Positions 1 through 33,922 of a DNA stretch of 33,922 bases are shown here, piece by piece; position 1 is the first letter of the stretch; each line of letters begins with the position of its first letter. The translations under genes were made by a program, and so were the position numbers. Source of the DNA: an uncultured archaeon (GTDB lineage Archaea; Asgardarchaeota; Lokiarchaeia; Sigyniarchaeales; SOKP01); NCBI GenBank assembly GCA_964388035.1, contig CAYLZE010000050.1, forward strand, positions 1 to 33,922. Reading direction: 5' to 3'. The notes below the pieces were generated by a model. That model worked only from the letters and a program-made list of their open reading frames with translations. It was not told the origin of the DNA and made no database searches.

Positions 1-172
1 TTAATTTATATATATTGTATTTGATTTGAATCATGATCGAAATTAATGATCCAAATTAAATAAAAAATAGTAGTGTGAGTTAAAAGATTAGATATCAAAA
101 TTATCATATTATTGTTATCATCTATTCATTTATGTTTGAAATATAAATTATTCATTAGGAAGTGAAATCAAG

Positions 173-1394
173 ATTAATAAAAATAATGGAACCGAGACTG
201 ATTTTAGCACAAAATATATCATCATCACCTCATATAATATAAGCGGAGTCGTAGAAAAAAGCGATATTGTGGGAGCTATATTCGGCCAAAGATTATAAAA
301 AAGAGCCTTATCGGCTTATCGGCTAAACAGAAGGCCTTCTTTTAGATCTAGACTTAAGAGATTTACAAAAGTCGGGTCGAATAGGGCGGATTGAAGTAAC
401 CTTAGAATCAAAGGAAGGTCAAACGGAAGGAATCATTAAGATTCCAAGTAGCCTCACAAGAAAAGAAACTGCGCTTCTCGCGGCAACAGTAGAAACGGTC
501 ACGCGTGTTGGTCCCTGTGAAGCAGAAATCAAATTAAGGGAAATAAAGGATGTTAGAGAGAGCAAGCGGAAAAAAATCATAAAGCGTGCAGCCGAATTAT
601 TAAAAGAATGGGATAATAAGTCTTTAGAATCAAGTGAAATTGAGGAAAAAATTGATAAGGACATTAATTTAGGAGAAATTATAGCTTGGGGTCCTGATAA
701 TTTACCAGCAGGACCTGATGTTGAGAATAGCGATGAACTTATTATTGTTGAAGGTCGTGCGGATGTACTGAATCTTTTAAGGATAGATGTTAAAAATACG
801 GTTGCCGTTCAAGGCACAAATGTTCCCAAATCTGTAATGGATTTGACCCGAAAAAAGAAATCTGTTATTGCTTTCGTGGATGGAGATAGAGGGGGCACTA
901 TAATTTTAAACGAGCTCCAGCAAGTGGCAAAATTAGATTATATAGCAAGAGCCCCCGAAGGATTTGAAGTTGAGGAACTTACCCGTAAACAATTAATAAA
1001 AGCTTTACAAAATAAAAGATCCATCAAAGGAGAAGTAATCGAGCAAGTCGAACCATCTGTACCCGTGCCTAATCCTAAAGATGATGCTTTAACAAAAATG
1101 TTAAACAAGGTAAAAATTAAGAACGGGAAAAATCTCATGGATACGGTTCATTCCATTCAAGCGGGTCAAGCAATTGGTTTCGATAAAGAGGGTCAGAAAT
1201 TATTTGAAATCCCTGTTTCAGAACTTTATGAAAAAATTGAAAATCATGCGGATTTACAGGGTTTAGTGATTAATGGCATTCTAAGCGAGAGATTGCTGGT
1301 TCTTTTAATGAAAATGAATGTTTCTTTTGTTTCTTGCCGCAATAAAGAAGAAGATTTAATGATTCCCAATAAACTTTCTGTCTATTTTTTCTAA
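173..1394 (+). CDS. dnaG: Archaeal DnaG (TOPRIM, exosome-associated), split by a 37-nt BHB intron; join(173..289,327..1394), ~394 aa; start uncertain
   Basis: Exon 1 reads ...STKYIIITSYNISGVVEKSDIVGAIFGQ and ends at 289. Exon 2 starts at 327 with TEGLLLDLDLRDLQKSGRIGRIEV and is open into the 837..1394 ORF, with TOPRIM motifs IVEGRADV and FVDGDRGG. No in-frame ATG upstream; ATT at 173 chosen because it follows SD-like GGAAGTGA. Confidence 0.9.
290..326 (+). other. Predicted BHB-type mRNA intron in dnaG (37 nt)
   Basis: Central helix GGCC(284-287)/GGCU(321-324); bulges AA|A (288-290) and AA|A (325-327); intron stem GAU/AUC; exon pairing UUC(281-283)/GAA(330-332). Removal restores GAIFGQ-TEGLL. 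Confidence 0.85.
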
Positions 1395-1414
1395 CTTATT
1401 TTTTTCCACTTTTT

Positions 1415-1837
1415 TTAAATTTTTTTACTATTATATTTCACGTTAATGGGAATTCCTCCAATGAGCGAATTCGTTACCACGCAAAATTCTTGGAACGTGG
1501 AAAGACAATGCTCTAATCTCTGTGAGTAAATTTCCTTTATTTCAACATGGATCTCAACATCAACTTCTTTTAAACGGAGTCGCATTTTTGGTCCTTGGTG
1601 TTTTATAATTCCCTCCACTATAAGGGATAAGTTATTTATTTCCACATTATTTTTTTGAAGACAATAAACGAAAGAGGAGCCCAAACATCCTCCAATACCA
1701 ATTAATATGTATTCTACCGAGCTAGGACCGAGATTTGTGCCATGAAAGGATTCTGGTTCATCCACGTGGATCTCCTTAAAATTCCTCACGGATGCAGTAA
1801 AATGGAGATGCTCAGAAAAATCTAAATAGATCTTCAT
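1415..1837 (-). CDS. OsmC/Ohr-family protein
   Basis: DEP..G...GP..E...GC motif and a second Cys in FCVV; 140 aa. Confidence 0.85.
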   Translation of the reverse strand: MKIYLDFSEHLHFTASVRNFKEIHVDEPESFHGTNLGPSSVEYILIGIGGCLGSSFVYCLQKNNVEINNLSLIVEGIIKHQGPKMRLRLKEVDVEIHVEIKEIYSQRLEHCLSTFQEFCVVTNSLIGGIPINVKYNSKKI

Positions 1838-1900
1838 TTCTATGAATGCTAAGCAGATTTAATTTAATTAGATGCATGCAATTATTTTATTGAGAATTTC

Positions 1901-2143
1901 TTATTTCCCAATCGGCAATGCCACGGAAAAAATGAGCTGGATAACGTAAGATAGAGCACCCAGTATGACGAGTCCAATCGCACAGATCTTAAATACCAAA
2001 AAGTATTCTTTTCTATTTGGTTTTTTTGCAACTTTAAGTACCCGTTTTGAACTTTTAAAAAAGTTTACGATTCGATCGTAATATCCTTCCTTTTTCTTGG
2101 CACCTTTCTTTAATTTATCATATTTCGGATATGACATGGTCAT
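1901..2143 (-). CDS. secE: Protein translocase SecE/Sec61-gamma
   Basis: RVLKVAKKPNRKEY followed by one TM helix (ICAIGLVILGALSYVI); lies downstream of ftsY; start at 2143 or 2137. Confidence 0.9.
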   Translation of the reverse strand: MTMSYPKYDKLKKGAKKKEGYYDRIVNFFKSSKRVLKVAKKPNRKEYFLVFKICAIGLVILGALSYVIQLIFSVALPIGK

Positions 2144-2199
2144 TAAATTTAAAAAATAGGTAGTAAAAGAAGTTAACGATAGGTAAAATTTAAAGTTCC

Positions 2200-3099
2200 T
2201 CATTCCATATCTAATATTTTTGAAACAAAAAGATCAGGATCAAATTTTTCTAAATTATCATATTTTTGACCCGTTCCAATAAAAATGATGGGTTTTTTTG
2301 TTTCTTGAGAAATGGAGAGGGCTGCTCCCCCTTTAGCATCTGCATCTAGTTTCGTCAATATATTAGCATCAATCCCTACATATTGATTAAATTCTTTTGC
2401 TTGATACAAGGCATCATTTCCAGCAAGGCTATCCCCCACGAAAATTTTCAAATCCGGCTGAGCCACGCTGCTAATTTTTTGGATTTCTCTCATCAAATTT
2501 TTATCGGTAACTTGGCGTCCGGCGGTATCTATCAATACCACATTTACATTTTTGGCTTTAGCATGCTCTATCGCGTCAAACGCAATGGAAGCGGGATCTG
2601 ATTTATATTGTTGCTTGATGATCCTCACGCCCACGTTATTCATGTGAAAACTTAACTGTTCTATAGCTCCAGCCCGAAACGTGTCAGATGCTGCAGCAAC
2701 AACCGAGAAGCCCTTCTCTTTCAGGAGATGAGCGATCTTCGCCATTGTAGTTGTTTTGCCAGTCCCATTTACTCCTAAGAAGAGCACCACGTACGGTTTC
2801 TTATTATCTCGACTTTTTTGAACTTCTTGAATTAAATCAATCTGCTTATCGGGAGTCAGAATTTCTTCTATGATATCTTTTAAAATATCGTATAGCATTC
2901 TTTTGGTCGACTTTAATCGCCCTACTTGTTCTCCTTTATATGCATCAACGATTCTATTACAAATATCTTCCGCAGTATCCATCGCTACATCATTACTTAA
3001 AAGGAGCAATTTTAAATCAGATAGAGAATTATCCAACGATTTTTCTGTTAAGGTCTTGTTAACAAATTTAGAAAAAACGTCTTTAAGTTTTTCTAACAT
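2200..3099 (-). CDS. ftsY: SRP receptor GTPase FtsY
   Basis: GVNGTGKTTT, DTFRAGA, DTAGR and TKLDADAKGG motifs. Confidence 0.97.
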   Translation of the reverse strand: MLEKLKDVFSKFVNKTLTEKSLDNSLSDLKLLLLSNDVAMDTAEDICNRIVDAYKGEQVGRLKSTKRMLYDILKDIIEEILTPDKQIDLIQEVQKSRDNKKPYVVLFLGVNGTGKTTTMAKIAHLLKEKGFSVVAAASDTFRAGAIEQLSFHMNNVGVRIIKQQYKSDPASIAFDAIEHAKAKNVNVVLIDTAGRQVTDKNLMREIQKISSVAQPDLKIFVGDSLAGNDALYQAKEFNQYVGIDANILTKLDADAKGGAALSISQETKKPIIFIGTGQKYDNLEKFDPDLFVSKILDME

Positions 3100-3129
3100 G
3101 ATTTTAAGGAGTTTTTTATGATCTAAGTT

Positions 3130-3576
3130 CTAAGGTTGCATTTGTTGAAGGAGATTTTGTAGATTTTGAGTAAGGTTCTGTAAATCTAGCTCTGCTTGTT
3201 GGAATTGCTCGTTAAATTTCTTTGCTTGTTCTTCTTGTTGCTGGATTGAGTTTTCCAGAAATGCAATTGCATCATCCAGTTTCTTTTCCATTACTACATC
3301 TTCAGAAATTCGAACCAGTACTTTTTCAACATCTTTGATTTGGGCTTTAATATTTATTAAAGGACCTACCGGTACCAAGATCTCATCATTCACGTTAATC
3401 GTTTTTAAATTTTCGAGGGTACTTTTCATGAATTGAAAAGTAGTAAGAGAAGTTTCAAATATTTGTAATTGCTCTTCCAATTGATCTCGATAGGCTTTTA
3501 ATTGTGAATAATTATATTGCTGCTGTATTAGAACTTGTCGCAAATCCATGTTATAATTATTTTCCATTTTTTCCAC
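3130..3576 (-). CDS. pfdA: Prefoldin alpha subunit
   Basis: Coiled coils flanking EILVPVG...KVLVRI; conserved position upstream of ftsY. Confidence 0.9.
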   Translation of the reverse strand: MEKMENNYNMDLRQVLIQQQYNYSQLKAYRDQLEEQLQIFETSLTTFQFMKSTLENLKTINVNDEILVPVGPLINIKAQIKDVEKVLVRISEDVVMEKKLDDAIAFLENSIQQQEEQAKKFNEQFQQAELDLQNLTQNLQNLLQQMQP

Positions 3577-3588
3577 ACAAATATAGTT

Positions 3589-3819
3589 TTATAGGGAAGA
3601 TAACTCGCGAATGAGATAATCTTCTGCTAATTCTGGCTTTATTTCTTCTACTTTTTCAATTTTTAATTGTCTTCTAAGAATTCCAATACTAGTGATTTGG
3701 CAGAGAACTTTTTCAATCGCATTTTCTTCTTTTAAAGCCCTTACTTCTTTACGAAACAAGTATTTTTTCCGATTCTTTACGTAGGTTCCAGTAACTCGAA
3801 ATATTTTTATTTCCGACAT
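3589..3819 (-). CDS. rplX: 50S ribosomal protein LX (eL20/L18Ae)
   Basis: KIFRVTG...FRKEVRALKEENAIEKV; lies between eIF6 and pfdA. Confidence 0.88.
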   Translation of the reverse strand: MSEIKIFRVTGTYVKNRKKYLFRKEVRALKEENAIEKVLCQITSIGILRRQLKIEKVEEIKPELAEDYLIRELSSL

Positions 3820-3964
3820 GGGTTCAAAAAAATGTTAAACTGATGGTTAATAAGTGTTCTAAAAATATAAATTTAGAAGAATAAAATTATGTTCAAGATA
3901 ATGTTTAAAAAATATTAAGTTTTTCCTTTTTAATTAAATAATGCAGCATGGGAAGTAAGGTCCA

Positions 3965-4633
3965 TTAAATTTGTAATACGCTGGTAAGTCTCATGAGTTC
4001 GGGACCAGTACTGTTTGCACCAAAGATTCCATTCTCATCATTGACAATTGCACCTGATCTAAGGAAAGGAATGCCCCGATTAATAGTAGAAACGTCCGTC
4101 TCTACCACCTTTAGAATGGATTTAACATGTTCAATTTCATCGTCATTCGATAATGGATGCACTAGACAACCTTTATTGTTTGCAATCGATATGGATCCCG
4201 GTAAAAAATATCCCGCAAATTCGTAAACTTGCGTTTCCACATTTAATATGTCCGCGATTTCATGTTGATAACTGCGCAGGAGAGAACTAATGATGGCTCC
4301 TTTATCATTACACGCAATCAAATTTCCAAAGGTATTATCTTTAGATTTTATTATACCGATTTGATAAGAGTCTCCTAGATTGGTCTTTAATTTACTTAAT
4401 TCATCATCTCGAATAATATTGGGAACGATAATTCCATTCTTATTGGATACGCTATACACTCCGAGTAAATGAGAATTATTAATGGATTGGGGATAAAAGG
4501 GGATCTTGAAAACCCTCCTAAATTCATCTAATTTGGGCTTAAGTAAATTGGGGGGATATAATACAAAGGAGTTATTTGCTACAAAATATATTCCTATTAA
4601 AGAACGTCCGTACACTTGGGATTTTAGAATCAT
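3965..4633 (-). CDS. eif6: Translation initiation factor 6 (aIF6)
   Basis: ANNKGCLVHP, TINRG, TGPELMRL motifs; operon context. Confidence 0.93.
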   Translation of the reverse strand: MILKSQVYGRSLIGIYFVANNSFVLYPPNLLKPKLDEFRRVFKIPFYPQSINNSHLLGVYSVSNKNGIIVPNIIRDDELSKLKTNLGDSYQIGIIKSKDNTFGNLIACNDKGAIISSLLRSYQHEIADILNVETQVYEFAGYFLPGSISIANNKGCLVHPLSNDDEIEHVKSILKVVETDVSTINRGIPFLRSGAIVNDENGIFGANSTGPELMRLTSVLQI

Positions 4634-4678
4634 AAAAAGTTATACCCGTGCCTGCTGAATATGAGAAGTTTATATTTT

Positions 4679-5140
4679 TTAAGCGAGATAGACCACTACC
4701 AGCCCATCAACATTTTTGGTGGCTCTTACTTTTAACTTTCTTGGAGGTTTATGTATCCCACGTTCCCAGATTTTTTCGTTAACTTCTTGAGAGATAACGA
4801 TTGATTCTGGTTTAAAATGCCTTGTCATGTAATCTCGTAAATATCTAATGGATTTCTTGGCCCATTTATTTCGAGGACCTCTTCTTGCTTTCGCGAGAGG
4901 GATAGTATAAATTCGCTCATCTATTATTTCTACTTCCGGAGCTTCTTCAATTTCCTCTTCTTCTTCCACCTCTTCTTCTAGCAGTTCTTCGATTTCTTCT
5001 TCTTCGGTAATTTCATCTAAACTGAACTCCTCGATTTCCTCAATTTTCTCTTCTTTTTCTTCTTTTTCCTCCTTCTCGTCTCCTTCAGCCAATTCTTCTT
5101 CTAAATCATCTAAACTTATTTCTCGCTTTTTTTTTGCCAT
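4679..5140 (-). CDS. rpl31e: 50S ribosomal protein L31e with long acidic N-terminal extension
   Basis: ERIYTIPL...VNEKIWERGIHKPPRKLKVR; GGAG upstream supports the 5140 start. Confidence 0.93.
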   Translation of the reverse strand: MAKKKREISLDDLEEELAEGDEKEEKEEKEEKIEEIEEFSLDEITEEEEIEELLEEEVEEEEEIEEAPEVEIIDERIYTIPLAKARRGPRNKWAKKSIRYLRDYMTRHFKPESIVISQEVNEKIWERGIHKPPRKLKVRATKNVDGLVVVYLA

Positions 5141-5169
5141 ATTCTCTCCTTCCATTAATTATAAGTGAA

Positions 5170-5331
5170 TTAATCCTTCTTTAAACGAGTATTTCTCCAT
5201 CCTCTCCGGGTATAGGGGCTATCTCTTACTTTACCGTTTGTTTTTAAAATTACCCAACGAGGTATCGAGCCACTTTCCTTCAACTTTTTAGCTCTCCTTA
5301 GCTTGGATGGAAGATCTTTATTTCGTGCCAT
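5170..5331 (-). CDS. rpl39e: 50S ribosomal protein L39e (53 aa, absent from ORF track)
   Basis: Manual translation MARNKDLPSKLRRAKKLKESGSIPRWVILKTNGKVRDSPYTRRGWRNTRLKKD; immediately upstream of L31e. Confidence 0.93.
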   Translation of the reverse strand: MARNKDLPSKLRRAKKLKESGSIPRWVILKTNGKVRDSPYTRRGWRNTRLKKD

Positions 5332-5353
5332 TTTATTAAGTATTCTGTTATTT

Positions 5354-5698
5354 TTAAAATCGTTTAATATTAAAATCTTTTTTCTTGTTAGATTGAGCTA
5401 TTTGTTCTAATAAGTTTTTAAAAGCTTCATCTGGTAATGGAGTCTTTCCGCGTAATCGTCCTGCTCTATACAATTGAATTAATTGCAATTCAATTTGTTC
5501 AGCAAATTCCGCTTTAACCATCCTGATATTTTCTAACCGTTGACGTGCTTCAGAACTGAGAATGATTCTCATTATCTGGTATTTTTGATCTTCGTAGGAT
5601 TTTCTTTGCTGATCGGCAATTTGTTGCTGCATGGCTTGTTGTTTAATTTGTTCGAGTTTTCTCCTTCTGATTTCTTCTAAATCCTCTTCTTCACTCAA
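5354..5698 (-). CDS. PDCD5-like dsDNA-binding protein
   Basis: DLEEIRRRKLEQ...ILSSEARQRLENIRMVK..FAEQIELQLIQL; TTG start after GGAGTGA. Confidence 0.92.
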   Translation of the reverse strand: MSEEEDLEEIRRRKLEQIKQQAMQQQIADQQRKSYEDQKYQIMRIILSSEARQRLENIRMVKAEFAEQIELQLIQLYRAGRLRGKTPLPDEAFKNLLEQIAQSNKKKDFNIKRF

Positions 5699-5731
5699 TT
5701 TTATTCACTCCAACAAGCTATTTTATTAGAA

Positions 5732-6163
5732 TCATGTCTTTTTATTTCTTATAATTGAATATGCCGTTCGTTCCAACAAACTTATTCCTTCAGGAGAAAC
5801 TACCCGCCCTTCTTTTTCCACTGTAGCGATTAATTTCGCAGCTTCAAGTTGTTGTAAAGCAACTCTTATTATTTTTCCAGAACCACGGATACTATGACGC
5901 ATTCCCTGCCTGTTATTCGAACGACCGGAATAATGCTTTCGTAATTTATTTATCCCTATGGGGCCGTATTTTTTTACTTTTCTTAATAGCGACGCACAAC
6001 GCACATACCAAAAGTTCTCCGAATCTGCAGGCGCTAATTCTTTATAGCTGGCTGTTTTCCAAAACTCGCTCCCTTGGGGGGGATATATAATATCGGAAAA
6101 TTCTTTTAATTTCTCAGCTAATGTAGTAATAAGTTCTAATGATTCTACTCTGTATATCGACAT
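5732..6163 (-). CDS. rps19e: 30S ribosomal protein S19e
   Basis: KELAP...WYVRCASLLRK...GSGKIIRVALQQLE. Confidence 0.95.
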   Translation of the reverse strand: MSIYRVESLELITTLAEKLKEFSDIIYPPQGSEFWKTASYKELAPADSENFWYVRCASLLRKVKKYGPIGINKLRKHYSGRSNNRQGMRHSIRGSGKIIRVALQQLEAAKLIATVEKEGRVVSPEGISLLERTAYSIIRNKKT

Positions 6164-6239
6164 TCATCTAACACTTTAGTAAATAAACTTATTTAGAAAG
6201 AAAAATATCCCATTTAATAATAATTTTTTGATAGACAAC

Positions 6240-6494
6240 ATGAGTTCTCAAGAAGACTTAAAAAAGATTTTACTCTCGAAGCCTCACGCTATTCTCGGTA
6301 AAAAAGTCATCACGGAGGAATTTATCGCTCATTTAAATAAATTGTTGAAAAGATATAAACTCATAAAAATTAAAGCACTTAAAAGTGCTATTCATAATAA
6401 TACAATAGAAAGCATAGCAAATGAGTTATCAGAACGTACTCAATCACGATTAGTCGATCTCCGGGGAAGAACTTTTATTCTTTCTATTAAGTAA
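6240..6494 (+). CDS. YhbY/CRM-domain RNA-binding protein
   Basis: ILGKKVIT...LIKIKAL...VDLRGRTFIL. Confidence 0.8.
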   Translation: MSSQEDLKKILLSKPHAILGKKVITEEFIAHLNKLLKRYKLIKIKALKSAIHNNTIESIANELSERTQSRLVDLRGRTFILSIK

Positions 6495-6531
6495 TTGAAT
6501 GAAAAATTGTTTTATTTTTGAAAACGTTCCC

Positions 6532-6855
6532 ATGGTAAAGAACAAAGCTATAATAAAGAAGATCGCAACTTACCGCATGAATTATTTATTTCAAAGAGCC
6601 CATGATGTTTTTCCCGAAAATAAACAGCTAGCCAATAGATATGTTCAGTTAGCCAGAAAATATGCACAGAGAGCTAAAATTCCGGTACCAAGGGAATGGA
6701 GCCGACGGATCTGCAGTAAATGCAAGCAATTTTTATATCCTGGCGTTAATTGCCGGTATCGAGTACAATCTCGTCGCGGAAAAGGATCTCATGTCTCTCT
6801 AACTTGCTTGGAATGTTTAAAAGTTAAAAGATACTACATAAAAACTTCAAAATAA
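6532..6855 (+). CDS. rnp4: RNase P protein component 4 (Rpp21/Rpr2)
   Basis: IA..RM..LF...LANRYV.LA; zinc ribbon CSKC...CLEC. Confidence 0.92.
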   Translation: MVKNKAIIKKIATYRMNYLFQRAHDVFPENKQLANRYVQLARKYAQRAKIPVPREWSRRICSKCKQFLYPGVNCRYRVQSRRGKGSHVSLTCLECLKVKRYYIKTSK

Positions 6856-6894
6856 TGTTAAAATCTTCCCATTTATCAATAAAAGGATAAATCC

Positions 6895-7569
6895 ATGCCA
6901 TTAATCTTAATTTTAGCTGAATGCGGAATAGAAATAATTCCCAAACGTTTAAGGACCAATTTCAATGTAAAGAAACAAATTAGATCACGAAATTATTCCT
7001 CCCAACTATTAGATAATGCACTTCATCACTCTAGCATGGAAAATTTAAAAAAACAGGAAAAAAGAGGACGCCCGGACATCCTTCATGTTTGCTTACTCAA
7101 TGCGCTAGGTTCGCCTTTAAATAAAGCAGGGAACTTAAAAATTATCGTTCATACGATTAAAAATAAAATCTTTGAATTTAACCCCGAAATCCGAATTGCT
7201 CGCAACTATAATAGATTCAAGGGATTAATGGCAAAACTATTGATTGATGGCAAGATAGGAATTGCGGAAAATTATTTAATCTCACCGATTGAAGGGTCCT
7301 TGAAACAATTCATTACTACCATAAAAGAACCGGAAATAATTTTGTTTTCGAAAAGTGGTAAATTAATTTCTAACATGAACGAGTTATTTTCAACTGATTC
7401 TGATACAAATTATGTGAGTATTATTGGTGGATTCCAAAAAAGCTCTTTTTCTCCCCAGATTAAGTCTCTAACTAATAATCTAATAAGCATCTCCAATTAT
7501 TCCCTGGATGCGTCGTCCGTGGTTTCTAAAGTTATCACCATTTATGAATTAATACATGACATTTATTAA
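6895..7569 (+). CDS. nep1: 16S rRNA pseudouridine N1-methyltransferase Nep1/Emg1
   Basis: LLDNALH, RGRPDILH, SPLNKAG, RNYNRFKGLM motifs. Confidence 0.93.
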   Translation: MPLILILAECGIEIIPKRLRTNFNVKKQIRSRNYSSQLLDNALHHSSMENLKKQEKRGRPDILHVCLLNALGSPLNKAGNLKIIVHTIKNKIFEFNPEIRIARNYNRFKGLMAKLLIDGKIGIAENYLISPIEGSLKQFITTIKEPEIILFSKSGKLISNMNELFSTDSDTNYVSIIGGFQKSSFSPQIKSLTNNLISISNYSLDASSVVSKVITIYELIHDIY

Positions 7570-7730
7570 TTAATCAAATGATTCTTTCCTTCCTTAAAGT
7601 TAAAATGAGATGATGTTTTTTAAATCATATATTTGTGAAGTGAGTATGGATTATAACTTTTGATTCATATTTGACTCATATCTGATTCAAAAAAGCGCTC
7701 GTAGTCTAGTGGTAGGATTGTGGCCTTCCA

Positions 7731-7758
7731 TGGAAATCTTTTACGGGTTTCTGAAGAA
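7731..7758 (+). other. tRNA-Gly intron 1 (28 nt, canonical 37/38)
   Basis: BHB: helix CUUC/GAAG, bulges CA|U and AA|A, intron stem GGAAAUC/GGUUUCU. Confidence 0.92.
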
Positions 7759-7779
7759 AGCCATCGACCCGGGTTCGAA

Positions 7780-7808
7780 TTTGAGCTCATTACGAGACTT
7801 GACGAGAT
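7780..7808 (+). other. tRNA-Gly intron 2 (29 nt, T-loop 59/60)
   Basis: BHB: helix UUCG/CGAG, bulges AA|U and AU|U, intron stem UUGAG/CUUGA. Confidence 0.88.
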
Positions 7809-7946
7809 TCCCGGCGGGCGCATCTAATCCTTTATTATATTATATACTATTTTAATTCCTTTAGAAAGTAATTTTATGGAAGACTTTTTTACTTATTTTA
7901 ATTATCGTTTTAAATGCAAGCATGATTTTGAGATAATCCGACTACC

Positions 7947-9083
7947 ATGGTCAATTACATCACCCGCGAATTCAAAACAGCCCTTAATAAACTAAAGTAT
8001 CCAGATTCTTGGTTTTGGGTAAGATATACCATTAATCCTTATTCGGGATGTGAACATGCGTGCATATATTGTGATGCCAGAAGTCAGCGGTATTATTTAG
8101 AGCAAGACTTCGAGCATGAAGTAGTTTTAAAGAAAAATATGGATAAAAATTTAGATTTGAAACTCAGAAACGCTCGTTCTTTGTTACCGGATGTAATTGG
8201 TGCGGGAGGTGTAAACGATGCCTATCAACCCATAGAACGAGAAGCGGAAAATACGCGTAAAATACTTGAAGTAATCGCGAATCACAAGTATCCCGTTAAT
8301 ATTGCAACGAAATCTAAGTTAATCTTGCGAGATTTAGACCTGTTGGAGAAAATTGCTAAGAAAACCTGGTGTGCGATAGGTTTTTCCATAACTACGACGA
8401 ATGAAGAATTGGCGAAGTTTTTGGAACCGCATTCAAGTTCTTCCATGGAACGGTTTCACGCAATTAAAGAGATAAAGCAAAGAGTTCCAAATATTCAAGC
8501 AGGTACTTACTTCATGCCTATTATTCCATTTTTAGAAGATGATGATGAAAATTTGGAAAATGTAATGAGAGAATCCAAAGAAGCAGGAGCCGACTTTGTT
8601 TTATTTTCACCTGGTTTAACCTTGCGGGATTCCCAAGCAGATTTTTTTATAAATAAATTAAAGGAAAGCAAATATCGAGACGTTATCAAACCACTATTAG
8701 AGTTATTCAAAGGAAACACGTATCCTTCCCTGAATTATATTATTAAAATTCATACTAAGCTCTGGAAGTTGAGTGAAAAGTATCAAGTCCCCGTAAGAAT
8801 AAAAAGGTGGATTCCCAAGGATTTTCGTAAATGGAATTACAAGATAGCAGAACTCTTATTGAACACGGAATATATCGCTTCCCTTAAAGGTAATCCGAAT
8901 AATACCATGAAATGGGCGGGATTAAATCTCAATAATTTAAAAGAATCGATAATAGACGTGTACAAGAGGGATGAATTATCCAAATTACCCAATTTTAATA
9001 AAAAAATTATCTCTTTTATTCAGCCATATTTAGATAAGAGTAAAGAATTACATGAAAAAAAGGGGATAGAACGATTTCTGTAA
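7947..9083 (+). CDS. Radical SAM protein (SPL/Rv2578c-like, possibly DNA repair)
   Basis: INPYSGCEHACIYC (CxxxCxxC), DAYQPIE, TKS motifs. Confidence 0.85.
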   Translation: MVNYITREFKTALNKLKYPDSWFWVRYTINPYSGCEHACIYCDARSQRYYLEQDFEHEVVLKKNMDKNLDLKLRNARSLLPDVIGAGGVNDAYQPIEREAENTRKILEVIANHKYPVNIATKSKLILRDLDLLEKIAKKTWCAIGFSITTTNEELAKFLEPHSSSSMERFHAIKEIKQRVPNIQAGTYFMPIIPFLEDDDENLENVMRESKEAGADFVLFSPGLTLRDSQADFFINKLKESKYRDVIKPLLELFKGNTYPSLNYIIKIHTKLWKLSEKYQVPVRIKRWIPKDFRKWNYKIAELLLNTEYIASLKGNPNNTMKWAGLNLNNLKESIIDVYKRDELSKLPNFNKKIISFIQPYLDKSKELHEKKGIERFL

Positions 9084-9109
9084 ATAACTCCAAAAGTATT
9101 ATTGAAACC

Positions 9110-9829
9110 ATGAAACGTGCTTTAAAAGCCACGGCGCCCAATTTAACTCCAGAACAATTAATAAGAAGAAAGAAGATTTTAAATTCTTCAGATCCAAGTT
9201 TCGAGCAATACGGGCATAAAATGTCAGAATTGGAAAAGTTAGCAAAAAATATATTTAATCAATATCAATCGGACTATGAAACTGCGGTAATCGTATTTGA
9301 AAACCTAATTTCATCCCATATACATGAAGAAAAGTTTCTTGGGATTCTATATTTGAATCAATTTAAAAAGAGCTTCACTCCGGAGACAGTATTCCTATTT
9401 CAGCGAAGTCTCACAGATTATTGCGATTGCTGGGCAATATGTGATTCCACAATTATTAAAGTGGTTGGTCCTTATTTAGGAAAAAAAGGAAACGACACTC
9501 TCGCTTATAAAACGATCGAAGTATGGTCTCATTCAGAAAATTTATGGATTCGGAGGGCATCCATGGTTATTTTGTTGAAATTCGTTCTAATAAAAAAGAC
9601 GGTGGAAAAAGACTTTCTATTTAAATTAGTGCATGAAATGCTACGCCATGATGATGAGTATATCCAGAAAGGAATTGGATGGCTTCTTAAAACATGTTCT
9701 AGACATGAACCTGAGCTCATATTTAATTATTTGAAAGAGAATAAAGATCATCTTCCGCGGCTAATCCTTCGATACGCAAGTGAGAAACTTACAAAAGAGG
9801 AAAGAAAGGTCCTTCTTGAACACGAGTAA
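9110..9829 (+). CDS. DNA alkylation repair protein (AlkD-like HEAT repeat)
   Basis: WAICD, WSHSENLWIRRA, DDEYIQKGIGWLLK motifs. Confidence 0.85.
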   Translation: MKRALKATAPNLTPEQLIRRKKILNSSDPSFEQYGHKMSELEKLAKNIFNQYQSDYETAVIVFENLISSHIHEEKFLGILYLNQFKKSFTPETVFLFQRSLTDYCDCWAICDSTIIKVVGPYLGKKGNDTLAYKTIEVWSHSENLWIRRASMVILLKFVLIKKTVEKDFLFKLVHEMLRHDDEYIQKGIGWLLKTCSRHEPELIFNYLKENKDHLPRLILRYASEKLTKEERKVLLEHE

Positions 9830-9830
9830 A

Positions 9831-10964
9831 TTACATGTTGAATACTTCTTTTACAATATTTTCAACAGGATTAAATATGGAGAGATCTCCATCAAAATTA
9901 AGTAACACGTTTAAATAAATGGTTTCAATTCTATCTGTAAACTCTTTCAAATAGGATATCACGTTTTCAATTTCCTTGTTGCAAATTAAAACTAGTATGA
10001 TTAAGTCACTGGTGTAAATGTAAATTACATTTCCCCCCTTTTTAAAGCTTGATAATCCTTGTTGTTTAGAATTTGTTATTTCCTTTATGAAGAGATCAGC
10101 GGAAGTAATAGCCCCCGAGATTAGATATTGAGAAGATTCTGAAGGAGTTTTGGATTCAATGAAAGATTGATGAAATAACGTAAGTCCTCCCCTATTCATG
10201 AGGAAAATCTCTTCGATATTTTGTTTAAAATCAACTTCTGAGTAGGAAGGAACTTTAAAGAAAAAGAAAAATAATATTACTAAAGAAATAAATTGGAAAA
10301 TAGAACCATATATCTTTACTTCTAATCCATAGGTTGTAATCATCACATCCATGCTCAAAAAGATACCCACTATAAAAAAGATTACAGAAATGATGAACAT
10401 GGACCTGCCTAAAAGAATGATTCTCCTTTTTTTTATCCTTTTCATGACATCAAGGAAATAAAAAATTAATACTGTATAAAAATAAATATTAAATAGGATA
10501 GCAAACACGAGCGCCCAATCTAGATTAAAGAAAAATAAGAATATAAAAACGCCAATCCATATTAGAGAGACAAATGTGAATAAATACTTCTTATATAAGA
10601 CTTTTTTGGCCTTTTCTACTAGAAAAAGAAATGTTATTACCATTACCATCATGAAGAAATTGCCCGAGCTAATGATCAAAGATCTATCACTGCCGGTATT
10701 CCAAATGTAAAAGGGAGTCTGGACATCATCCGTTAAATAGTAATTCCCAATTATTATCAATACCTTCATGACTGAAAAGCCAAGATAAAAAAAAGCAAAT
10801 CCTAAATCGGAATTCTCTTTGATAATTCCTTTTTTTTGCTTGTATTTTAAGAAGAAAATAAAACTGAATTCGAGATAAATTATGAGAGAGATCCACTCAA
10901 AAATAAGCAAGGGAAATCTTAAAGATCCTGAAATTGGAAATTCAGTGAAAACCATTTTTATCAC
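9831..10964 (-). CDS. Multi-pass (~7 TM) membrane protein with C-terminal longin-like domain, type A
   Basis: ~235 aa hydrophobic region, then IEEIFLMNRGGLTLF...LISGAITS...FDGDLSIF; paralog of 12207..13328. Confidence 0.7.
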   Translation of the reverse strand: MIKMVFTEFPISGSLRFPLLIFEWISLIIYLEFSFIFFLKYKQKKGIIKENSDLGFAFFYLGFSVMKVLIIIGNYYLTDDVQTPFYIWNTGSDRSLIISSGNFFMMVMVITFLFLVEKAKKVLYKKYLFTFVSLIWIGVFIFLFFFNLDWALVFAILFNIYFYTVLIFYFLDVMKRIKKRRIILLGRSMFIISVIFFIVGIFLSMDVMITTYGLEVKIYGSIFQFISLVILFFFFFKVPSYSEVDFKQNIEEIFLMNRGGLTLFHQSFIESKTPSESSQYLISGAITSADLFIKEITNSKQQGLSSFKKGGNVIYIYTSDLIILVLICNKEIENVISYLKEFTDRIETIYLNVLLNFDGDLSIFNPVENIVKEVFNM

Positions 10965-12109
10965 CTCAAAATATTGGCTATTAAAACGTCAAAACTTCTA
11001 AATAGTTTATCTTGATCTTCTTTCAAGGAATCCAAACTTACTAATATATCCTTAAAAAAGGTCTCAAATTGAATGCGAATGGTTTTTAATAAGTGATTGA
11101 AACTTTTTAGGTCTTTTTTCACCAATAAAACATAAGTAATAAAGGTGGGGTGGACACCACGCTCCAATAAAATTACAGAATTTTCTTGATTGATCTGATT
11201 AACTTCTTCCTCAGTAGTATCTGTTAGAATGGACATTATTGTTTCAATTCCGGCAATTCCTCCTGAAAACAACACATCTTTGGTATTTTGAATACTTCCT
11301 TTATTTATAAAATAATCGTGATTCTTCAGAGCTGATTCGAAATCGCAAAAATACAAACACGCGTTATTAATTCGATTAACAATAAATAGCTTGATTAGAT
11401 TTTCACGGTAATTAAACTCGTACAATGGGGGGAAATTATACGCAGAAGCAAATAAAATGATGAATCCCGTCGATAAAACTGCAATCCCAATAAAGTAGAA
11501 GAGTTCATTAATACCAGGAGGGAGGATACCTAATCCTACTTGTACTGCGAAGACTAAAGCAATGATGGCGGTGATTTCACCTATTAAAAAACGGCTGAAA
11601 CGCATTTTAATACTTCCCACTGTTTTTTTAATTAAATTGAATTGCAAATAAAAAATATATAAAATACTCATGACCATGAAAGCTAGGGAAACTCTAAAGA
11701 TAATGGAATCATTTGATAAAAAAAAGTTCCCAAGTATGGGAAAAAGATTGAGCACCATTAGTGTTCTACTAATTTTAACGTTAAGAATTTGAGTGAAGTT
11801 TTTGTTGGCAATGAAAATCAAGAATGCAATTGGAGAGGCAATCGCAAATGACCACCCCATTTTAGAGAAAAGCGTTTTAATCAGAGGGTCTGTTTGAAAT
11901 AATCGAGCATTATTGATGAAAAAAGTGCCTACAATTATTAAAAGAGATAACATCCCATACGAAAGCAAAATTCGATTCAAATATAAATTCTTATCCCGCA
12001 ATTTATAATATTGAAGAAAGAAGTAAATGGATAATTGAACTCCAATGCTAATTGGTGCTAAATAAAATAAGAACTGTAATTCTTGCGATATTGTAATGTC
12101 GAGAAGCAT
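10961..12109 (-). CDS. Multi-pass (~7 TM) membrane protein with C-terminal longin-like domain, type B
   Basis: Hydrophobic N-half; LIKLFIVN...LFSGGIAGI...IRIQFETFFKDIL; paralog of 13340..14512. Confidence 0.7.
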   Translation of the reverse strand: MLLDITISQELQFLFYLAPISIGVQLSIYFFLQYYKLRDKNLYLNRILLSYGMLSLLIIVGTFFINNARLFQTDPLIKTLFSKMGWSFAIASPIAFLIFIANKNFTQILNVKISRTLMVLNLFPILGNFFLSNDSIIFRVSLAFMVMSILYIFYLQFNLIKKTVGSIKMRFSRFLIGEITAIIALVFAVQVGLGILPPGINELFYFIGIAVLSTGFIILFASAYNFPPLYEFNYRENLIKLFIVNRINNACLYFCDFESALKNHDYFINKGSIQNTKDVLFSGGIAGIETIMSILTDTTEEEVNQINQENSVILLERGVHPTFITYVLLVKKDLKSFNHLLKTIRIQFETFFKDILVSLDSLKEDQDKLFRSFDVLIANILR

Positions 12110-12206
12110 TATTTCCCTCGAAAACTTTTTTATTGGACCTAATTACTTAATGGTGGGTCAATAATTAAATCTATATAAAAAAATCATTTATCTCAAATTG
12201 GGGCTT

Positions 12207-13328
12207 TTATTTCTTAATTAATTCATTTACCATGTTATCAACGGATAGAAAGATGGTTAAATCCCCATCCCATGCTTTTAGAATTTGACTGTAAAGCAGT
12301 TCAAATTTCTCAACAAAATCTTTTAAAAATAACTTAATCATGTTAAACTCCTCCGTGCAAAATATGACACCAGCTACCCCTTCTCCCGCATATGTAATAA
12401 CTGTTTTTTCTCGTTTTTTAATGACAGAAATACCTTCTGTCTCAGGTCGGATGAGTTCTTTCAACATGATATTAACAGATGTTATCGCTCCAGATACGAG
12501 AAGATCTTCCTGGTGATCTTCATGAGTACCTAAAAAAGATTTATGATATAAGGGTATGCCAGAACTAGCAATTATATAAATCTCTTCAATATTATCCTGC
12601 CAATTAAATTCAGAAAAAGGTGGCAATCCAAAAAAGAATAAAGCAATAAGTCCTAAAGAAATTAATTGAAAAATCGCCCCATATAAACGAATAATGAGAC
12701 CAAAAAGATCAATTAAAAAATCGGTAGTAAATAAGAAACCGATAACCAATAAACCAAATCCTGGAACAACCTTGAGAAAAGCCATGAATAATTTTTCCCT
12801 ATTTTTGACTTTTCTAGCGAAATTAGTAAGATATACTAATAAAAAGATTACAAACCATGGCCAAAACAAGTAAGTGATGAATTGTGTAATTGTAATATCA
12901 ATTAAAAAAAATATAGCAAAAGTAATTGATATTATGAAGAATATAATAGAAAAGAAATGTTTTCTAAATAATAAGATCTGATTTTTTTCAATAAAATAGA
13001 TAAAAAAAAACGCACCAATCATGATAGTAAAATATCCACAATTTAAAAAAATAAATCTCATGCTGCCTCTTGGCCAAAAGAAAAAGGGGCTCACAATTTG
13101 ATCTGAAGAATAATAATCACTTATAATATACCACATGTACATTAAAGAATAACCAAAAAATAAGGAAGAAAATCCCATCTCTTGATAATTTCTAATTTCT
13201 TTTTTTTGGTGTCTATAACGTAACAGGAAAATTAATCCCATTTCAAAAATAATAAAAGAAAAAATCCATTCGATTGTAAGTAGTACTTCCCTTAAGTTTC
13301 CACTGATCGGAAATTCCGCTAATAACAT
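12207..13328 (-). CDS. Multi-pass (~7 TM) membrane protein with C-terminal longin-like domain, type A
   Basis: Shares EFPISG.LR, NIEEI, SGAITS and DGDL.IF with 9831..10964. Confidence 0.7.
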   Translation of the reverse strand: MLLAEFPISGNLREVLLTIEWIFSFIIFEMGLIFLLRYRHQKKEIRNYQEMGFSSLFFGYSLMYMWYIISDYYSSDQIVSPFFFWPRGSMRFIFLNCGYFTIMIGAFFFIYFIEKNQILLFRKHFFSIIFFIISITFAIFFLIDITITQFITYLFWPWFVIFLLVYLTNFARKVKNREKLFMAFLKVVPGFGLLVIGFLFTTDFLIDLFGLIIRLYGAIFQLISLGLIALFFFGLPPFSEFNWQDNIEEIYIIASSGIPLYHKSFLGTHEDHQEDLLVSGAITSVNIMLKELIRPETEGISVIKKREKTVITYAGEGVAGVIFCTEEFNMIKLFLKDFVEKFELLYSQILKAWDGDLTIFLSVDNMVNELIKK

Positions 13329-13339
13329 GTGTTTAACTC

Positions 13340-14512
13340 CTATTGATTTAAAAAATTTTGAATAAAAATATCAAAGCTAACAAATAATTGCTCCTGATCT
13401 TTATCAAATTGAGATAAATTGACTAATATCTCCTTAAAAAAGGATTCAAATTGGAATTTAATGCTCTCCAAAAAGTGCCTAATACTATTCAAATCTTTCT
13501 TGACAATGAGCGCAAAAATCAAGGGGACAGAATAAATTTCAGAATAATCTAAAAGAATGTAATCTTCACCCTGCATGATCTTACTGATTTTTTCCTCCCC
13601 CGTGTGAGTTATGCTAGAAATGATTTCCTGCACTCCTGAAATTCCGCCCGGAAAAATTTGCTTGGAAAATTCTTCTCTCTCCTCTGTTTTCTCTTTTTCA
13701 TTAAAGAATTTTAATTGATGTGCTGAAAAATCGTAACTAAATAATAACTTAGCATTTTTTTGATTAATAATAAATAACTTGCGTAATTGTTCCCTCCATT
13801 CGATTTCATAAATGACCGGGAAATTATATACCGCAAAAAATGTAATTAGAAATCCCCCGAAGAGAGCGAGGTTGGTGATTATAGTAAATAACCCTTCATT
13901 TTGAATAACCAAAAATCCCAACGTAAGCTTGGATCTCATGATTAGCGACAAAACAATGATCATTTGACCGACAATTATTAAAATGGTCTTAAGCTTTATA
14001 GTAGAAACTAAAAATCTCGCCAATTTTATTTGAAAAATTAATATATAACCCCCCACAATAAGGACAATTAGGGAAAAGAAAAGAAATAGTACCATTTGTT
14101 CTGTCGATGGAATAATCACCAGAATAACTACTGAAATAATTGTCATGCTCATGAGGTACTTTATCCAACGTAAATTAATTATATTTGAAAATTCTTGTAA
14201 ATTTATGAAATATAAAAAAATAGCGGGAGATAGGAAGAAAAGTACGTATGCTATTTTTGTCATTATTTCCGAGAATCCAAGACTCGAAATGACATATTTA
14301 TTTAAAGTGGTTATCAATATACCCATTAAAATAAAAAGTAAAAAGGTGCCGTGAGCGACTAGGAATTTATTTAAATGCAGTTTTTCATCCTTAATCTTAT
14401 AATATCGATAAAAATAATAAAAAACTAACTGACTTCCCAATACAATTATCATTAATGAAAAATTGTAATCTACTTCTGCGATAGTATTAAATTGAGCGAA
14501 AATAATTCCCAA
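13340..14512 (-). CDS. Multi-pass (~7 TM) membrane protein with C-terminal longin-like domain, type B
   Basis: Shares YNFP..YE..RE.L.KLFI.N, GGI.G, VKKDL.S, QFE.FFK.ILV.L with 10961..12109; TTG start. Confidence 0.7.
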   Translation of the reverse strand: MGIIFAQFNTIAEVDYNFSLMIIVLGSQLVFYYFYRYYKIKDEKLHLNKFLVAHGTFLLFILMGILITTLNKYVISSLGFSEIMTKIAYVLFFLSPAIFLYFINLQEFSNIINLRWIKYLMSMTIISVVILVIIPSTEQMVLFLFFSLIVLIVGGYILIFQIKLARFLVSTIKLKTILIIVGQMIIVLSLIMRSKLTLGFLVIQNEGLFTIITNLALFGGFLITFFAVYNFPVIYEIEWREQLRKLFIINQKNAKLLFSYDFSAHQLKFFNEKEKTEEREEFSKQIFPGGISGVQEIISSITHTGEEKISKIMQGEDYILLDYSEIYSVPLIFALIVKKDLNSIRHFLESIKFQFESFFKEILVNLSQFDKDQEQLFVSFDIFIQNFLNQ

Positions 14513-15041
14513 CCACCTTTAGGATATAGTGTATAGATAAATACTTCTATATAAATTTTAGTCTTATGTTTTCAACGATCTAAATGATTTTCCCAATTTA
14601 AATGCAAATTTAAATATAAAAGTGGGATATAAAGCCTACATGGACATTATTTCTTACTCATGATTCTTAATCTATAAGGTAATAAGGATAAATCTTACAT
14701 TTTCTCTCTGAAGCCATTTCTTGCTAAGATAATTTCTGATTTCTTTATTAAAACTTAATAACAATCTTATGAAGATACAATATTTGAGAGAAATCATTAA
14801 ATACCAAAACCTCAATTTACCTTGACATGAATTGAATAAAAAGGTCAATAAAGGGTATCCTCCATCTATTTCTCTAAGAATTAATAAAATTTATATGATA
14901 CGCTCAATTATATGATTTACATTTGATGGTAATTTACATCAGATAAAGAAAGAATCATGCCTCATTGGGTAGAGAAGCATGAAAATCTTTCGAAATAGCA
15001 AAGATTTTTCGAAACTGGAGCAATAGGCCAAGGTGGCGTAG

Positions 15042-15070
15042 AAATGAGTTAATCTCTTACTTTTGCGCAA
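15042..15070 (+). other. tRNA-Phe intron 1 (29 nt, D-loop 15/16)
   Basis: Helix GCGU/GCGC, bulges AG|A and AA|C; removal yields a normal D loop. Confidence 0.85.
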
Positions 15071-15115
15071 CCCGGGAACGCACCAGACTGAAGATCTGGG
15101 TATCGAGGGTTCAAA

Positions 15116-15145
15116 TAAAAAGCTCTTCTCGAACTTTTTTGGTAC
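15116..15145 (+). other. tRNA-Phe intron 2 (30 nt, T-loop ~59/60)
   Basis: Helix UUCA/UGGU with one U-U mismatch, bulges AA|U and AC|U, stem AAAAAG/CUUUUU. Length is fixed by the 7-nt T loop; exact register is +/-2 nt. Confidence 0.8.
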
Positions 15146-15402
15146 TCCCTCCCTTGGCACATTTTCTCTCTCTATTTATATTCATTAGTTAATACTAAAA
15201 CTAATTTTAAAGAAAGATTTTCCATCTATGAATAGCATATCTTAAGGTTAATACTTAAATAGATTAGATCTGCAATCATTATACTATAAATGTAATTTTA
15301 TTCCTCTTTTTTTTGATAATGAATCTATTCTAATAATTGAGAGCAAAAAAGCCAAATAAAAAGTCAAATATTGAACCAAGAAAAAGGATACATCAAAACT
15401 TT

Positions 15403-15852
15403 CTAAGATTTACCTCGTCTTTTATCCTTTTTTATAAACTCCTTAAAATATGCATTATTATCATCGATGAATTCCCAAAACTCTTCATAAATCTCCTTCA
15501 ATTTTGTTCCAATTTGTTTGTGAAGATTAGCACCTTTATCTTGTCCCCCCTTAGAACTCAATTTCTCATTTATCTTGAAAGGTCTATTTTCAATTTCAAA
15601 ATCAACTTTTTGATATCCCCGAACCTTGAAATTCTTATCGATAAATGCTTGAAAATGATGCTCACATATCAATCTTTTCGGAATAGAAACCGTGGTTAAT
15701 TGGCTAGAATTATTTACAACTTCAATAGGGATATTAATTTCTTTCTCAGCTTTACAGTTAGGACAAATGAATTTAATGCATCTAAAGTTTTCCTCGGGGA
15801 GATCCTCTTCATATGAATTTTTAAAATAAATTTTCTGCTTTGTTAAAGCCAT
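15403..15852 (-). CDS. Hypothetical zinc-binding protein
   Basis: CPNC...CEHHFQAFIDKNFKVRGYQKVD. Confidence 0.7.
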   Translation of the reverse strand: MALTKQKIYFKNSYEEDLPEENFRCIKFICPNCKAEKEINIPIEVVNNSSQLTTVSIPKRLICEHHFQAFIDKNFKVRGYQKVDFEIENRPFKINEKLSSKGGQDKGANLHKQIGTKLKEIYEEFWEFIDDNNAYFKEFIKKDKRRGKS

Positions 15853-15957
15853 CTTTTTATAAATTACCTCTTTTAATTGAAAAAAAAAACATGATTTAAA
15901 TTAAAGAAGAGATAGCTGGTTTAGTGAAATCAAATGAATTTTTTTCCTATTTCGATT

Positions 15958-16980
15958 TTAAGGAGCAACTTCTGAGATTTTAACGGGTCTTTTTTCTTTA
16001 AAGGATTTTTGAGCCGCAAGGGCAATCAAGACAGCTTTTAAGCCGTCTTCACCGTCCGGTTTCGGCGGCTTTCCTTGTTGAAGACAATCAAAAAAATATC
16101 GTAATTCATTCGCATATGATTGAAGATAGCGATCCAAAAAGAAATAAGGAATTTTATCCGATTGAATGCATTCCGTGGTATACATGCGAACGGTATTGCT
16201 TGCTGCATTATCCGCAATCAAGCATCCTTTGGAACCGAAGACTTCTAAGCGCTGATCATACCCATAGACCGCTTGCCGGGAATTATCAATTAATCCCATC
16301 GCACCGTTTTCAAATTTAAGAACTGCGATTGCTGTATCAATATCACCCGCTTTACCGATTTCTGGGTCAATAAGAGCTGCTCCATTAGCAAAAATCTCCT
16401 CTACTTCGCTTAATGCTTGAAATCGCGCCATATCCCAATCATGAATCGTCATATCCAAGAAAATTCCTCCTGATACTTTTATATATTCAATGGGAGGAGG
16501 TGATGGGTCTCTAGAGGTAATTTTTATAATTTGGGGGATTCCAACATGGCCTGATTTTACAAGTTCATGCAATCTATCGAAATTTGGATCAAATCTTCGA
16601 TTAAATCCAATCATGAGATTCATTCCTGAATCTTGAACAACTTTTAATGTATTTTTGATTCTATCAACATTTACATCAATTGGTTTCTCACAAAATATAT
16701 GTTTGTGATGGGTCACCGCTTCCGTAATGAATTTTACATGAGTATCCGTGGAAGATGCGACTATAACTGCCTTTATTTCAGGATCTTCAAAAATCTCTTC
16801 CGAATCATTTGATAAATCCATCCCTTTCGACACTTGGGCTAACTTTTTTAAATCATCATCAAATTTAATATCCACAACCGTCTTAAGCTGTATATCAGTA
16901 AACTTCTTTAGAAGATTATCCAAGTGAATTTTGCCAATCCGTCCCGTTCCAATTAATCCAACTTTTATTTTTTCGTTCAT
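15958..16980 (-). CDS. iolG: myo-inositol 2-dehydrogenase (Gfo/Idh/MocA family)
   Basis: GTGRIG, CEKP, GFNRRFD, SGGIFLDMTIHD, YGYDQRLEVFGSKG. Confidence 0.92.
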   Translation of the reverse strand: MNEKIKVGLIGTGRIGKIHLDNLLKKFTDIQLKTVVDIKFDDDLKKLAQVSKGMDLSNDSEEIFEDPEIKAVIVASSTDTHVKFITEAVTHHKHIFCEKPIDVNVDRIKNTLKVVQDSGMNLMIGFNRRFDPNFDRLHELVKSGHVGIPQIIKITSRDPSPPPIEYIKVSGGIFLDMTIHDWDMARFQALSEVEEIFANGAALIDPEIGKAGDIDTAIAVLKFENGAMGLIDNSRQAVYGYDQRLEVFGSKGCLIADNAASNTVRMYTTECIQSDKIPYFFLDRYLQSYANELRYFFDCLQQGKPPKPDGEDGLKAVLIALAAQKSFKEKRPVKISEVAP

Positions 16981-17173
16981 GATTTATTTGGAAATATTCT
17001 TTCTTCCCTTTATTTTTAATCAGTGAAAAATTTTTTTATAGCATGGTTCTTGTAGGAAGGTTGTAAACCTTTTCTCATTAGTAGAAAGCTTTTTATAGTT
17101 AATAGATACAAACTTTAAATTAATAATTTTCAAATTAATAATTTCAAAAAACGAAATTGGAAAAAAAAATATT

Positions 17174-18577
17174 ATGAGTGAAAAAGAACCTCTAAAAATC
17201 ACGCGACGAATGCGTTTTGCATTTGCAACGGGTGAAGTGGGAGATAATACGGCTTTAAACATTTTCAACTTCTTGATCTTTACTTTTTATTTCACGGTGG
17301 TAAAATTACCCGTTTTATGGATAACTACAGGCTTTATCATCTGGAGTTTTTGGAACGCGGTCAACGACCCTTTAACGGGATACTTTTCAGACCGGACCAG
17401 AAGTAGATGGGGTCGCAGAGTGCCTTGGATGATGGTTGCCGTAATCCCATTAGGCGTGTTAATGATATTACTTTTTACACCTCCTATTAGTTTTGGAGAT
17501 GCTTCTAATGTGGCCAATTTCATCTATTTCCTACTGATCCTTGTTCTTTTTGATACAATATATACTGCAATCAATTTGAACTATAATGCCCTTTTTTCTG
17601 AAATGTTTGTAGAAATGAAAGATCGAAGCGCCACGGGCAAAGTTCGCATTACTTTTGTGATGTTGGGAACCATTTTTGCATATCTATTTCCAACCTTTAT
17701 TATCCAGGATATAACGAATAAATTAAATGATCCCATAACAATAACCCAATACCAAATAACGGGACTTATTGCGGGAATTGTTGTACTCATGGCTTATTTC
17801 ATAATTTTAAAATGGGGCGTTCGGGAACCAAAAGTGTTTTCAAAAGATGCTGAGACGGCAATGAAATTTATTCCTACATTTAAAAAAGCCTTTCAGAATA
17901 AATCATTTCTCTGGTTTTTATTTCCCGCCTTAGGAACTTGGATGGTAATAGGTATCTTGCCAACATTAGCTCCACTTTTCATGACTTATGGAATTGGAAT
18001 CGAGGATACTGAATTAATTGGTGTCGTTCTTTTAGTCATTTTTCTTGCATCTGCATTTTCCACGCCATTATGGGAAAAAATTCGAGTTAAGTGGGGTGCA
18101 CGAATGTCTGGCTTGATAGGAATCATTGTATGGATGGTTCCTGTGCTATTTTTCGCATTCTCGACGAGTTTTGAAATGGCTATAATTATTGCAATTTTTG
18201 AAGGGATAGGATTAGGAGGAGGACTTTATTTTTACGACCAATGCATCGCAGAAATAATAGATGAGGATGAAATTAAATATGGAACGAGAAGATCCGGCAC
18301 GTATTACGCCGTTATCAATTTTTTGATTCGGCTAAGTTCTGTATTAAACTTTGTAATTATTGGGCTCGTATTTTCTAGCTCAGATTGGCAAACTTATGTT
18401 CCGAATCCCGGAGTTGATACGATTTTTGCCCTTAGAATGTTAATGGGGGTATATCCAATGATTGTCCTGGCAATCTCAGCAATTGGTTTGTATTTCTATC
18501 CAATTCATGGGCAGAGATTAATGGAAAATAGGCAAAATTTGACAGAATTACATCAACAAAAAAGAAGCAAGCTTTAA
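17174..18577 (+). CDS. MFS glycoside-pentoside-hexuronide (MelB-like) transporter
   Basis: ~12 TM; NAVNDPLTGYFSDRTRSRWGRR; DEDEIKYGTRRSG. Confidence 0.88.
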   Translation: MSEKEPLKITRRMRFAFATGEVGDNTALNIFNFLIFTFYFTVVKLPVLWITTGFIIWSFWNAVNDPLTGYFSDRTRSRWGRRVPWMMVAVIPLGVLMILLFTPPISFGDASNVANFIYFLLILVLFDTIYTAINLNYNALFSEMFVEMKDRSATGKVRITFVMLGTIFAYLFPTFIIQDITNKLNDPITITQYQITGLIAGIVVLMAYFIILKWGVREPKVFSKDAETAMKFIPTFKKAFQNKSFLWFLFPALGTWMVIGILPTLAPLFMTYGIGIEDTELIGVVLLVIFLASAFSTPLWEKIRVKWGARMSGLIGIIVWMVPVLFFAFSTSFEMAIIIAIFEGIGLGGGLYFYDQCIAEIIDEDEIKYGTRRSGTYYAVINFLIRLSSVLNFVIIGLVFSSSDWQTYVPNPGVDTIFALRMLMGVYPMIVLAISAIGLYFYPIHGQRLMENRQNLTELHQQKRSKL

Positions 18578-18879
18578 GATTAAATAATTTTTCTTCTTTT
18601 TATTTTTATTTGTCATTAATATCCTTAGTGTTTGAACTTTTGAATGGATTAATTTGAATTTATAAAAAGATTAAGAGCTAAATATAGCATTATTTGAAAG
18701 TGTTGATTACTATTTCCCTTGATTTTTTTTATTAAAAAAATATTCAATTATGATGCTCTCCAACCGAATTACCTTAAATTAACTGTCTTTCTTATTAATA
18801 AAATAAATAAAATAAATACAAATTAATCAAATGGATGATTTTAAATATTTAAAATAATTGATAAAAAAGTCAAAATAAT

Positions 18880-20087
18880 ATGAAAGCAATTGAATTAAAA
18901 GCAAAATGGGACCCTAAACCGAATTTTAAATTAGGACCTAAAGATATCGAAGGAAAATTAACATATTTAGGTTCACAAGTATGGAGAAATCCTTCGATAA
19001 ATGTGGTGGAAAAACAAAAGCCAACGATTAAGGCTAATGAGGTACTAATTAAGGTGAAACGATGTGGAAATCTTGAAAATTATTTTTCAAGACCATAATA
19101 TGTGGTTCCGATGTGCACATGGCGCAAACACATGAAGACGGATATATATTTTATCCCGGTCTTACTGCCTTTCCCGTAACTCTTGGACATGAATTTTCAG
19201 GAGAAGTCTCTGAAGTGGGGGAAAAAGCCATCAATAAAAGAACGGGCAAACCATATGAACTCGGAGAACCAGTCACAGTAGAAGAAATGGCCTGGTGTGG
19301 AGAGTGTAGACCATGCTGCGATGGATTTCCAAACCACTGCGAGCGACTTCAAGAAATAGGTTTTTCAATTGATGGTGCATTTGCTGAATACATCGCAGCC
19401 CCCGCAAAATTATGCTGGAGTTTGAAAAAATTACAGGGAAAATATGAGGATATTTATAAAATAGGAAGTTTGGTGGAACCGACATCGGTTGCGTATAACG
19501 CCGTCATCGAACGGGGAGGTGGCATACGCCCGGGAGAAAATGTTATTATTTTAGGAGGAGGTCCAATTGGCATTGCTGCAACGGCAATTTTGAAAAGAGC
19601 AGGGGCTGGTATTTGTATTTTATCGGAACCGAATGAGCATAGAGCTCGCTTGGCAAGGAAAATGGGTGCCGATTATATTATTGATCCCTCAAAAGAGAAT
19701 TTTGTTGAAAAAGTTAAAGAATATACCGATAGAGAGGGGGCTGCTATCTATTTAGAAGCAACGGGACTTCCTCATATAGTTACTGATGACATCCAGAATG
19801 CTATTTGGGAATGTAAAGCAGTTAATAGTACCGTTGTTATTGTCGCCAGAGCAGAGCAGAGAATGCCTATAATTGGTGAATATTTTCAAGTAAAAAGGGC
19901 TCGAATAGTTGGTTCACAGGGTCACAGTGGACATGGGACGTTTCCTAATGTCATTAGTTGCATGGCCACGGGAATGGACATGTCTCCCATGATAACAAAG
20001 GAGATAAAGCTCGAAGAAGTAAGTGAAAATCTAAAAAGACTTCAAACCGACAGAGAAAACTGCAAGATATCCGCTAAATTAGGATAA
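18880..20087 (+). CDS. iolM: Scyllo-inosose 3-dehydrogenase (Zn-dependent MDR), split by a 29-nt BHB intron; join(18880..19069,19099..20087), 392 aa
   Basis: N-terminus AKWDPKPNFKLGPKDIEGKLTYLGSQVWR closely resembles Thermotoga IolM as I recall it. Spliced motif KRCGICGSDVHM; GHEFSG; structural-Zn CGECRPC...C; GGGPIG. Confidence 0.9.
19070..19098 (+). other. Predicted BHB-type mRNA intron in iolM (29 nt)
   Basis: Helix GUGG(19064-67)/CCAU(19093-96); bulges AA|A and AA|U; perfect 9-bp intron stem UCUUGAAAA/UUUUCAAGA; exon pairs AU/AU. Confidence 0.92.
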
Positions 20088-20162
20088 CCGTGAGGCTTTT
20101 AAAATCTTACCTTTTCAATTACTTTTTTTCATTAAAATTTAATACTCCCATTGGATTTATCA

Positions 20163-20984
20163 TTAAAAAACCTTCAATATTAAACTTAGATATTCCATGC
20201 TAGATTTTGCTACTTCTTCAAAAGATGGTTTCATGATTGTCTCAATTGATGCATAACCTTGATAACCAGAATCTTCAAAGATATTCAAGAAAGCTTTAAA
20301 ATCAAAATGCCCCGTTCCAGGAGCTCTTCTGGTACAATCTGATAAATGAATGTGTGAAACCAGGGGTGCGATTTTTACCAGATAATTCCATATAAAACCG
20401 GGATCCTCCTCTAAATGAGTATGAAATGAATCGATTAATAATTTAAGATTATCTGAGCCGATCTTTTCAATCAAATTAACCGCCTCCGATATGGAATTAT
20501 AGGAATCCATCTCAAAACTATTAATGGGTTCAAACACGAGCTCTACATCGTAGAGTTCTGCATTTCTACAACATTCCTTTAAGGAAGATTCAATGTTTAA
20601 TCGTTCTTTTTTGGGATTGCTGTGATAGCTATACCTCCCTCTAATTAAACCAATAATAACTTTTGCATTAAATTCTTTAGCAAATTTAATATATTCGCTA
20701 ATTCTAGCAATGGCTTTTTCTCGCATTTGCATTTCATGATGGCCTAAAGAGTATCCAAATCGCAGAAAAGTGCTACCTGTACCTAAAGCTGAAAGTTCCA
20801 TATCATAAGTTTCCAGAAGTTCATTAATTTCCGCTATATTGACTTTCTCCGGCTCCAATAAGCTCAATTCAATTCCATCGTAATTCAATGATTTCAGAAA
20901 GTCTAATAGAGAAGTAAATTTCTTGTTGATCTCTTCTTGATTCAACTTTTTTTCATTTAAAGAAGAGACTATACTAAGTTTCAT
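20163..20984 (-). CDS. iolO: Sugar phosphate isomerase/epimerase, likely 5-keto-L-gluconate epimerase
   Basis: YDGIEL, IIGLIRG, EPINSFE, DSFH, HIHLSD..RRAPGTGH; located inside the iol cluster. Confidence 0.78.
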   Translation of the reverse strand: MKLSIVSSLNEKKLNQEEINKKFTSLLDFLKSLNYDGIELSLLEPEKVNIAEINELLETYDMELSALGTGSTFLRFGYSLGHHEMQMREKAIARISEYIKFAKEFNAKVIIGLIRGRYSYHSNPKKERLNIESSLKECCRNAELYDVELVFEPINSFEMDSYNSISEAVNLIEKIGSDNLKLLIDSFHTHLEEDPGFIWNYLVKIAPLVSHIHLSDCTRRAPGTGHFDFKAFLNIFEDSGYQGYASIETIMKPSFEEVAKSSMEYLSLILKVF

Positions 20985-21356
20985 GATTTACCTTATTCCA
21001 TTTAAATTCCTCATTTTTTGTAAATTAATATCACTTTTAATATATTCGCTAAAATTATATTAAAAATTTATTACCATTTGATTGAAAAAAATAGGAAATT
21101 TAATTTTCACCTTACCGTGCTTTAAACACAATAAAAGCATATTGAACACGTTTTCTTAAAAATCTTAGCTCAATCAAACCCTTCCAATAGACTTGCATTA
21201 GATGATATTAATAAAGGTTCTATTTATTCTTTCTTTTATTCTAAATTTATTCATGCTCCCATGCTCACGATATTTTTTCAATACATAAAAATTTGAATGC
21301 ACTCGAATTATATTAATTAAATAGTTAAAAAATTTAGGAAAGGTGAAATAAAAAAA

Positions 21357-22354
21357 ATGACCGATTGGAATTTACCTCCTAAAGGAGGGCATATGGACCT
21401 CCCTGATGGAATCTATCTTCAAACCATGAATATTGCGGAAATAAGGGAGCGGGTTAAAAAAAATGATGTAATAATAATTCCCGTGGGCTCAACGGAAAAT
21501 CACGGTCCTGCGGCATGTATTGGAGAAGACACTTTTTTAGTAACCCGAATGGCAGAATTAGTAGCTCAAAAAACGGGATGCACGGTAGCACAGCCAACTT
21601 GGTATGGATCTCACCCATATCATCACGTGGGAATGCCTGGATCGATTATCGTGCCAGAAGAAATCTTTAAAGGTTTATTAAGAGCTGTAATGGCAGGTTG
21701 TTGGAATATGGGATTCAGGAAGCAAATAAAAACTTCTTTTTTTGCTTGAAAATGATCCTCCTGAATGGACATGGTCAGGAATATGTTATTCCCTCTGCCA
21801 TCCATGAATTTGCTAAAATTTATCAATTACCCATGGTCGTGTGTAATGTAAATTGGTATCATGCCATTCCCGAATATTGCAAAGATAAAGCACATGGTGG
21901 TCCCTTTGAAACCCCTTTTATCCACGCAGATGAGGCTGAAACTTCCTTTTCAATGACTTTATTCCCTGAAATGATTAAAAAGATCGATCTTAGTCGGGAT
22001 AATAAAATACAAGGTTGGATGCCTGAAGGACACGTGGATAAAGCGGGAAATGTATATAATAAACCAATTAAATGGTATGGGCAAGTAGGATTTAGTCCAA
22101 TTGAAGTCTCAGCTTATCCAGAAGGGCATGTTGGTTCTCCAAGTAAAGCCACTTTTGAAAAAGGAAAACCTGGAATGGACGCGCTTCTGAATTACTTGGA
22201 AAAGTTGGTTAATGATATTTTAAAAACTTTTCCCCCCGGGAAATTACCTCCGATTGAAGGCATTACTCAACGAGACCCTGAAGAAATACAAGCTTACTTG
22301 AAAGGACCTCTTAATGGAGGAAAAAGCATATATGAATTGCGATATCCTCCTTAA
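21357..22354 (+). CDS. iolN: 3-dehydro-scyllo-inosose hydrolase (creatininase family), split by a 29-nt BHB intron; join(21357..21721,21751..22354), 322 aa
   Basis: PVGSTENHG, GEDT, spliced GFRKMILLNGHGQE, HADEAETS; two overlapping ORFs each carry half of the domain. Confidence 0.88.
21722..21750 (+). other. Predicted BHB-type mRNA intron in iolN (29 nt)
   Basis: Helix CAGG(21716-19)/CUUG(21745-48); bulges AA|G and AA|A; intron stem CAAA/UUUG; exon helix GGAUU/GAUCC. A 29-nt deletion is what frame and motif spacing require. Confidence 0.8.
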
Positions 22355-22421
22355 TCTTTTTTTTTAATTTAATATTTAATAAAATAAAAAGAAATAGTAA
22401 GAAGTTAAGAAAATCAAGATA

Positions 22422-22946
22422 TTATTTTAATTCTGTTCCGCAAAATTCACAGAATTTAGCGTTGGAAGTCACGGGAGTTCCGCATCCAGGACAATACTTG
22501 GAGATTTGTTCTTTTGATGGCTTCACTTGATTTGCAGGTACTTGTTGTTCTACTTTAGCTTTTTGTTCAATTCGTTTCTCTTTGTCAGCAATAAATGCCT
22601 CTTCTAATTGTCCCGTAGAGCTTGAAAATTTACCCATTAGTTCACCGGATGCTTTTAAATCTAGTATAATGGCTCTAACATCTTTTTCAGTCATTCCCGT
22701 TGTATTAGTGATGTCTTTAATCGTAGTTTTAGGATTAATCATGAATTCATGTTTTACCACATTTCGCAGTTTACTCCTAGCAGAAAGGCGATAGATCTGA
22801 CCGATGATGATTGCTACTCCGATAATGAGAGCTATGAGACTAATTGGAAAGGGACCAAGAATTCCAAATAAGATGAAGGCTCCTGCCACGACAAAACAGC
22901 AAATAGAGACTCCTTCCGTGTACATGTTTCTTTTATATTTTACCAT
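22422..22946 (-). CDS. 2-TM membrane protein with HTH-like domain and C-terminal zinc ribbon
   Basis: Two TM helices, RSKLRNVVK.EF..NP..T...I...TG.TEKD.RAIILDLKA, CPGC...CEFC. Confidence 0.75.
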   Translation of the reverse strand: MVKYKRNMYTEGVSICCFVVAGAFILFGILGPFPISLIALIIGVAIIIGQIYRLSARSKLRNVVKHEFMINPKTTIKDITNTTGMTEKDVRAIILDLKASGELMGKFSSSTGQLEEAFIADKEKRIEQKAKVEQQVPANQVKPSKEQISKYCPGCGTPVTSNAKFCEFCGTELK

Positions 22947-23132
22947 TTCAATTATACCATGTTTTACTTGTATTTTTTAATACGAAGTTACAAATTTAAA
23001 ACCATTAGGTAAAAAATAAATAGAACCTATAAAAATTTCTCTCATCAAGATGAAACTATATTCTACTTAATTCTTTTATAAAAACTGCAAAAATCAATTA
23101 CTAAGAAAAAGTTTAAGAAATAAAAAAAAGGA

Positions 23133-23648
23133 TTAAATTTTCGCACCACAATATGCACAATAAACTACTCCTTCCTTTGTGAATGGTGTGCCGCAGCTTG
23201 GACAGTATTTTCCCATCTCCGGTTGTGGCGTCTTCTCTGTTATTAAAATTTTCTGAGGAGGAGCTATATAGGTTTGCTCCATCTTTCCGGTCTCGCAAGA
23301 AAAAATACCCACTAATTCTCCATTAGCTTTTAAATCTAAAATGATAGCCCTTGCATCTTTTTCCGTGATACCCGTGCTTCTTGAAATTTCTTCCATCGTA
23401 GCGTTTGGATTTTGCATGAATTCTGCTTTAACAACATTTCGCAGTTTACTTCTATTGGTTAGCGATCGGATTTGTCCCGCTAAGATACTCAAACCGATCC
23501 CTATCCATATCAAACCTAACCACCATAACCCGAACCATGCTGCTTTTGGTCGGATTAACGTGCTCATGCCCCAGAATATGAACGCTCCACTAATTATTAA
23601 ACCACATATTGAAATGCCTTCACTATATTGATTTTTCTCATATTTCAT
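23133..23648 (-). CDS. 2-TM membrane protein with HTH-like domain and zinc ribbon (tandem paralog of 22422..22946)
   Basis: Near-identical core RSKLRNVVK/RAIILDLKA; CPSC...CAYC. Confidence 0.75.
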   Translation of the reverse strand: MKYEKNQYSEGISICGLIISGAFIFWGMSTLIRPKAAWFGLWWLGLIWIGIGLSILAGQIRSLTNRSKLRNVVKAEFMQNPNATMEEISRSTGITEKDARAIILDLKANGELVGIFSCETGKMEQTYIAPPQKILITEKTPQPEMGKYCPSCGTPFTKEGVVYCAYCGAKI

Positions 23649-23803
23649 TGATAGAATCACCTTTTATTCTCATTAATTGTCAAAAATGAATTTAGTATAT
23701 TAAAATTTCAATAGTCCAATCTTAATTTGCACTTGTAGATTGAATTAGGATGTATAATCCCGTCTCATGCCTTTTTTAGGCGGGTTATATCAAGAAAAAC
23801 TTA

Positions 23804-24172
23804 TCATTTTTCTTGCGATGGCACTATATGACTATTTATAACTTGAAAAACATTATTAATATCAATGGTATCCAAGGAAAGAATGGTCAAAAGATAATTT
23901 AAAATTCGAATTGTCAAGATATAATAATTATCAGAATGAACGAGATTAAAGTCAGGACTCTGAATACCAATATCCTCTGTAATATCTTTAGAAACATCAT
24001 AAAGCTGGGAAAATTCTAAGCAAAGAGAAGCTTTATTAAATTCTTCTTCGTTAATTCGCGAATGCAGTACCGCTCCATTAATATTGGAAATTAAAAGAAA
24101 ATAAATGAATTTTTCAAATTTTTCTAATAAATCATCCATTATAACTTCAAAATCAATTCCATTACTTGACAT
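23804..24172 (-). CDS. Roadblock/longin-like small protein
   Basis: 122 aa, pattern FLLISNINGAVLHS...helix...beta strands; 3-nt gap after the upstream gene. Confidence 0.55.
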   Translation of the reverse strand: MSSNGIDFEVIMDDLLEKFEKFIYFLLISNINGAVLHSRINEEEFNKASLCLEFSQLYDVSKDITEDIGIQSPDFNLVHSDNYYILTIRILNYLLTILSLDTIDINNVFQVINSHIVPSQEK

Positions 24173-24175
24173 TTT

Positions 24176-24952
24176 TTATAAATCGAAATAAATTTTAAGA
24201 GTGTCTTCAAAATTGTAAAACTTTCCTATTTCTCCGTTAAAATCTTTGAGCTCTTTATCGAATTTTTTAGTAAATTCATCCGCAACTATATAAATATATC
24301 TTTGTAGTAATGGTGTCATTTTGTTTACTAAAAAAGCAAATATTACCTCATTTTTAACTATGGTATGAAAGATTTGATTGCCAAAATTAATTTCCTTTAA
24401 GTTAGCCCCTTTATCCGCTCCGATTATATTTTTCGAGAATGAAAAGAGGGCCGAAATGAAACCTCCAATGTGAATCTCGTTTTGGATAAATTTTGTATCT
24501 TTGCCCATAATTTTGGTAAAAATTGGGCATCCTCCCATATCAATCACGAATAAACTTAAAAGCCCTTCAGCTTTAGGGATCTCAATTAAATCATTACAAG
24601 TTTCTAATAATTCCTCAAAATTATTGGAATGATAACAATTTATAATCTTTTTGGAATGTATATAAAGTTTTGGGAATTTTTGGGAATCTTCTCGATCGTC
24701 TAAATAAATTATTAAAACGATTTCATGCTCTCCCCCTTTAAAATAGCTGATAAAAGCACTAAAATCTTCAAGCGGTATGAACGATTTTCCCTCCTCTTTT
24801 TCAATGATCTCATCTTTATACAATTCGAAAATATTTTGAATAGTGCTCATTCCAATACCTTTTTGAAATATAATCTGATATTGAATTATGCTGGATAACG
24901 AAATTTTTACAACCCCCATGCCAAGGATGTCAATTTTATTTACTTCCTGCAT
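24176..24952 (-). CDS. Protein with C-terminal longin-like domain
   Basis: LFVIDMGGCPIF...GGFISALFSFSKNI...LKEINFGN...FNGEIGKF. Confidence 0.65.
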   Translation of the reverse strand: MQEVNKIDILGMGVVKISLSSIIQYQIIFQKGIGMSTIQNIFELYKDEIIEKEEGKSFIPLEDFSAFISYFKGGEHEIVLIIYLDDREDSQKFPKLYIHSKKIINCYHSNNFEELLETCNDLIEIPKAEGLLSLFVIDMGGCPIFTKIMGKDTKFIQNEIHIGGFISALFSFSKNIIGADKGANLKEINFGNQIFHTIVKNEVIFAFLVNKMTPLLQRYIYIVADEFTKKFDKELKDFNGEIGKFYNFEDTLKIYFDL

Positions 24953-25562
24953 AATTCGTCCTTTGTTGCTCCAAAAGTATTACTAGTTCATATTAAGATG
25001 ATTTTTTCAATTTTTCAAAAAAGGTAATTTTTCTTTAAATACCACGCCCCTTAAAATAATCTTGTAAACGGAGGAAATGAAGGCATCATGTGAATTTTAA
25101 GACATAATAATTTCCCATTTTTGAAAGTAATAGGTAATATTTATGTATAAAAGAGAAAATTACAATTTTATTAACCATAATAAGAAAGATCTTATATTTA
25201 AAACTTTTTAAAATAAATCGTCCTTCAATTTTCTTGAAAAAGTAAATTCATTCTTCCTTGTTTAAATCCAATTAGTATCTAATTAAATTTTTAGTTTTAA
25301 TCATTGAATGAATGACGGTGTTTTTAACTGCATGAGTTCCTTTAAAAGATATAAAATTTAACCTCGGGAACGGCAGCAATTCCAATTTATTTTCTTTCTG
25401 ATACCTTTTTTAAAAAAAATATCCTCTTACTTAACCCATGAGTTTACTGCTGATTAATAATAATTATATCCACTTCCAAAAGTGCAATGAAGCATCAATA
25501 TCGAGAAATAAATTCACAGAAATAATTGAACTAAATCCATGGTAAGGACAATTTTCTTATTA

Positions 25563-26327
25563 TTAAATCCGTTTTATTGGATAAGCAACATTAGGGCGTT
25601 TTATGATAAAGGATGCATCCAGATCATTAGCCATGCGTTCTGCTATCTTAGATGGGATGCCTAACGATAAGTTATTCTGAGGAAACCAATTGTTTCCAGT
25701 GGGATCAGTTGGGCCAATAATTACAATTTCATTATGTTCATTGGTTAATCCCGCAGGGTAAGTTACAAAAGATGCACATGAAGGGCCCCAAGGCATTTTT
25801 ATATTAAATCCATCCTCCGGTTGGAAATATGCCAAAGAACAAAGATTTCTTATTTGTTCTGAATAACCAAAACATAAAAAGGACCTAACATCCTCACTTA
25901 CTCCTGCAAAGGAATCGCTTTTTTGGATCACGGTATATTTACTAAGAGGGGTAATTTTCCCAACAGACATTAGTTGTTTATCCGCAAGCTCCGGATTTGC
26001 AAGTAAATATTCTGCAGCTCCGCCTCTATAATCCTCCGAACCTGTGGATATAAAGTATTTTAATTGGGAGACAAAGGGTTTATATCCAAGCCACGCTTGT
26101 CCTCCGGGACAGCTGCCTTCTAACACCTCTTCTCCTATATAAATCGTATTAATTTCCTCAGAAATAGATAAATTGTAAATTGCATTGGCAATGCAACGAT
26201 TATAATCTCTTATAGGGATCCCATTATCTGGAATGCTTTCTGAACCGTAAATACATAACGGAGCAGTTTCCAATCTCCCCGCTTGTTTCAATTTGTTGCC
26301 AATTTCATTAATATTTAAACCAACCAT
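25563..26327 (-). CDS. DUF169-family protein
   Basis: Cys-containing motifs RCI, SCPGG, PWGPSCASFVTYP, GPTDPT. Confidence 0.7.
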   Translation of the reverse strand: MVGLNINEIGNKLKQAGRLETAPLCIYGSESIPDNGIPIRDYNRCIANAIYNLSISEEINTIYIGEEVLEGSCPGGQAWLGYKPFVSQLKYFISTGSEDYRGGAAEYLLANPELADKQLMSVGKITPLSKYTVIQKSDSFAGVSEDVRSFLCFGYSEQIRNLCSLAYFQPEDGFNIKMPWGPSCASFVTYPAGLTNEHNEIVIIGPTDPTGNNWFPQNNLSLGIPSKIAERMANDLDASFIIKRPNVAYPIKRI

Positions 26328-26639
26328 AAATAAATTTAATGATTATTAGCATTAATATATTTCATCATATTGATTAGTTCGATGAAAGGAGTATCTTGGG
26401 AGGGATTAATCCCTTTTCATGAGGAATTTGCCCAGTTGAAAAATATCGATTTAATCATGGCCCATATTCGTGAAAGCTTTCTTTCACGCTTTTACATGTA
26501 TATCTCCACAATATAGTTTCGATGTGATTTTACTATAAATATGTCTTCTATTTTCTCTATATATTTTATTGAGAAAATAATTTTATGCTAGAGAGAACTT
26601 TCAAATATTAATAGAATAAGAGAAAAGGTGAATGATTGA

Positions 26640-26813
26640 ATGAATTTCTTTTTAGATTTTGATAAAAAAAAAGAATTATTTTATAATAATTATTGGATAG
26701 ACGATGAAAAAGTAGTAGTTAAAATGCCTATTCAAGAAGGAAAAGAAAAAGAAAAGGACATAAAAATAGAAGAATTTAATTTATCAAGTCATGTCTACTT
26801 GCTTGCTTATTAG
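26640..26813 (+). CDS. Small hypothetical protein (57 aa)
   Basis: Manual ORF MNFFLDFDKKKELFYNNYWIDDEKVVVKMPIQEGKEKEKDIKIEEFNLSSHVYLLAY preceded by SD-like AAGGTGA. Confidence 0.4.
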   Translation: MNFFLDFDKKKELFYNNYWIDDEKVVVKMPIQEGKEKEKDIKIEEFNLSSHVYLLAY

Positions 26814-27045
26814 TACTTTTTTATAATAAATATTTGGTAAAACTAAAATATCTATTTTTTTTGTAGAATTTTCAAACGCCCATGTTACTTATGATTTTAA
26901 AAAGGATAATCCAATTGCTCAAAATAGACAAATCATATAAATTGGATTACAAAATAAGGAAAAACATTTCAAATGTTATTTATAGCTTTCGTGTGTAATA
27001 GTAAAACATAATTTAAATAAAATTTAATATTTAGAGCAAGATTGA

Positions 27046-28224
27046 CTATATTATATTTAGCTTCTTCACAATCTTCTTTAGATCTACAAGGAATCGAGAA
27101 ATGTGTTCCTTTGTAATATGAGGCATGATCACTGCTCGAATTAAATTAAAATCCGTGAATTTTCCTAACATCCAGTTCAACTTCCTTAGCTCTTCATCTA
27201 ATTCACATATACTTTTGCCGCTTTCTGTCGTTATGCCTACAACATTCATTAGAGGTTCTGCTGCAAGTTTTACTCCTTTTATTTCTTTAATGCCATTTGC
27301 GAGAAGCATGGTATTTTCCATGCATTTTTGAACTACAGAGGTGAATCCTTTCACGCCAAGATATTCTATTATAGCCCAAAAAGCAATTACTGTACCACCC
27401 GATCGAGTTCCAACGATATGAAGATGCTTGAAATTACCCCCTGCTAAATAAGGAATTTCAAACCCTAATTTGTCTATGATTTTCTCATTTCTTAAAAAGA
27501 AGCCTCCCGAGGGGATGGCCCCCATTCCCATTTTATGAGGATCTGCGGTAATCGAAGCAACTTGCTCTACTGAAAAGTCCCACGATGGGATGGAATGACC
27601 TAACATCTTCAAAAAGGGAAGCACGAATCCGCCAAATGCAGCGTCAACGTGAAAAAAAATGTCTTTCTTATCAATTAATTTTCCTATTTTGGCAATGGGA
27701 TCCACTAATCCTAATGAAGTGGTGCCTGCAACCCCTACAACAGCACACGTATTTTCATTTATCAAGGATTTGAAATGATCTAAATCTAATTCAAAATTGT
27801 TGTTTAATTTTGCTTTTCTCAAGGTTAAATTCAAGAGGTCCGCAGCTTTATCGAAGGAGTAATGGGCAGAATTAGGTACAACAACTTCCGGGTTTTTTAT
27901 ATCTGGTCGTAGCTTTTTGGCTATTCTCATCGCAATCAGATTTGCTTCCGAGCCACCCGTAGTAAAGGTACCAATTATGTTCTTTCCATTAAATAATTCA
28001 CCAATTTCGGAAACGGTTTCTTTTTCTAAGGCTGCCGTCCCGGGAAAGAGCCCCGGATCTCCTAAGTTTTTACTCATGTATTTATGATAGATTTCCTTCC
28101 CAAATTCATGGACTTCAGTACACATCGATCCCAAGATATACCCCGAATCATACGTATGATCCGAGGACAATTTTTGTTCCAAAATTCGTATTATTTCCCT
28201 TGAATTTAATCCTTCATCTAACAT
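27046..28224 (-). CDS. mfnA: PLP-dependent tyrosine/aspartate decarboxylase
   Basis: ILGSMCT, NLGDPGLFPG, GGSEAN, HVDAAFGG, DPHKMG, GTRSG. Confidence 0.92.
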   Translation of the reverse strand: MLDEGLNSREIIRILEQKLSSDHTYDSGYILGSMCTEVHEFGKEIYHKYMSKNLGDPGLFPGTAALEKETVSEIGELFNGKNIIGTFTTGGSEANLIAMRIAKKLRPDIKNPEVVVPNSAHYSFDKAADLLNLTLRKAKLNNNFELDLDHFKSLINENTCAVVGVAGTTSLGLVDPIAKIGKLIDKKDIFFHVDAAFGGFVLPFLKMLGHSIPSWDFSVEQVASITADPHKMGMGAIPSGGFFLRNEKIIDKLGFEIPYLAGGNFKHLHIVGTRSGGTVIAFWAIIEYLGVKGFTSVVQKCMENTMLLANGIKEIKGVKLAAEPLMNVVGITTESGKSICELDEELRKLNWMLGKFTDFNLIRAVIMPHITKEHISRFLVDLKKIVKKLNII

Positions 28225-28447
28225 TTTATTTAAAATTGAAAATTAAGAATACTTAATATCATTTTTTATGAATTTCTTTAATTATTAGATGAAAAATAAT
28301 GATTTGTTTTAAGAATAATGTCTAATTTTTAGAAAAAAATTAAATAAGGTTTTAATCCTCTCTTTAAGGAAAGAAAAAAAAATTGAATAAAATTGTAGAA
28401 AAAGAGGAGGGGGAATTGCACGCTCTCCAAGCTTCCTTACTATTATC

Positions 28448-28930
28448 ATGTCAGAAAGAGATATTGACTTTTATTTTGAAGCAATTTTAGGATTAATTAT
28501 ATTCAGTTTATTATTTAGCTTTACTTTATTCGCCAATTTTTTAGATAGCTTGAATCCCGATAGTTATTTATATATCAAGTATTCTCCTGATTTTGATACT
28601 TTTATTATTTTAATCTTAATTTTGATGGATATTTTCTTCACATTATACTTTTTGAACCTTTCTTTTAATTTTAGACGTTCCCGGAATCTTAATTTAAGAA
28701 AAAATGAATTATTAATTATACATGACAAGATAAAGATTATAAGTTTCGTCTACTTGCCGCAGAAAGCCATAAAGATTTATTATTTAATTAAGTATTTCAA
28801 TACAAGCATTACTTTGTACATGTTTTTAACATTATTAATAGAGCTCAGTTTGATAAGCTTAATTTTTTATGTTTCATTTCAATTATTAAATGATCAAAGA
28901 GTATCAGAAGTCCTTGATAACGGACCCTAA
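28448..28930 (+). CDS. Hypothetical membrane protein
   Basis: 160-aa ORF with ~3-4 hydrophobic segments; very AT-rich. Confidence 0.45.
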   Translation: MSERDIDFYFEAILGLIIFSLLFSFTLFANFLDSLNPDSYLYIKYSPDFDTFIILILILMDIFFTLYFLNLSFNFRRSRNLNLRKNELLIIHDKIKIISFVYLPQKAIKIYYLIKYFNTSITLYMFLTLLIELSLISLIFYVSFQLLNDQRVSEVLDNGP

Positions 28931-29699
28931 GGATGTGAATTCTTGGATCAATCTTGCAGATGCATTTCTCGATCAAAAAAATTATGAAAAAGCAATTGAA
29001 TGTTATGAAAGGGCAGTAGCTCTCTCTCCCGATGCTTTTTCAGATGTTTGGAATAGCATGGGTCTTGCTTATTCCTATCTATCCGATTACAATAAAGCAA
29101 TTGAATGTTATAAAAAAGCTCTTGAGATTGATCCGGAAGATTCCACCATATTCTACAATTTGGGTTATGCACTGGAAGATACAGAACAGTTGGAAGAGGC
29201 TATATATTATTATGAAAGGGCTTTTGAAATTGATCCCTCAAATGTGGATGCTTTGAATAATTTGGGGTTGTTGTATAAAAATAAAGAACAATATGAGGAA
29301 GCTATTCGATATTATAAATTAGCGATTAAAATTAATCCTGATGCCCCATATTTATATCGAAATCTTGCTTTTATCTATTACGATAAGGGAGATACATCCG
29401 AAGCAATTCAGTGTTATCGGAAAGTATTAGAATTACGACCTAATCACGTAGATAATTGGTTAGATATGGGAGATTTATATTTCAACATGAAGGAGTATGA
29501 TGAAGCTATAAGATGCTTACAAAAAGCTTCAAGTCTGGACCCTGAGAATGAAGAGATTCTTTATTCCCTTAGTATTGTATACGATGAGTGCCAAAATTAT
29601 GAAATGGCGATTAATTTTTTGCAGAAAGTGTTAACAATTAATCCCGATCATGATTTAGCTAAGAATAGTTTGATCAATATACAAGGTAAACTGTCTTAA
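28890..29699 (+). CDS. Tetratricopeptide repeat protein (~7 TPRs)
   Basis: Repeated W/Y.NLG......Y.EAI.CY.KAL.I.P units of 34 aa. Confidence 0.92.
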   Translation: MIKEYQKSLITDPKDVNSWINLADAFLDQKNYEKAIECYERAVALSPDAFSDVWNSMGLAYSYLSDYNKAIECYKKALEIDPEDSTIFYNLGYALEDTEQLEEAIYYYERAFEIDPSNVDALNNLGLLYKNKEQYEEAIRYYKLAIKINPDAPYLYRNLAFIYYDKGDTSEAIQCYRKVLELRPNHVDNWLDMGDLYFNMKEYDEAIRCLQKASSLDPENEEILYSLSIVYDECQNYEMAINFLQKVLTINPDHDLAKNSLINIQGKLS

Positions 29700-29804
29700 A
29701 GAGTCATCCAAGGGTTTTAATGTAATGAACTTTTAGAGTTTCAAATTGCTTTTTTAATAATAAATCATATTAACCTTTATATATGAGCATGGTTTAGATA
29801 ATCC

Positions 29805-31112
29805 ATGAGAAGTTATAACGCTGATCTTCATATCCATGGGCCTCATTCAATTGCAGTATCTCAATCCATGAATTTAGATGCTATGGTATCCACATGCAAA
29901 AAAAAAGGTTTGGATATTCTCGGTACGGGAGATATTCTCCAACCAGAATGGCAGAAATACATGGAAAACAATTTGGAAAAAAAGAATGATACTTTTAATT
30001 ATAAAAGTACCTACTTTATTCTACAAACAGAAATTGAAGATTTGGAATCCATCCATCATGTTGTATTTTTTCCGGATTTTAATTCGGTAAAGGAAGCTCA
30101 GAAAAAATTAGGTTCTTATTCAAAAAATATCCTAAATGAATGGGGGGGAAGACCCAGGGTGAATCTTTCCCCACCCGAGCTTGTCGAAGCCTTGGATGCG
30201 TGCGGTGCAATCATTGGTCCTGCTCATGCATTTACACCTTTTAAAGCAATTTTTAGACAAAATAAATTTAAAACCTTAGAAGAATGCTATCAAGGTGCTT
30301 TCAAGATGGTAGATTTTATCGAATTAGGCTTATCCGCCAACACGGATTTAGCAGATAGGATGGAATGTCTCAAAGATGCTACCTTCCTCAGCAATAGTGA
30401 TGCCCATTCCGAAACTCCAAGATCTCTGGGTAGAGAATTTAATAGATTTTCCATGGAAACTCCCTCCTTTGAAGAATTAGAATTAGCCTTGAAGAGAAAA
30501 GAAGGTAGACGTACCGAACTTAATGTTGGGCTAAATCCCAAATTAGGAAAATATTATAAGATGTTTTGCTCCAAATGCCGCAGAAGAATTATATTTAAAT
30601 CAAATAAAAATTCAGCAAATTCCTTCTTCAATCGTTATCGGATTACTGAGGATTTCATTTTCTATTATTCTAATAATCCTCATGATTCTAGAGAGGATTA
30701 CATCCGGCAGGTATCAAACAATAAAATTTCATGCCCTGCTTGCATGGAAAAAACGGGTAAAAAACACAAAATACGATTGGGTGTAAGCGAACGCGTGGAT
30801 GTGATCTCAACTTACAAATCCCCGGAACATCCAGGGCATAGACCTCCTTATATTAATGCCATTCCTTTAGTGGATATCATACGCGCCATTAAAGGCATAA
30901 AAAGTACATCAAGCTCATCAGTTCTTAAAATATATGACGAGATGATCGAAAAATTAGGTACTGAATTTTTCATTCTCTTGGATTTGGATCTCAAAGAAAT
31001 TAAAAGATATAATGAAGAGATAGGACTTGTCATAGAAGCGTTTCGGAAAGATGAAATAGAGTATATACCTGGAGGTGGTGGCACTTTTGGGTCAATTAGT
31101 TTTAATTTTTGA
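29805..31112 (+). CDS. PHP-domain nuclease, EndoQ family
   Basis: DLHIH, GTGD, PAHAFTP, ELGLS, SNSDAHS, LGREFN, GKY..CSKC...CPAC, PGGGGTFG. Confidence 0.85.
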   Translation: MRSYNADLHIHGPHSIAVSQSMNLDAMVSTCKKKGLDILGTGDILQPEWQKYMENNLEKKNDTFNYKSTYFILQTEIEDLESIHHVVFFPDFNSVKEAQKKLGSYSKNILNEWGGRPRVNLSPPELVEALDACGAIIGPAHAFTPFKAIFRQNKFKTLEECYQGAFKMVDFIELGLSANTDLADRMECLKDATFLSNSDAHSETPRSLGREFNRFSMETPSFEELELALKRKEGRRTELNVGLNPKLGKYYKMFCSKCRRRIIFKSNKNSANSFFNRYRITEDFIFYYSNNPHDSREDYIRQVSNNKISCPACMEKTGKKHKIRLGVSERVDVISTYKSPEHPGHRPPYINAIPLVDIIRAIKGIKSTSSSSVLKIYDEMIEKLGTEFFILLDLDLKEIKRYNEEIGLVIEAFRKDEIEYIPGGGGTFGSISFNF

Positions 31113-31172
31113 TAACTAAACTATAAAGGCAAAGAAAGATTAAGAAAAAGGGTTCTCACTATTACCAATACA

Positions 31173-31445
31173 TTATATATTAAATTCTAACTCCAAGTTT
31201 AGGAGCTCACCACAGCGACAGGTCATCCAATCAAAAATTTTAAGAGATACTACCATTTCTTCCATGTTAGAACGTTTAAATCTATTCTTGAAGGTTTTAT
31301 TGAAACCGCAATAAGGACAACTTAGGTGTGCTTTGACCTCAATGACATCTTCTGCTTGGCTGGCATTTTCCAATGCTTCTATTGATTTGTTGTCATTAAA
31401 ATTAACTTCCAAAAAAATTTCCTCCTCCCAGCTTCTATAATTCAT
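31173..31445 (-). CDS. Small zinc-binding hypothetical protein
   Basis: CPYCG and CRCG pairs. Confidence 0.65.
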   Translation of the reverse strand: MNYRSWEEEIFLEVNFNDNKSIEALENASQAEDVIEVKAHLSCPYCGFNKTFKNRFKRSNMEEMVVSLKIFDWMTCRCGELLNLELEFNI

Positions 31446-31632
31446 ATGGAAACATGCATTTAAAAATCAATTCTTTTTCGTTTTTGTCGTGTTATAAAAA
31501 AGAACATTTTTTGATTTTCACTTTTTCGATAATGAATTAAATGGGGTTAATATCTACATATCACTATTGTATATTACTCGAATATTCTTTTGATATTACG
31601 TTAAAACAATAAATAAATTCTTTGTGAGAATC

Positions 31633-32784
31633 ATGGAGAAAGAAAATACTTTCCTTAATCCTTCCGACTCTATAGAACATGAAAAGCTCCCATCCATCGA
31701 ATCTAGATTTAAAGAATTAGCTAAGCTTGAATCGCAGAACCATCTTGGCGAAAAATGTGATAATGATGAATATTTAATGGACTTATTAAATGCACTAAAG
31801 ATTAGAAGCTTGATCGTGGGTGTGGGTGGCGCTGGAAATAATACCGTTTCGAGATTACAAGAGATCGGGATTGAAAACACGGAAACTTTAAATATTAATA
31901 CGGATGCTCACGATTTATTCCATTCAAATAGTGACCATAAAATTCTTATTGGGAAAGAAAGGTGCAATGGGTTAGGATCTGGAAATGATCCCATTATTGG
32001 AAAAGAAGCTGCAGAAGAAGATGCATCTCGTTTAAAAGAAATGCTAAAGTCTTGTGATCCCGATCTTGTATTTATCACCTGTGGGTTAGGAGGAGGGACG
32101 GGGACGGGAGCCGCGCCCATAATTGCGAGGGAGGCAAAGCGTTTAAATGCCCTAGTAGTTGGCTTTTGCTCCATTCCATTTAAGTCTGAAGGCCCTCAAA
32201 GAAGATTGAGAGCCAAATGGGGATTAAAAAATCTAGCAAAATATTCTGATTCCTTGATTCCTTTTCCAAATGATAATTTACTCCAATTCCTTCCAAGAGC
32301 TCCCTTATTAACCTGCTTCAAGATAATGGATGAAATTTTGGTAAAAAGTATTCGTGAAATCGTCAATTTAATTAATAATTGCGGTCTCGTGAATATTGAT
32401 TATGCTGATATCAAGAAAATTTTCATGAGACATGGTGATTACCCTTCAGGCTTAATAGGTATAACTGAATCATTAGGTAGAGAAAAAGATCTGATTTCCA
32501 AGGCTAAATTAGCTTTAAATAACCCATTGTTAAAGCCAGATATTATGAAAGTGGAAAATTGTATCGTTTCAATCACCGGTAACCATCGGTTATCTTTAGC
32601 AAAGGTTAATAAAATTATTTCTACGATTTCCGAGGAAATTCCCCAAAAAGCCCAATTAAAATTCGGTAATACGGTCGATCCCAATTTTGGGCGAAGAATC
32701 CGCATAATGGTATTAGGTAGAGGGCCAGTTTCTCCTTATGTGTATCATGCGATCAATTCAGAATCCCAAATTCCCATAAACTAA
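31633..32784 (+). CDS. ftsZ: Cell division GTPase FtsZ (somewhat divergent)
   Basis: GVGGAGNN, NTD, GLGGGTGTGAAP, PFKSEG, NIDYAD. Confidence 0.92.
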   Translation: MEKENTFLNPSDSIEHEKLPSIESRFKELAKLESQNHLGEKCDNDEYLMDLLNALKIRSLIVGVGGAGNNTVSRLQEIGIENTETLNINTDAHDLFHSNSDHKILIGKERCNGLGSGNDPIIGKEAAEEDASRLKEMLKSCDPDLVFITCGLGGGTGTGAAPIIAREAKRLNALVVGFCSIPFKSEGPQRRLRAKWGLKNLAKYSDSLIPFPNDNLLQFLPRAPLLTCFKIMDEILVKSIREIVNLINNCGLVNIDYADIKKIFMRHGDYPSGLIGITESLGREKDLISKAKLALNNPLLKPDIMKVENCIVSITGNHRLSLAKVNKIISTISEEIPQKAQLKFGNTVDPNFGRRIRIMVLGRGPVSPYVYHAINSESQIPIN

Positions 32785-32916
32785 ACTATATTACTTGCTT
32801 TTCATGTATTTTCCATGTATCTAAATGCATAAAAGTTTCTTATTTATGAAAAATATAGTTGTTACATGTTTTATTAACTCTAAATTTAAAATAATAGATT
32901 AATAGGTAAATAAACG

Positions 32917-33366
32917 ATGAATAATGTGATGCCCCGAGAGGAACTAATTAAAGAAATTCGAGATTTTTTGAATACTAGAAAAATTCTTGTTTTATGCACT
33001 TGTTCTGATAATATCCCAAGAGCAACACCCATGGATTTTTACATGGATAAGAATGCTGAGGACTTTACAATATATGTAGGTCCTGCTCCCGGGAGAAAAG
33101 TTGATAATATTAGAAAGAATCCTGTTGTAAGTATAGGAATTTATGCCCCCTTGGACTCAGGAAAAATACAAGGAATGCAAATTACTGCATCGGGAAAAGA
33201 AAGACTCATTTTTCTGCAAGAGGATGATCCTAATTTTAAACAAGCTCAAAAAATAGTTAGAGGTAAGAGAAAATTAATTTTAAAAATCATCCCAGAAAAG
33301 ATTGAGCTATTGGATTATGATTTTATAAAAAAAGGTTATAGTAGATATCAATCCTTAACCCTATAA
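32917..33366 (+). CDS. Pyridoxamine 5'-phosphate oxidase-like (split-barrel flavin-binding) protein
   Basis: LCTCSDNIPRATPM, RKVDNIRKNPVVSIGI, GMQIT. Confidence 0.8.
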   Translation: MNNVMPREELIKEIRDFLNTRKILVLCTCSDNIPRATPMDFYMDKNAEDFTIYVGPAPGRKVDNIRKNPVVSIGIYAPLDSGKIQGMQITASGKERLIFLQEDDPNFKQAQKIVRGKRKLILKIIPEKIELLDYDFIKKGYSRYQSLTL

Positions 33367-33792
33367 TTTTAATTTATCTGTTTCATTAGATATCTCTCTT
33401 GGTCTTGAGATTCCTTTAGAATCCTCGTTAGAATTCAATTTTTTTTTTAAATTCAAGAGCTGAGCAAAGAGCAAGGAAAATAGATCTTCATTTTGGCTCA
33501 TGTCATTAATCATCTTGGACATTTCATTAAATTCCACGCAAGCTAATTCAATCAAATCTTCAAGCGAATTAATCTCATGATCAATTAAAATAATATCCTC
33601 ATGACAGACCCGATTTAATCTTTTTGTTAATCCCGTAATAGCACCCACTAAATATGCAATTTTAAGATTATCTTTCTTTTCAGTTAATAAATGCTCATCG
33701 ATATTTTCTAATCTCTCGATTAAATCTCTCAGAAATTCCGCTGAAGTAGTAATCATCTTACCTTTAGTTGTTTTCTCTTTTTCAAATTTCAT
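33361..33792 (-). CDS. Hypothetical helical protein
   Basis: 143-aa ORF with no motif I recognise. Confidence 0.55.
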   Translation of the reverse strand: MKFEKEKTTKGKMITTSAEFLRDLIERLENIDEHLLTEKKDNLKIAYLVGAITGLTKRLNRVCHEDIILIDHEINSLEDLIELACVEFNEMSKMINDMSQNEDLFSLLFAQLLNLKKKLNSNEDSKGISRPREISNETDKLKL

Positions 33793-33922
33793 GACATTTA
33801 AGGTACGAAAAAATTATACTTTAGTAGTAAAAATTTTAGGATTCCCTTTATTTTTATGATTGATAAAAACAGATTATTTAATCAGATTTTATTCGAGAAT
33901 CATGGTTGATCCTAAACTAAAC

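Follow-up and report, generated by a model that had tools for sequence, protein, structure and literature searches.

Non-canonical and multiple bulge-helix-bulge (BHB) introns in tRNA genes have been described in Thermoproteales (Marck and Grosjean 2003; Sugahara 2008; Fujishima 2010; as cited in 10.64898/2026.10.13.758758 and PMC4090602). A transposition model was proposed because many near-identical introns were found at different sites, and in a control reported in 10.64898/2026.10.13.758758, 28% of the Thermoproteales introns fell into families of at least 80% identity. The same work is a census of Asgard tRNA introns. It reports that Asgard tRNA genes are heavily interrupted and that standard finders miss many of the introns, that gains occurred repeatedly at BHB-competent sites, that two EndA paralogues are common, and that copying, mobile-element and reverse-transcription routes were not found, with no general copying route; the median intron of Freyr-, Jordi- and Atabeyarchaeaceae is given as 22-23 nt. 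A 29-30-nt class, a length contrast between canonical and non-canonical introns, mRNA introns and Lokiarchaeia are all unmentioned in that searchable text. Among protein-coding genes, the cbf5 pre-mRNA of Desulfurococcales and Sulfolobales carries a BHB intron within its coding sequence, and the tRNA-splicing enzymes restore the reading frame (PMC2738675). Here, we analysed a 33,922-nt stretch of DNA (hereafter, the window) from an uncultured archaeon (GCA_964388035.1 CAYLZE010000050.1:1-33922), together with the genome to which it belongs; the host is a Loki-type Asgard archaeon.

Predicted BHB introns in two tRNA genes and three protein-coding genes

The first-pass annotation of the window had described introns of 28, 29, 29 and 30 nt in tRNA genes and of 29, 29 and 37 nt in mRNAs. 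We found all seven inserts at these lengths, at the same places or 1-3 nt away from them, the offsets arising because A-runs make the boundaries ambiguous. The features concerned are as follows.

140..289, + strand: dnaG exon 1, reading frame ..TKYIIITSYNISGVVEKSDIVGAIFGQ; its translation agrees with the N-terminus that archaeal DnaG conserves in 40 relatives
290..326, + strand: dnaG intron of 37 nt; an AAA leaves its boundary ambiguous, the BHB register being p=289, q=327
327..1394, + strand: dnaG exon 2, Toprim primase-like protein matched by the Pfam families Toprim_4, Toprim and Toprim_2
7695..7822, + strand: tRNA-Gly(UCC) gene, interrupted by two introns; found with the anchor scan plus arm solver
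7731..7758, + strand: tRNA-Gly intron 1, 28 nt, canonical position 37/38
7780..7808, + strand: tRNA-Gly intron 2, 29 nt, T-loop 59/60; central helix UUCG/CGAG
15027..15159, + strand: tRNA-Phe(GAA) gene, interrupted by two introns; found with the anchor scan plus arm solver; Rfam tRNA model 18.6 bits
15042..15070, + strand: tRNA-Phe intron 1, 29 nt, D-loop 15/16; central helix GCGU/GCGC
15116..15145, + strand: tRNA-Phe intron 2, 30 nt, T-loop 59/60; one T leaves the boundary ambiguous
18880..19069, + strand: Zn-dependent alcohol-dehydrogenase-like (ADH-like) gene, exon 1; the ATG at 18880 starts an open frame that runs to ..VLIKVKRCG
19070..19098, + strand: ADH intron, 29 nt; 1 + 9 bp + UUAU + 9 + CCAU + AA
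19099..20087, + strand: ADH-like gene, exon 2; Pfam ADH_N (profile position 15 onwards), followed by ADH_zinc_N
21357..21721, + strand: creatininase-family gene, exon 1; Pfam Creatininase, profile positions 2-101
21722..21750, + strand: creatininase intron, 29 nt; central helix CAGG/CUUG, both bulges AA|N
21751..22354, + strand: creatininase-family gene, exon 2; Pfam Creatininase, profile positions 103-238, continuing the match of exon 1

Neither tRNA gene of the window was detected by ARAGORN or Rfam at normal thresholds, and the tRNA calls were rebuilt from acceptor and T-arm anchors because standard finders had missed them. The Rfam tRNA model gives tRNA-Gly(UCC) only 17.3 bits, owing to its introns.

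BHB geometry was present in all seven inserts. The pairing partners are, in the intron, the 4-mer that precedes the last two bases and, in the exon, the 4-mer separated from the 5' splice site by 2 nt. The claim that every intron ends with a 4-mer complementary to its own 5' exon held for six of the seven (4/4 pairs, G-U allowed), but the tRNA-Phe T-loop intron forms only 3/4 pairs in its central helix and has an intron stem of 6+2 bp; the AA reported at the end of 5/7 introns was confirmed. With flanking helices h (exon) and h' (intron) of at least 2 bp as the yardstick, the motif is of the strict hBHBh' type in 3/7 introns, namely both tRNA-Gly introns and that of the ADH-like gene. The outer exon helix is weak in the creatininase, dnaG and tRNA-Phe D-loop introns, which are relaxed HBh'-type motifs; the dnaG intron has the central helix GGCC/GGCU and AA|A at both bulges, and the creatininase intron has a stem of 8 bp with one mismatch.

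With cuts predicted in the two 3-nt bulges, both tRNAs regain canonical D-, anticodon- and T-loops and three genes regain their reading frames. Removal of the dnaG intron produces FGQ|TEGLLLDLDLR, and removal of the ADH intron produces CG|ICGSDVH, a junction spanned by a paralogue alignment. In tRNA-Phe, taking out the D-loop intron leaves the D-loop AGCCCGGGA, and the T-loop UUCAAAU followed by CCCUC is obtained only by removing 30 nt. The predicted junctions agree with intron-less orthologues, which show 29-nt gaps for the ADH-like and creatininase-family genes and 37-nt gaps for dnaG; the motifs flanking the dnaG site are exactly 21 nt apart in the intron-less orthologues. In dnaG exon 1, in-frame ATG, GTG and TTG codons are absent after the stop at 137-139, and the exon 2 product is 63-70% identical to DnaG of Promethearchaeota MAGs.

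Inspection of the splicing enzymes, which the first-pass annotation had proposed, revealed only two EndA paralogues in the genome (~200 aa), each with an N- and a C-terminal domain (tRNA_int_endo_N and tRNA_int_endo), and one RtcB of 492 aa. From the geometry, the comparative gaps and the enzymes present, we infer that the seven inserts are archaeal BHB introns whose excision can be predicted. In the transcript, the exon 4-mer and the intron 4-mer would form a 4-bp helix between two 3-nt bulges, the two-paralogue EndA would cut in both bulges, and RtcB would join the exons, by which the two tRNAs and the three reading frames would be restored.

A narrow length class of non-canonical tRNA and mRNA introns

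The clustering of lengths in the window could have been a small-sample effect of a broad genome-wide distribution. We therefore turn to a census that was blind to the splicing motif and had a search range of 9-75 nt for the tRNA body and 8-130 nt for the T-loop. It yielded 52 tRNA introns (40 non-canonical and 12 at the canonical position 37/38; the multi-intron solutions are partly uncertain, e.g., C59-, C47+ and C31+ at 19046), and 10 mRNA introns, chosen by hairpin and bulge filters with length not a criterion, bring the set to 62. The genome-wide histogram is narrow, with 44/62 introns at 28-31 nt, so the clustering goes beyond a small sample. This length was found in 34/40 non-canonical tRNA introns, among them 18/18 of those in the T-loop, versus 2/12 canonical ones (Fisher p = 2.5e-5; Levene p = 7e-9). 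The canonical introns range from 19 to 45 nt and include lengths of 19, 21, 23, 24, 37, 38, 39, 43 and 45 nt; D-arm introns of 19-27 nt also occur in the genome. In the 5' part of the tRNA genes, the extra length clusters at 0-2, 26-34, 52-65, 89 and 111 nt. Among frame-merging candidates with AA/AA bulges, only the 28-30-nt bin exceeded the wrong-frame decoys (11 versus 2 and 2). The narrow length class is thus a property of non-canonical tRNA and mRNA introns and not of canonical ones, which is a new observation.

Introns of this class have a common design, in which 1 bulge nt, ~9 bp, a ~5-nt loop, ~9 nt, the 4-mer and two last bulge bases (often AA) add up to 29-30 nt; the stem spans peak at 8-9 bp and the loops at 5 nt. 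Hairpin loops end in C in 14/26 cases (p = 6e-5) and in UC in 9/26, and a central UCG occurs in 15/62 introns against 6.9 expected. It had been stated that the introns share no primary sequence, and this applies to most of them, but all-against-all local alignment of the 62 introns revealed two clearly related pairs of T-loop introns, one joining Lys(CUU) with Lys(UUU) and the other Ser(GCU) with Leu(GAG) (5 scores of at least 12 were observed versus 0.7 in shuffled sequences). A search for donor copies elsewhere in the genome gave non-self matches near the shuffled level (15 introns versus 6-11), and no similarity was seen between introns and their own flanks.

Presence of the introns is patchy among relatives. 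The ADH intron corresponds to a clean 29-nt gap in G001, G021, G024, G030 and G013; the last of these, from another genus, has a 30-nt intron of its own 12 nt downstream, independent of the first but built to the same plan (1 + 9 + GAAUC + 9 + 4 + 2). For the creatininase intron, a clean 29-nt gap was found in G001, G002 and G010, and the coding sequence is uninterrupted in G013 and G030; for the tRNA-Gly T-loop intron, the clean 29-nt gap was found in G001, G015, G016 and G017. Three window introns (ADH, creatininase and tRNA-Gly T-loop), each exactly 29 nt, are therefore missing from G001, which belongs to the same genus, although this comparison is already old (~69-79% DNA identity), and "arises at 29 nt" is not cleanly separable in it from "quickly trimmed to 29 nt". 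Alignable relatives from other genera also lack them: four further genera each for ADH and creatininase, and three for tRNA-Gly. Opposite the tRNA-Phe D-loop intron, G017 has a clean 29-nt gap; the G001 alignment contains no indel of 7 nt or more there, and G001 most likely carries the intron too. In the tRNA-Phe T-loop, the orthologous introns of G000 and G017 are both 30 nt, although their sequences have diverged. The canonical tRNA-Gly intron measures 20-31 nt in orthologues and differs in G001 by a symmetric 4+4-nt deletion in the stem.

The dnaG intron is the outlier, and it had been explained as 29 nt plus a tandem duplication of 8 nt. The repeat itself is there (CTTATCGG occurs twice in tandem at 307-322) and the arithmetic is correct, but recent timing is not: both ATCGGC units, differing in the first base, are present in 14/14 of the long-form genomes found, which rules out a fresh slip. 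The long form measures 35-40 nt in these 14 genomes, is exactly 37 nt in nine of them despite sequence change, and is maintained in at least six genera. A short form of 29-31 nt occupies the same site in six other genomes. As the long form stays at ~37 nt, this intron, once away from 29-30 nt, was not drawn back. The dnaG intron may belong to the same kind as the others, as an old variant that would have gained ~8 nt (the second ..AUC-GGC unit) and then stayed at ~37 nt.

Size at gain, or later selection

Two sources of the uniform length had been suggested, a ruler in the splicing enzyme and a common process that generates or mobilises introns. The evidence, which is indirect, does not support the ruler: an EndA or ligase accepting only ~29-nt introns would fit the narrow genome-wide peak at 29-30 nt, but the same two EndA paralogues and single RtcB must process every length, including canonical introns of 19-24 and 37-45 nt, D-arm introns of 19-27 nt and the 35-40-nt dnaG form, which here interrupts an essential gene with 37 nt. 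Since the clustering is limited to non-canonical introns, a ruler is disfavoured, and we regard it as very improbable; uniform size acquired at the origin of new introns and inherited is more likely. Chance, or inserts that are assembly errors or pseudogenes, is hardly credible. The assembly is a MAG, its contamination estimated at 7%, but 34/40 non-canonical tRNA introns within a 4-nt window has a probability of ~6e-36 under a uniform 9-75 nt, the inserts lie in essential genes and conserved motifs with BHB geometry, and many assemblies made independently carry the dnaG insert at this very site.

Stabilising selection acting on the RNA deserves closer attention, even though we consider it rather unlikely. 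At non-canonical and mRNA sites, which lack a tRNA body to assist recognition, a stem of ~9 bp with a small loop would be needed for an AU-rich transcript to present the BHB reliably, and a deletion bias would trim anything longer, so that introns of any origin would converge on 29-30 nt. The design is indeed uniform among unrelated sequences, the introns are AU-rich (mean GC 0.38), so that short stems are weak, length is kept in orthologous introns as the sequence diverges, and canonical introns, supported by the anticodon stem, tolerate stems of 3-6 bp. Such selection should leave a lower wall with an upper tail, yet what is seen is a narrow, symmetric peak; the D-arm has non-canonical introns of 19-27 nt, several 29-nt introns have weak predicted hairpins (tRNA-Phe D-loop; creatininase, with an MFE of 0.0 kcal/mol), and dnaG has not shrunk back. 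The loop-final C and the symmetric narrow peak could nevertheless be the product of selection on RNA. A more specific variant would assign a function or a protein partner to the excised ~30-nt introns, which RtcB probably circularises, or to their hairpin loops, and this role would set both the size and the pentaloop ending in C; we regard it as improbable. It is consistent with the loop-final C, UC and central UCG, all well over composition or expectation, and with one size across unrelated host genes, but primary sequence is conserved at only one or two loop positions, many introns lack the loop motif, and free gain and loss between close relatives argues against an essential product.

On balance, we lean towards introns that arise at ~29-30 nt through a putative shared process and whose helices then hold the length. 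The suggestion of a common generating or mobilising process survives in part: the narrow class limited to non-canonical and mRNA introns, its patchy distribution, the 29-nt gains and the separate 30-nt intron in the ADH gene of G013 favour it, but the signals predicted by reverse ligation of excised circles (donor copies and excess intron similarity) were at or near the shuffled level. According to this origin at fixed size, new introns would enter genes at ~29-30 nt, and the length would then be fixed by the ~25 of 30 positions that lie in helices or bulges, so that the sequence would drift by compensatory changes and the length would seldom shift. Most non-canonical introns would keep their starting size because of quick turnover, seen as patchiness among close relatives, and the older canonical introns would have drifted in length. 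More tentatively, and as a possibility that we hold below even probability, an active process in Promethearchaeia may make or mobilise ~29-30-nt hairpin introns, inserting them in any transcribed gene with a BHB-completing 4-mer. If this is true, the closest prokaryotic relatives of eukaryotes continually gain protein-spliced introns in mRNAs and tRNAs, and uniform intron size is the signature of the gain process.

Comparison with known systems

As in Thermoproteales, BHB introns here are spread over many positions of the tRNA, D-arm and T-loop 59/60 among them, with several per gene, an EndA of the two-subunit type and signs of repeated gain. Unlike in Thermoproteales, the 62 introns yielded only two related pairs, which does not amount to transposed families; what the introns have in common is size and fold (28-31 nt, ~9-bp stem), and the class reaches protein-coding genes. 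The interrupted tRNA genes, the introns missed by finders, the repeated gains at BHB-competent sites, the two EndA paralogues and the lack of a copying route correspond to what the Asgard census reports. The dnaG, ADH-like and creatininase-family introns resemble that of cbf5 (PMC2738675) in being frame-restoring BHB introns in coding sequence that are gained and lost among relatives; they are introns of the same kind, not the same intron. In contrast to cbf5, a single gene in Crenarchaeota, they interrupt three unrelated genes within 22 kb, with at least seven more protein-gene introns elsewhere in the genome, nearly all of one size class.

Introns of the window and their host genes

Bulge-helix-bulge (BHB) introns are well known. 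Here, we searched the window by reading its GC-rich intergenic islands and scoring BHB geometry explicitly, which revealed two tRNA genes and, in addition, three protein genes with an interruption. The assembly holding the window measures 5.47 Mb (33% GC, 96.7% complete, 7.3% contamination), and the window DnaG is 63-70% identical to that of MAGs named Promethearchaeota/Promethearchaeia, 'Loki_b32' included, which identifies the source as an Asgard archaeon of Loki type.

Interrupted genes and introns of the window
290-326, dnaG intron, 37 nt
7695-7822, tRNA-Gly(UCC) gene
7731-7758, tRNA-Gly(UCC) intron, 28 nt, position 37/38
7780-7808, tRNA-Gly(UCC) intron, 29 nt, T-loop 59/60
15027-15159, tRNA-Phe(GAA) gene
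15042-15070, tRNA-Phe(GAA) intron, 29 nt, D-loop
15116-15145, tRNA-Phe(GAA) intron, 30 nt, T-loop
19070-19098, intron of a Zn-ADH-like gene, 29 nt
21722-21750, intron of a creatininase-family gene, 29 nt

The lengths read by the first-pass annotation (28, 29, 29 and 30 nt in tRNAs; 29, 29 and 37 nt in mRNAs) were all confirmed in the sequence, as were the AA at the 3' end of five of the seven introns and the tandem CTTATCGG at 307-322 of the dnaG intron. The 5' exon 4-mer lying two bases before the splice site pairs with the 4-mer that precedes the final two intron bases; this complementarity, claimed for each intron, holds in the window with the qualification that the tRNA-Phe T-loop intron forms three of the four pairs. 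With lengths, 4-mers, AA ends and tandem repeat verified, we judge the original observation correct. Removal of the creatininase intron joins positions 2-101 of the Pfam Creatininase profile to 103-238, and removal of the ADH intron lets the ADH_N profile continue at position 15. Judging by sequence, we assign the seven inserts with high confidence as putative BHB introns.

In the frame of dnaG exon 1 there is no ATG, GTG or TTG from the stop at 137-139 up to the intron (window 137-289), and the ATG at 186 is in the wrong frame. DnaG of relatives starts as (M)EVIKIT.. by ATG or GTG, and ATC stands at that place here (..SEIKIN..), which suggests that translation begins at a non-canonical codon, that the assembly is in error here or that the gene is interrupted once more.

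A census of intron lengths made without the splicing motif

ARAGORN and Rfam called no tRNA in the window. Over the whole genome, the intron-permitting mode of ARAGORN and the Rfam RF00005 model each returned roughly 19-23 tRNAs, of which some had the wrong anticodon. A strict hBHBh' scan, demanding both flanking helices, recovered three of the seven window introns, and a motif-based census was therefore dropped. ARAGORN applied to in-silico spliced constructs was too permissive (hundreds accepted per locus), so we used our own arm scorer instead.

The tRNA census was seeded with GTTCRA accompanied by a GC-rich T-stem, and the splicing motif was left out of the search. A seed was kept only if it had U8, an acceptor stem of 7 bp and, across a loop of either 7 nt or 7 nt lengthened by 8-130 nt, the complementary T-stem strand. 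In the genome, 104 anchors passed; among the well-paired ones, T-loop inserts measured 28, 28, 29, 29 and so on up to 31 nt, with no other lengths. Within the 5' portion of the tRNA genes, surplus length came in steps of about 30 nt, with clusters at 0-2, 26-34, 52-65, 89 and 111 nt. Other introns were placed by an arm-by-arm solver at 9-75 nt, with BHB geometry unscored and used only to break ties, and the outcome was 33 tRNAs with 52 introns. At least 26 of the 33 rebuilt tRNAs have one to three introns.

To these we added ten mRNA introns, three from the window plus seven found elsewhere among candidates merging two open frames. The seven are backed by junction-spanning paralogue alignments or by restored conserved motifs such as ITNQ|RET, KHS|TGG and GD|GG. 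Of these 62 introns, 44 lie inside one 4-nt range (28 nt, 4; 29 nt, 15; 30 nt, 21; 31 nt, 4), so the clustering holds genome-wide and a broad distribution was not seen.

The clustering is not shared by all sites. Canonical introns, at tRNA position 37/38, varied widely (n = 12: 19, 21, 23, 24, 28, 28, 32, 37, 38, 39, 43 and 45 nt), whereas 34 of the 40 non-canonical tRNA introns fell within 28-31 nt: all 18 in the T-loop, all six at non-canonical sites of the anticodon arm, both in the variable region, two of three at position 26 and six of 11 in the D-arm. The contrast is significant by Fisher (p = 2.5e-5) and Levene (p = 7e-9) tests. Of the ten mRNA introns, six measure 30 nt and two 29 nt, the others being 35 and 37 nt long. 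When AA/AA-bulge candidates of 19-160 nt were tested independently, only the 28-30-nt bin exceeded the wrong-frame decoys (11 versus 2 and 2). We conclude that the length class is real and that its members are the non-canonical and mRNA introns.

Other routes to protein-gene introns were less specific. A genome scan for BHBs merging two open frames gave no excess over wrong-frame decoys until AA bulges were required; neighbouring genes and spurious reading frames supplied too much background. Spliced peptides compared with paralogues by BLAST hit 523 unspecific loci at loose settings and 25 at strict ones, and the credible loci among the 25 are limited to those whose hairpins are strong (29, 30, 30, 30 and 35 nt). 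Co-linearity of ORF fragments with paralogues revealed mainly single in-frame stops and few introns. Across the genome, 49 sites had a single in-frame stop bridged by a paralogue alignment (TGA 22, TAG 16, TAA 11); at some of them the stop may encode selenocysteine or pyrrolysine, and those with TAA are suggestive of a pseudogene, an error or read-through.

Individual tRNA genes deserve mention. ARAGORN with introns allowed was often wrong on the anticodon: its 'tRNA-Pyl(CTA)' on contig C7 is in fact tRNA-Gln(CUG), interrupted by a 32-nt intron. The tRNA-Phe(GAA) genes differ in their intron sets, with D-loop and T-loop introns at C50:15027-15159 (the window) and a single 30-nt anticodon-loop intron at C104:11478-11579; the presence of two such genes could reflect paralogy or the 7% contamination.

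Intron anatomy and history among relatives

A typical member of the class opens with one bulge nucleotide and an 8-9-bp stem closed by a loop of roughly 5 nt; after the returning strand come the 4-mer and two bulge nucleotides, with distributions peaking at a stem span of 8-9 bp and a loop of 5 nt. Hairpin loops ended in C in 14/26 cases (p = 6e-5) and in TC in 9/26 (p = 1e-4). The bulge dinucleotide was AA on the 5' side of 21 and on the 3' side of 26 of the 62 introns.

The stated lack of shared primary sequence was borne out by an all-vs-all comparison of the 62 introns, in which clear resemblance was confined to two T-loop pairs.

Similar T-loop introns (0-based, strand coordinates)
C10:6452 / C23:25333, tRNA-Ser(GCU) / tRNA-Leu(GAG)
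C10- 88388 / C23:28641, tRNA-Lys(CUU) / tRNA-Lys(UUU)

The Ser/Leu pair crosses amino-acid types, both hosts being class II tRNAs, and hints that a T-loop intron is occasionally transferred between tRNA genes. Searches for donors across the whole genome gave matches at about the shuffled level, and introns showed no likeness, direct or inverted, to their own flanks. The short dnaG introns of relatives (L008, L009, L102) and the position-26 intron of tRNA-Pro(UGG) on contig C19 have in common a GAGCTC core between an A-run and a T-run (AAAAGAGCTCCTTTT versus AAAGGAGCTCCTTT), which could be coincidence among AT-rich palindromes or a vestige of shared ancestry.

Among relatives, non-canonical and mRNA introns come and go as exact 29-30-nt units. 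An exact 29-nt gap was found at the ADH, creatininase and tRNA-Gly T-loop sites in the same-genus genome G001 and in every other relative aligned (four further genera for ADH, four for creatininase, three for tRNA-Gly), and the tRNA-Phe D-loop intron faces an exact 29-nt gap in G017, from another genus. The ADH orthologue of G013 (L054, G013:C200:1-3154), which lacks the 29-nt intron, has an independent 30-nt intron built to the same plan 12 nt downstream of that site (1 + 9 bp + GAAUC + 9 + CCGA + AU). In tRNA-Phe, the T-loop introns of the window and of G017 both measure 30 nt, with diverged sequences.

In the comparison with G001 (17.2 kb aligned, 69% identity), the BLAST-resolved indels of at least 24 nt were two window introns, a 27-nt canonical tRNA-Phe intron in G001 and a single intergenic insert of 24 nt. 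A separate pairwise alignment showed the gap at the tRNA-Gly T-loop site, where the BLAST run gave no single indel. The 27-nt intron is an extra one in the anticodon loop of the G001 gene (L105/L106, G001:C38; aligning at about 15093), absent from the window, and G017 tRNA-Phe has a 20-nt intron near the same site. Thus, canonical-region introns are also gained or lost within the family. The canonical tRNA-Gly intron ranges from 20 to 31 nt across relatives; the 28-nt window copy (7731-7758) is 20 nt in G001 (L024) through a 4+4-nt symmetric stem deletion, an example of a paired indel altering intron length.

At the dnaG site, 20 of 40 genomes have no intron (21 with a distant Micrarchaeota homologue), six have one of 29-31 nt and 14 one of 35-40 nt, exactly 37 nt in nine of these 14. 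All long forms read ..GCC-NNNUC-GGC-NNAUC-GGCU-AA. As both ..AUCGGC units occur in every long form, and their first bases are unlike each other in other genomes, the repeat must be old, though it looks fresh in the window. The proposed origin of 37 nt as 29 plus an 8-nt duplication is therefore plausible as an ancient event and not as a recent one; the long form has since been held at 37 nt, without return to 29.

What may set the length, and relation to known introns

The first-pass annotation had proposed a ruler-like constraint, either in the splicing enzyme or in a common generating or mobilising process. The contrast with variable canonical introns makes the question of what sets the size testable. 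The genome encodes two EndA (splicing endonuclease) paralogues of about 200 aa, both with N- and C-terminal domains and compatible with a two-subunit enzyme, and one RtcB ligase; inspection of both found nothing suggestive of a length gauge, and introns outside the size class, too, must pass through the same EndA and RtcB. The idea of an enzyme ruler is thus disfavoured: the contrast between canonical and non-canonical introns removes that answer and indicates a process of gain.

The best-supported account is a joint one, in which introns start at about 29-30 nt, stay so and turn over fast. New introns would arise at that size; their length would then stay fixed, almost every position being tied up in the structure, and turnover would be fast enough that most introns are still at their starting size. 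As to the source, searches for copies, donor sequences and locally duplicated DNA gave negative or weak results. A serious rival to this account is selection for a stem of about 9 bp wherever tRNA context is lacking; a function of the excised hairpin is a weaker rival. Translational bypassing, CRISPR-type off-target spacer integration and transposon footprints were rejected: the inserts have no shared termini, no take-off and landing codon pairs as in bypassing, and no target duplication past the 2-3-nt A-rich bulge repeat.

The introns form a class with a common size and fold and no common sequence, hosted by tRNAs and by ordinary as well as essential protein genes. Should Asgard archaea possess a defined mechanism for generating introns, it would have a bearing on the origin of intron-rich genes in the lineage leading to eukaryotes. 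In practical terms, standard tRNA and gene finders perform badly here: ARAGORN finds just seven intron-free tRNA genes in the genome, 19 tRNAs pass the Rfam cut-off, and both window tRNAs are missed.

In the literature searched, we found no published description of the 28-31-nt class, and archaeal coding-sequence introns are on record for essentially one gene, cbf5 (PMC2738675). The accessible part of a preprint census of Asgard tRNA introns (10.64898/2026.10.13.758758) does not discuss mRNA introns or Lokiarchaeia. It likewise reports no general copying route in other Asgard families; the median intron in its focal families is 22-23 nt, in contrast to the 28-31-nt class described here.

What the first reader, a model, noticed from the sequence alone, without database searches (positions are those of the whole stretch)
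19061..19103. Near-ideal 29-nt BHB intron in the catalytic-zinc motif of iolM
Cleanest case: perfect 9-bp intron hairpin with a 4-nt loop, 4-bp central helix GUGG/CCAU and two 3-nt bulges. Excision joins GGA A to TA TGT to give C-G-I-C-G-S-D-V-H, the Zn-ligand motif of MDR dehydrogenases. Neither ORF fragment could be active alone, because the catalytic Cys codon lies upstream of the second ORF's start.
Basis: partly seen in the sequence, partly recalled or inferred. Interest (0 to 1): 0.9.

Follow-up and report, generated by a model that had tools for sequence, protein, structure and literature searches.

The report
tRNA-type mini-intron in Asgard iolM gene
A 29-base hairpin that breaks an inositol-pathway dehydrogenase gene of an Asgard archaeon is very probably an intron that the tRNA-splicing enzymes cut out of the messenger RNA, a kind of splicing published so far for only one archaeal coding gene (cbf5).

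Summary
Window 19070-19098 is a 29-nt insert in an IolM-type Zn-dehydrogenase gene. It folds as a bulge-helix-bulge (BHB): a 4-bp helix GUGG/CCAU, bulges AAA and AAU, and a perfect 9-bp inner hairpin. Cutting after the second nucleotide of each bulge gives a 392-aa protein that restores CGICGSDVH and aligns end to end with about 90 orthologs.

The strongest evidence is comparative.
- A homologous 29-30-nt insert sits at the same site in eight other divergent Promethearchaeota orthologs, and its hairpin is kept by compensatory changes.
- Within clades where every member carries the insert, the exons are under purifying selection (dN/dS 0.10-0.20).
- Two more intron sites occur in the same gene family.
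- At least seven other genes of this genome carry the same kind of insert (iolN, dnaG, nadE and others).
- The genome encodes two EndA paralogs and RtcB.
- An independent contig from a second run carries the insert.

Caveats:
- No RNA data exist.
- The exon-exon outer helix is weak, so "near-ideal" overstates the motif.
- The same-genus genome lacks the intron.

Earlier follow-ups in this scan reported the same kind of intron in other Asgard genomes. The papers I could search describe only cbf5 and one 5'UTR case. Verdict: a new member of a known kind; first reading supported.

The parts
18880..19069 (+). Exon 1 of iolM: 63 codons plus the first base of the Ile codon. It contains the first Cys of the CGICGSD zinc motif.
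   Evidence: ORF list. NCBIfam NF041097 IolM profile positions 1-64, 66 bits. tblastn alignment collinear with orthologs.
19064..19067 (+). 5' strand of the 4-bp central BHB helix (GUGG). It is exonic, lying in the Cys-Gly codons.
   Evidence: Columns 18-21 of alignment A1 are invariant in all 9 intron-bearing orthologs.
19068..19070 (+). 5' bulge AAA. The predicted cut is after 19069.
19070..19098 (+). The 29-nt intron. It shifts the frame and carries the TAA at 19096-19098 that ends the upstream ORF. Because of the flanking AA repeat, 19068-19096 and 19069-19097 give the same product.
   Evidence: Alignment to about 90 orthologs. The BHB register equals the alignment-defined excision. An independent contig, X2 record 11, spans it with 0 differences.
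19071..19092 (+). Inner intron hairpin: 9 bp (19071-79 with 19084-92) and loop TTAT.
   Evidence: In the 9 homologs 98.8% of cells are paired, and 3 pairs show changes on both sides.
19093..19096 (+). 3' strand of the central helix (CCAU). It is intronic.
   Evidence: 83% of cells are paired across homologs. The G-C pair next to the hairpin is a G.A mismatch in the five 30-nt variants.
19097..19099 (+). 3' bulge AAU. The predicted cut is after 19098.
   Evidence: AAT is invariant in all 9 homologs.
19099..20087 (+). Exon 2 of iolM, stop codon included.
   Evidence: NCBIfam IolM profile positions 70-386 of 389, 407 bits. PDB 3ip1, E = 4.8e-143. 85% identical to the same-genus ortholog.

Best explanation

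Proposed mechanism:
1. The gene is transcribed with the insert.
2. Exonic GUGG pairs with intronic CCAU. This places two 3-nt bulges 4 bp apart on opposite strands, next to a 9-bp intron hairpin.
3. The two-subunit splicing endonuclease EndA cuts after the second nucleotide of each bulge.
4. RtcB joins the exons.
5. The mature mRNA encodes a 392-aa enzyme with an intact CGICGSDVH zinc site, and the 29-nt intron is released, probably as a circle.

Shown here: the fold and its register, the exact restoration of the conserved protein, conservation and covariation of the intron in other lineages, selection on the exons while the intron is present, and the presence of the enzymes' genes.

Inferred: that EndA and RtcB are the enzymes acting on this RNA, and that splicing happens at all in this organism.
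For: 1. Fold and register.
2. The spliced product is collinear over residues 1-391 with 24 orthologs from related genomes and about 90 unique archaeal sequences. There is no gap at the junction.
3. A homologous 29-30-nt insert lies at the same site in L137, L146, L047, L039, L049, L050, L057 and L122. The standard cut rule gives the right product in all of them.
4. In these homologs the inner hairpin is 98.8% paired, with 3 compensatory pairs and G-U wobbles on the sense strand only. No shuffle (0 of 500) and no slid control reaches the observed values.
5. In clades where every member carries the intron, dN/dS is 0.10-0.20 at dS 0.14-0.28. All 15 intron-bearing genes are intact once the inserts are removed.
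6. The same family has two more intron sites. Site B is a textbook BHB with an 8-bp outer helix. Site C occurs in 8 sequences with lengths of 28, 29 or 30 nt and has 4 compensatory pairs. That mix of in-frame and frame-shifting lengths only makes sense if the insert is removed from the RNA.
7. Other genes of the same genome carry inserts in the same register:
   - iolN: IolN profile 1-113 | 110-307.
   - dnaG: exon 2 starts at profile position 27.
   - NAD synthase: 4-143 | 144-242.
   - MoCF_biosynth: 2-66 | 67-143.
   - FGGY_N: 1-78 | 79-245.
   - Epimerase: 1-126 | 135-240.
   - Glycos_transf_3.
   
8. Two EndA paralogs, each with N-terminal and catalytic domains, and RtcB are encoded. Asgard EndA is reported as the (alpha-beta)2 type with the L1 loop linked to broad specificity (PMC5829648).
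9. The insert is real DNA: an independent 1066-nt contig from a second run spans it with no difference.
Against: - There is no RNA evidence of any kind. No RNA run holds the locus.
- The outer exon-exon helix is only two A-U pairs and is not conserved (61% paired). In the five 30-nt homologs the central helix has a G.A mismatch. The substrate is therefore a relaxed BHB and needs a broad-specificity EndA, which has not been measured.
- The MFE fold prefers a 5-bp central helix, which would put the 3' bulge one base off.
- The same-genus genome G001 lacks the intron. For G000 itself a very recent loss of function cannot be excluded from its own sequence alone.
- A strict-geometry census of the genome shows no clear excess over a mirror-geometry control.
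Confidence: 0.85

Rival explanations
1. The insert is an inactivating insertion, and iolM (with iolN) is a recent pseudogene in this genome.
For: G001, the same genus, has uninterrupted iolM and iolN. Across 165 kb of synteny these are the only two inserts specific to G000. The iolN insert was found in none of 24 relatives that have the gene. No expression data exist.
Against: The iolM insert is homologous in site and sequence to inserts in 8 other orthologs whose exons evolve at dN/dS 0.10-0.20 while carrying it. The G000 gene has no other lesion, with pN 0.09 against pS 0.78 versus G001. The BHB register matches the excision exactly. Core genes of the same genome, such as dnaG and nadE, carry the same kind of insert.
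Confidence: 0.05
2. The insert is removed from the RNA, but not by EndA. Another nuclease, or a system that recognises hairpins, makes the cuts and RtcB or another ligase joins the ends.
For: The outer helix is weak and the central helix is imperfect in some homologs. An RtcB-dependent, inverted-repeat-triggered excision is known in animals (SOS splicing, PMC12779559, seen).
Against: In iolM, iolN, dnaG and five further genes, 3-nt bulges 4 bp apart sit exactly where the cuts must fall. That spacing is the defining EndA ruler. No other candidate enzyme has been identified.
Confidence: 0.06
3. The ribosome skips the 29 nt by programmed translational bypassing, as in T4 gene 60 or the mitochondrial byp elements.
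For: A short hairpin-forming coding gap follows a GGA codon.
Against: There are no matching take-off and landing codons. The take-off codon is GGA, while the triplet before the resume codon is ATA, and the same holds in the homologs. No stop codon directly follows the take-off codon. The BHB geometry and the EndA-style cut rule explain all the sites.
Confidence: 0.02
4. The insert is an assembly artefact or a small mobile DNA palindrome (MITE-like).
For: It has a perfect 9-bp inverted repeat flanked by AA, and the genome is a MAG with 7% contamination.
Against: An independent contig of another run spans it exactly. Eight other assemblies carry it. It is single-copy in the genome. The G-U pairs fit only the sense RNA. 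At 29 nt it is below the size of any known transposable element (my own knowledge).
Confidence: 0.02

Closest known systems
BHB intron in the cbf5 pre-mRNA of Crenarchaeota (Watanabe 2002; Yoshinari 2006; Yokobori 2009, PMC2738675)
   Same: A short intron inside a protein-coding sequence with bulge-helix-bulge junctions. It is removed by the tRNA splicing endonuclease in lineages with a hetero-oligomeric EndA, and it shows gain and loss among related species.
   Different: The phylum differs (Asgard, not Crenarchaeota) and so does the gene: a peripheral sugar-catabolic enzyme probably exchanged with bacteria, not an RNA-modification enzyme. One gene family has three intron sites, and several further genes of the genome carry such introns. 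Splicing is not shown experimentally here.
Archaeal tRNA/rRNA BHB introns cut by EndA and ligated by RtcB
   Same: The same motif (3-nt bulges 4 bp apart, cut after the second bulge nucleotide), the same size class as tRNA introns, and the same presumed enzymes. Asgard tRNA genes are reported to be heavily interrupted (bioRxiv 10.64898/2026.10.13.758758).
   Different: The host is an mRNA, so there is no tRNA body to help recognition. The central helix is built from a coding sequence constrained by the protein (the Cys-Gly codons).
BHB intron in the 5'UTR of Haloferax volcanii HVO_1309 (PMC7714728)
   Same: An mRNA that is an EndA substrate in an archaeon. Cleavage was confirmed in vitro in that study.
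   Different: That intron lies in the untranslated leader. Here the intron interrupts the reading frame, so splicing is obligatory for the protein.
Unconventional splicing of XBP1/HAC1 mRNA (IRE1 cut, RtcB/Trl1 ligation)
   Same: A tiny frame-shifting intron (26 nt in XBP1) defined by RNA hairpins is removed without a spliceosome, and the ends are sealed by the tRNA ligase. This rests on my own knowledge plus abstracts seen.
   Different: The endonuclease (IRE1) and the recognition motif differ, and that system is a regulated stress response. No regulation is shown here.

Membership tests
Archaeal BHB intron (EndA substrate) | Two 3-nt bulges on opposite strands separated by a 4-bp helix, each bulge 3' of its helix strand | tested here: met
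   GUGG/CCAU with bulges AAA and AAU. The MFE offers a competing fifth pair.
Archaeal BHB intron (EndA substrate) | Cutting after the second nucleotide of each bulge yields the functional mature RNA | tested here: met
   This is the only register near the site whose product equals the ortholog-defined coding sequence. The same holds for all 9 site-A homologs.
Archaeal BHB intron (EndA substrate) | Flanking helices h (outer, exon-exon) and h' (inner) of the strict hBHBh' form | tested here: inconclusive
   The inner helix is a perfect 9 bp. The outer helix is only 2 A-U pairs and is 61% paired across homologs. This is a relaxed form.
Archaeal BHB intron (EndA substrate) | Structure maintained in evolution (covariation) | tested here: met
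   Three pairs show changes on both sides. 0 of 500 shuffles reach the covariation score. Slid controls are 42-50% paired against 89.6% observed.
Archaeal BHB intron (EndA substrate) | Splicing endonuclease and RtcB ligase encoded by the organism | tested here: met
   Two EndA paralogs with N-terminal and catalytic domains. RtcB at 552 bits.
Archaeal BHB intron (EndA substrate) | Cleavage and ligation demonstrated on the RNA | not testable with these tools
   No RNA run holds the locus.
IolM, scyllo-inosose 3-dehydrogenase (NCBIfam NF041097) | Whole-protein score over the curated cut-off (450 bits) | tested here: inconclusive
   The spliced protein could not be submitted. Its pieces score 66 bits (profile 1-64) and 407 bits (profile 70-386). 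The uninterrupted 85%-identical G001 ortholog scores 504.9 bits.
IolM, scyllo-inosose 3-dehydrogenase (NCBIfam NF041097) | Neighbourhood of the Thermotoga-type inositol route (IolN, IolO, transporter) | tested here: met
   IolN NF041098 in two pieces, IolO NF041099 at 226 bits (below its cut-off of 300), and an MFS_2 transporter.
Programmed translational bypass element | Matching take-off and landing codons flanking the gap | tested here: not met
   GGA against ATA in the window and in the homologs.
MITE / small mobile DNA element | Multiple copies in the genome | tested here: not met
   blastn-short finds only the locus itself; the best other match is 19 nt.

The most novel reading that the evidence does not exclude
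Asgard (Promethearchaeota) genomes carry a dynamic population of roughly 30-nt introns in ordinary protein-coding genes, perhaps tens per genome, spliced by the tRNA machinery. These introns are repeatedly gained and lost, or move between orthologs at the same site. For iolM, site A needs at least 5 gain or loss events on the gene tree, and the intron is shared by distant lineages yet missing from the nearest genome. That would be a spliceosome-independent exon-intron gene architecture in the closest known relatives of eukaryotes, possibly with a regulatory role like that of XBP1/HAC1.
Probability: 0.55. Interest if true: 0.9.

Novelty: new member of a known kind. Interest (0 to 1): 0.77.

Why it matters
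For more than twenty years the only published BHB intron inside an archaeal coding sequence has been cbf5 (PMC7714728 says so explicitly). This case shows three things.
- In Asgard archaea the tRNA-splicing machinery very probably also processes the mRNAs of everyday metabolic and core genes.
- Such introns persist for long periods under selection.
- They come and go between close relatives.

There is a practical consequence. Gene callers split or truncate these genes: here they yield a 72-aa and a 324-aa fragment. Asgard proteomes and metabolic reconstructions therefore miss functional enzymes.

There is also a conceptual one. The finding gives a tractable system, with three sites in one gene family and presence/absence among relatives, for asking how non-spliceosomal introns are gained and lost in the lineage nearest to eukaryotes.

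Tried and rejected
- RNA evidence: the look-up of sequencing runs listed no RNA holder. Only DNA contigs could be laid.
- Strict-geometry census of the whole genome (H 4/4, inner helix at least 5 bp, ORFs merged by excision) against a mirror-geometry control: no clear excess. All lengths gave 126 against 104 hits; lengths 29-31 gave 9 against 8 at 80 codons and 19 against 10 at 67 codons. The background comes from adjacent co-directional genes. The scan is therefore not a usable estimator of intron number.
- Candidates from that scan, picked by eye for motif continuity: 5 of 5 with n = 30 were confirmed by Pfam profile continuity. Of five other picks (n = 22-30) none was confirmed: two were adjacent separate genes, two were ambiguous and one had no Pfam hit on either side.
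- A 'conserved region with no start codon' heuristic over 165 kb of G000/G001 synteny: almost all hits were false.
  - The apparent three-piece gene at 4679-5722 is three separate genes. I read them as a PDCD5-like protein, L39e and L31e.
  - The C39 candidate is what I read as the natural C-terminus of topoisomerase VI A.
- Extrapolating three introns in this window to the whole genome was rejected as biased, because the other roughly 130 kb of synteny held no lineage-specific insert.
- Repeat or mobile-element reading: no other copy in the genome.
- I could not score the spliced protein against NCBIfam or fold it, because a joined sequence has no reference.

Full report
**What is in the window.** The window is contig C50 of a 5.47-Mb MAG with 33% G+C, 96.7% completeness and 7.3% contamination. 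The closest named relatives of this gene are Promethearchaeota/Promethearchaeia (Asgard) MAGs. The DNA holders are salt-marsh metagenomes.

Two same-strand ORFs lie at 18880-19098 (72 aa) and 19113-20087 (324 aa). They are separated by a frameshift.
- The second ORF carries ADH_N and ADH_zinc_N domains. It matches NCBIfam IolM (NF041097) positions 70-386 of 389 at 407 bits, and PDB 3ip1 at E = 4.8e-143.
- The first 63 codons match IolM positions 1-64.
- The neighbours are an MFS_2 transporter, an IolO-like epimerase and IolN.

**The observation.**
- GTGG 19064-67 pairs with CCAT 19093-96.
- AAA 19068-70 and AAT 19097-99 are unpaired.
- 19071-79 pairs perfectly with 19084-92 around the loop TTAT.
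- The fold is more stable than all 200 shuffles (z = -2.67).

Cutting after the second nucleotide of each bulge removes 19070-19098. The result is a 392-aa ORF reading KRCGICGSDVHMAQ. Among all BHB registers within 30 nt, only this one reproduces the product defined independently by alignment to uninterrupted orthologs. A BHB of this quality at a prescribed position and length occurs at about 5e-7 per trial in this genome.

Two weak points remain.
- The exon-exon outer helix is only two A-U pairs.
- The MFE adds a fifth central pair that would displace the 3' bulge.

The motif is a relaxed BHB, not a near-ideal one.

**The insert is real DNA.** A 1066-nt Logan contig from a second run spans 18209-19274 with no difference. 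No contig joins across the insert. The insert is single-copy in the genome.

**Comparative evidence.** Orthologs at 78-85% identity occur in 24 of 60 related genomes. Most of them, including the same-genus genome G001, are uninterrupted at this site. Adding public genome and metagenome contigs gives 97 unique archaeal sequences.

Eight of these carry a 29- or 30-nt insert at exactly the same site, with a clearly homologous sequence: L137, L146, L047, L039, L049, L050, L057 and L122. For the BHB model on these nine sequences:
- the inner hairpin is 98.8% paired;
- three pairs change on both sides (U-A/G-C, U-A/A-U, G-C/A-U);
- the wobbles are G-U on the sense strand;
- no shuffle and no slid control reaches the observed values;
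- the central helix is 83% paired, and the five 30-nt variants have a G.A mismatch;
- the outer helix is only 61% paired.

**Selection while the intron is present.** In the clade L039/L049/L050/L122 and in the pair L137/L146, every member carries the intron. There dN/dS is 0.10-0.20 at dS 0.14-0.28. All 15 intron-bearing genes are open once the inserts are removed. The gene therefore stays functional with the insert in place, so the insert must be removed or bypassed during expression. Between G000 and G001, pN is 0.09 against pS 0.78 in both exons.

**More sites in the same family.**
- Site B lies 14 nt downstream, in one genome. It is a textbook hBHBh' with an 8-bp outer helix and a 10-bp inner helix.
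- Site C lies near codon 337 and occurs in eight sequences, with lengths of 28, 29 or 30 nt and four compensatory pairs.

That mix of in-frame and frame-shifting lengths is what RNA-level removal predicts.

On the exon tree, site A and site C each need at least five gains or losses. This means either many precise losses or spread between orthologs. I cannot tell which.

**Other genes of the same genome.** Both iolN and dnaG have a 4/4 central helix and A-rich bulges in one of the few registers that restore the protein.
- iolN (21722-21750, 29 nt) splits the IolN profile at 113|110. It is unique to G000 among 24 relatives that have the gene.
- dnaG (290-326, 37 nt) separates AIFGQ from TEGLL, and exon 2 starts at DnaG profile position 27. 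Equal tblastx offsets on both sides of the site suggest that G001 shares this insert.

Five more 30-nt cases were confirmed by Pfam profile continuity (geometry): NAD synthase, a MoCF/CinA-type domain, FGGY kinase, an NAD-epimerase and a Glycos_transf_3 protein.

Across 165 kb of G000/G001 synteny, only iolM and iolN differ by such inserts. Numbers per genome are therefore more likely in the tens than in the hundreds.

**Machinery.** The genome has two EndA paralogs of about 200 aa, each with N-terminal and catalytic domains, and one RtcB. Published work assigns Asgard archaea the (alpha-beta)2 EndA with the L1 loop linked to broad specificity (PMC5829648). A recent preprint finds two EndA paralogs in most Asgard genomes and many tRNA introns.

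**Rivals.**
- Pseudogene: contradicted by the conserved homologous intron in lineages under selection, and by the same kind of insert in core genes.
- Translational bypass: lacks matching take-off and landing codons.
- Artefact or mobile palindrome: excluded by independent contigs and single-copy status.
- Removal by an enzyme other than EndA: cannot be excluded without biochemistry.

**Literature.** In the library I could search, BHB introns inside coding sequences are described only for crenarchaeal cbf5, plus a 5'UTR case in Haloferax (PMC2738675 and PMC7714728). Nothing was found on Asgard mRNAs. Subscription-only papers are not covered. Earlier follow-ups in this scan reported the same kind of intron in other Asgard genomes. 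Those are unchecked AI notes and I do not count them as evidence.

**Verdict.** This is a new member of the known class of archaeal pre-mRNA BHB introns. Confidence is 0.85, limited by the absence of any RNA-level data.

Noticed in passing
window 21722-21750 (+): A 29-nt insert splits iolN (creatininase-family 3-dehydro-scyllo-inosose hydrolase). The BHB register has helix CAGG/CTTG and bulges AAG and AAA. All 24 relatives that have the gene, including same-genus G001, have an uninterrupted gene, so this is a gain or lesion specific to this genome.
   Followed up: yes
window 290-326 (+): A 37-nt insert splits dnaG between AIFGQ and TEGLL. The central helix is GGCC/GGCU and both bulges are AAA. 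Equal tblastx offsets on both sides of the site suggest that the same-length insert is present in G001.
   Followed up: partly
L004 (G013), and L008, L020, L023, L117, L137, L145, L146: Two further intron sites in iolM orthologs. Site B is 14 nt downstream of the window's site and is a textbook hBHBh'. Site C is near codon 337 and has lengths of 28-30 nt. L137 and L146 carry introns at both site A and site C.
   Followed up: yes
G000 C45:19136-19165, C47:27882-27911, C149:3761-3790, C5:29388-29417, C32:9825-9854: Five more 30-nt BHB inserts lie inside Pfam domains: NAD synthase, MoCF_biosynth, FGGY_N, Epimerase and Glycos_transf_3. In each, the profile coordinates continue across the insert.
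   Followed up: yes
G000 C66:8176-8214 (-), and a tRNA called by ARAGORN (contig not identified) at 54735-54839: A B12-binding-domain gene has an in-frame TAG inside an otherwise conserved stretch (..GIAV*DLGVDVTPEQF..). ARAGORN calls an intron-containing tRNA-Pyl(CUA). Possible pyrrolysine decoding; not examined.
   Followed up: no
G000 C22:16782-16806 (L206): A Sugar_tr transporter ORF begins at Pfam profile position 141 of 452, and no matching upstream piece lies in the frame my scan proposed. It may be another split gene with different boundaries.
   Followed up: partly
whole genome G000: ARAGORN with intron search finds only 22 tRNAs in a 97%-complete genome, and 15 of them have introns of 8-81 nt. 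This suggests many tRNA genes are too interrupted to be called.
   Followed up: no
G000 contigs C200, C204, C197: These short contigs have G+C-rich, Ala/Arg/Gly-rich reading frames unlike the rest of the 33% G+C genome. They are probably contamination of the bin.
   Followed up: no
L078-L109, L148-L189: The nearest non-archaeal IolM homologs, at 59-69% identity, are from Aerophobetes, Thermoanaerobacterales, Thermotogaceae and Anaerolineae. This points to inter-domain transfer of the Thermotoga-type inositol cluster. All the bacterial copies matched as a single stretch of about 966 nt with no extra length.
   Followed up: partly

What the first reader, a model, noticed from the sequence alone, without database searches (positions are those of the whole stretch)
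21711..21758. 29-nt intron in iolN with a sliding bulge and competing splice registers
The insertion lies just before the NGHG metal-binding motif. The 5' 3-nt bulge can slide. Register CAGG/CUUG gives a 29-nt intron and FRKMILLNGHG (productive), UCAG/UUGA gives 31 nt (frameshift) and UUCA/UGAA gives 33 nt (immediate UGA). Only the productive register has AA|N at both cuts. Caveat: homologs as I recall them read GFRKQILLNGHG and the unspliced sequence also reads GFRKQI. A 29-nt deletion a few nt downstream (21726-21754) fits the protein equally well but has no BHB.
Basis: partly seen in the sequence, partly recalled or inferred. Interest (0 to 1): 0.8.

Follow-up and report, generated by a model that had tools for sequence, protein, structure and literature searches.

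The report
tRNA-type mini-intron splitting Asgard iolN
A 29-base hairpin that breaks an inositol-breakdown gene of an Asgard-type archaeon is most likely a tiny intron cut out of the messenger RNA by the tRNA-splicing enzymes. Published work reports this inside the coding part of only one archaeal gene, and this example has an unusually weak and ambiguous cutting signal.

Summary
iolN (3-dehydro-scyllo-inosose hydrolase, creatininase family) is split at 21722-21750 by 29 extra bases that shift the frame just before the NGHG metal motif.

- **Relatives:** all 41 relatives examined (24 genomes, 17 metagenome contigs) lack the insert.
- **Junction:** With the junction residue masked, the window's protein sits in a well-supported clade whose other nine members read K-M, and three contigs match the predicted spliced junction letter for letter. 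Only the start giving K-M has a 4-bp central helix (CAGG/CUUG) with 3-nt bulges. The K-Q deletions have none.
- **Not an artefact:** independent assemblies carry the insert.
- **Machinery and context:** the genome has two EndA paralogues and RtcB, and at least six other genes have 29-32-nt inserts of this geometry.
- **Weak signal:** the competing registers are real on paper. The productive fold has a predicted share of about 1e-5, against 0.01-0.8 for nine comparator introns. The 31- and 33-nt registers are 10-45 times more populated.
- **Missing evidence:** no RNA data exist, so splicing is inferred.

Earlier scan notes describe the same kind of intron in this genome and in other Asgard genomes.

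The parts
21357..21721 (+). iolN exon 1 (codons 1-121 plus the first two bases of codon 122). It carries the E-x-H and D metal ligands of the creatininase fold.
   Evidence: NF041098 positions 1-113 and PF02633 positions 2-103. dN/dS against the same-genus orthologue is 0.013.
21722..21750 (+). 29-nt insert, the proposed BHB intron. Starts at 21719-21722 give the same product because GAA is repeated at both ends.
   Evidence: Absent from 24 genomes and 17 metagenome loci. Present without gaps in contigs of runs X1, X3 and X5. No other copy in the genome.
21751..22354 (+). iolN exon 2 (last base of codon 122 to the stop). It begins with MILLNGHG.
   Evidence: NF041098 positions 111-307 at 287 bits. 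dN/dS is 0.022.
21716..21719 (+). H(a): the exon half of the 4-bp central helix (CAGG).
   Evidence: Pairs with CUUG 21745-21748. It is the only 4/4 helix among the starts that give GFRKMILLNGHG.
21720..21722 (+). 5' bulge AAG. The predicted cut lies after 21721.
   Evidence: Read from the sequence. The cut rule was checked on five other split genes whose Pfam coordinates abut, exactly or within a few positions.
21723..21744 (+). Intron hairpin h' (CAAA.U.AAA, a 6-nt loop, UUU.U.UUUG).
   Evidence: It can extend by AAG/CUU, which destroys the 5' bulge.
21745..21748 (+). H(b): the intron half of the central helix (CUUG).
21749..21751 (+). 3' bulge AAA. The predicted cut lies after 21750. In the best constrained fold the bulge is 5 nt long (21749-21753).
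21711..21715 (+). Exon-exon helix h, 5' strand (GGAUU). It pairs irregularly with 21754/55-21758.
   Evidence: Constrained folds.
21754..21758 (+). Exon-exon helix h, 3' strand (GAUCC).
21759..21766 (+). UCCUGAAU in exon 2. It forms a perfect 8-bp helix with AUUCAGGA 21713-21720. This helix competes with the BHB fold and dominates the minimum-energy structure.
19070..19098 (+). Context: a 29-nt intron in the neighbouring gene iolM, with a clean hBHBh' motif (GUGG AA|A, 9-bp hairpin, CCAU AA|U).
   Evidence: Relatives lacking it read CGICGSD. Bridged by a contig of run X2.

Best explanation
The 29 bases at 21722-21750 are an archaeal bulge-helix-bulge (BHB) intron inside the coding sequence of iolN. 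It was gained in this species' lineage.

**Proposed mechanism.** The pre-mRNA folds so that exon bases CAGG pair with intron bases CUUG. A 3-nt bulge lies on each strand, with an intron hairpin beyond the 5' bulge. The splicing endonuclease EndA, here probably a two-subunit (alpha-beta)2 enzyme of broad specificity, cuts after the second base of each bulge. RtcB then joins the exons to give ...UUC AGG AAA AUG AUC... (G-F-R-K-M-I-L-L-N-G-H-G). Only this product unites the two halves of the metal site.

**How good the signal is.** It is of the relaxed HBh' type, with an irregular exon helix. It is the weakest of the ten introns of this genome that I compared. Splicing may therefore be inefficient, or partly wasted in the 31-nt and 33-nt registers.

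**Shown:** the insert, its absence from relatives, the exact junction expected from relatives, the motif in the matching register, the enzymes in the genome, and sister introns in other genes.

**Inferred:** that cleavage and ligation occur at all, where they occur, and how efficiently.
For: 1. Removing 29 nt restores a 322-codon frame, and the two halves match IolN model positions 1-113 and 111-307.
2. All 24 relatives' genomes, including the same-genus one, and 17 metagenome loci have an uninterrupted gene.
3. In a tree built with the junction residue masked, the window is sister to the same-genus orthologue (support 100/96). It lies inside a clade (96/95) whose other nine members all read K-M. 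Loci L055-L057 read GGATTCAGGAAAATGAT, the predicted spliced junction letter for letter.
4. Of the five starts that give this protein, only 21722 has a 4/4 central helix plus 3-nt bulges and an intron helix. The K-Q starts have 0-1 of 4 pairs.
5. The insert is real DNA. It lies in contigs of three runs without gaps, one of them a 2025 study at about 97% identity.
6. Both exons show dN/dS of about 0.02 against the sister, with no other defect.
7. The genome encodes two EndA paralogues, one with and one without the catalytic His, and one RtcB.
8. The same geometry splits iolM, an FGGY kinase, NAD synthase, a nucleoside-phosphorylase-family gene, an epimerase/dehydratase and an E2 enzyme. Inserts are 29-30 nt, and the Pfam coordinates abut at the predicted junction, exactly or within a few positions. 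Most of these lack an exon helix, so HBh' motifs are normal here.
9. tRNA introns of the genome have the same size class, 23-33 nt.
10. cbf5 introns also often use relaxed motifs (PMC2738675).
Against: - No RNA evidence is available.
- The strict BHB fold in the productive register has a predicted equilibrium share of about 1e-5 at 37 C. That is at least 1000 times below nine comparator introns (0.01-0.8) and 10-45 times below the non-productive 31-nt and 33-nt registers.
- The minimum-energy fold instead uses an 8-bp exon-exon helix and an extended hairpin.
- The motif alone is only weakly beyond chance.
- The few differences in the diverged strain (2 synonymous, 4 conservative replacements) do not show recent purifying selection.
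Confidence: 0.7

Rival explanations
1. The insert is, or once was, an intron-like insertion that is not removed accurately. On this reading iolN is a young pseudogene, or a gene expressed only at trace level, in this species.
For: The productive BHB fold is by far the least favoured of the ten introns compared, and non-productive registers are predicted to be more populated. The insert is unique to this lineage. The small set of strain differences includes four amino-acid changes.
Against: There is no second defect in 322 codons although synonymous sites are saturated against the sister (dN/dS 0.02). The rest of the iol cluster is intact: iolG, a transporter, iolM and iolO. The insert is kept unchanged in a contig of a different study. 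The FGGY kinase intron also has a better-populated wrong register, so nearest-neighbour energies evidently do not decide what the enzyme cuts.
Confidence: 0.2
2. The message is not spliced. Ribosomes shift to the -1 frame on the U UUU UUU heptamer at 21737-21743 and make a full-length protein with ten extra residues (QIKTSFFCLK) before MILLNGHG.
For: The heptamer is a perfect X XXY YYZ site in the exon 1 frame, and the -1 frame runs open into exon 2 (sequence). The run of seven T is the same in contigs of three runs.
Against: None of 41 homologues has any insertion at this point, directly before the His ligand. The run of U is simply the 3' arm of an A/U hairpin. The iolM insert and the other 29-32-nt inserts have no such site, yet share the BHB geometry.
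Confidence: 0.04
3. The 29 nt are removed a few bases downstream (21726-21754 or an equivalent) to give K-Q-I, by a mechanism other than BHB cleavage.
For: The unspliced reading GFRKQI matches the K-Q clade of the family.
Against: The window belongs to the K-M clade with strong support. Changing Q (CAA) to M (ATG) needs three base changes. These starts have 0-1 of 4 central pairs.
Confidence: 0.03
4. The insert is an assembly or sequencing artefact.
For: The window comes from a metagenome-assembled genome with 7% estimated contamination.
Against: Contigs from separate runs and studies carry the same 29 nt without gaps. The clearest is X5 record 30, which has at least 31 bases on both sides.
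Confidence: 0.01

Closest known systems
BHB intron in the cbf5 pre-mRNA of Crenarchaeota (Watanabe 2002; Yokobori 2009, PMC2738675)
   Same: A short intron inside a protein-coding sequence. It carries the tRNA-type cleavage motif, often in relaxed form, and is attributed to a hetero-oligomeric splicing endonuclease of broad specificity. It shows lineage-specific gain and loss.
   Different: The phylum differs (an Asgard-type, AT-rich genome) and the gene is an ordinary catabolic one. This intron is one of many in the same genome, and it is absent even from the same-genus relative. cbf5 splicing was shown by RT-PCR, whereas this one is not shown at RNA level.
BHB intron in the 5' UTR of HVO_1309 mRNA of Haloferax volcanii (PMC7714728)
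   Same: An mRNA substrate of the archaeal splicing endonuclease.
   Different: That one lies in the untranslated leader, so it does not have to restore a reading frame. It was confirmed in vivo and in vitro.
Non-canonical tRNA introns of Asgard archaea (bioRxiv 10.64898/2026.10.13.758758)
   Same: The size class matches (23-33 nt in this genome). Both involve BHB or relaxed motifs, repeated independent gains, and EndA with a two-subunit architecture.
   Different: The host RNA here is an mRNA. The exon half of the motif is constrained by codons, not by tRNA structure.
The 29-nt iolM intron 2.6 kb upstream in the same window
   Same: Same length, same pathway and same geometry.
   Different: iolM has a 9-bp perfect hairpin, a 2-bp exon helix and no alternative register. 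Its predicted share of the BHB fold is 0.05, against 1e-5 for iolN.

Membership tests
Archaeal BHB (splicing-endonuclease) intron | A 4-bp central helix formed by exon bases 5' of the cut and intron bases 5' of the 3' cut | tested here: met
   CAGG 21716-19 pairs with CUUG 21745-48, 4/4 pairs with one G.U.
Archaeal BHB (splicing-endonuclease) intron | Two 3-nt bulges on opposite strands. Cutting after the second bulge base restores the gene exactly. | tested here: met
   With AA|G and AA|A, removal of 21722-21750 gives the junction found uninterrupted in L055-57 and the K-M of the sister clade. The 3' bulge is better described as 5 nt in the best constrained fold.
Archaeal BHB (splicing-endonuclease) intron | At least one flanking helix (h or h') of 2 or more contiguous pairs, as in classes hBHBh', HBh' and hBH | tested here: met
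   h' is CAAA/UUUG, 4 bp. h is only 1 bp contiguous, or 4-6 bp after an irregular loop. The class is HBh'.
Archaeal BHB (splicing-endonuclease) intron | The motif is a favoured fold of the precursor RNA | tested here: not met
   The predicted share is 1e-5, against 0.01-0.8 for nine comparator introns. Alternative registers and an exon-exon helix are preferred. This is a property of good substrates and not a formal criterion.
Archaeal BHB (splicing-endonuclease) intron | EndA and an RNA ligase are present in the organism | tested here: met
   Two PF01974 paralogues and one RtcB.
Archaeal BHB (splicing-endonuclease) intron | The spliced RNA (and a circular or linear intron) is observed | not testable with these tools
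   No RNA run was listed that holds this sequence.
IolN, 3-dehydro-scyllo-inosose hydrolase (NF041098, creatininase fold) | Full-length match above the curated cut-off, in an iol gene cluster | tested here: met
   The two halves score 208.7 and 287.4 bits against a cut-off of 245, and model positions 1-113 and 111-307 abut. The neighbours are iolG, iolM and iolO. The spliced product is 92% identical to the same-genus orthologue.
-1 programmed ribosomal frameshift site | A slippery heptamer plus a conserved extended product | tested here: not met
   The heptamer is present (21737-43), but no homologue has the ten-residue insertion.

The most novel reading that the evidence does not exclude
The iolN intron may be a natural substrate in which the thermodynamically preferred cleavage registers are non-productive (a frameshift, or an immediate UGA). 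The splicing endonuclease's choice of register, or conditions that shift the RNA fold, would then set how much functional IolN is made. That would be a primitive form of alternative or regulated splicing of an archaeal mRNA.
Probability: 0.1. Interest if true: 0.85.

Novelty: new member of a known kind. Interest (0 to 1): 0.66.

Why it matters
The papers I could search report endonuclease-type introns inside an archaeal coding sequence for one gene only, cbf5 (PMC7714728, PMC2738675). Here an ordinary sugar-catabolism gene of an Asgard-type archaeon carries one, next to a second in iolM, and at least five more occur elsewhere in the genome.

- **Age of the insert:** it is absent from 41 relatives, including the same genus, so it is a recent gain whose pre-insertion allele is still visible in relatives.
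- **Use as a test case:** iolN has the weakest motif and three or four competing registers. That makes it a sharp test of how EndA picks its cut sites outside a tRNA, and of how much mis-splicing a cell tolerates.
- **Annotation:** such genes are called as two fragments or as pseudogenes, so the metabolic capacity of these genomes is under-read.

Tried and rejected
- **RNA evidence:** no RNA holder was listed for the 998-base iolN query, so expression and splicing could not be examined.
- **Genome-wide intron count, ORF fusion only:** I scanned for BHB motifs that fuse two open frames. It failed. Shifted-cut controls gave the same numbers as the true cuts, because hairpins between neighbouring same-strand genes dominate. 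I therefore give no genome-wide count.
- **Paralogue support across junctions:** searches were also mostly background (about 28 of 38 hits), but they yielded the curated comparators.
- **Motif-free split-gene search with paralogues:** searches found only 11 sites. Five of them were inserts of about 30 nt, two with irregular intron helices.
- **Other copies or closer carriers:** blastn of the intron against the genome found no other copy, so it is not a repeat family. The metagenome search found no relative closer than the same-genus genome and no second carrier of the intron, so covariation could not be tested.
- **Other registers:** a 44-nt BHB using the exon 2 copy CCUG was considered and rejected. 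It has no intron helix and would delete KMILL.
- **Strain differences:** the differences in run X5 were too few, and lay too close to contig ends, to measure selection.

Full report
**What is in the sequence.** On the + strand an ORF starts at 21357 and ends at a TGA at 21747-49 after reading ...GFRKQIKTSFFA. A second frame is open from before 21752 to 22354 and reads MILLNGHGQEY.... The first piece matches Pfam Creatininase positions 2-103 and NCBIfam IolN (NF041098) positions 1-113. The second matches Creatininase 103-238 and IolN 111-307 at 287 bits. The neighbours are iolG, a GPH/MFS transporter, iolM and iolO, the Thermotoga-type inositol pathway. The gene is therefore one iolN interrupted by 2 mod 3 extra bases, immediately before the NGHG motif. 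From my own knowledge of creatininase structures, the Glu/His/Asp ligands lie in exon 1 and the NGHG His and a later Glu lie in exon 2, so both pieces are needed for one metal site.

**Which bases are extra.** I searched 60 related genomes for the family. Twenty-four have a full-length, uninterrupted IolN (model 1-307, no stops), including the same-genus genome G001.

- The six most similar proteins (87-92% identity) all read K-M.
- In a maximum-likelihood tree built with the junction residue masked in every row, the window is sister to G001 (100/96). It lies inside a clade (96/95) whose other nine members all read K-M.
- Seventeen further metagenome loci are also uninterrupted. Sixteen read K-M and one K-I. 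Three of them (L055-57) read GGATTCAGGAAAATGAT, exactly the sequence produced by deleting 21722-21750 from the window.

This is comparative evidence for the K-M junction and against the K-Q alternative, which would also need three base changes (CAA to ATG). It does not replace cDNA.

**The motif.** I tabulated every in-frame deletion of 26, 29, 32 or 35 nt starting at 21712-21735.

- Five starts (21719-21723) give GFRKMILLNGHG.
- Of these, only 21722 places a 4/4 central helix (CAGG/CUUG), two 3-nt bulges (AA|G, AA|A) and an intron helix (CAAA/UUUG) in BHB geometry.
- The K-Q starts have 0-1 of 4 central pairs.
- The exon-exon helix is weak: one contiguous pair, or GGAU(U)/(G)AUCC beyond an enlarged 3' bulge.

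By the classes used in the Asgard tRNA-intron preprint (10.64898/2026.10.13.758758) this is HBh'. Two of the 95 deletions in the table meet '4/4 plus an intron helix of 3 bp or more', so the motif by itself is only weakly beyond chance.

**Is the insert real DNA?** Contigs assembled from separate public runs were laid on 18850-22400.

- X1 record 7 covers 21149-21945 with no difference.
- X3 record 23 covers 21719-21895 with no difference.
- X5 record 30, from a 2025 marsh study, covers 21651-21856 with six other letters and no gap.

The run of seven T is therefore not a homopolymer error. No contig shows the joined form as DNA. An X3 contig of a relative leaves the window at 21712 and continues GTTTCGCAAGATGATC..., an intron-less K-M gene from the same marsh. 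The iolM insert is bridged by X2 record 9.

**Is the gene alive?** The spliced frame has 322 codons and no other defect. Against the same-genus orthologue dN/dS is 0.013 (exon 1) and 0.022 (exon 2), with saturated synonymous sites. The differences seen in X5 (two synonymous, four mostly conservative replacements) are too few to say more.

**Context in the genome.** The assembly is 5.47 Mb with 33% G+C. ARAGORN finds 22 tRNAs, 15 of them with introns. Those with a recognisable BHB have introns of 23-33 nt. There are two EndA paralogues, both over the cut-off of the endonuclease family PF01974, and one RtcB. The paralogue on contig C146 keeps the Tyr/His/Lys pattern and the one on C33 lacks the His (residue assignment from my knowledge of EndA). 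[quoted passage not shown]

iolM, 2.6 kb upstream, is split by 29 nt with a clean hBHBh' (GUGG AA|A, 9-bp hairpin, CCAU AA|U). Cutting restores CGICGSD, as read in relatives. Five more genes were checked with Pfam, and the model coordinates abut at the BHB-predicted junction:

| Gene | Pfam model coordinates, exon 1 \| exon 2 |
|---|---|
| FGGY kinase | 1-78 \| 79-245 |
| NAD synthase | 4-143 \| 144-242 |
| Epimerase/dehydratase | 1-126 \| 135-240 |
| E2 (UQ_con) | 18-62 \| 68-139 |
| Nucleoside-phosphorylase-family gene | Glycos_trans_3N 3-61 \| Glycos_transf_3 11-253 |

All five inserts are 30 nt. Most have an exon helix of 0-1 pairs, so HBh' is the usual form here. A motif-free search for split genes using paralogues found five inserts of about 30 nt among 11 sites. 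Two of them have irregular intron helices. I could not obtain a reliable genome-wide count, for the reasons given under Tried and rejected.

**The competing registers.** Exon bases UUCAGG (21714-19) can pair with CUUGAA (21745-50), and AAGCAAA (21720-26) with UUUGCUU (21741-47). The two helices share C45-U47, so a 3-nt bulge on the 5' strand can sit at four places.

| Register | Intron length | Product | Energy of the bare motif (kcal/mol) |
|---|---|---|---|
| CAGG/CUUG | 29 nt | productive | -2.4 |
| UCAG/UUGA | 31 nt | frameshift | -4.6 |
| UUCA/UGAA | 33 nt | UGA directly after AGG | -6.3 |
| AUUC/GAAA (3 of 4 pairs) | 35 nt | in frame, loses K-M | -6.2 |

The plain extended hairpin scores -6.4 kcal/mol. 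The minimum-energy fold of 21700-21775 scores -15.9 and uses a perfect 8-bp helix between AUUCAGGA (21713-20) and UCCUGAAU (21759-66).

I then computed the Boltzmann share of folds that have the four central pairs and both bulges unpaired, in a fixed 100-nt context.

- The nine comparator introns lie at 0.01-0.8 at 37 C.
- iolN lies at 1e-5 (29 nt), 1e-4 (31 nt) and 5e-4 (33 nt).
- In one search, where each register was folded in its own window, the 29-nt register was the most populated of the three at 20 C. The ranking therefore depends on context and temperature. The very low absolute level does not.

Register ambiguity is not unique to iolN. Three of the seven comparators checked for it have sliding alternatives, and in the FGGY kinase gene a frame-breaking 28-nt register is predicted at twice the share of the productive one. 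Nearest-neighbour energies therefore do not by themselves predict what the enzyme does. Even so, iolN is the clear outlier.

**Rivals.**
- A young pseudogene, or a badly spliced gene, cannot be excluded and is the main alternative (0.2).
- A -1 slip on U UUU UUU (21737-43) would join the frames with a ten-residue insertion, but no homologue tolerates an insertion there and the other inserts lack such a site (0.04).
- The K-Q register and an assembly artefact are contradicted.
- The insert has no other copy in the genome, so it is not a repeated mobile element.

**Comparison with what is known.** The mechanism proposed is that of the crenarchaeal cbf5 intron (PMC2738675). Together with the 5'-UTR intron of Haloferax HVO_1309, that is the only mRNA case named in the papers I could search (PMC7714728; searches). 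The recent Asgard preprint covers tRNA genes only. Earlier notes of this scan describe the same kind of intron in this genome and in other Asgard genomes, two of them with RNA-derived contigs. I did not test those RNA claims. I re-tested the nadE, E2 and iolM cases here.

**Verdict.** The reading as a BHB intron with a K-M junction is supported indirectly (confidence 0.7). The motif is unusually weak and ambiguous, and no RNA evidence is available.

Noticed in passing
window 21713-21720 and 21759-21766: A perfect 8-bp complement (AUUCAGGA / UCCUGAAU) links the end of exon 1 and the start of exon 2. It dominates the minimum-energy fold and competes with the BHB. The same-genus orthologue uses other codons (TTT CGA ... 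TTA CTT) and lacks it.
   Followed up: partly
window 21737-21743: U UUU UUU is a formal -1 slippery heptamer in the exon 1 frame. The -1 frame runs open into exon 2 and would add ten residues.
   Followed up: partly
window 19070-19098: A second 29-nt insert with a clean hBHBh' motif lies in iolM, inside the CGICGSD zinc motif. Relatives are uninterrupted (L021, L022, L023, L026).
   Followed up: partly
window 9831-14512 (- strand): Four consecutive ORFs of 373-390 aa have no Pfam match at E <= 0.001.
   Followed up: no
window 28448-28930 and 28890-29699 (+): A 160-aa ORF without Pfam hits overlaps, in another frame, the start of a TPR-repeat protein. My paralogue screen flagged the site as a possible split gene, but I saw no convincing BHB.
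   Followed up: no
G000 contig C149, + coordinates 3761-3790 (locus L037): The FGGY kinase gene is split by a 30-nt BHB insert (Pfam 1-78 | 79-245). A frame-breaking 28-nt sliding register is predicted to be about twice as populated as the productive one.
   Followed up: partly
G000 contigs C4 (about 56316-56353) and C65 (about 26313-26340): Two inserts of about 30 nt were found without using the motif. Both have a 4-bp central helix and bulges, but the intron helix is irregular or offset. This suggests the enzyme tolerates relaxed h'.
   Followed up: partly
run X3, contig leaving the window at 21712: A more abundant relative in the same marsh sample carries an intron-less iolN reading GFRKMILLNG.
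   Followed up: no
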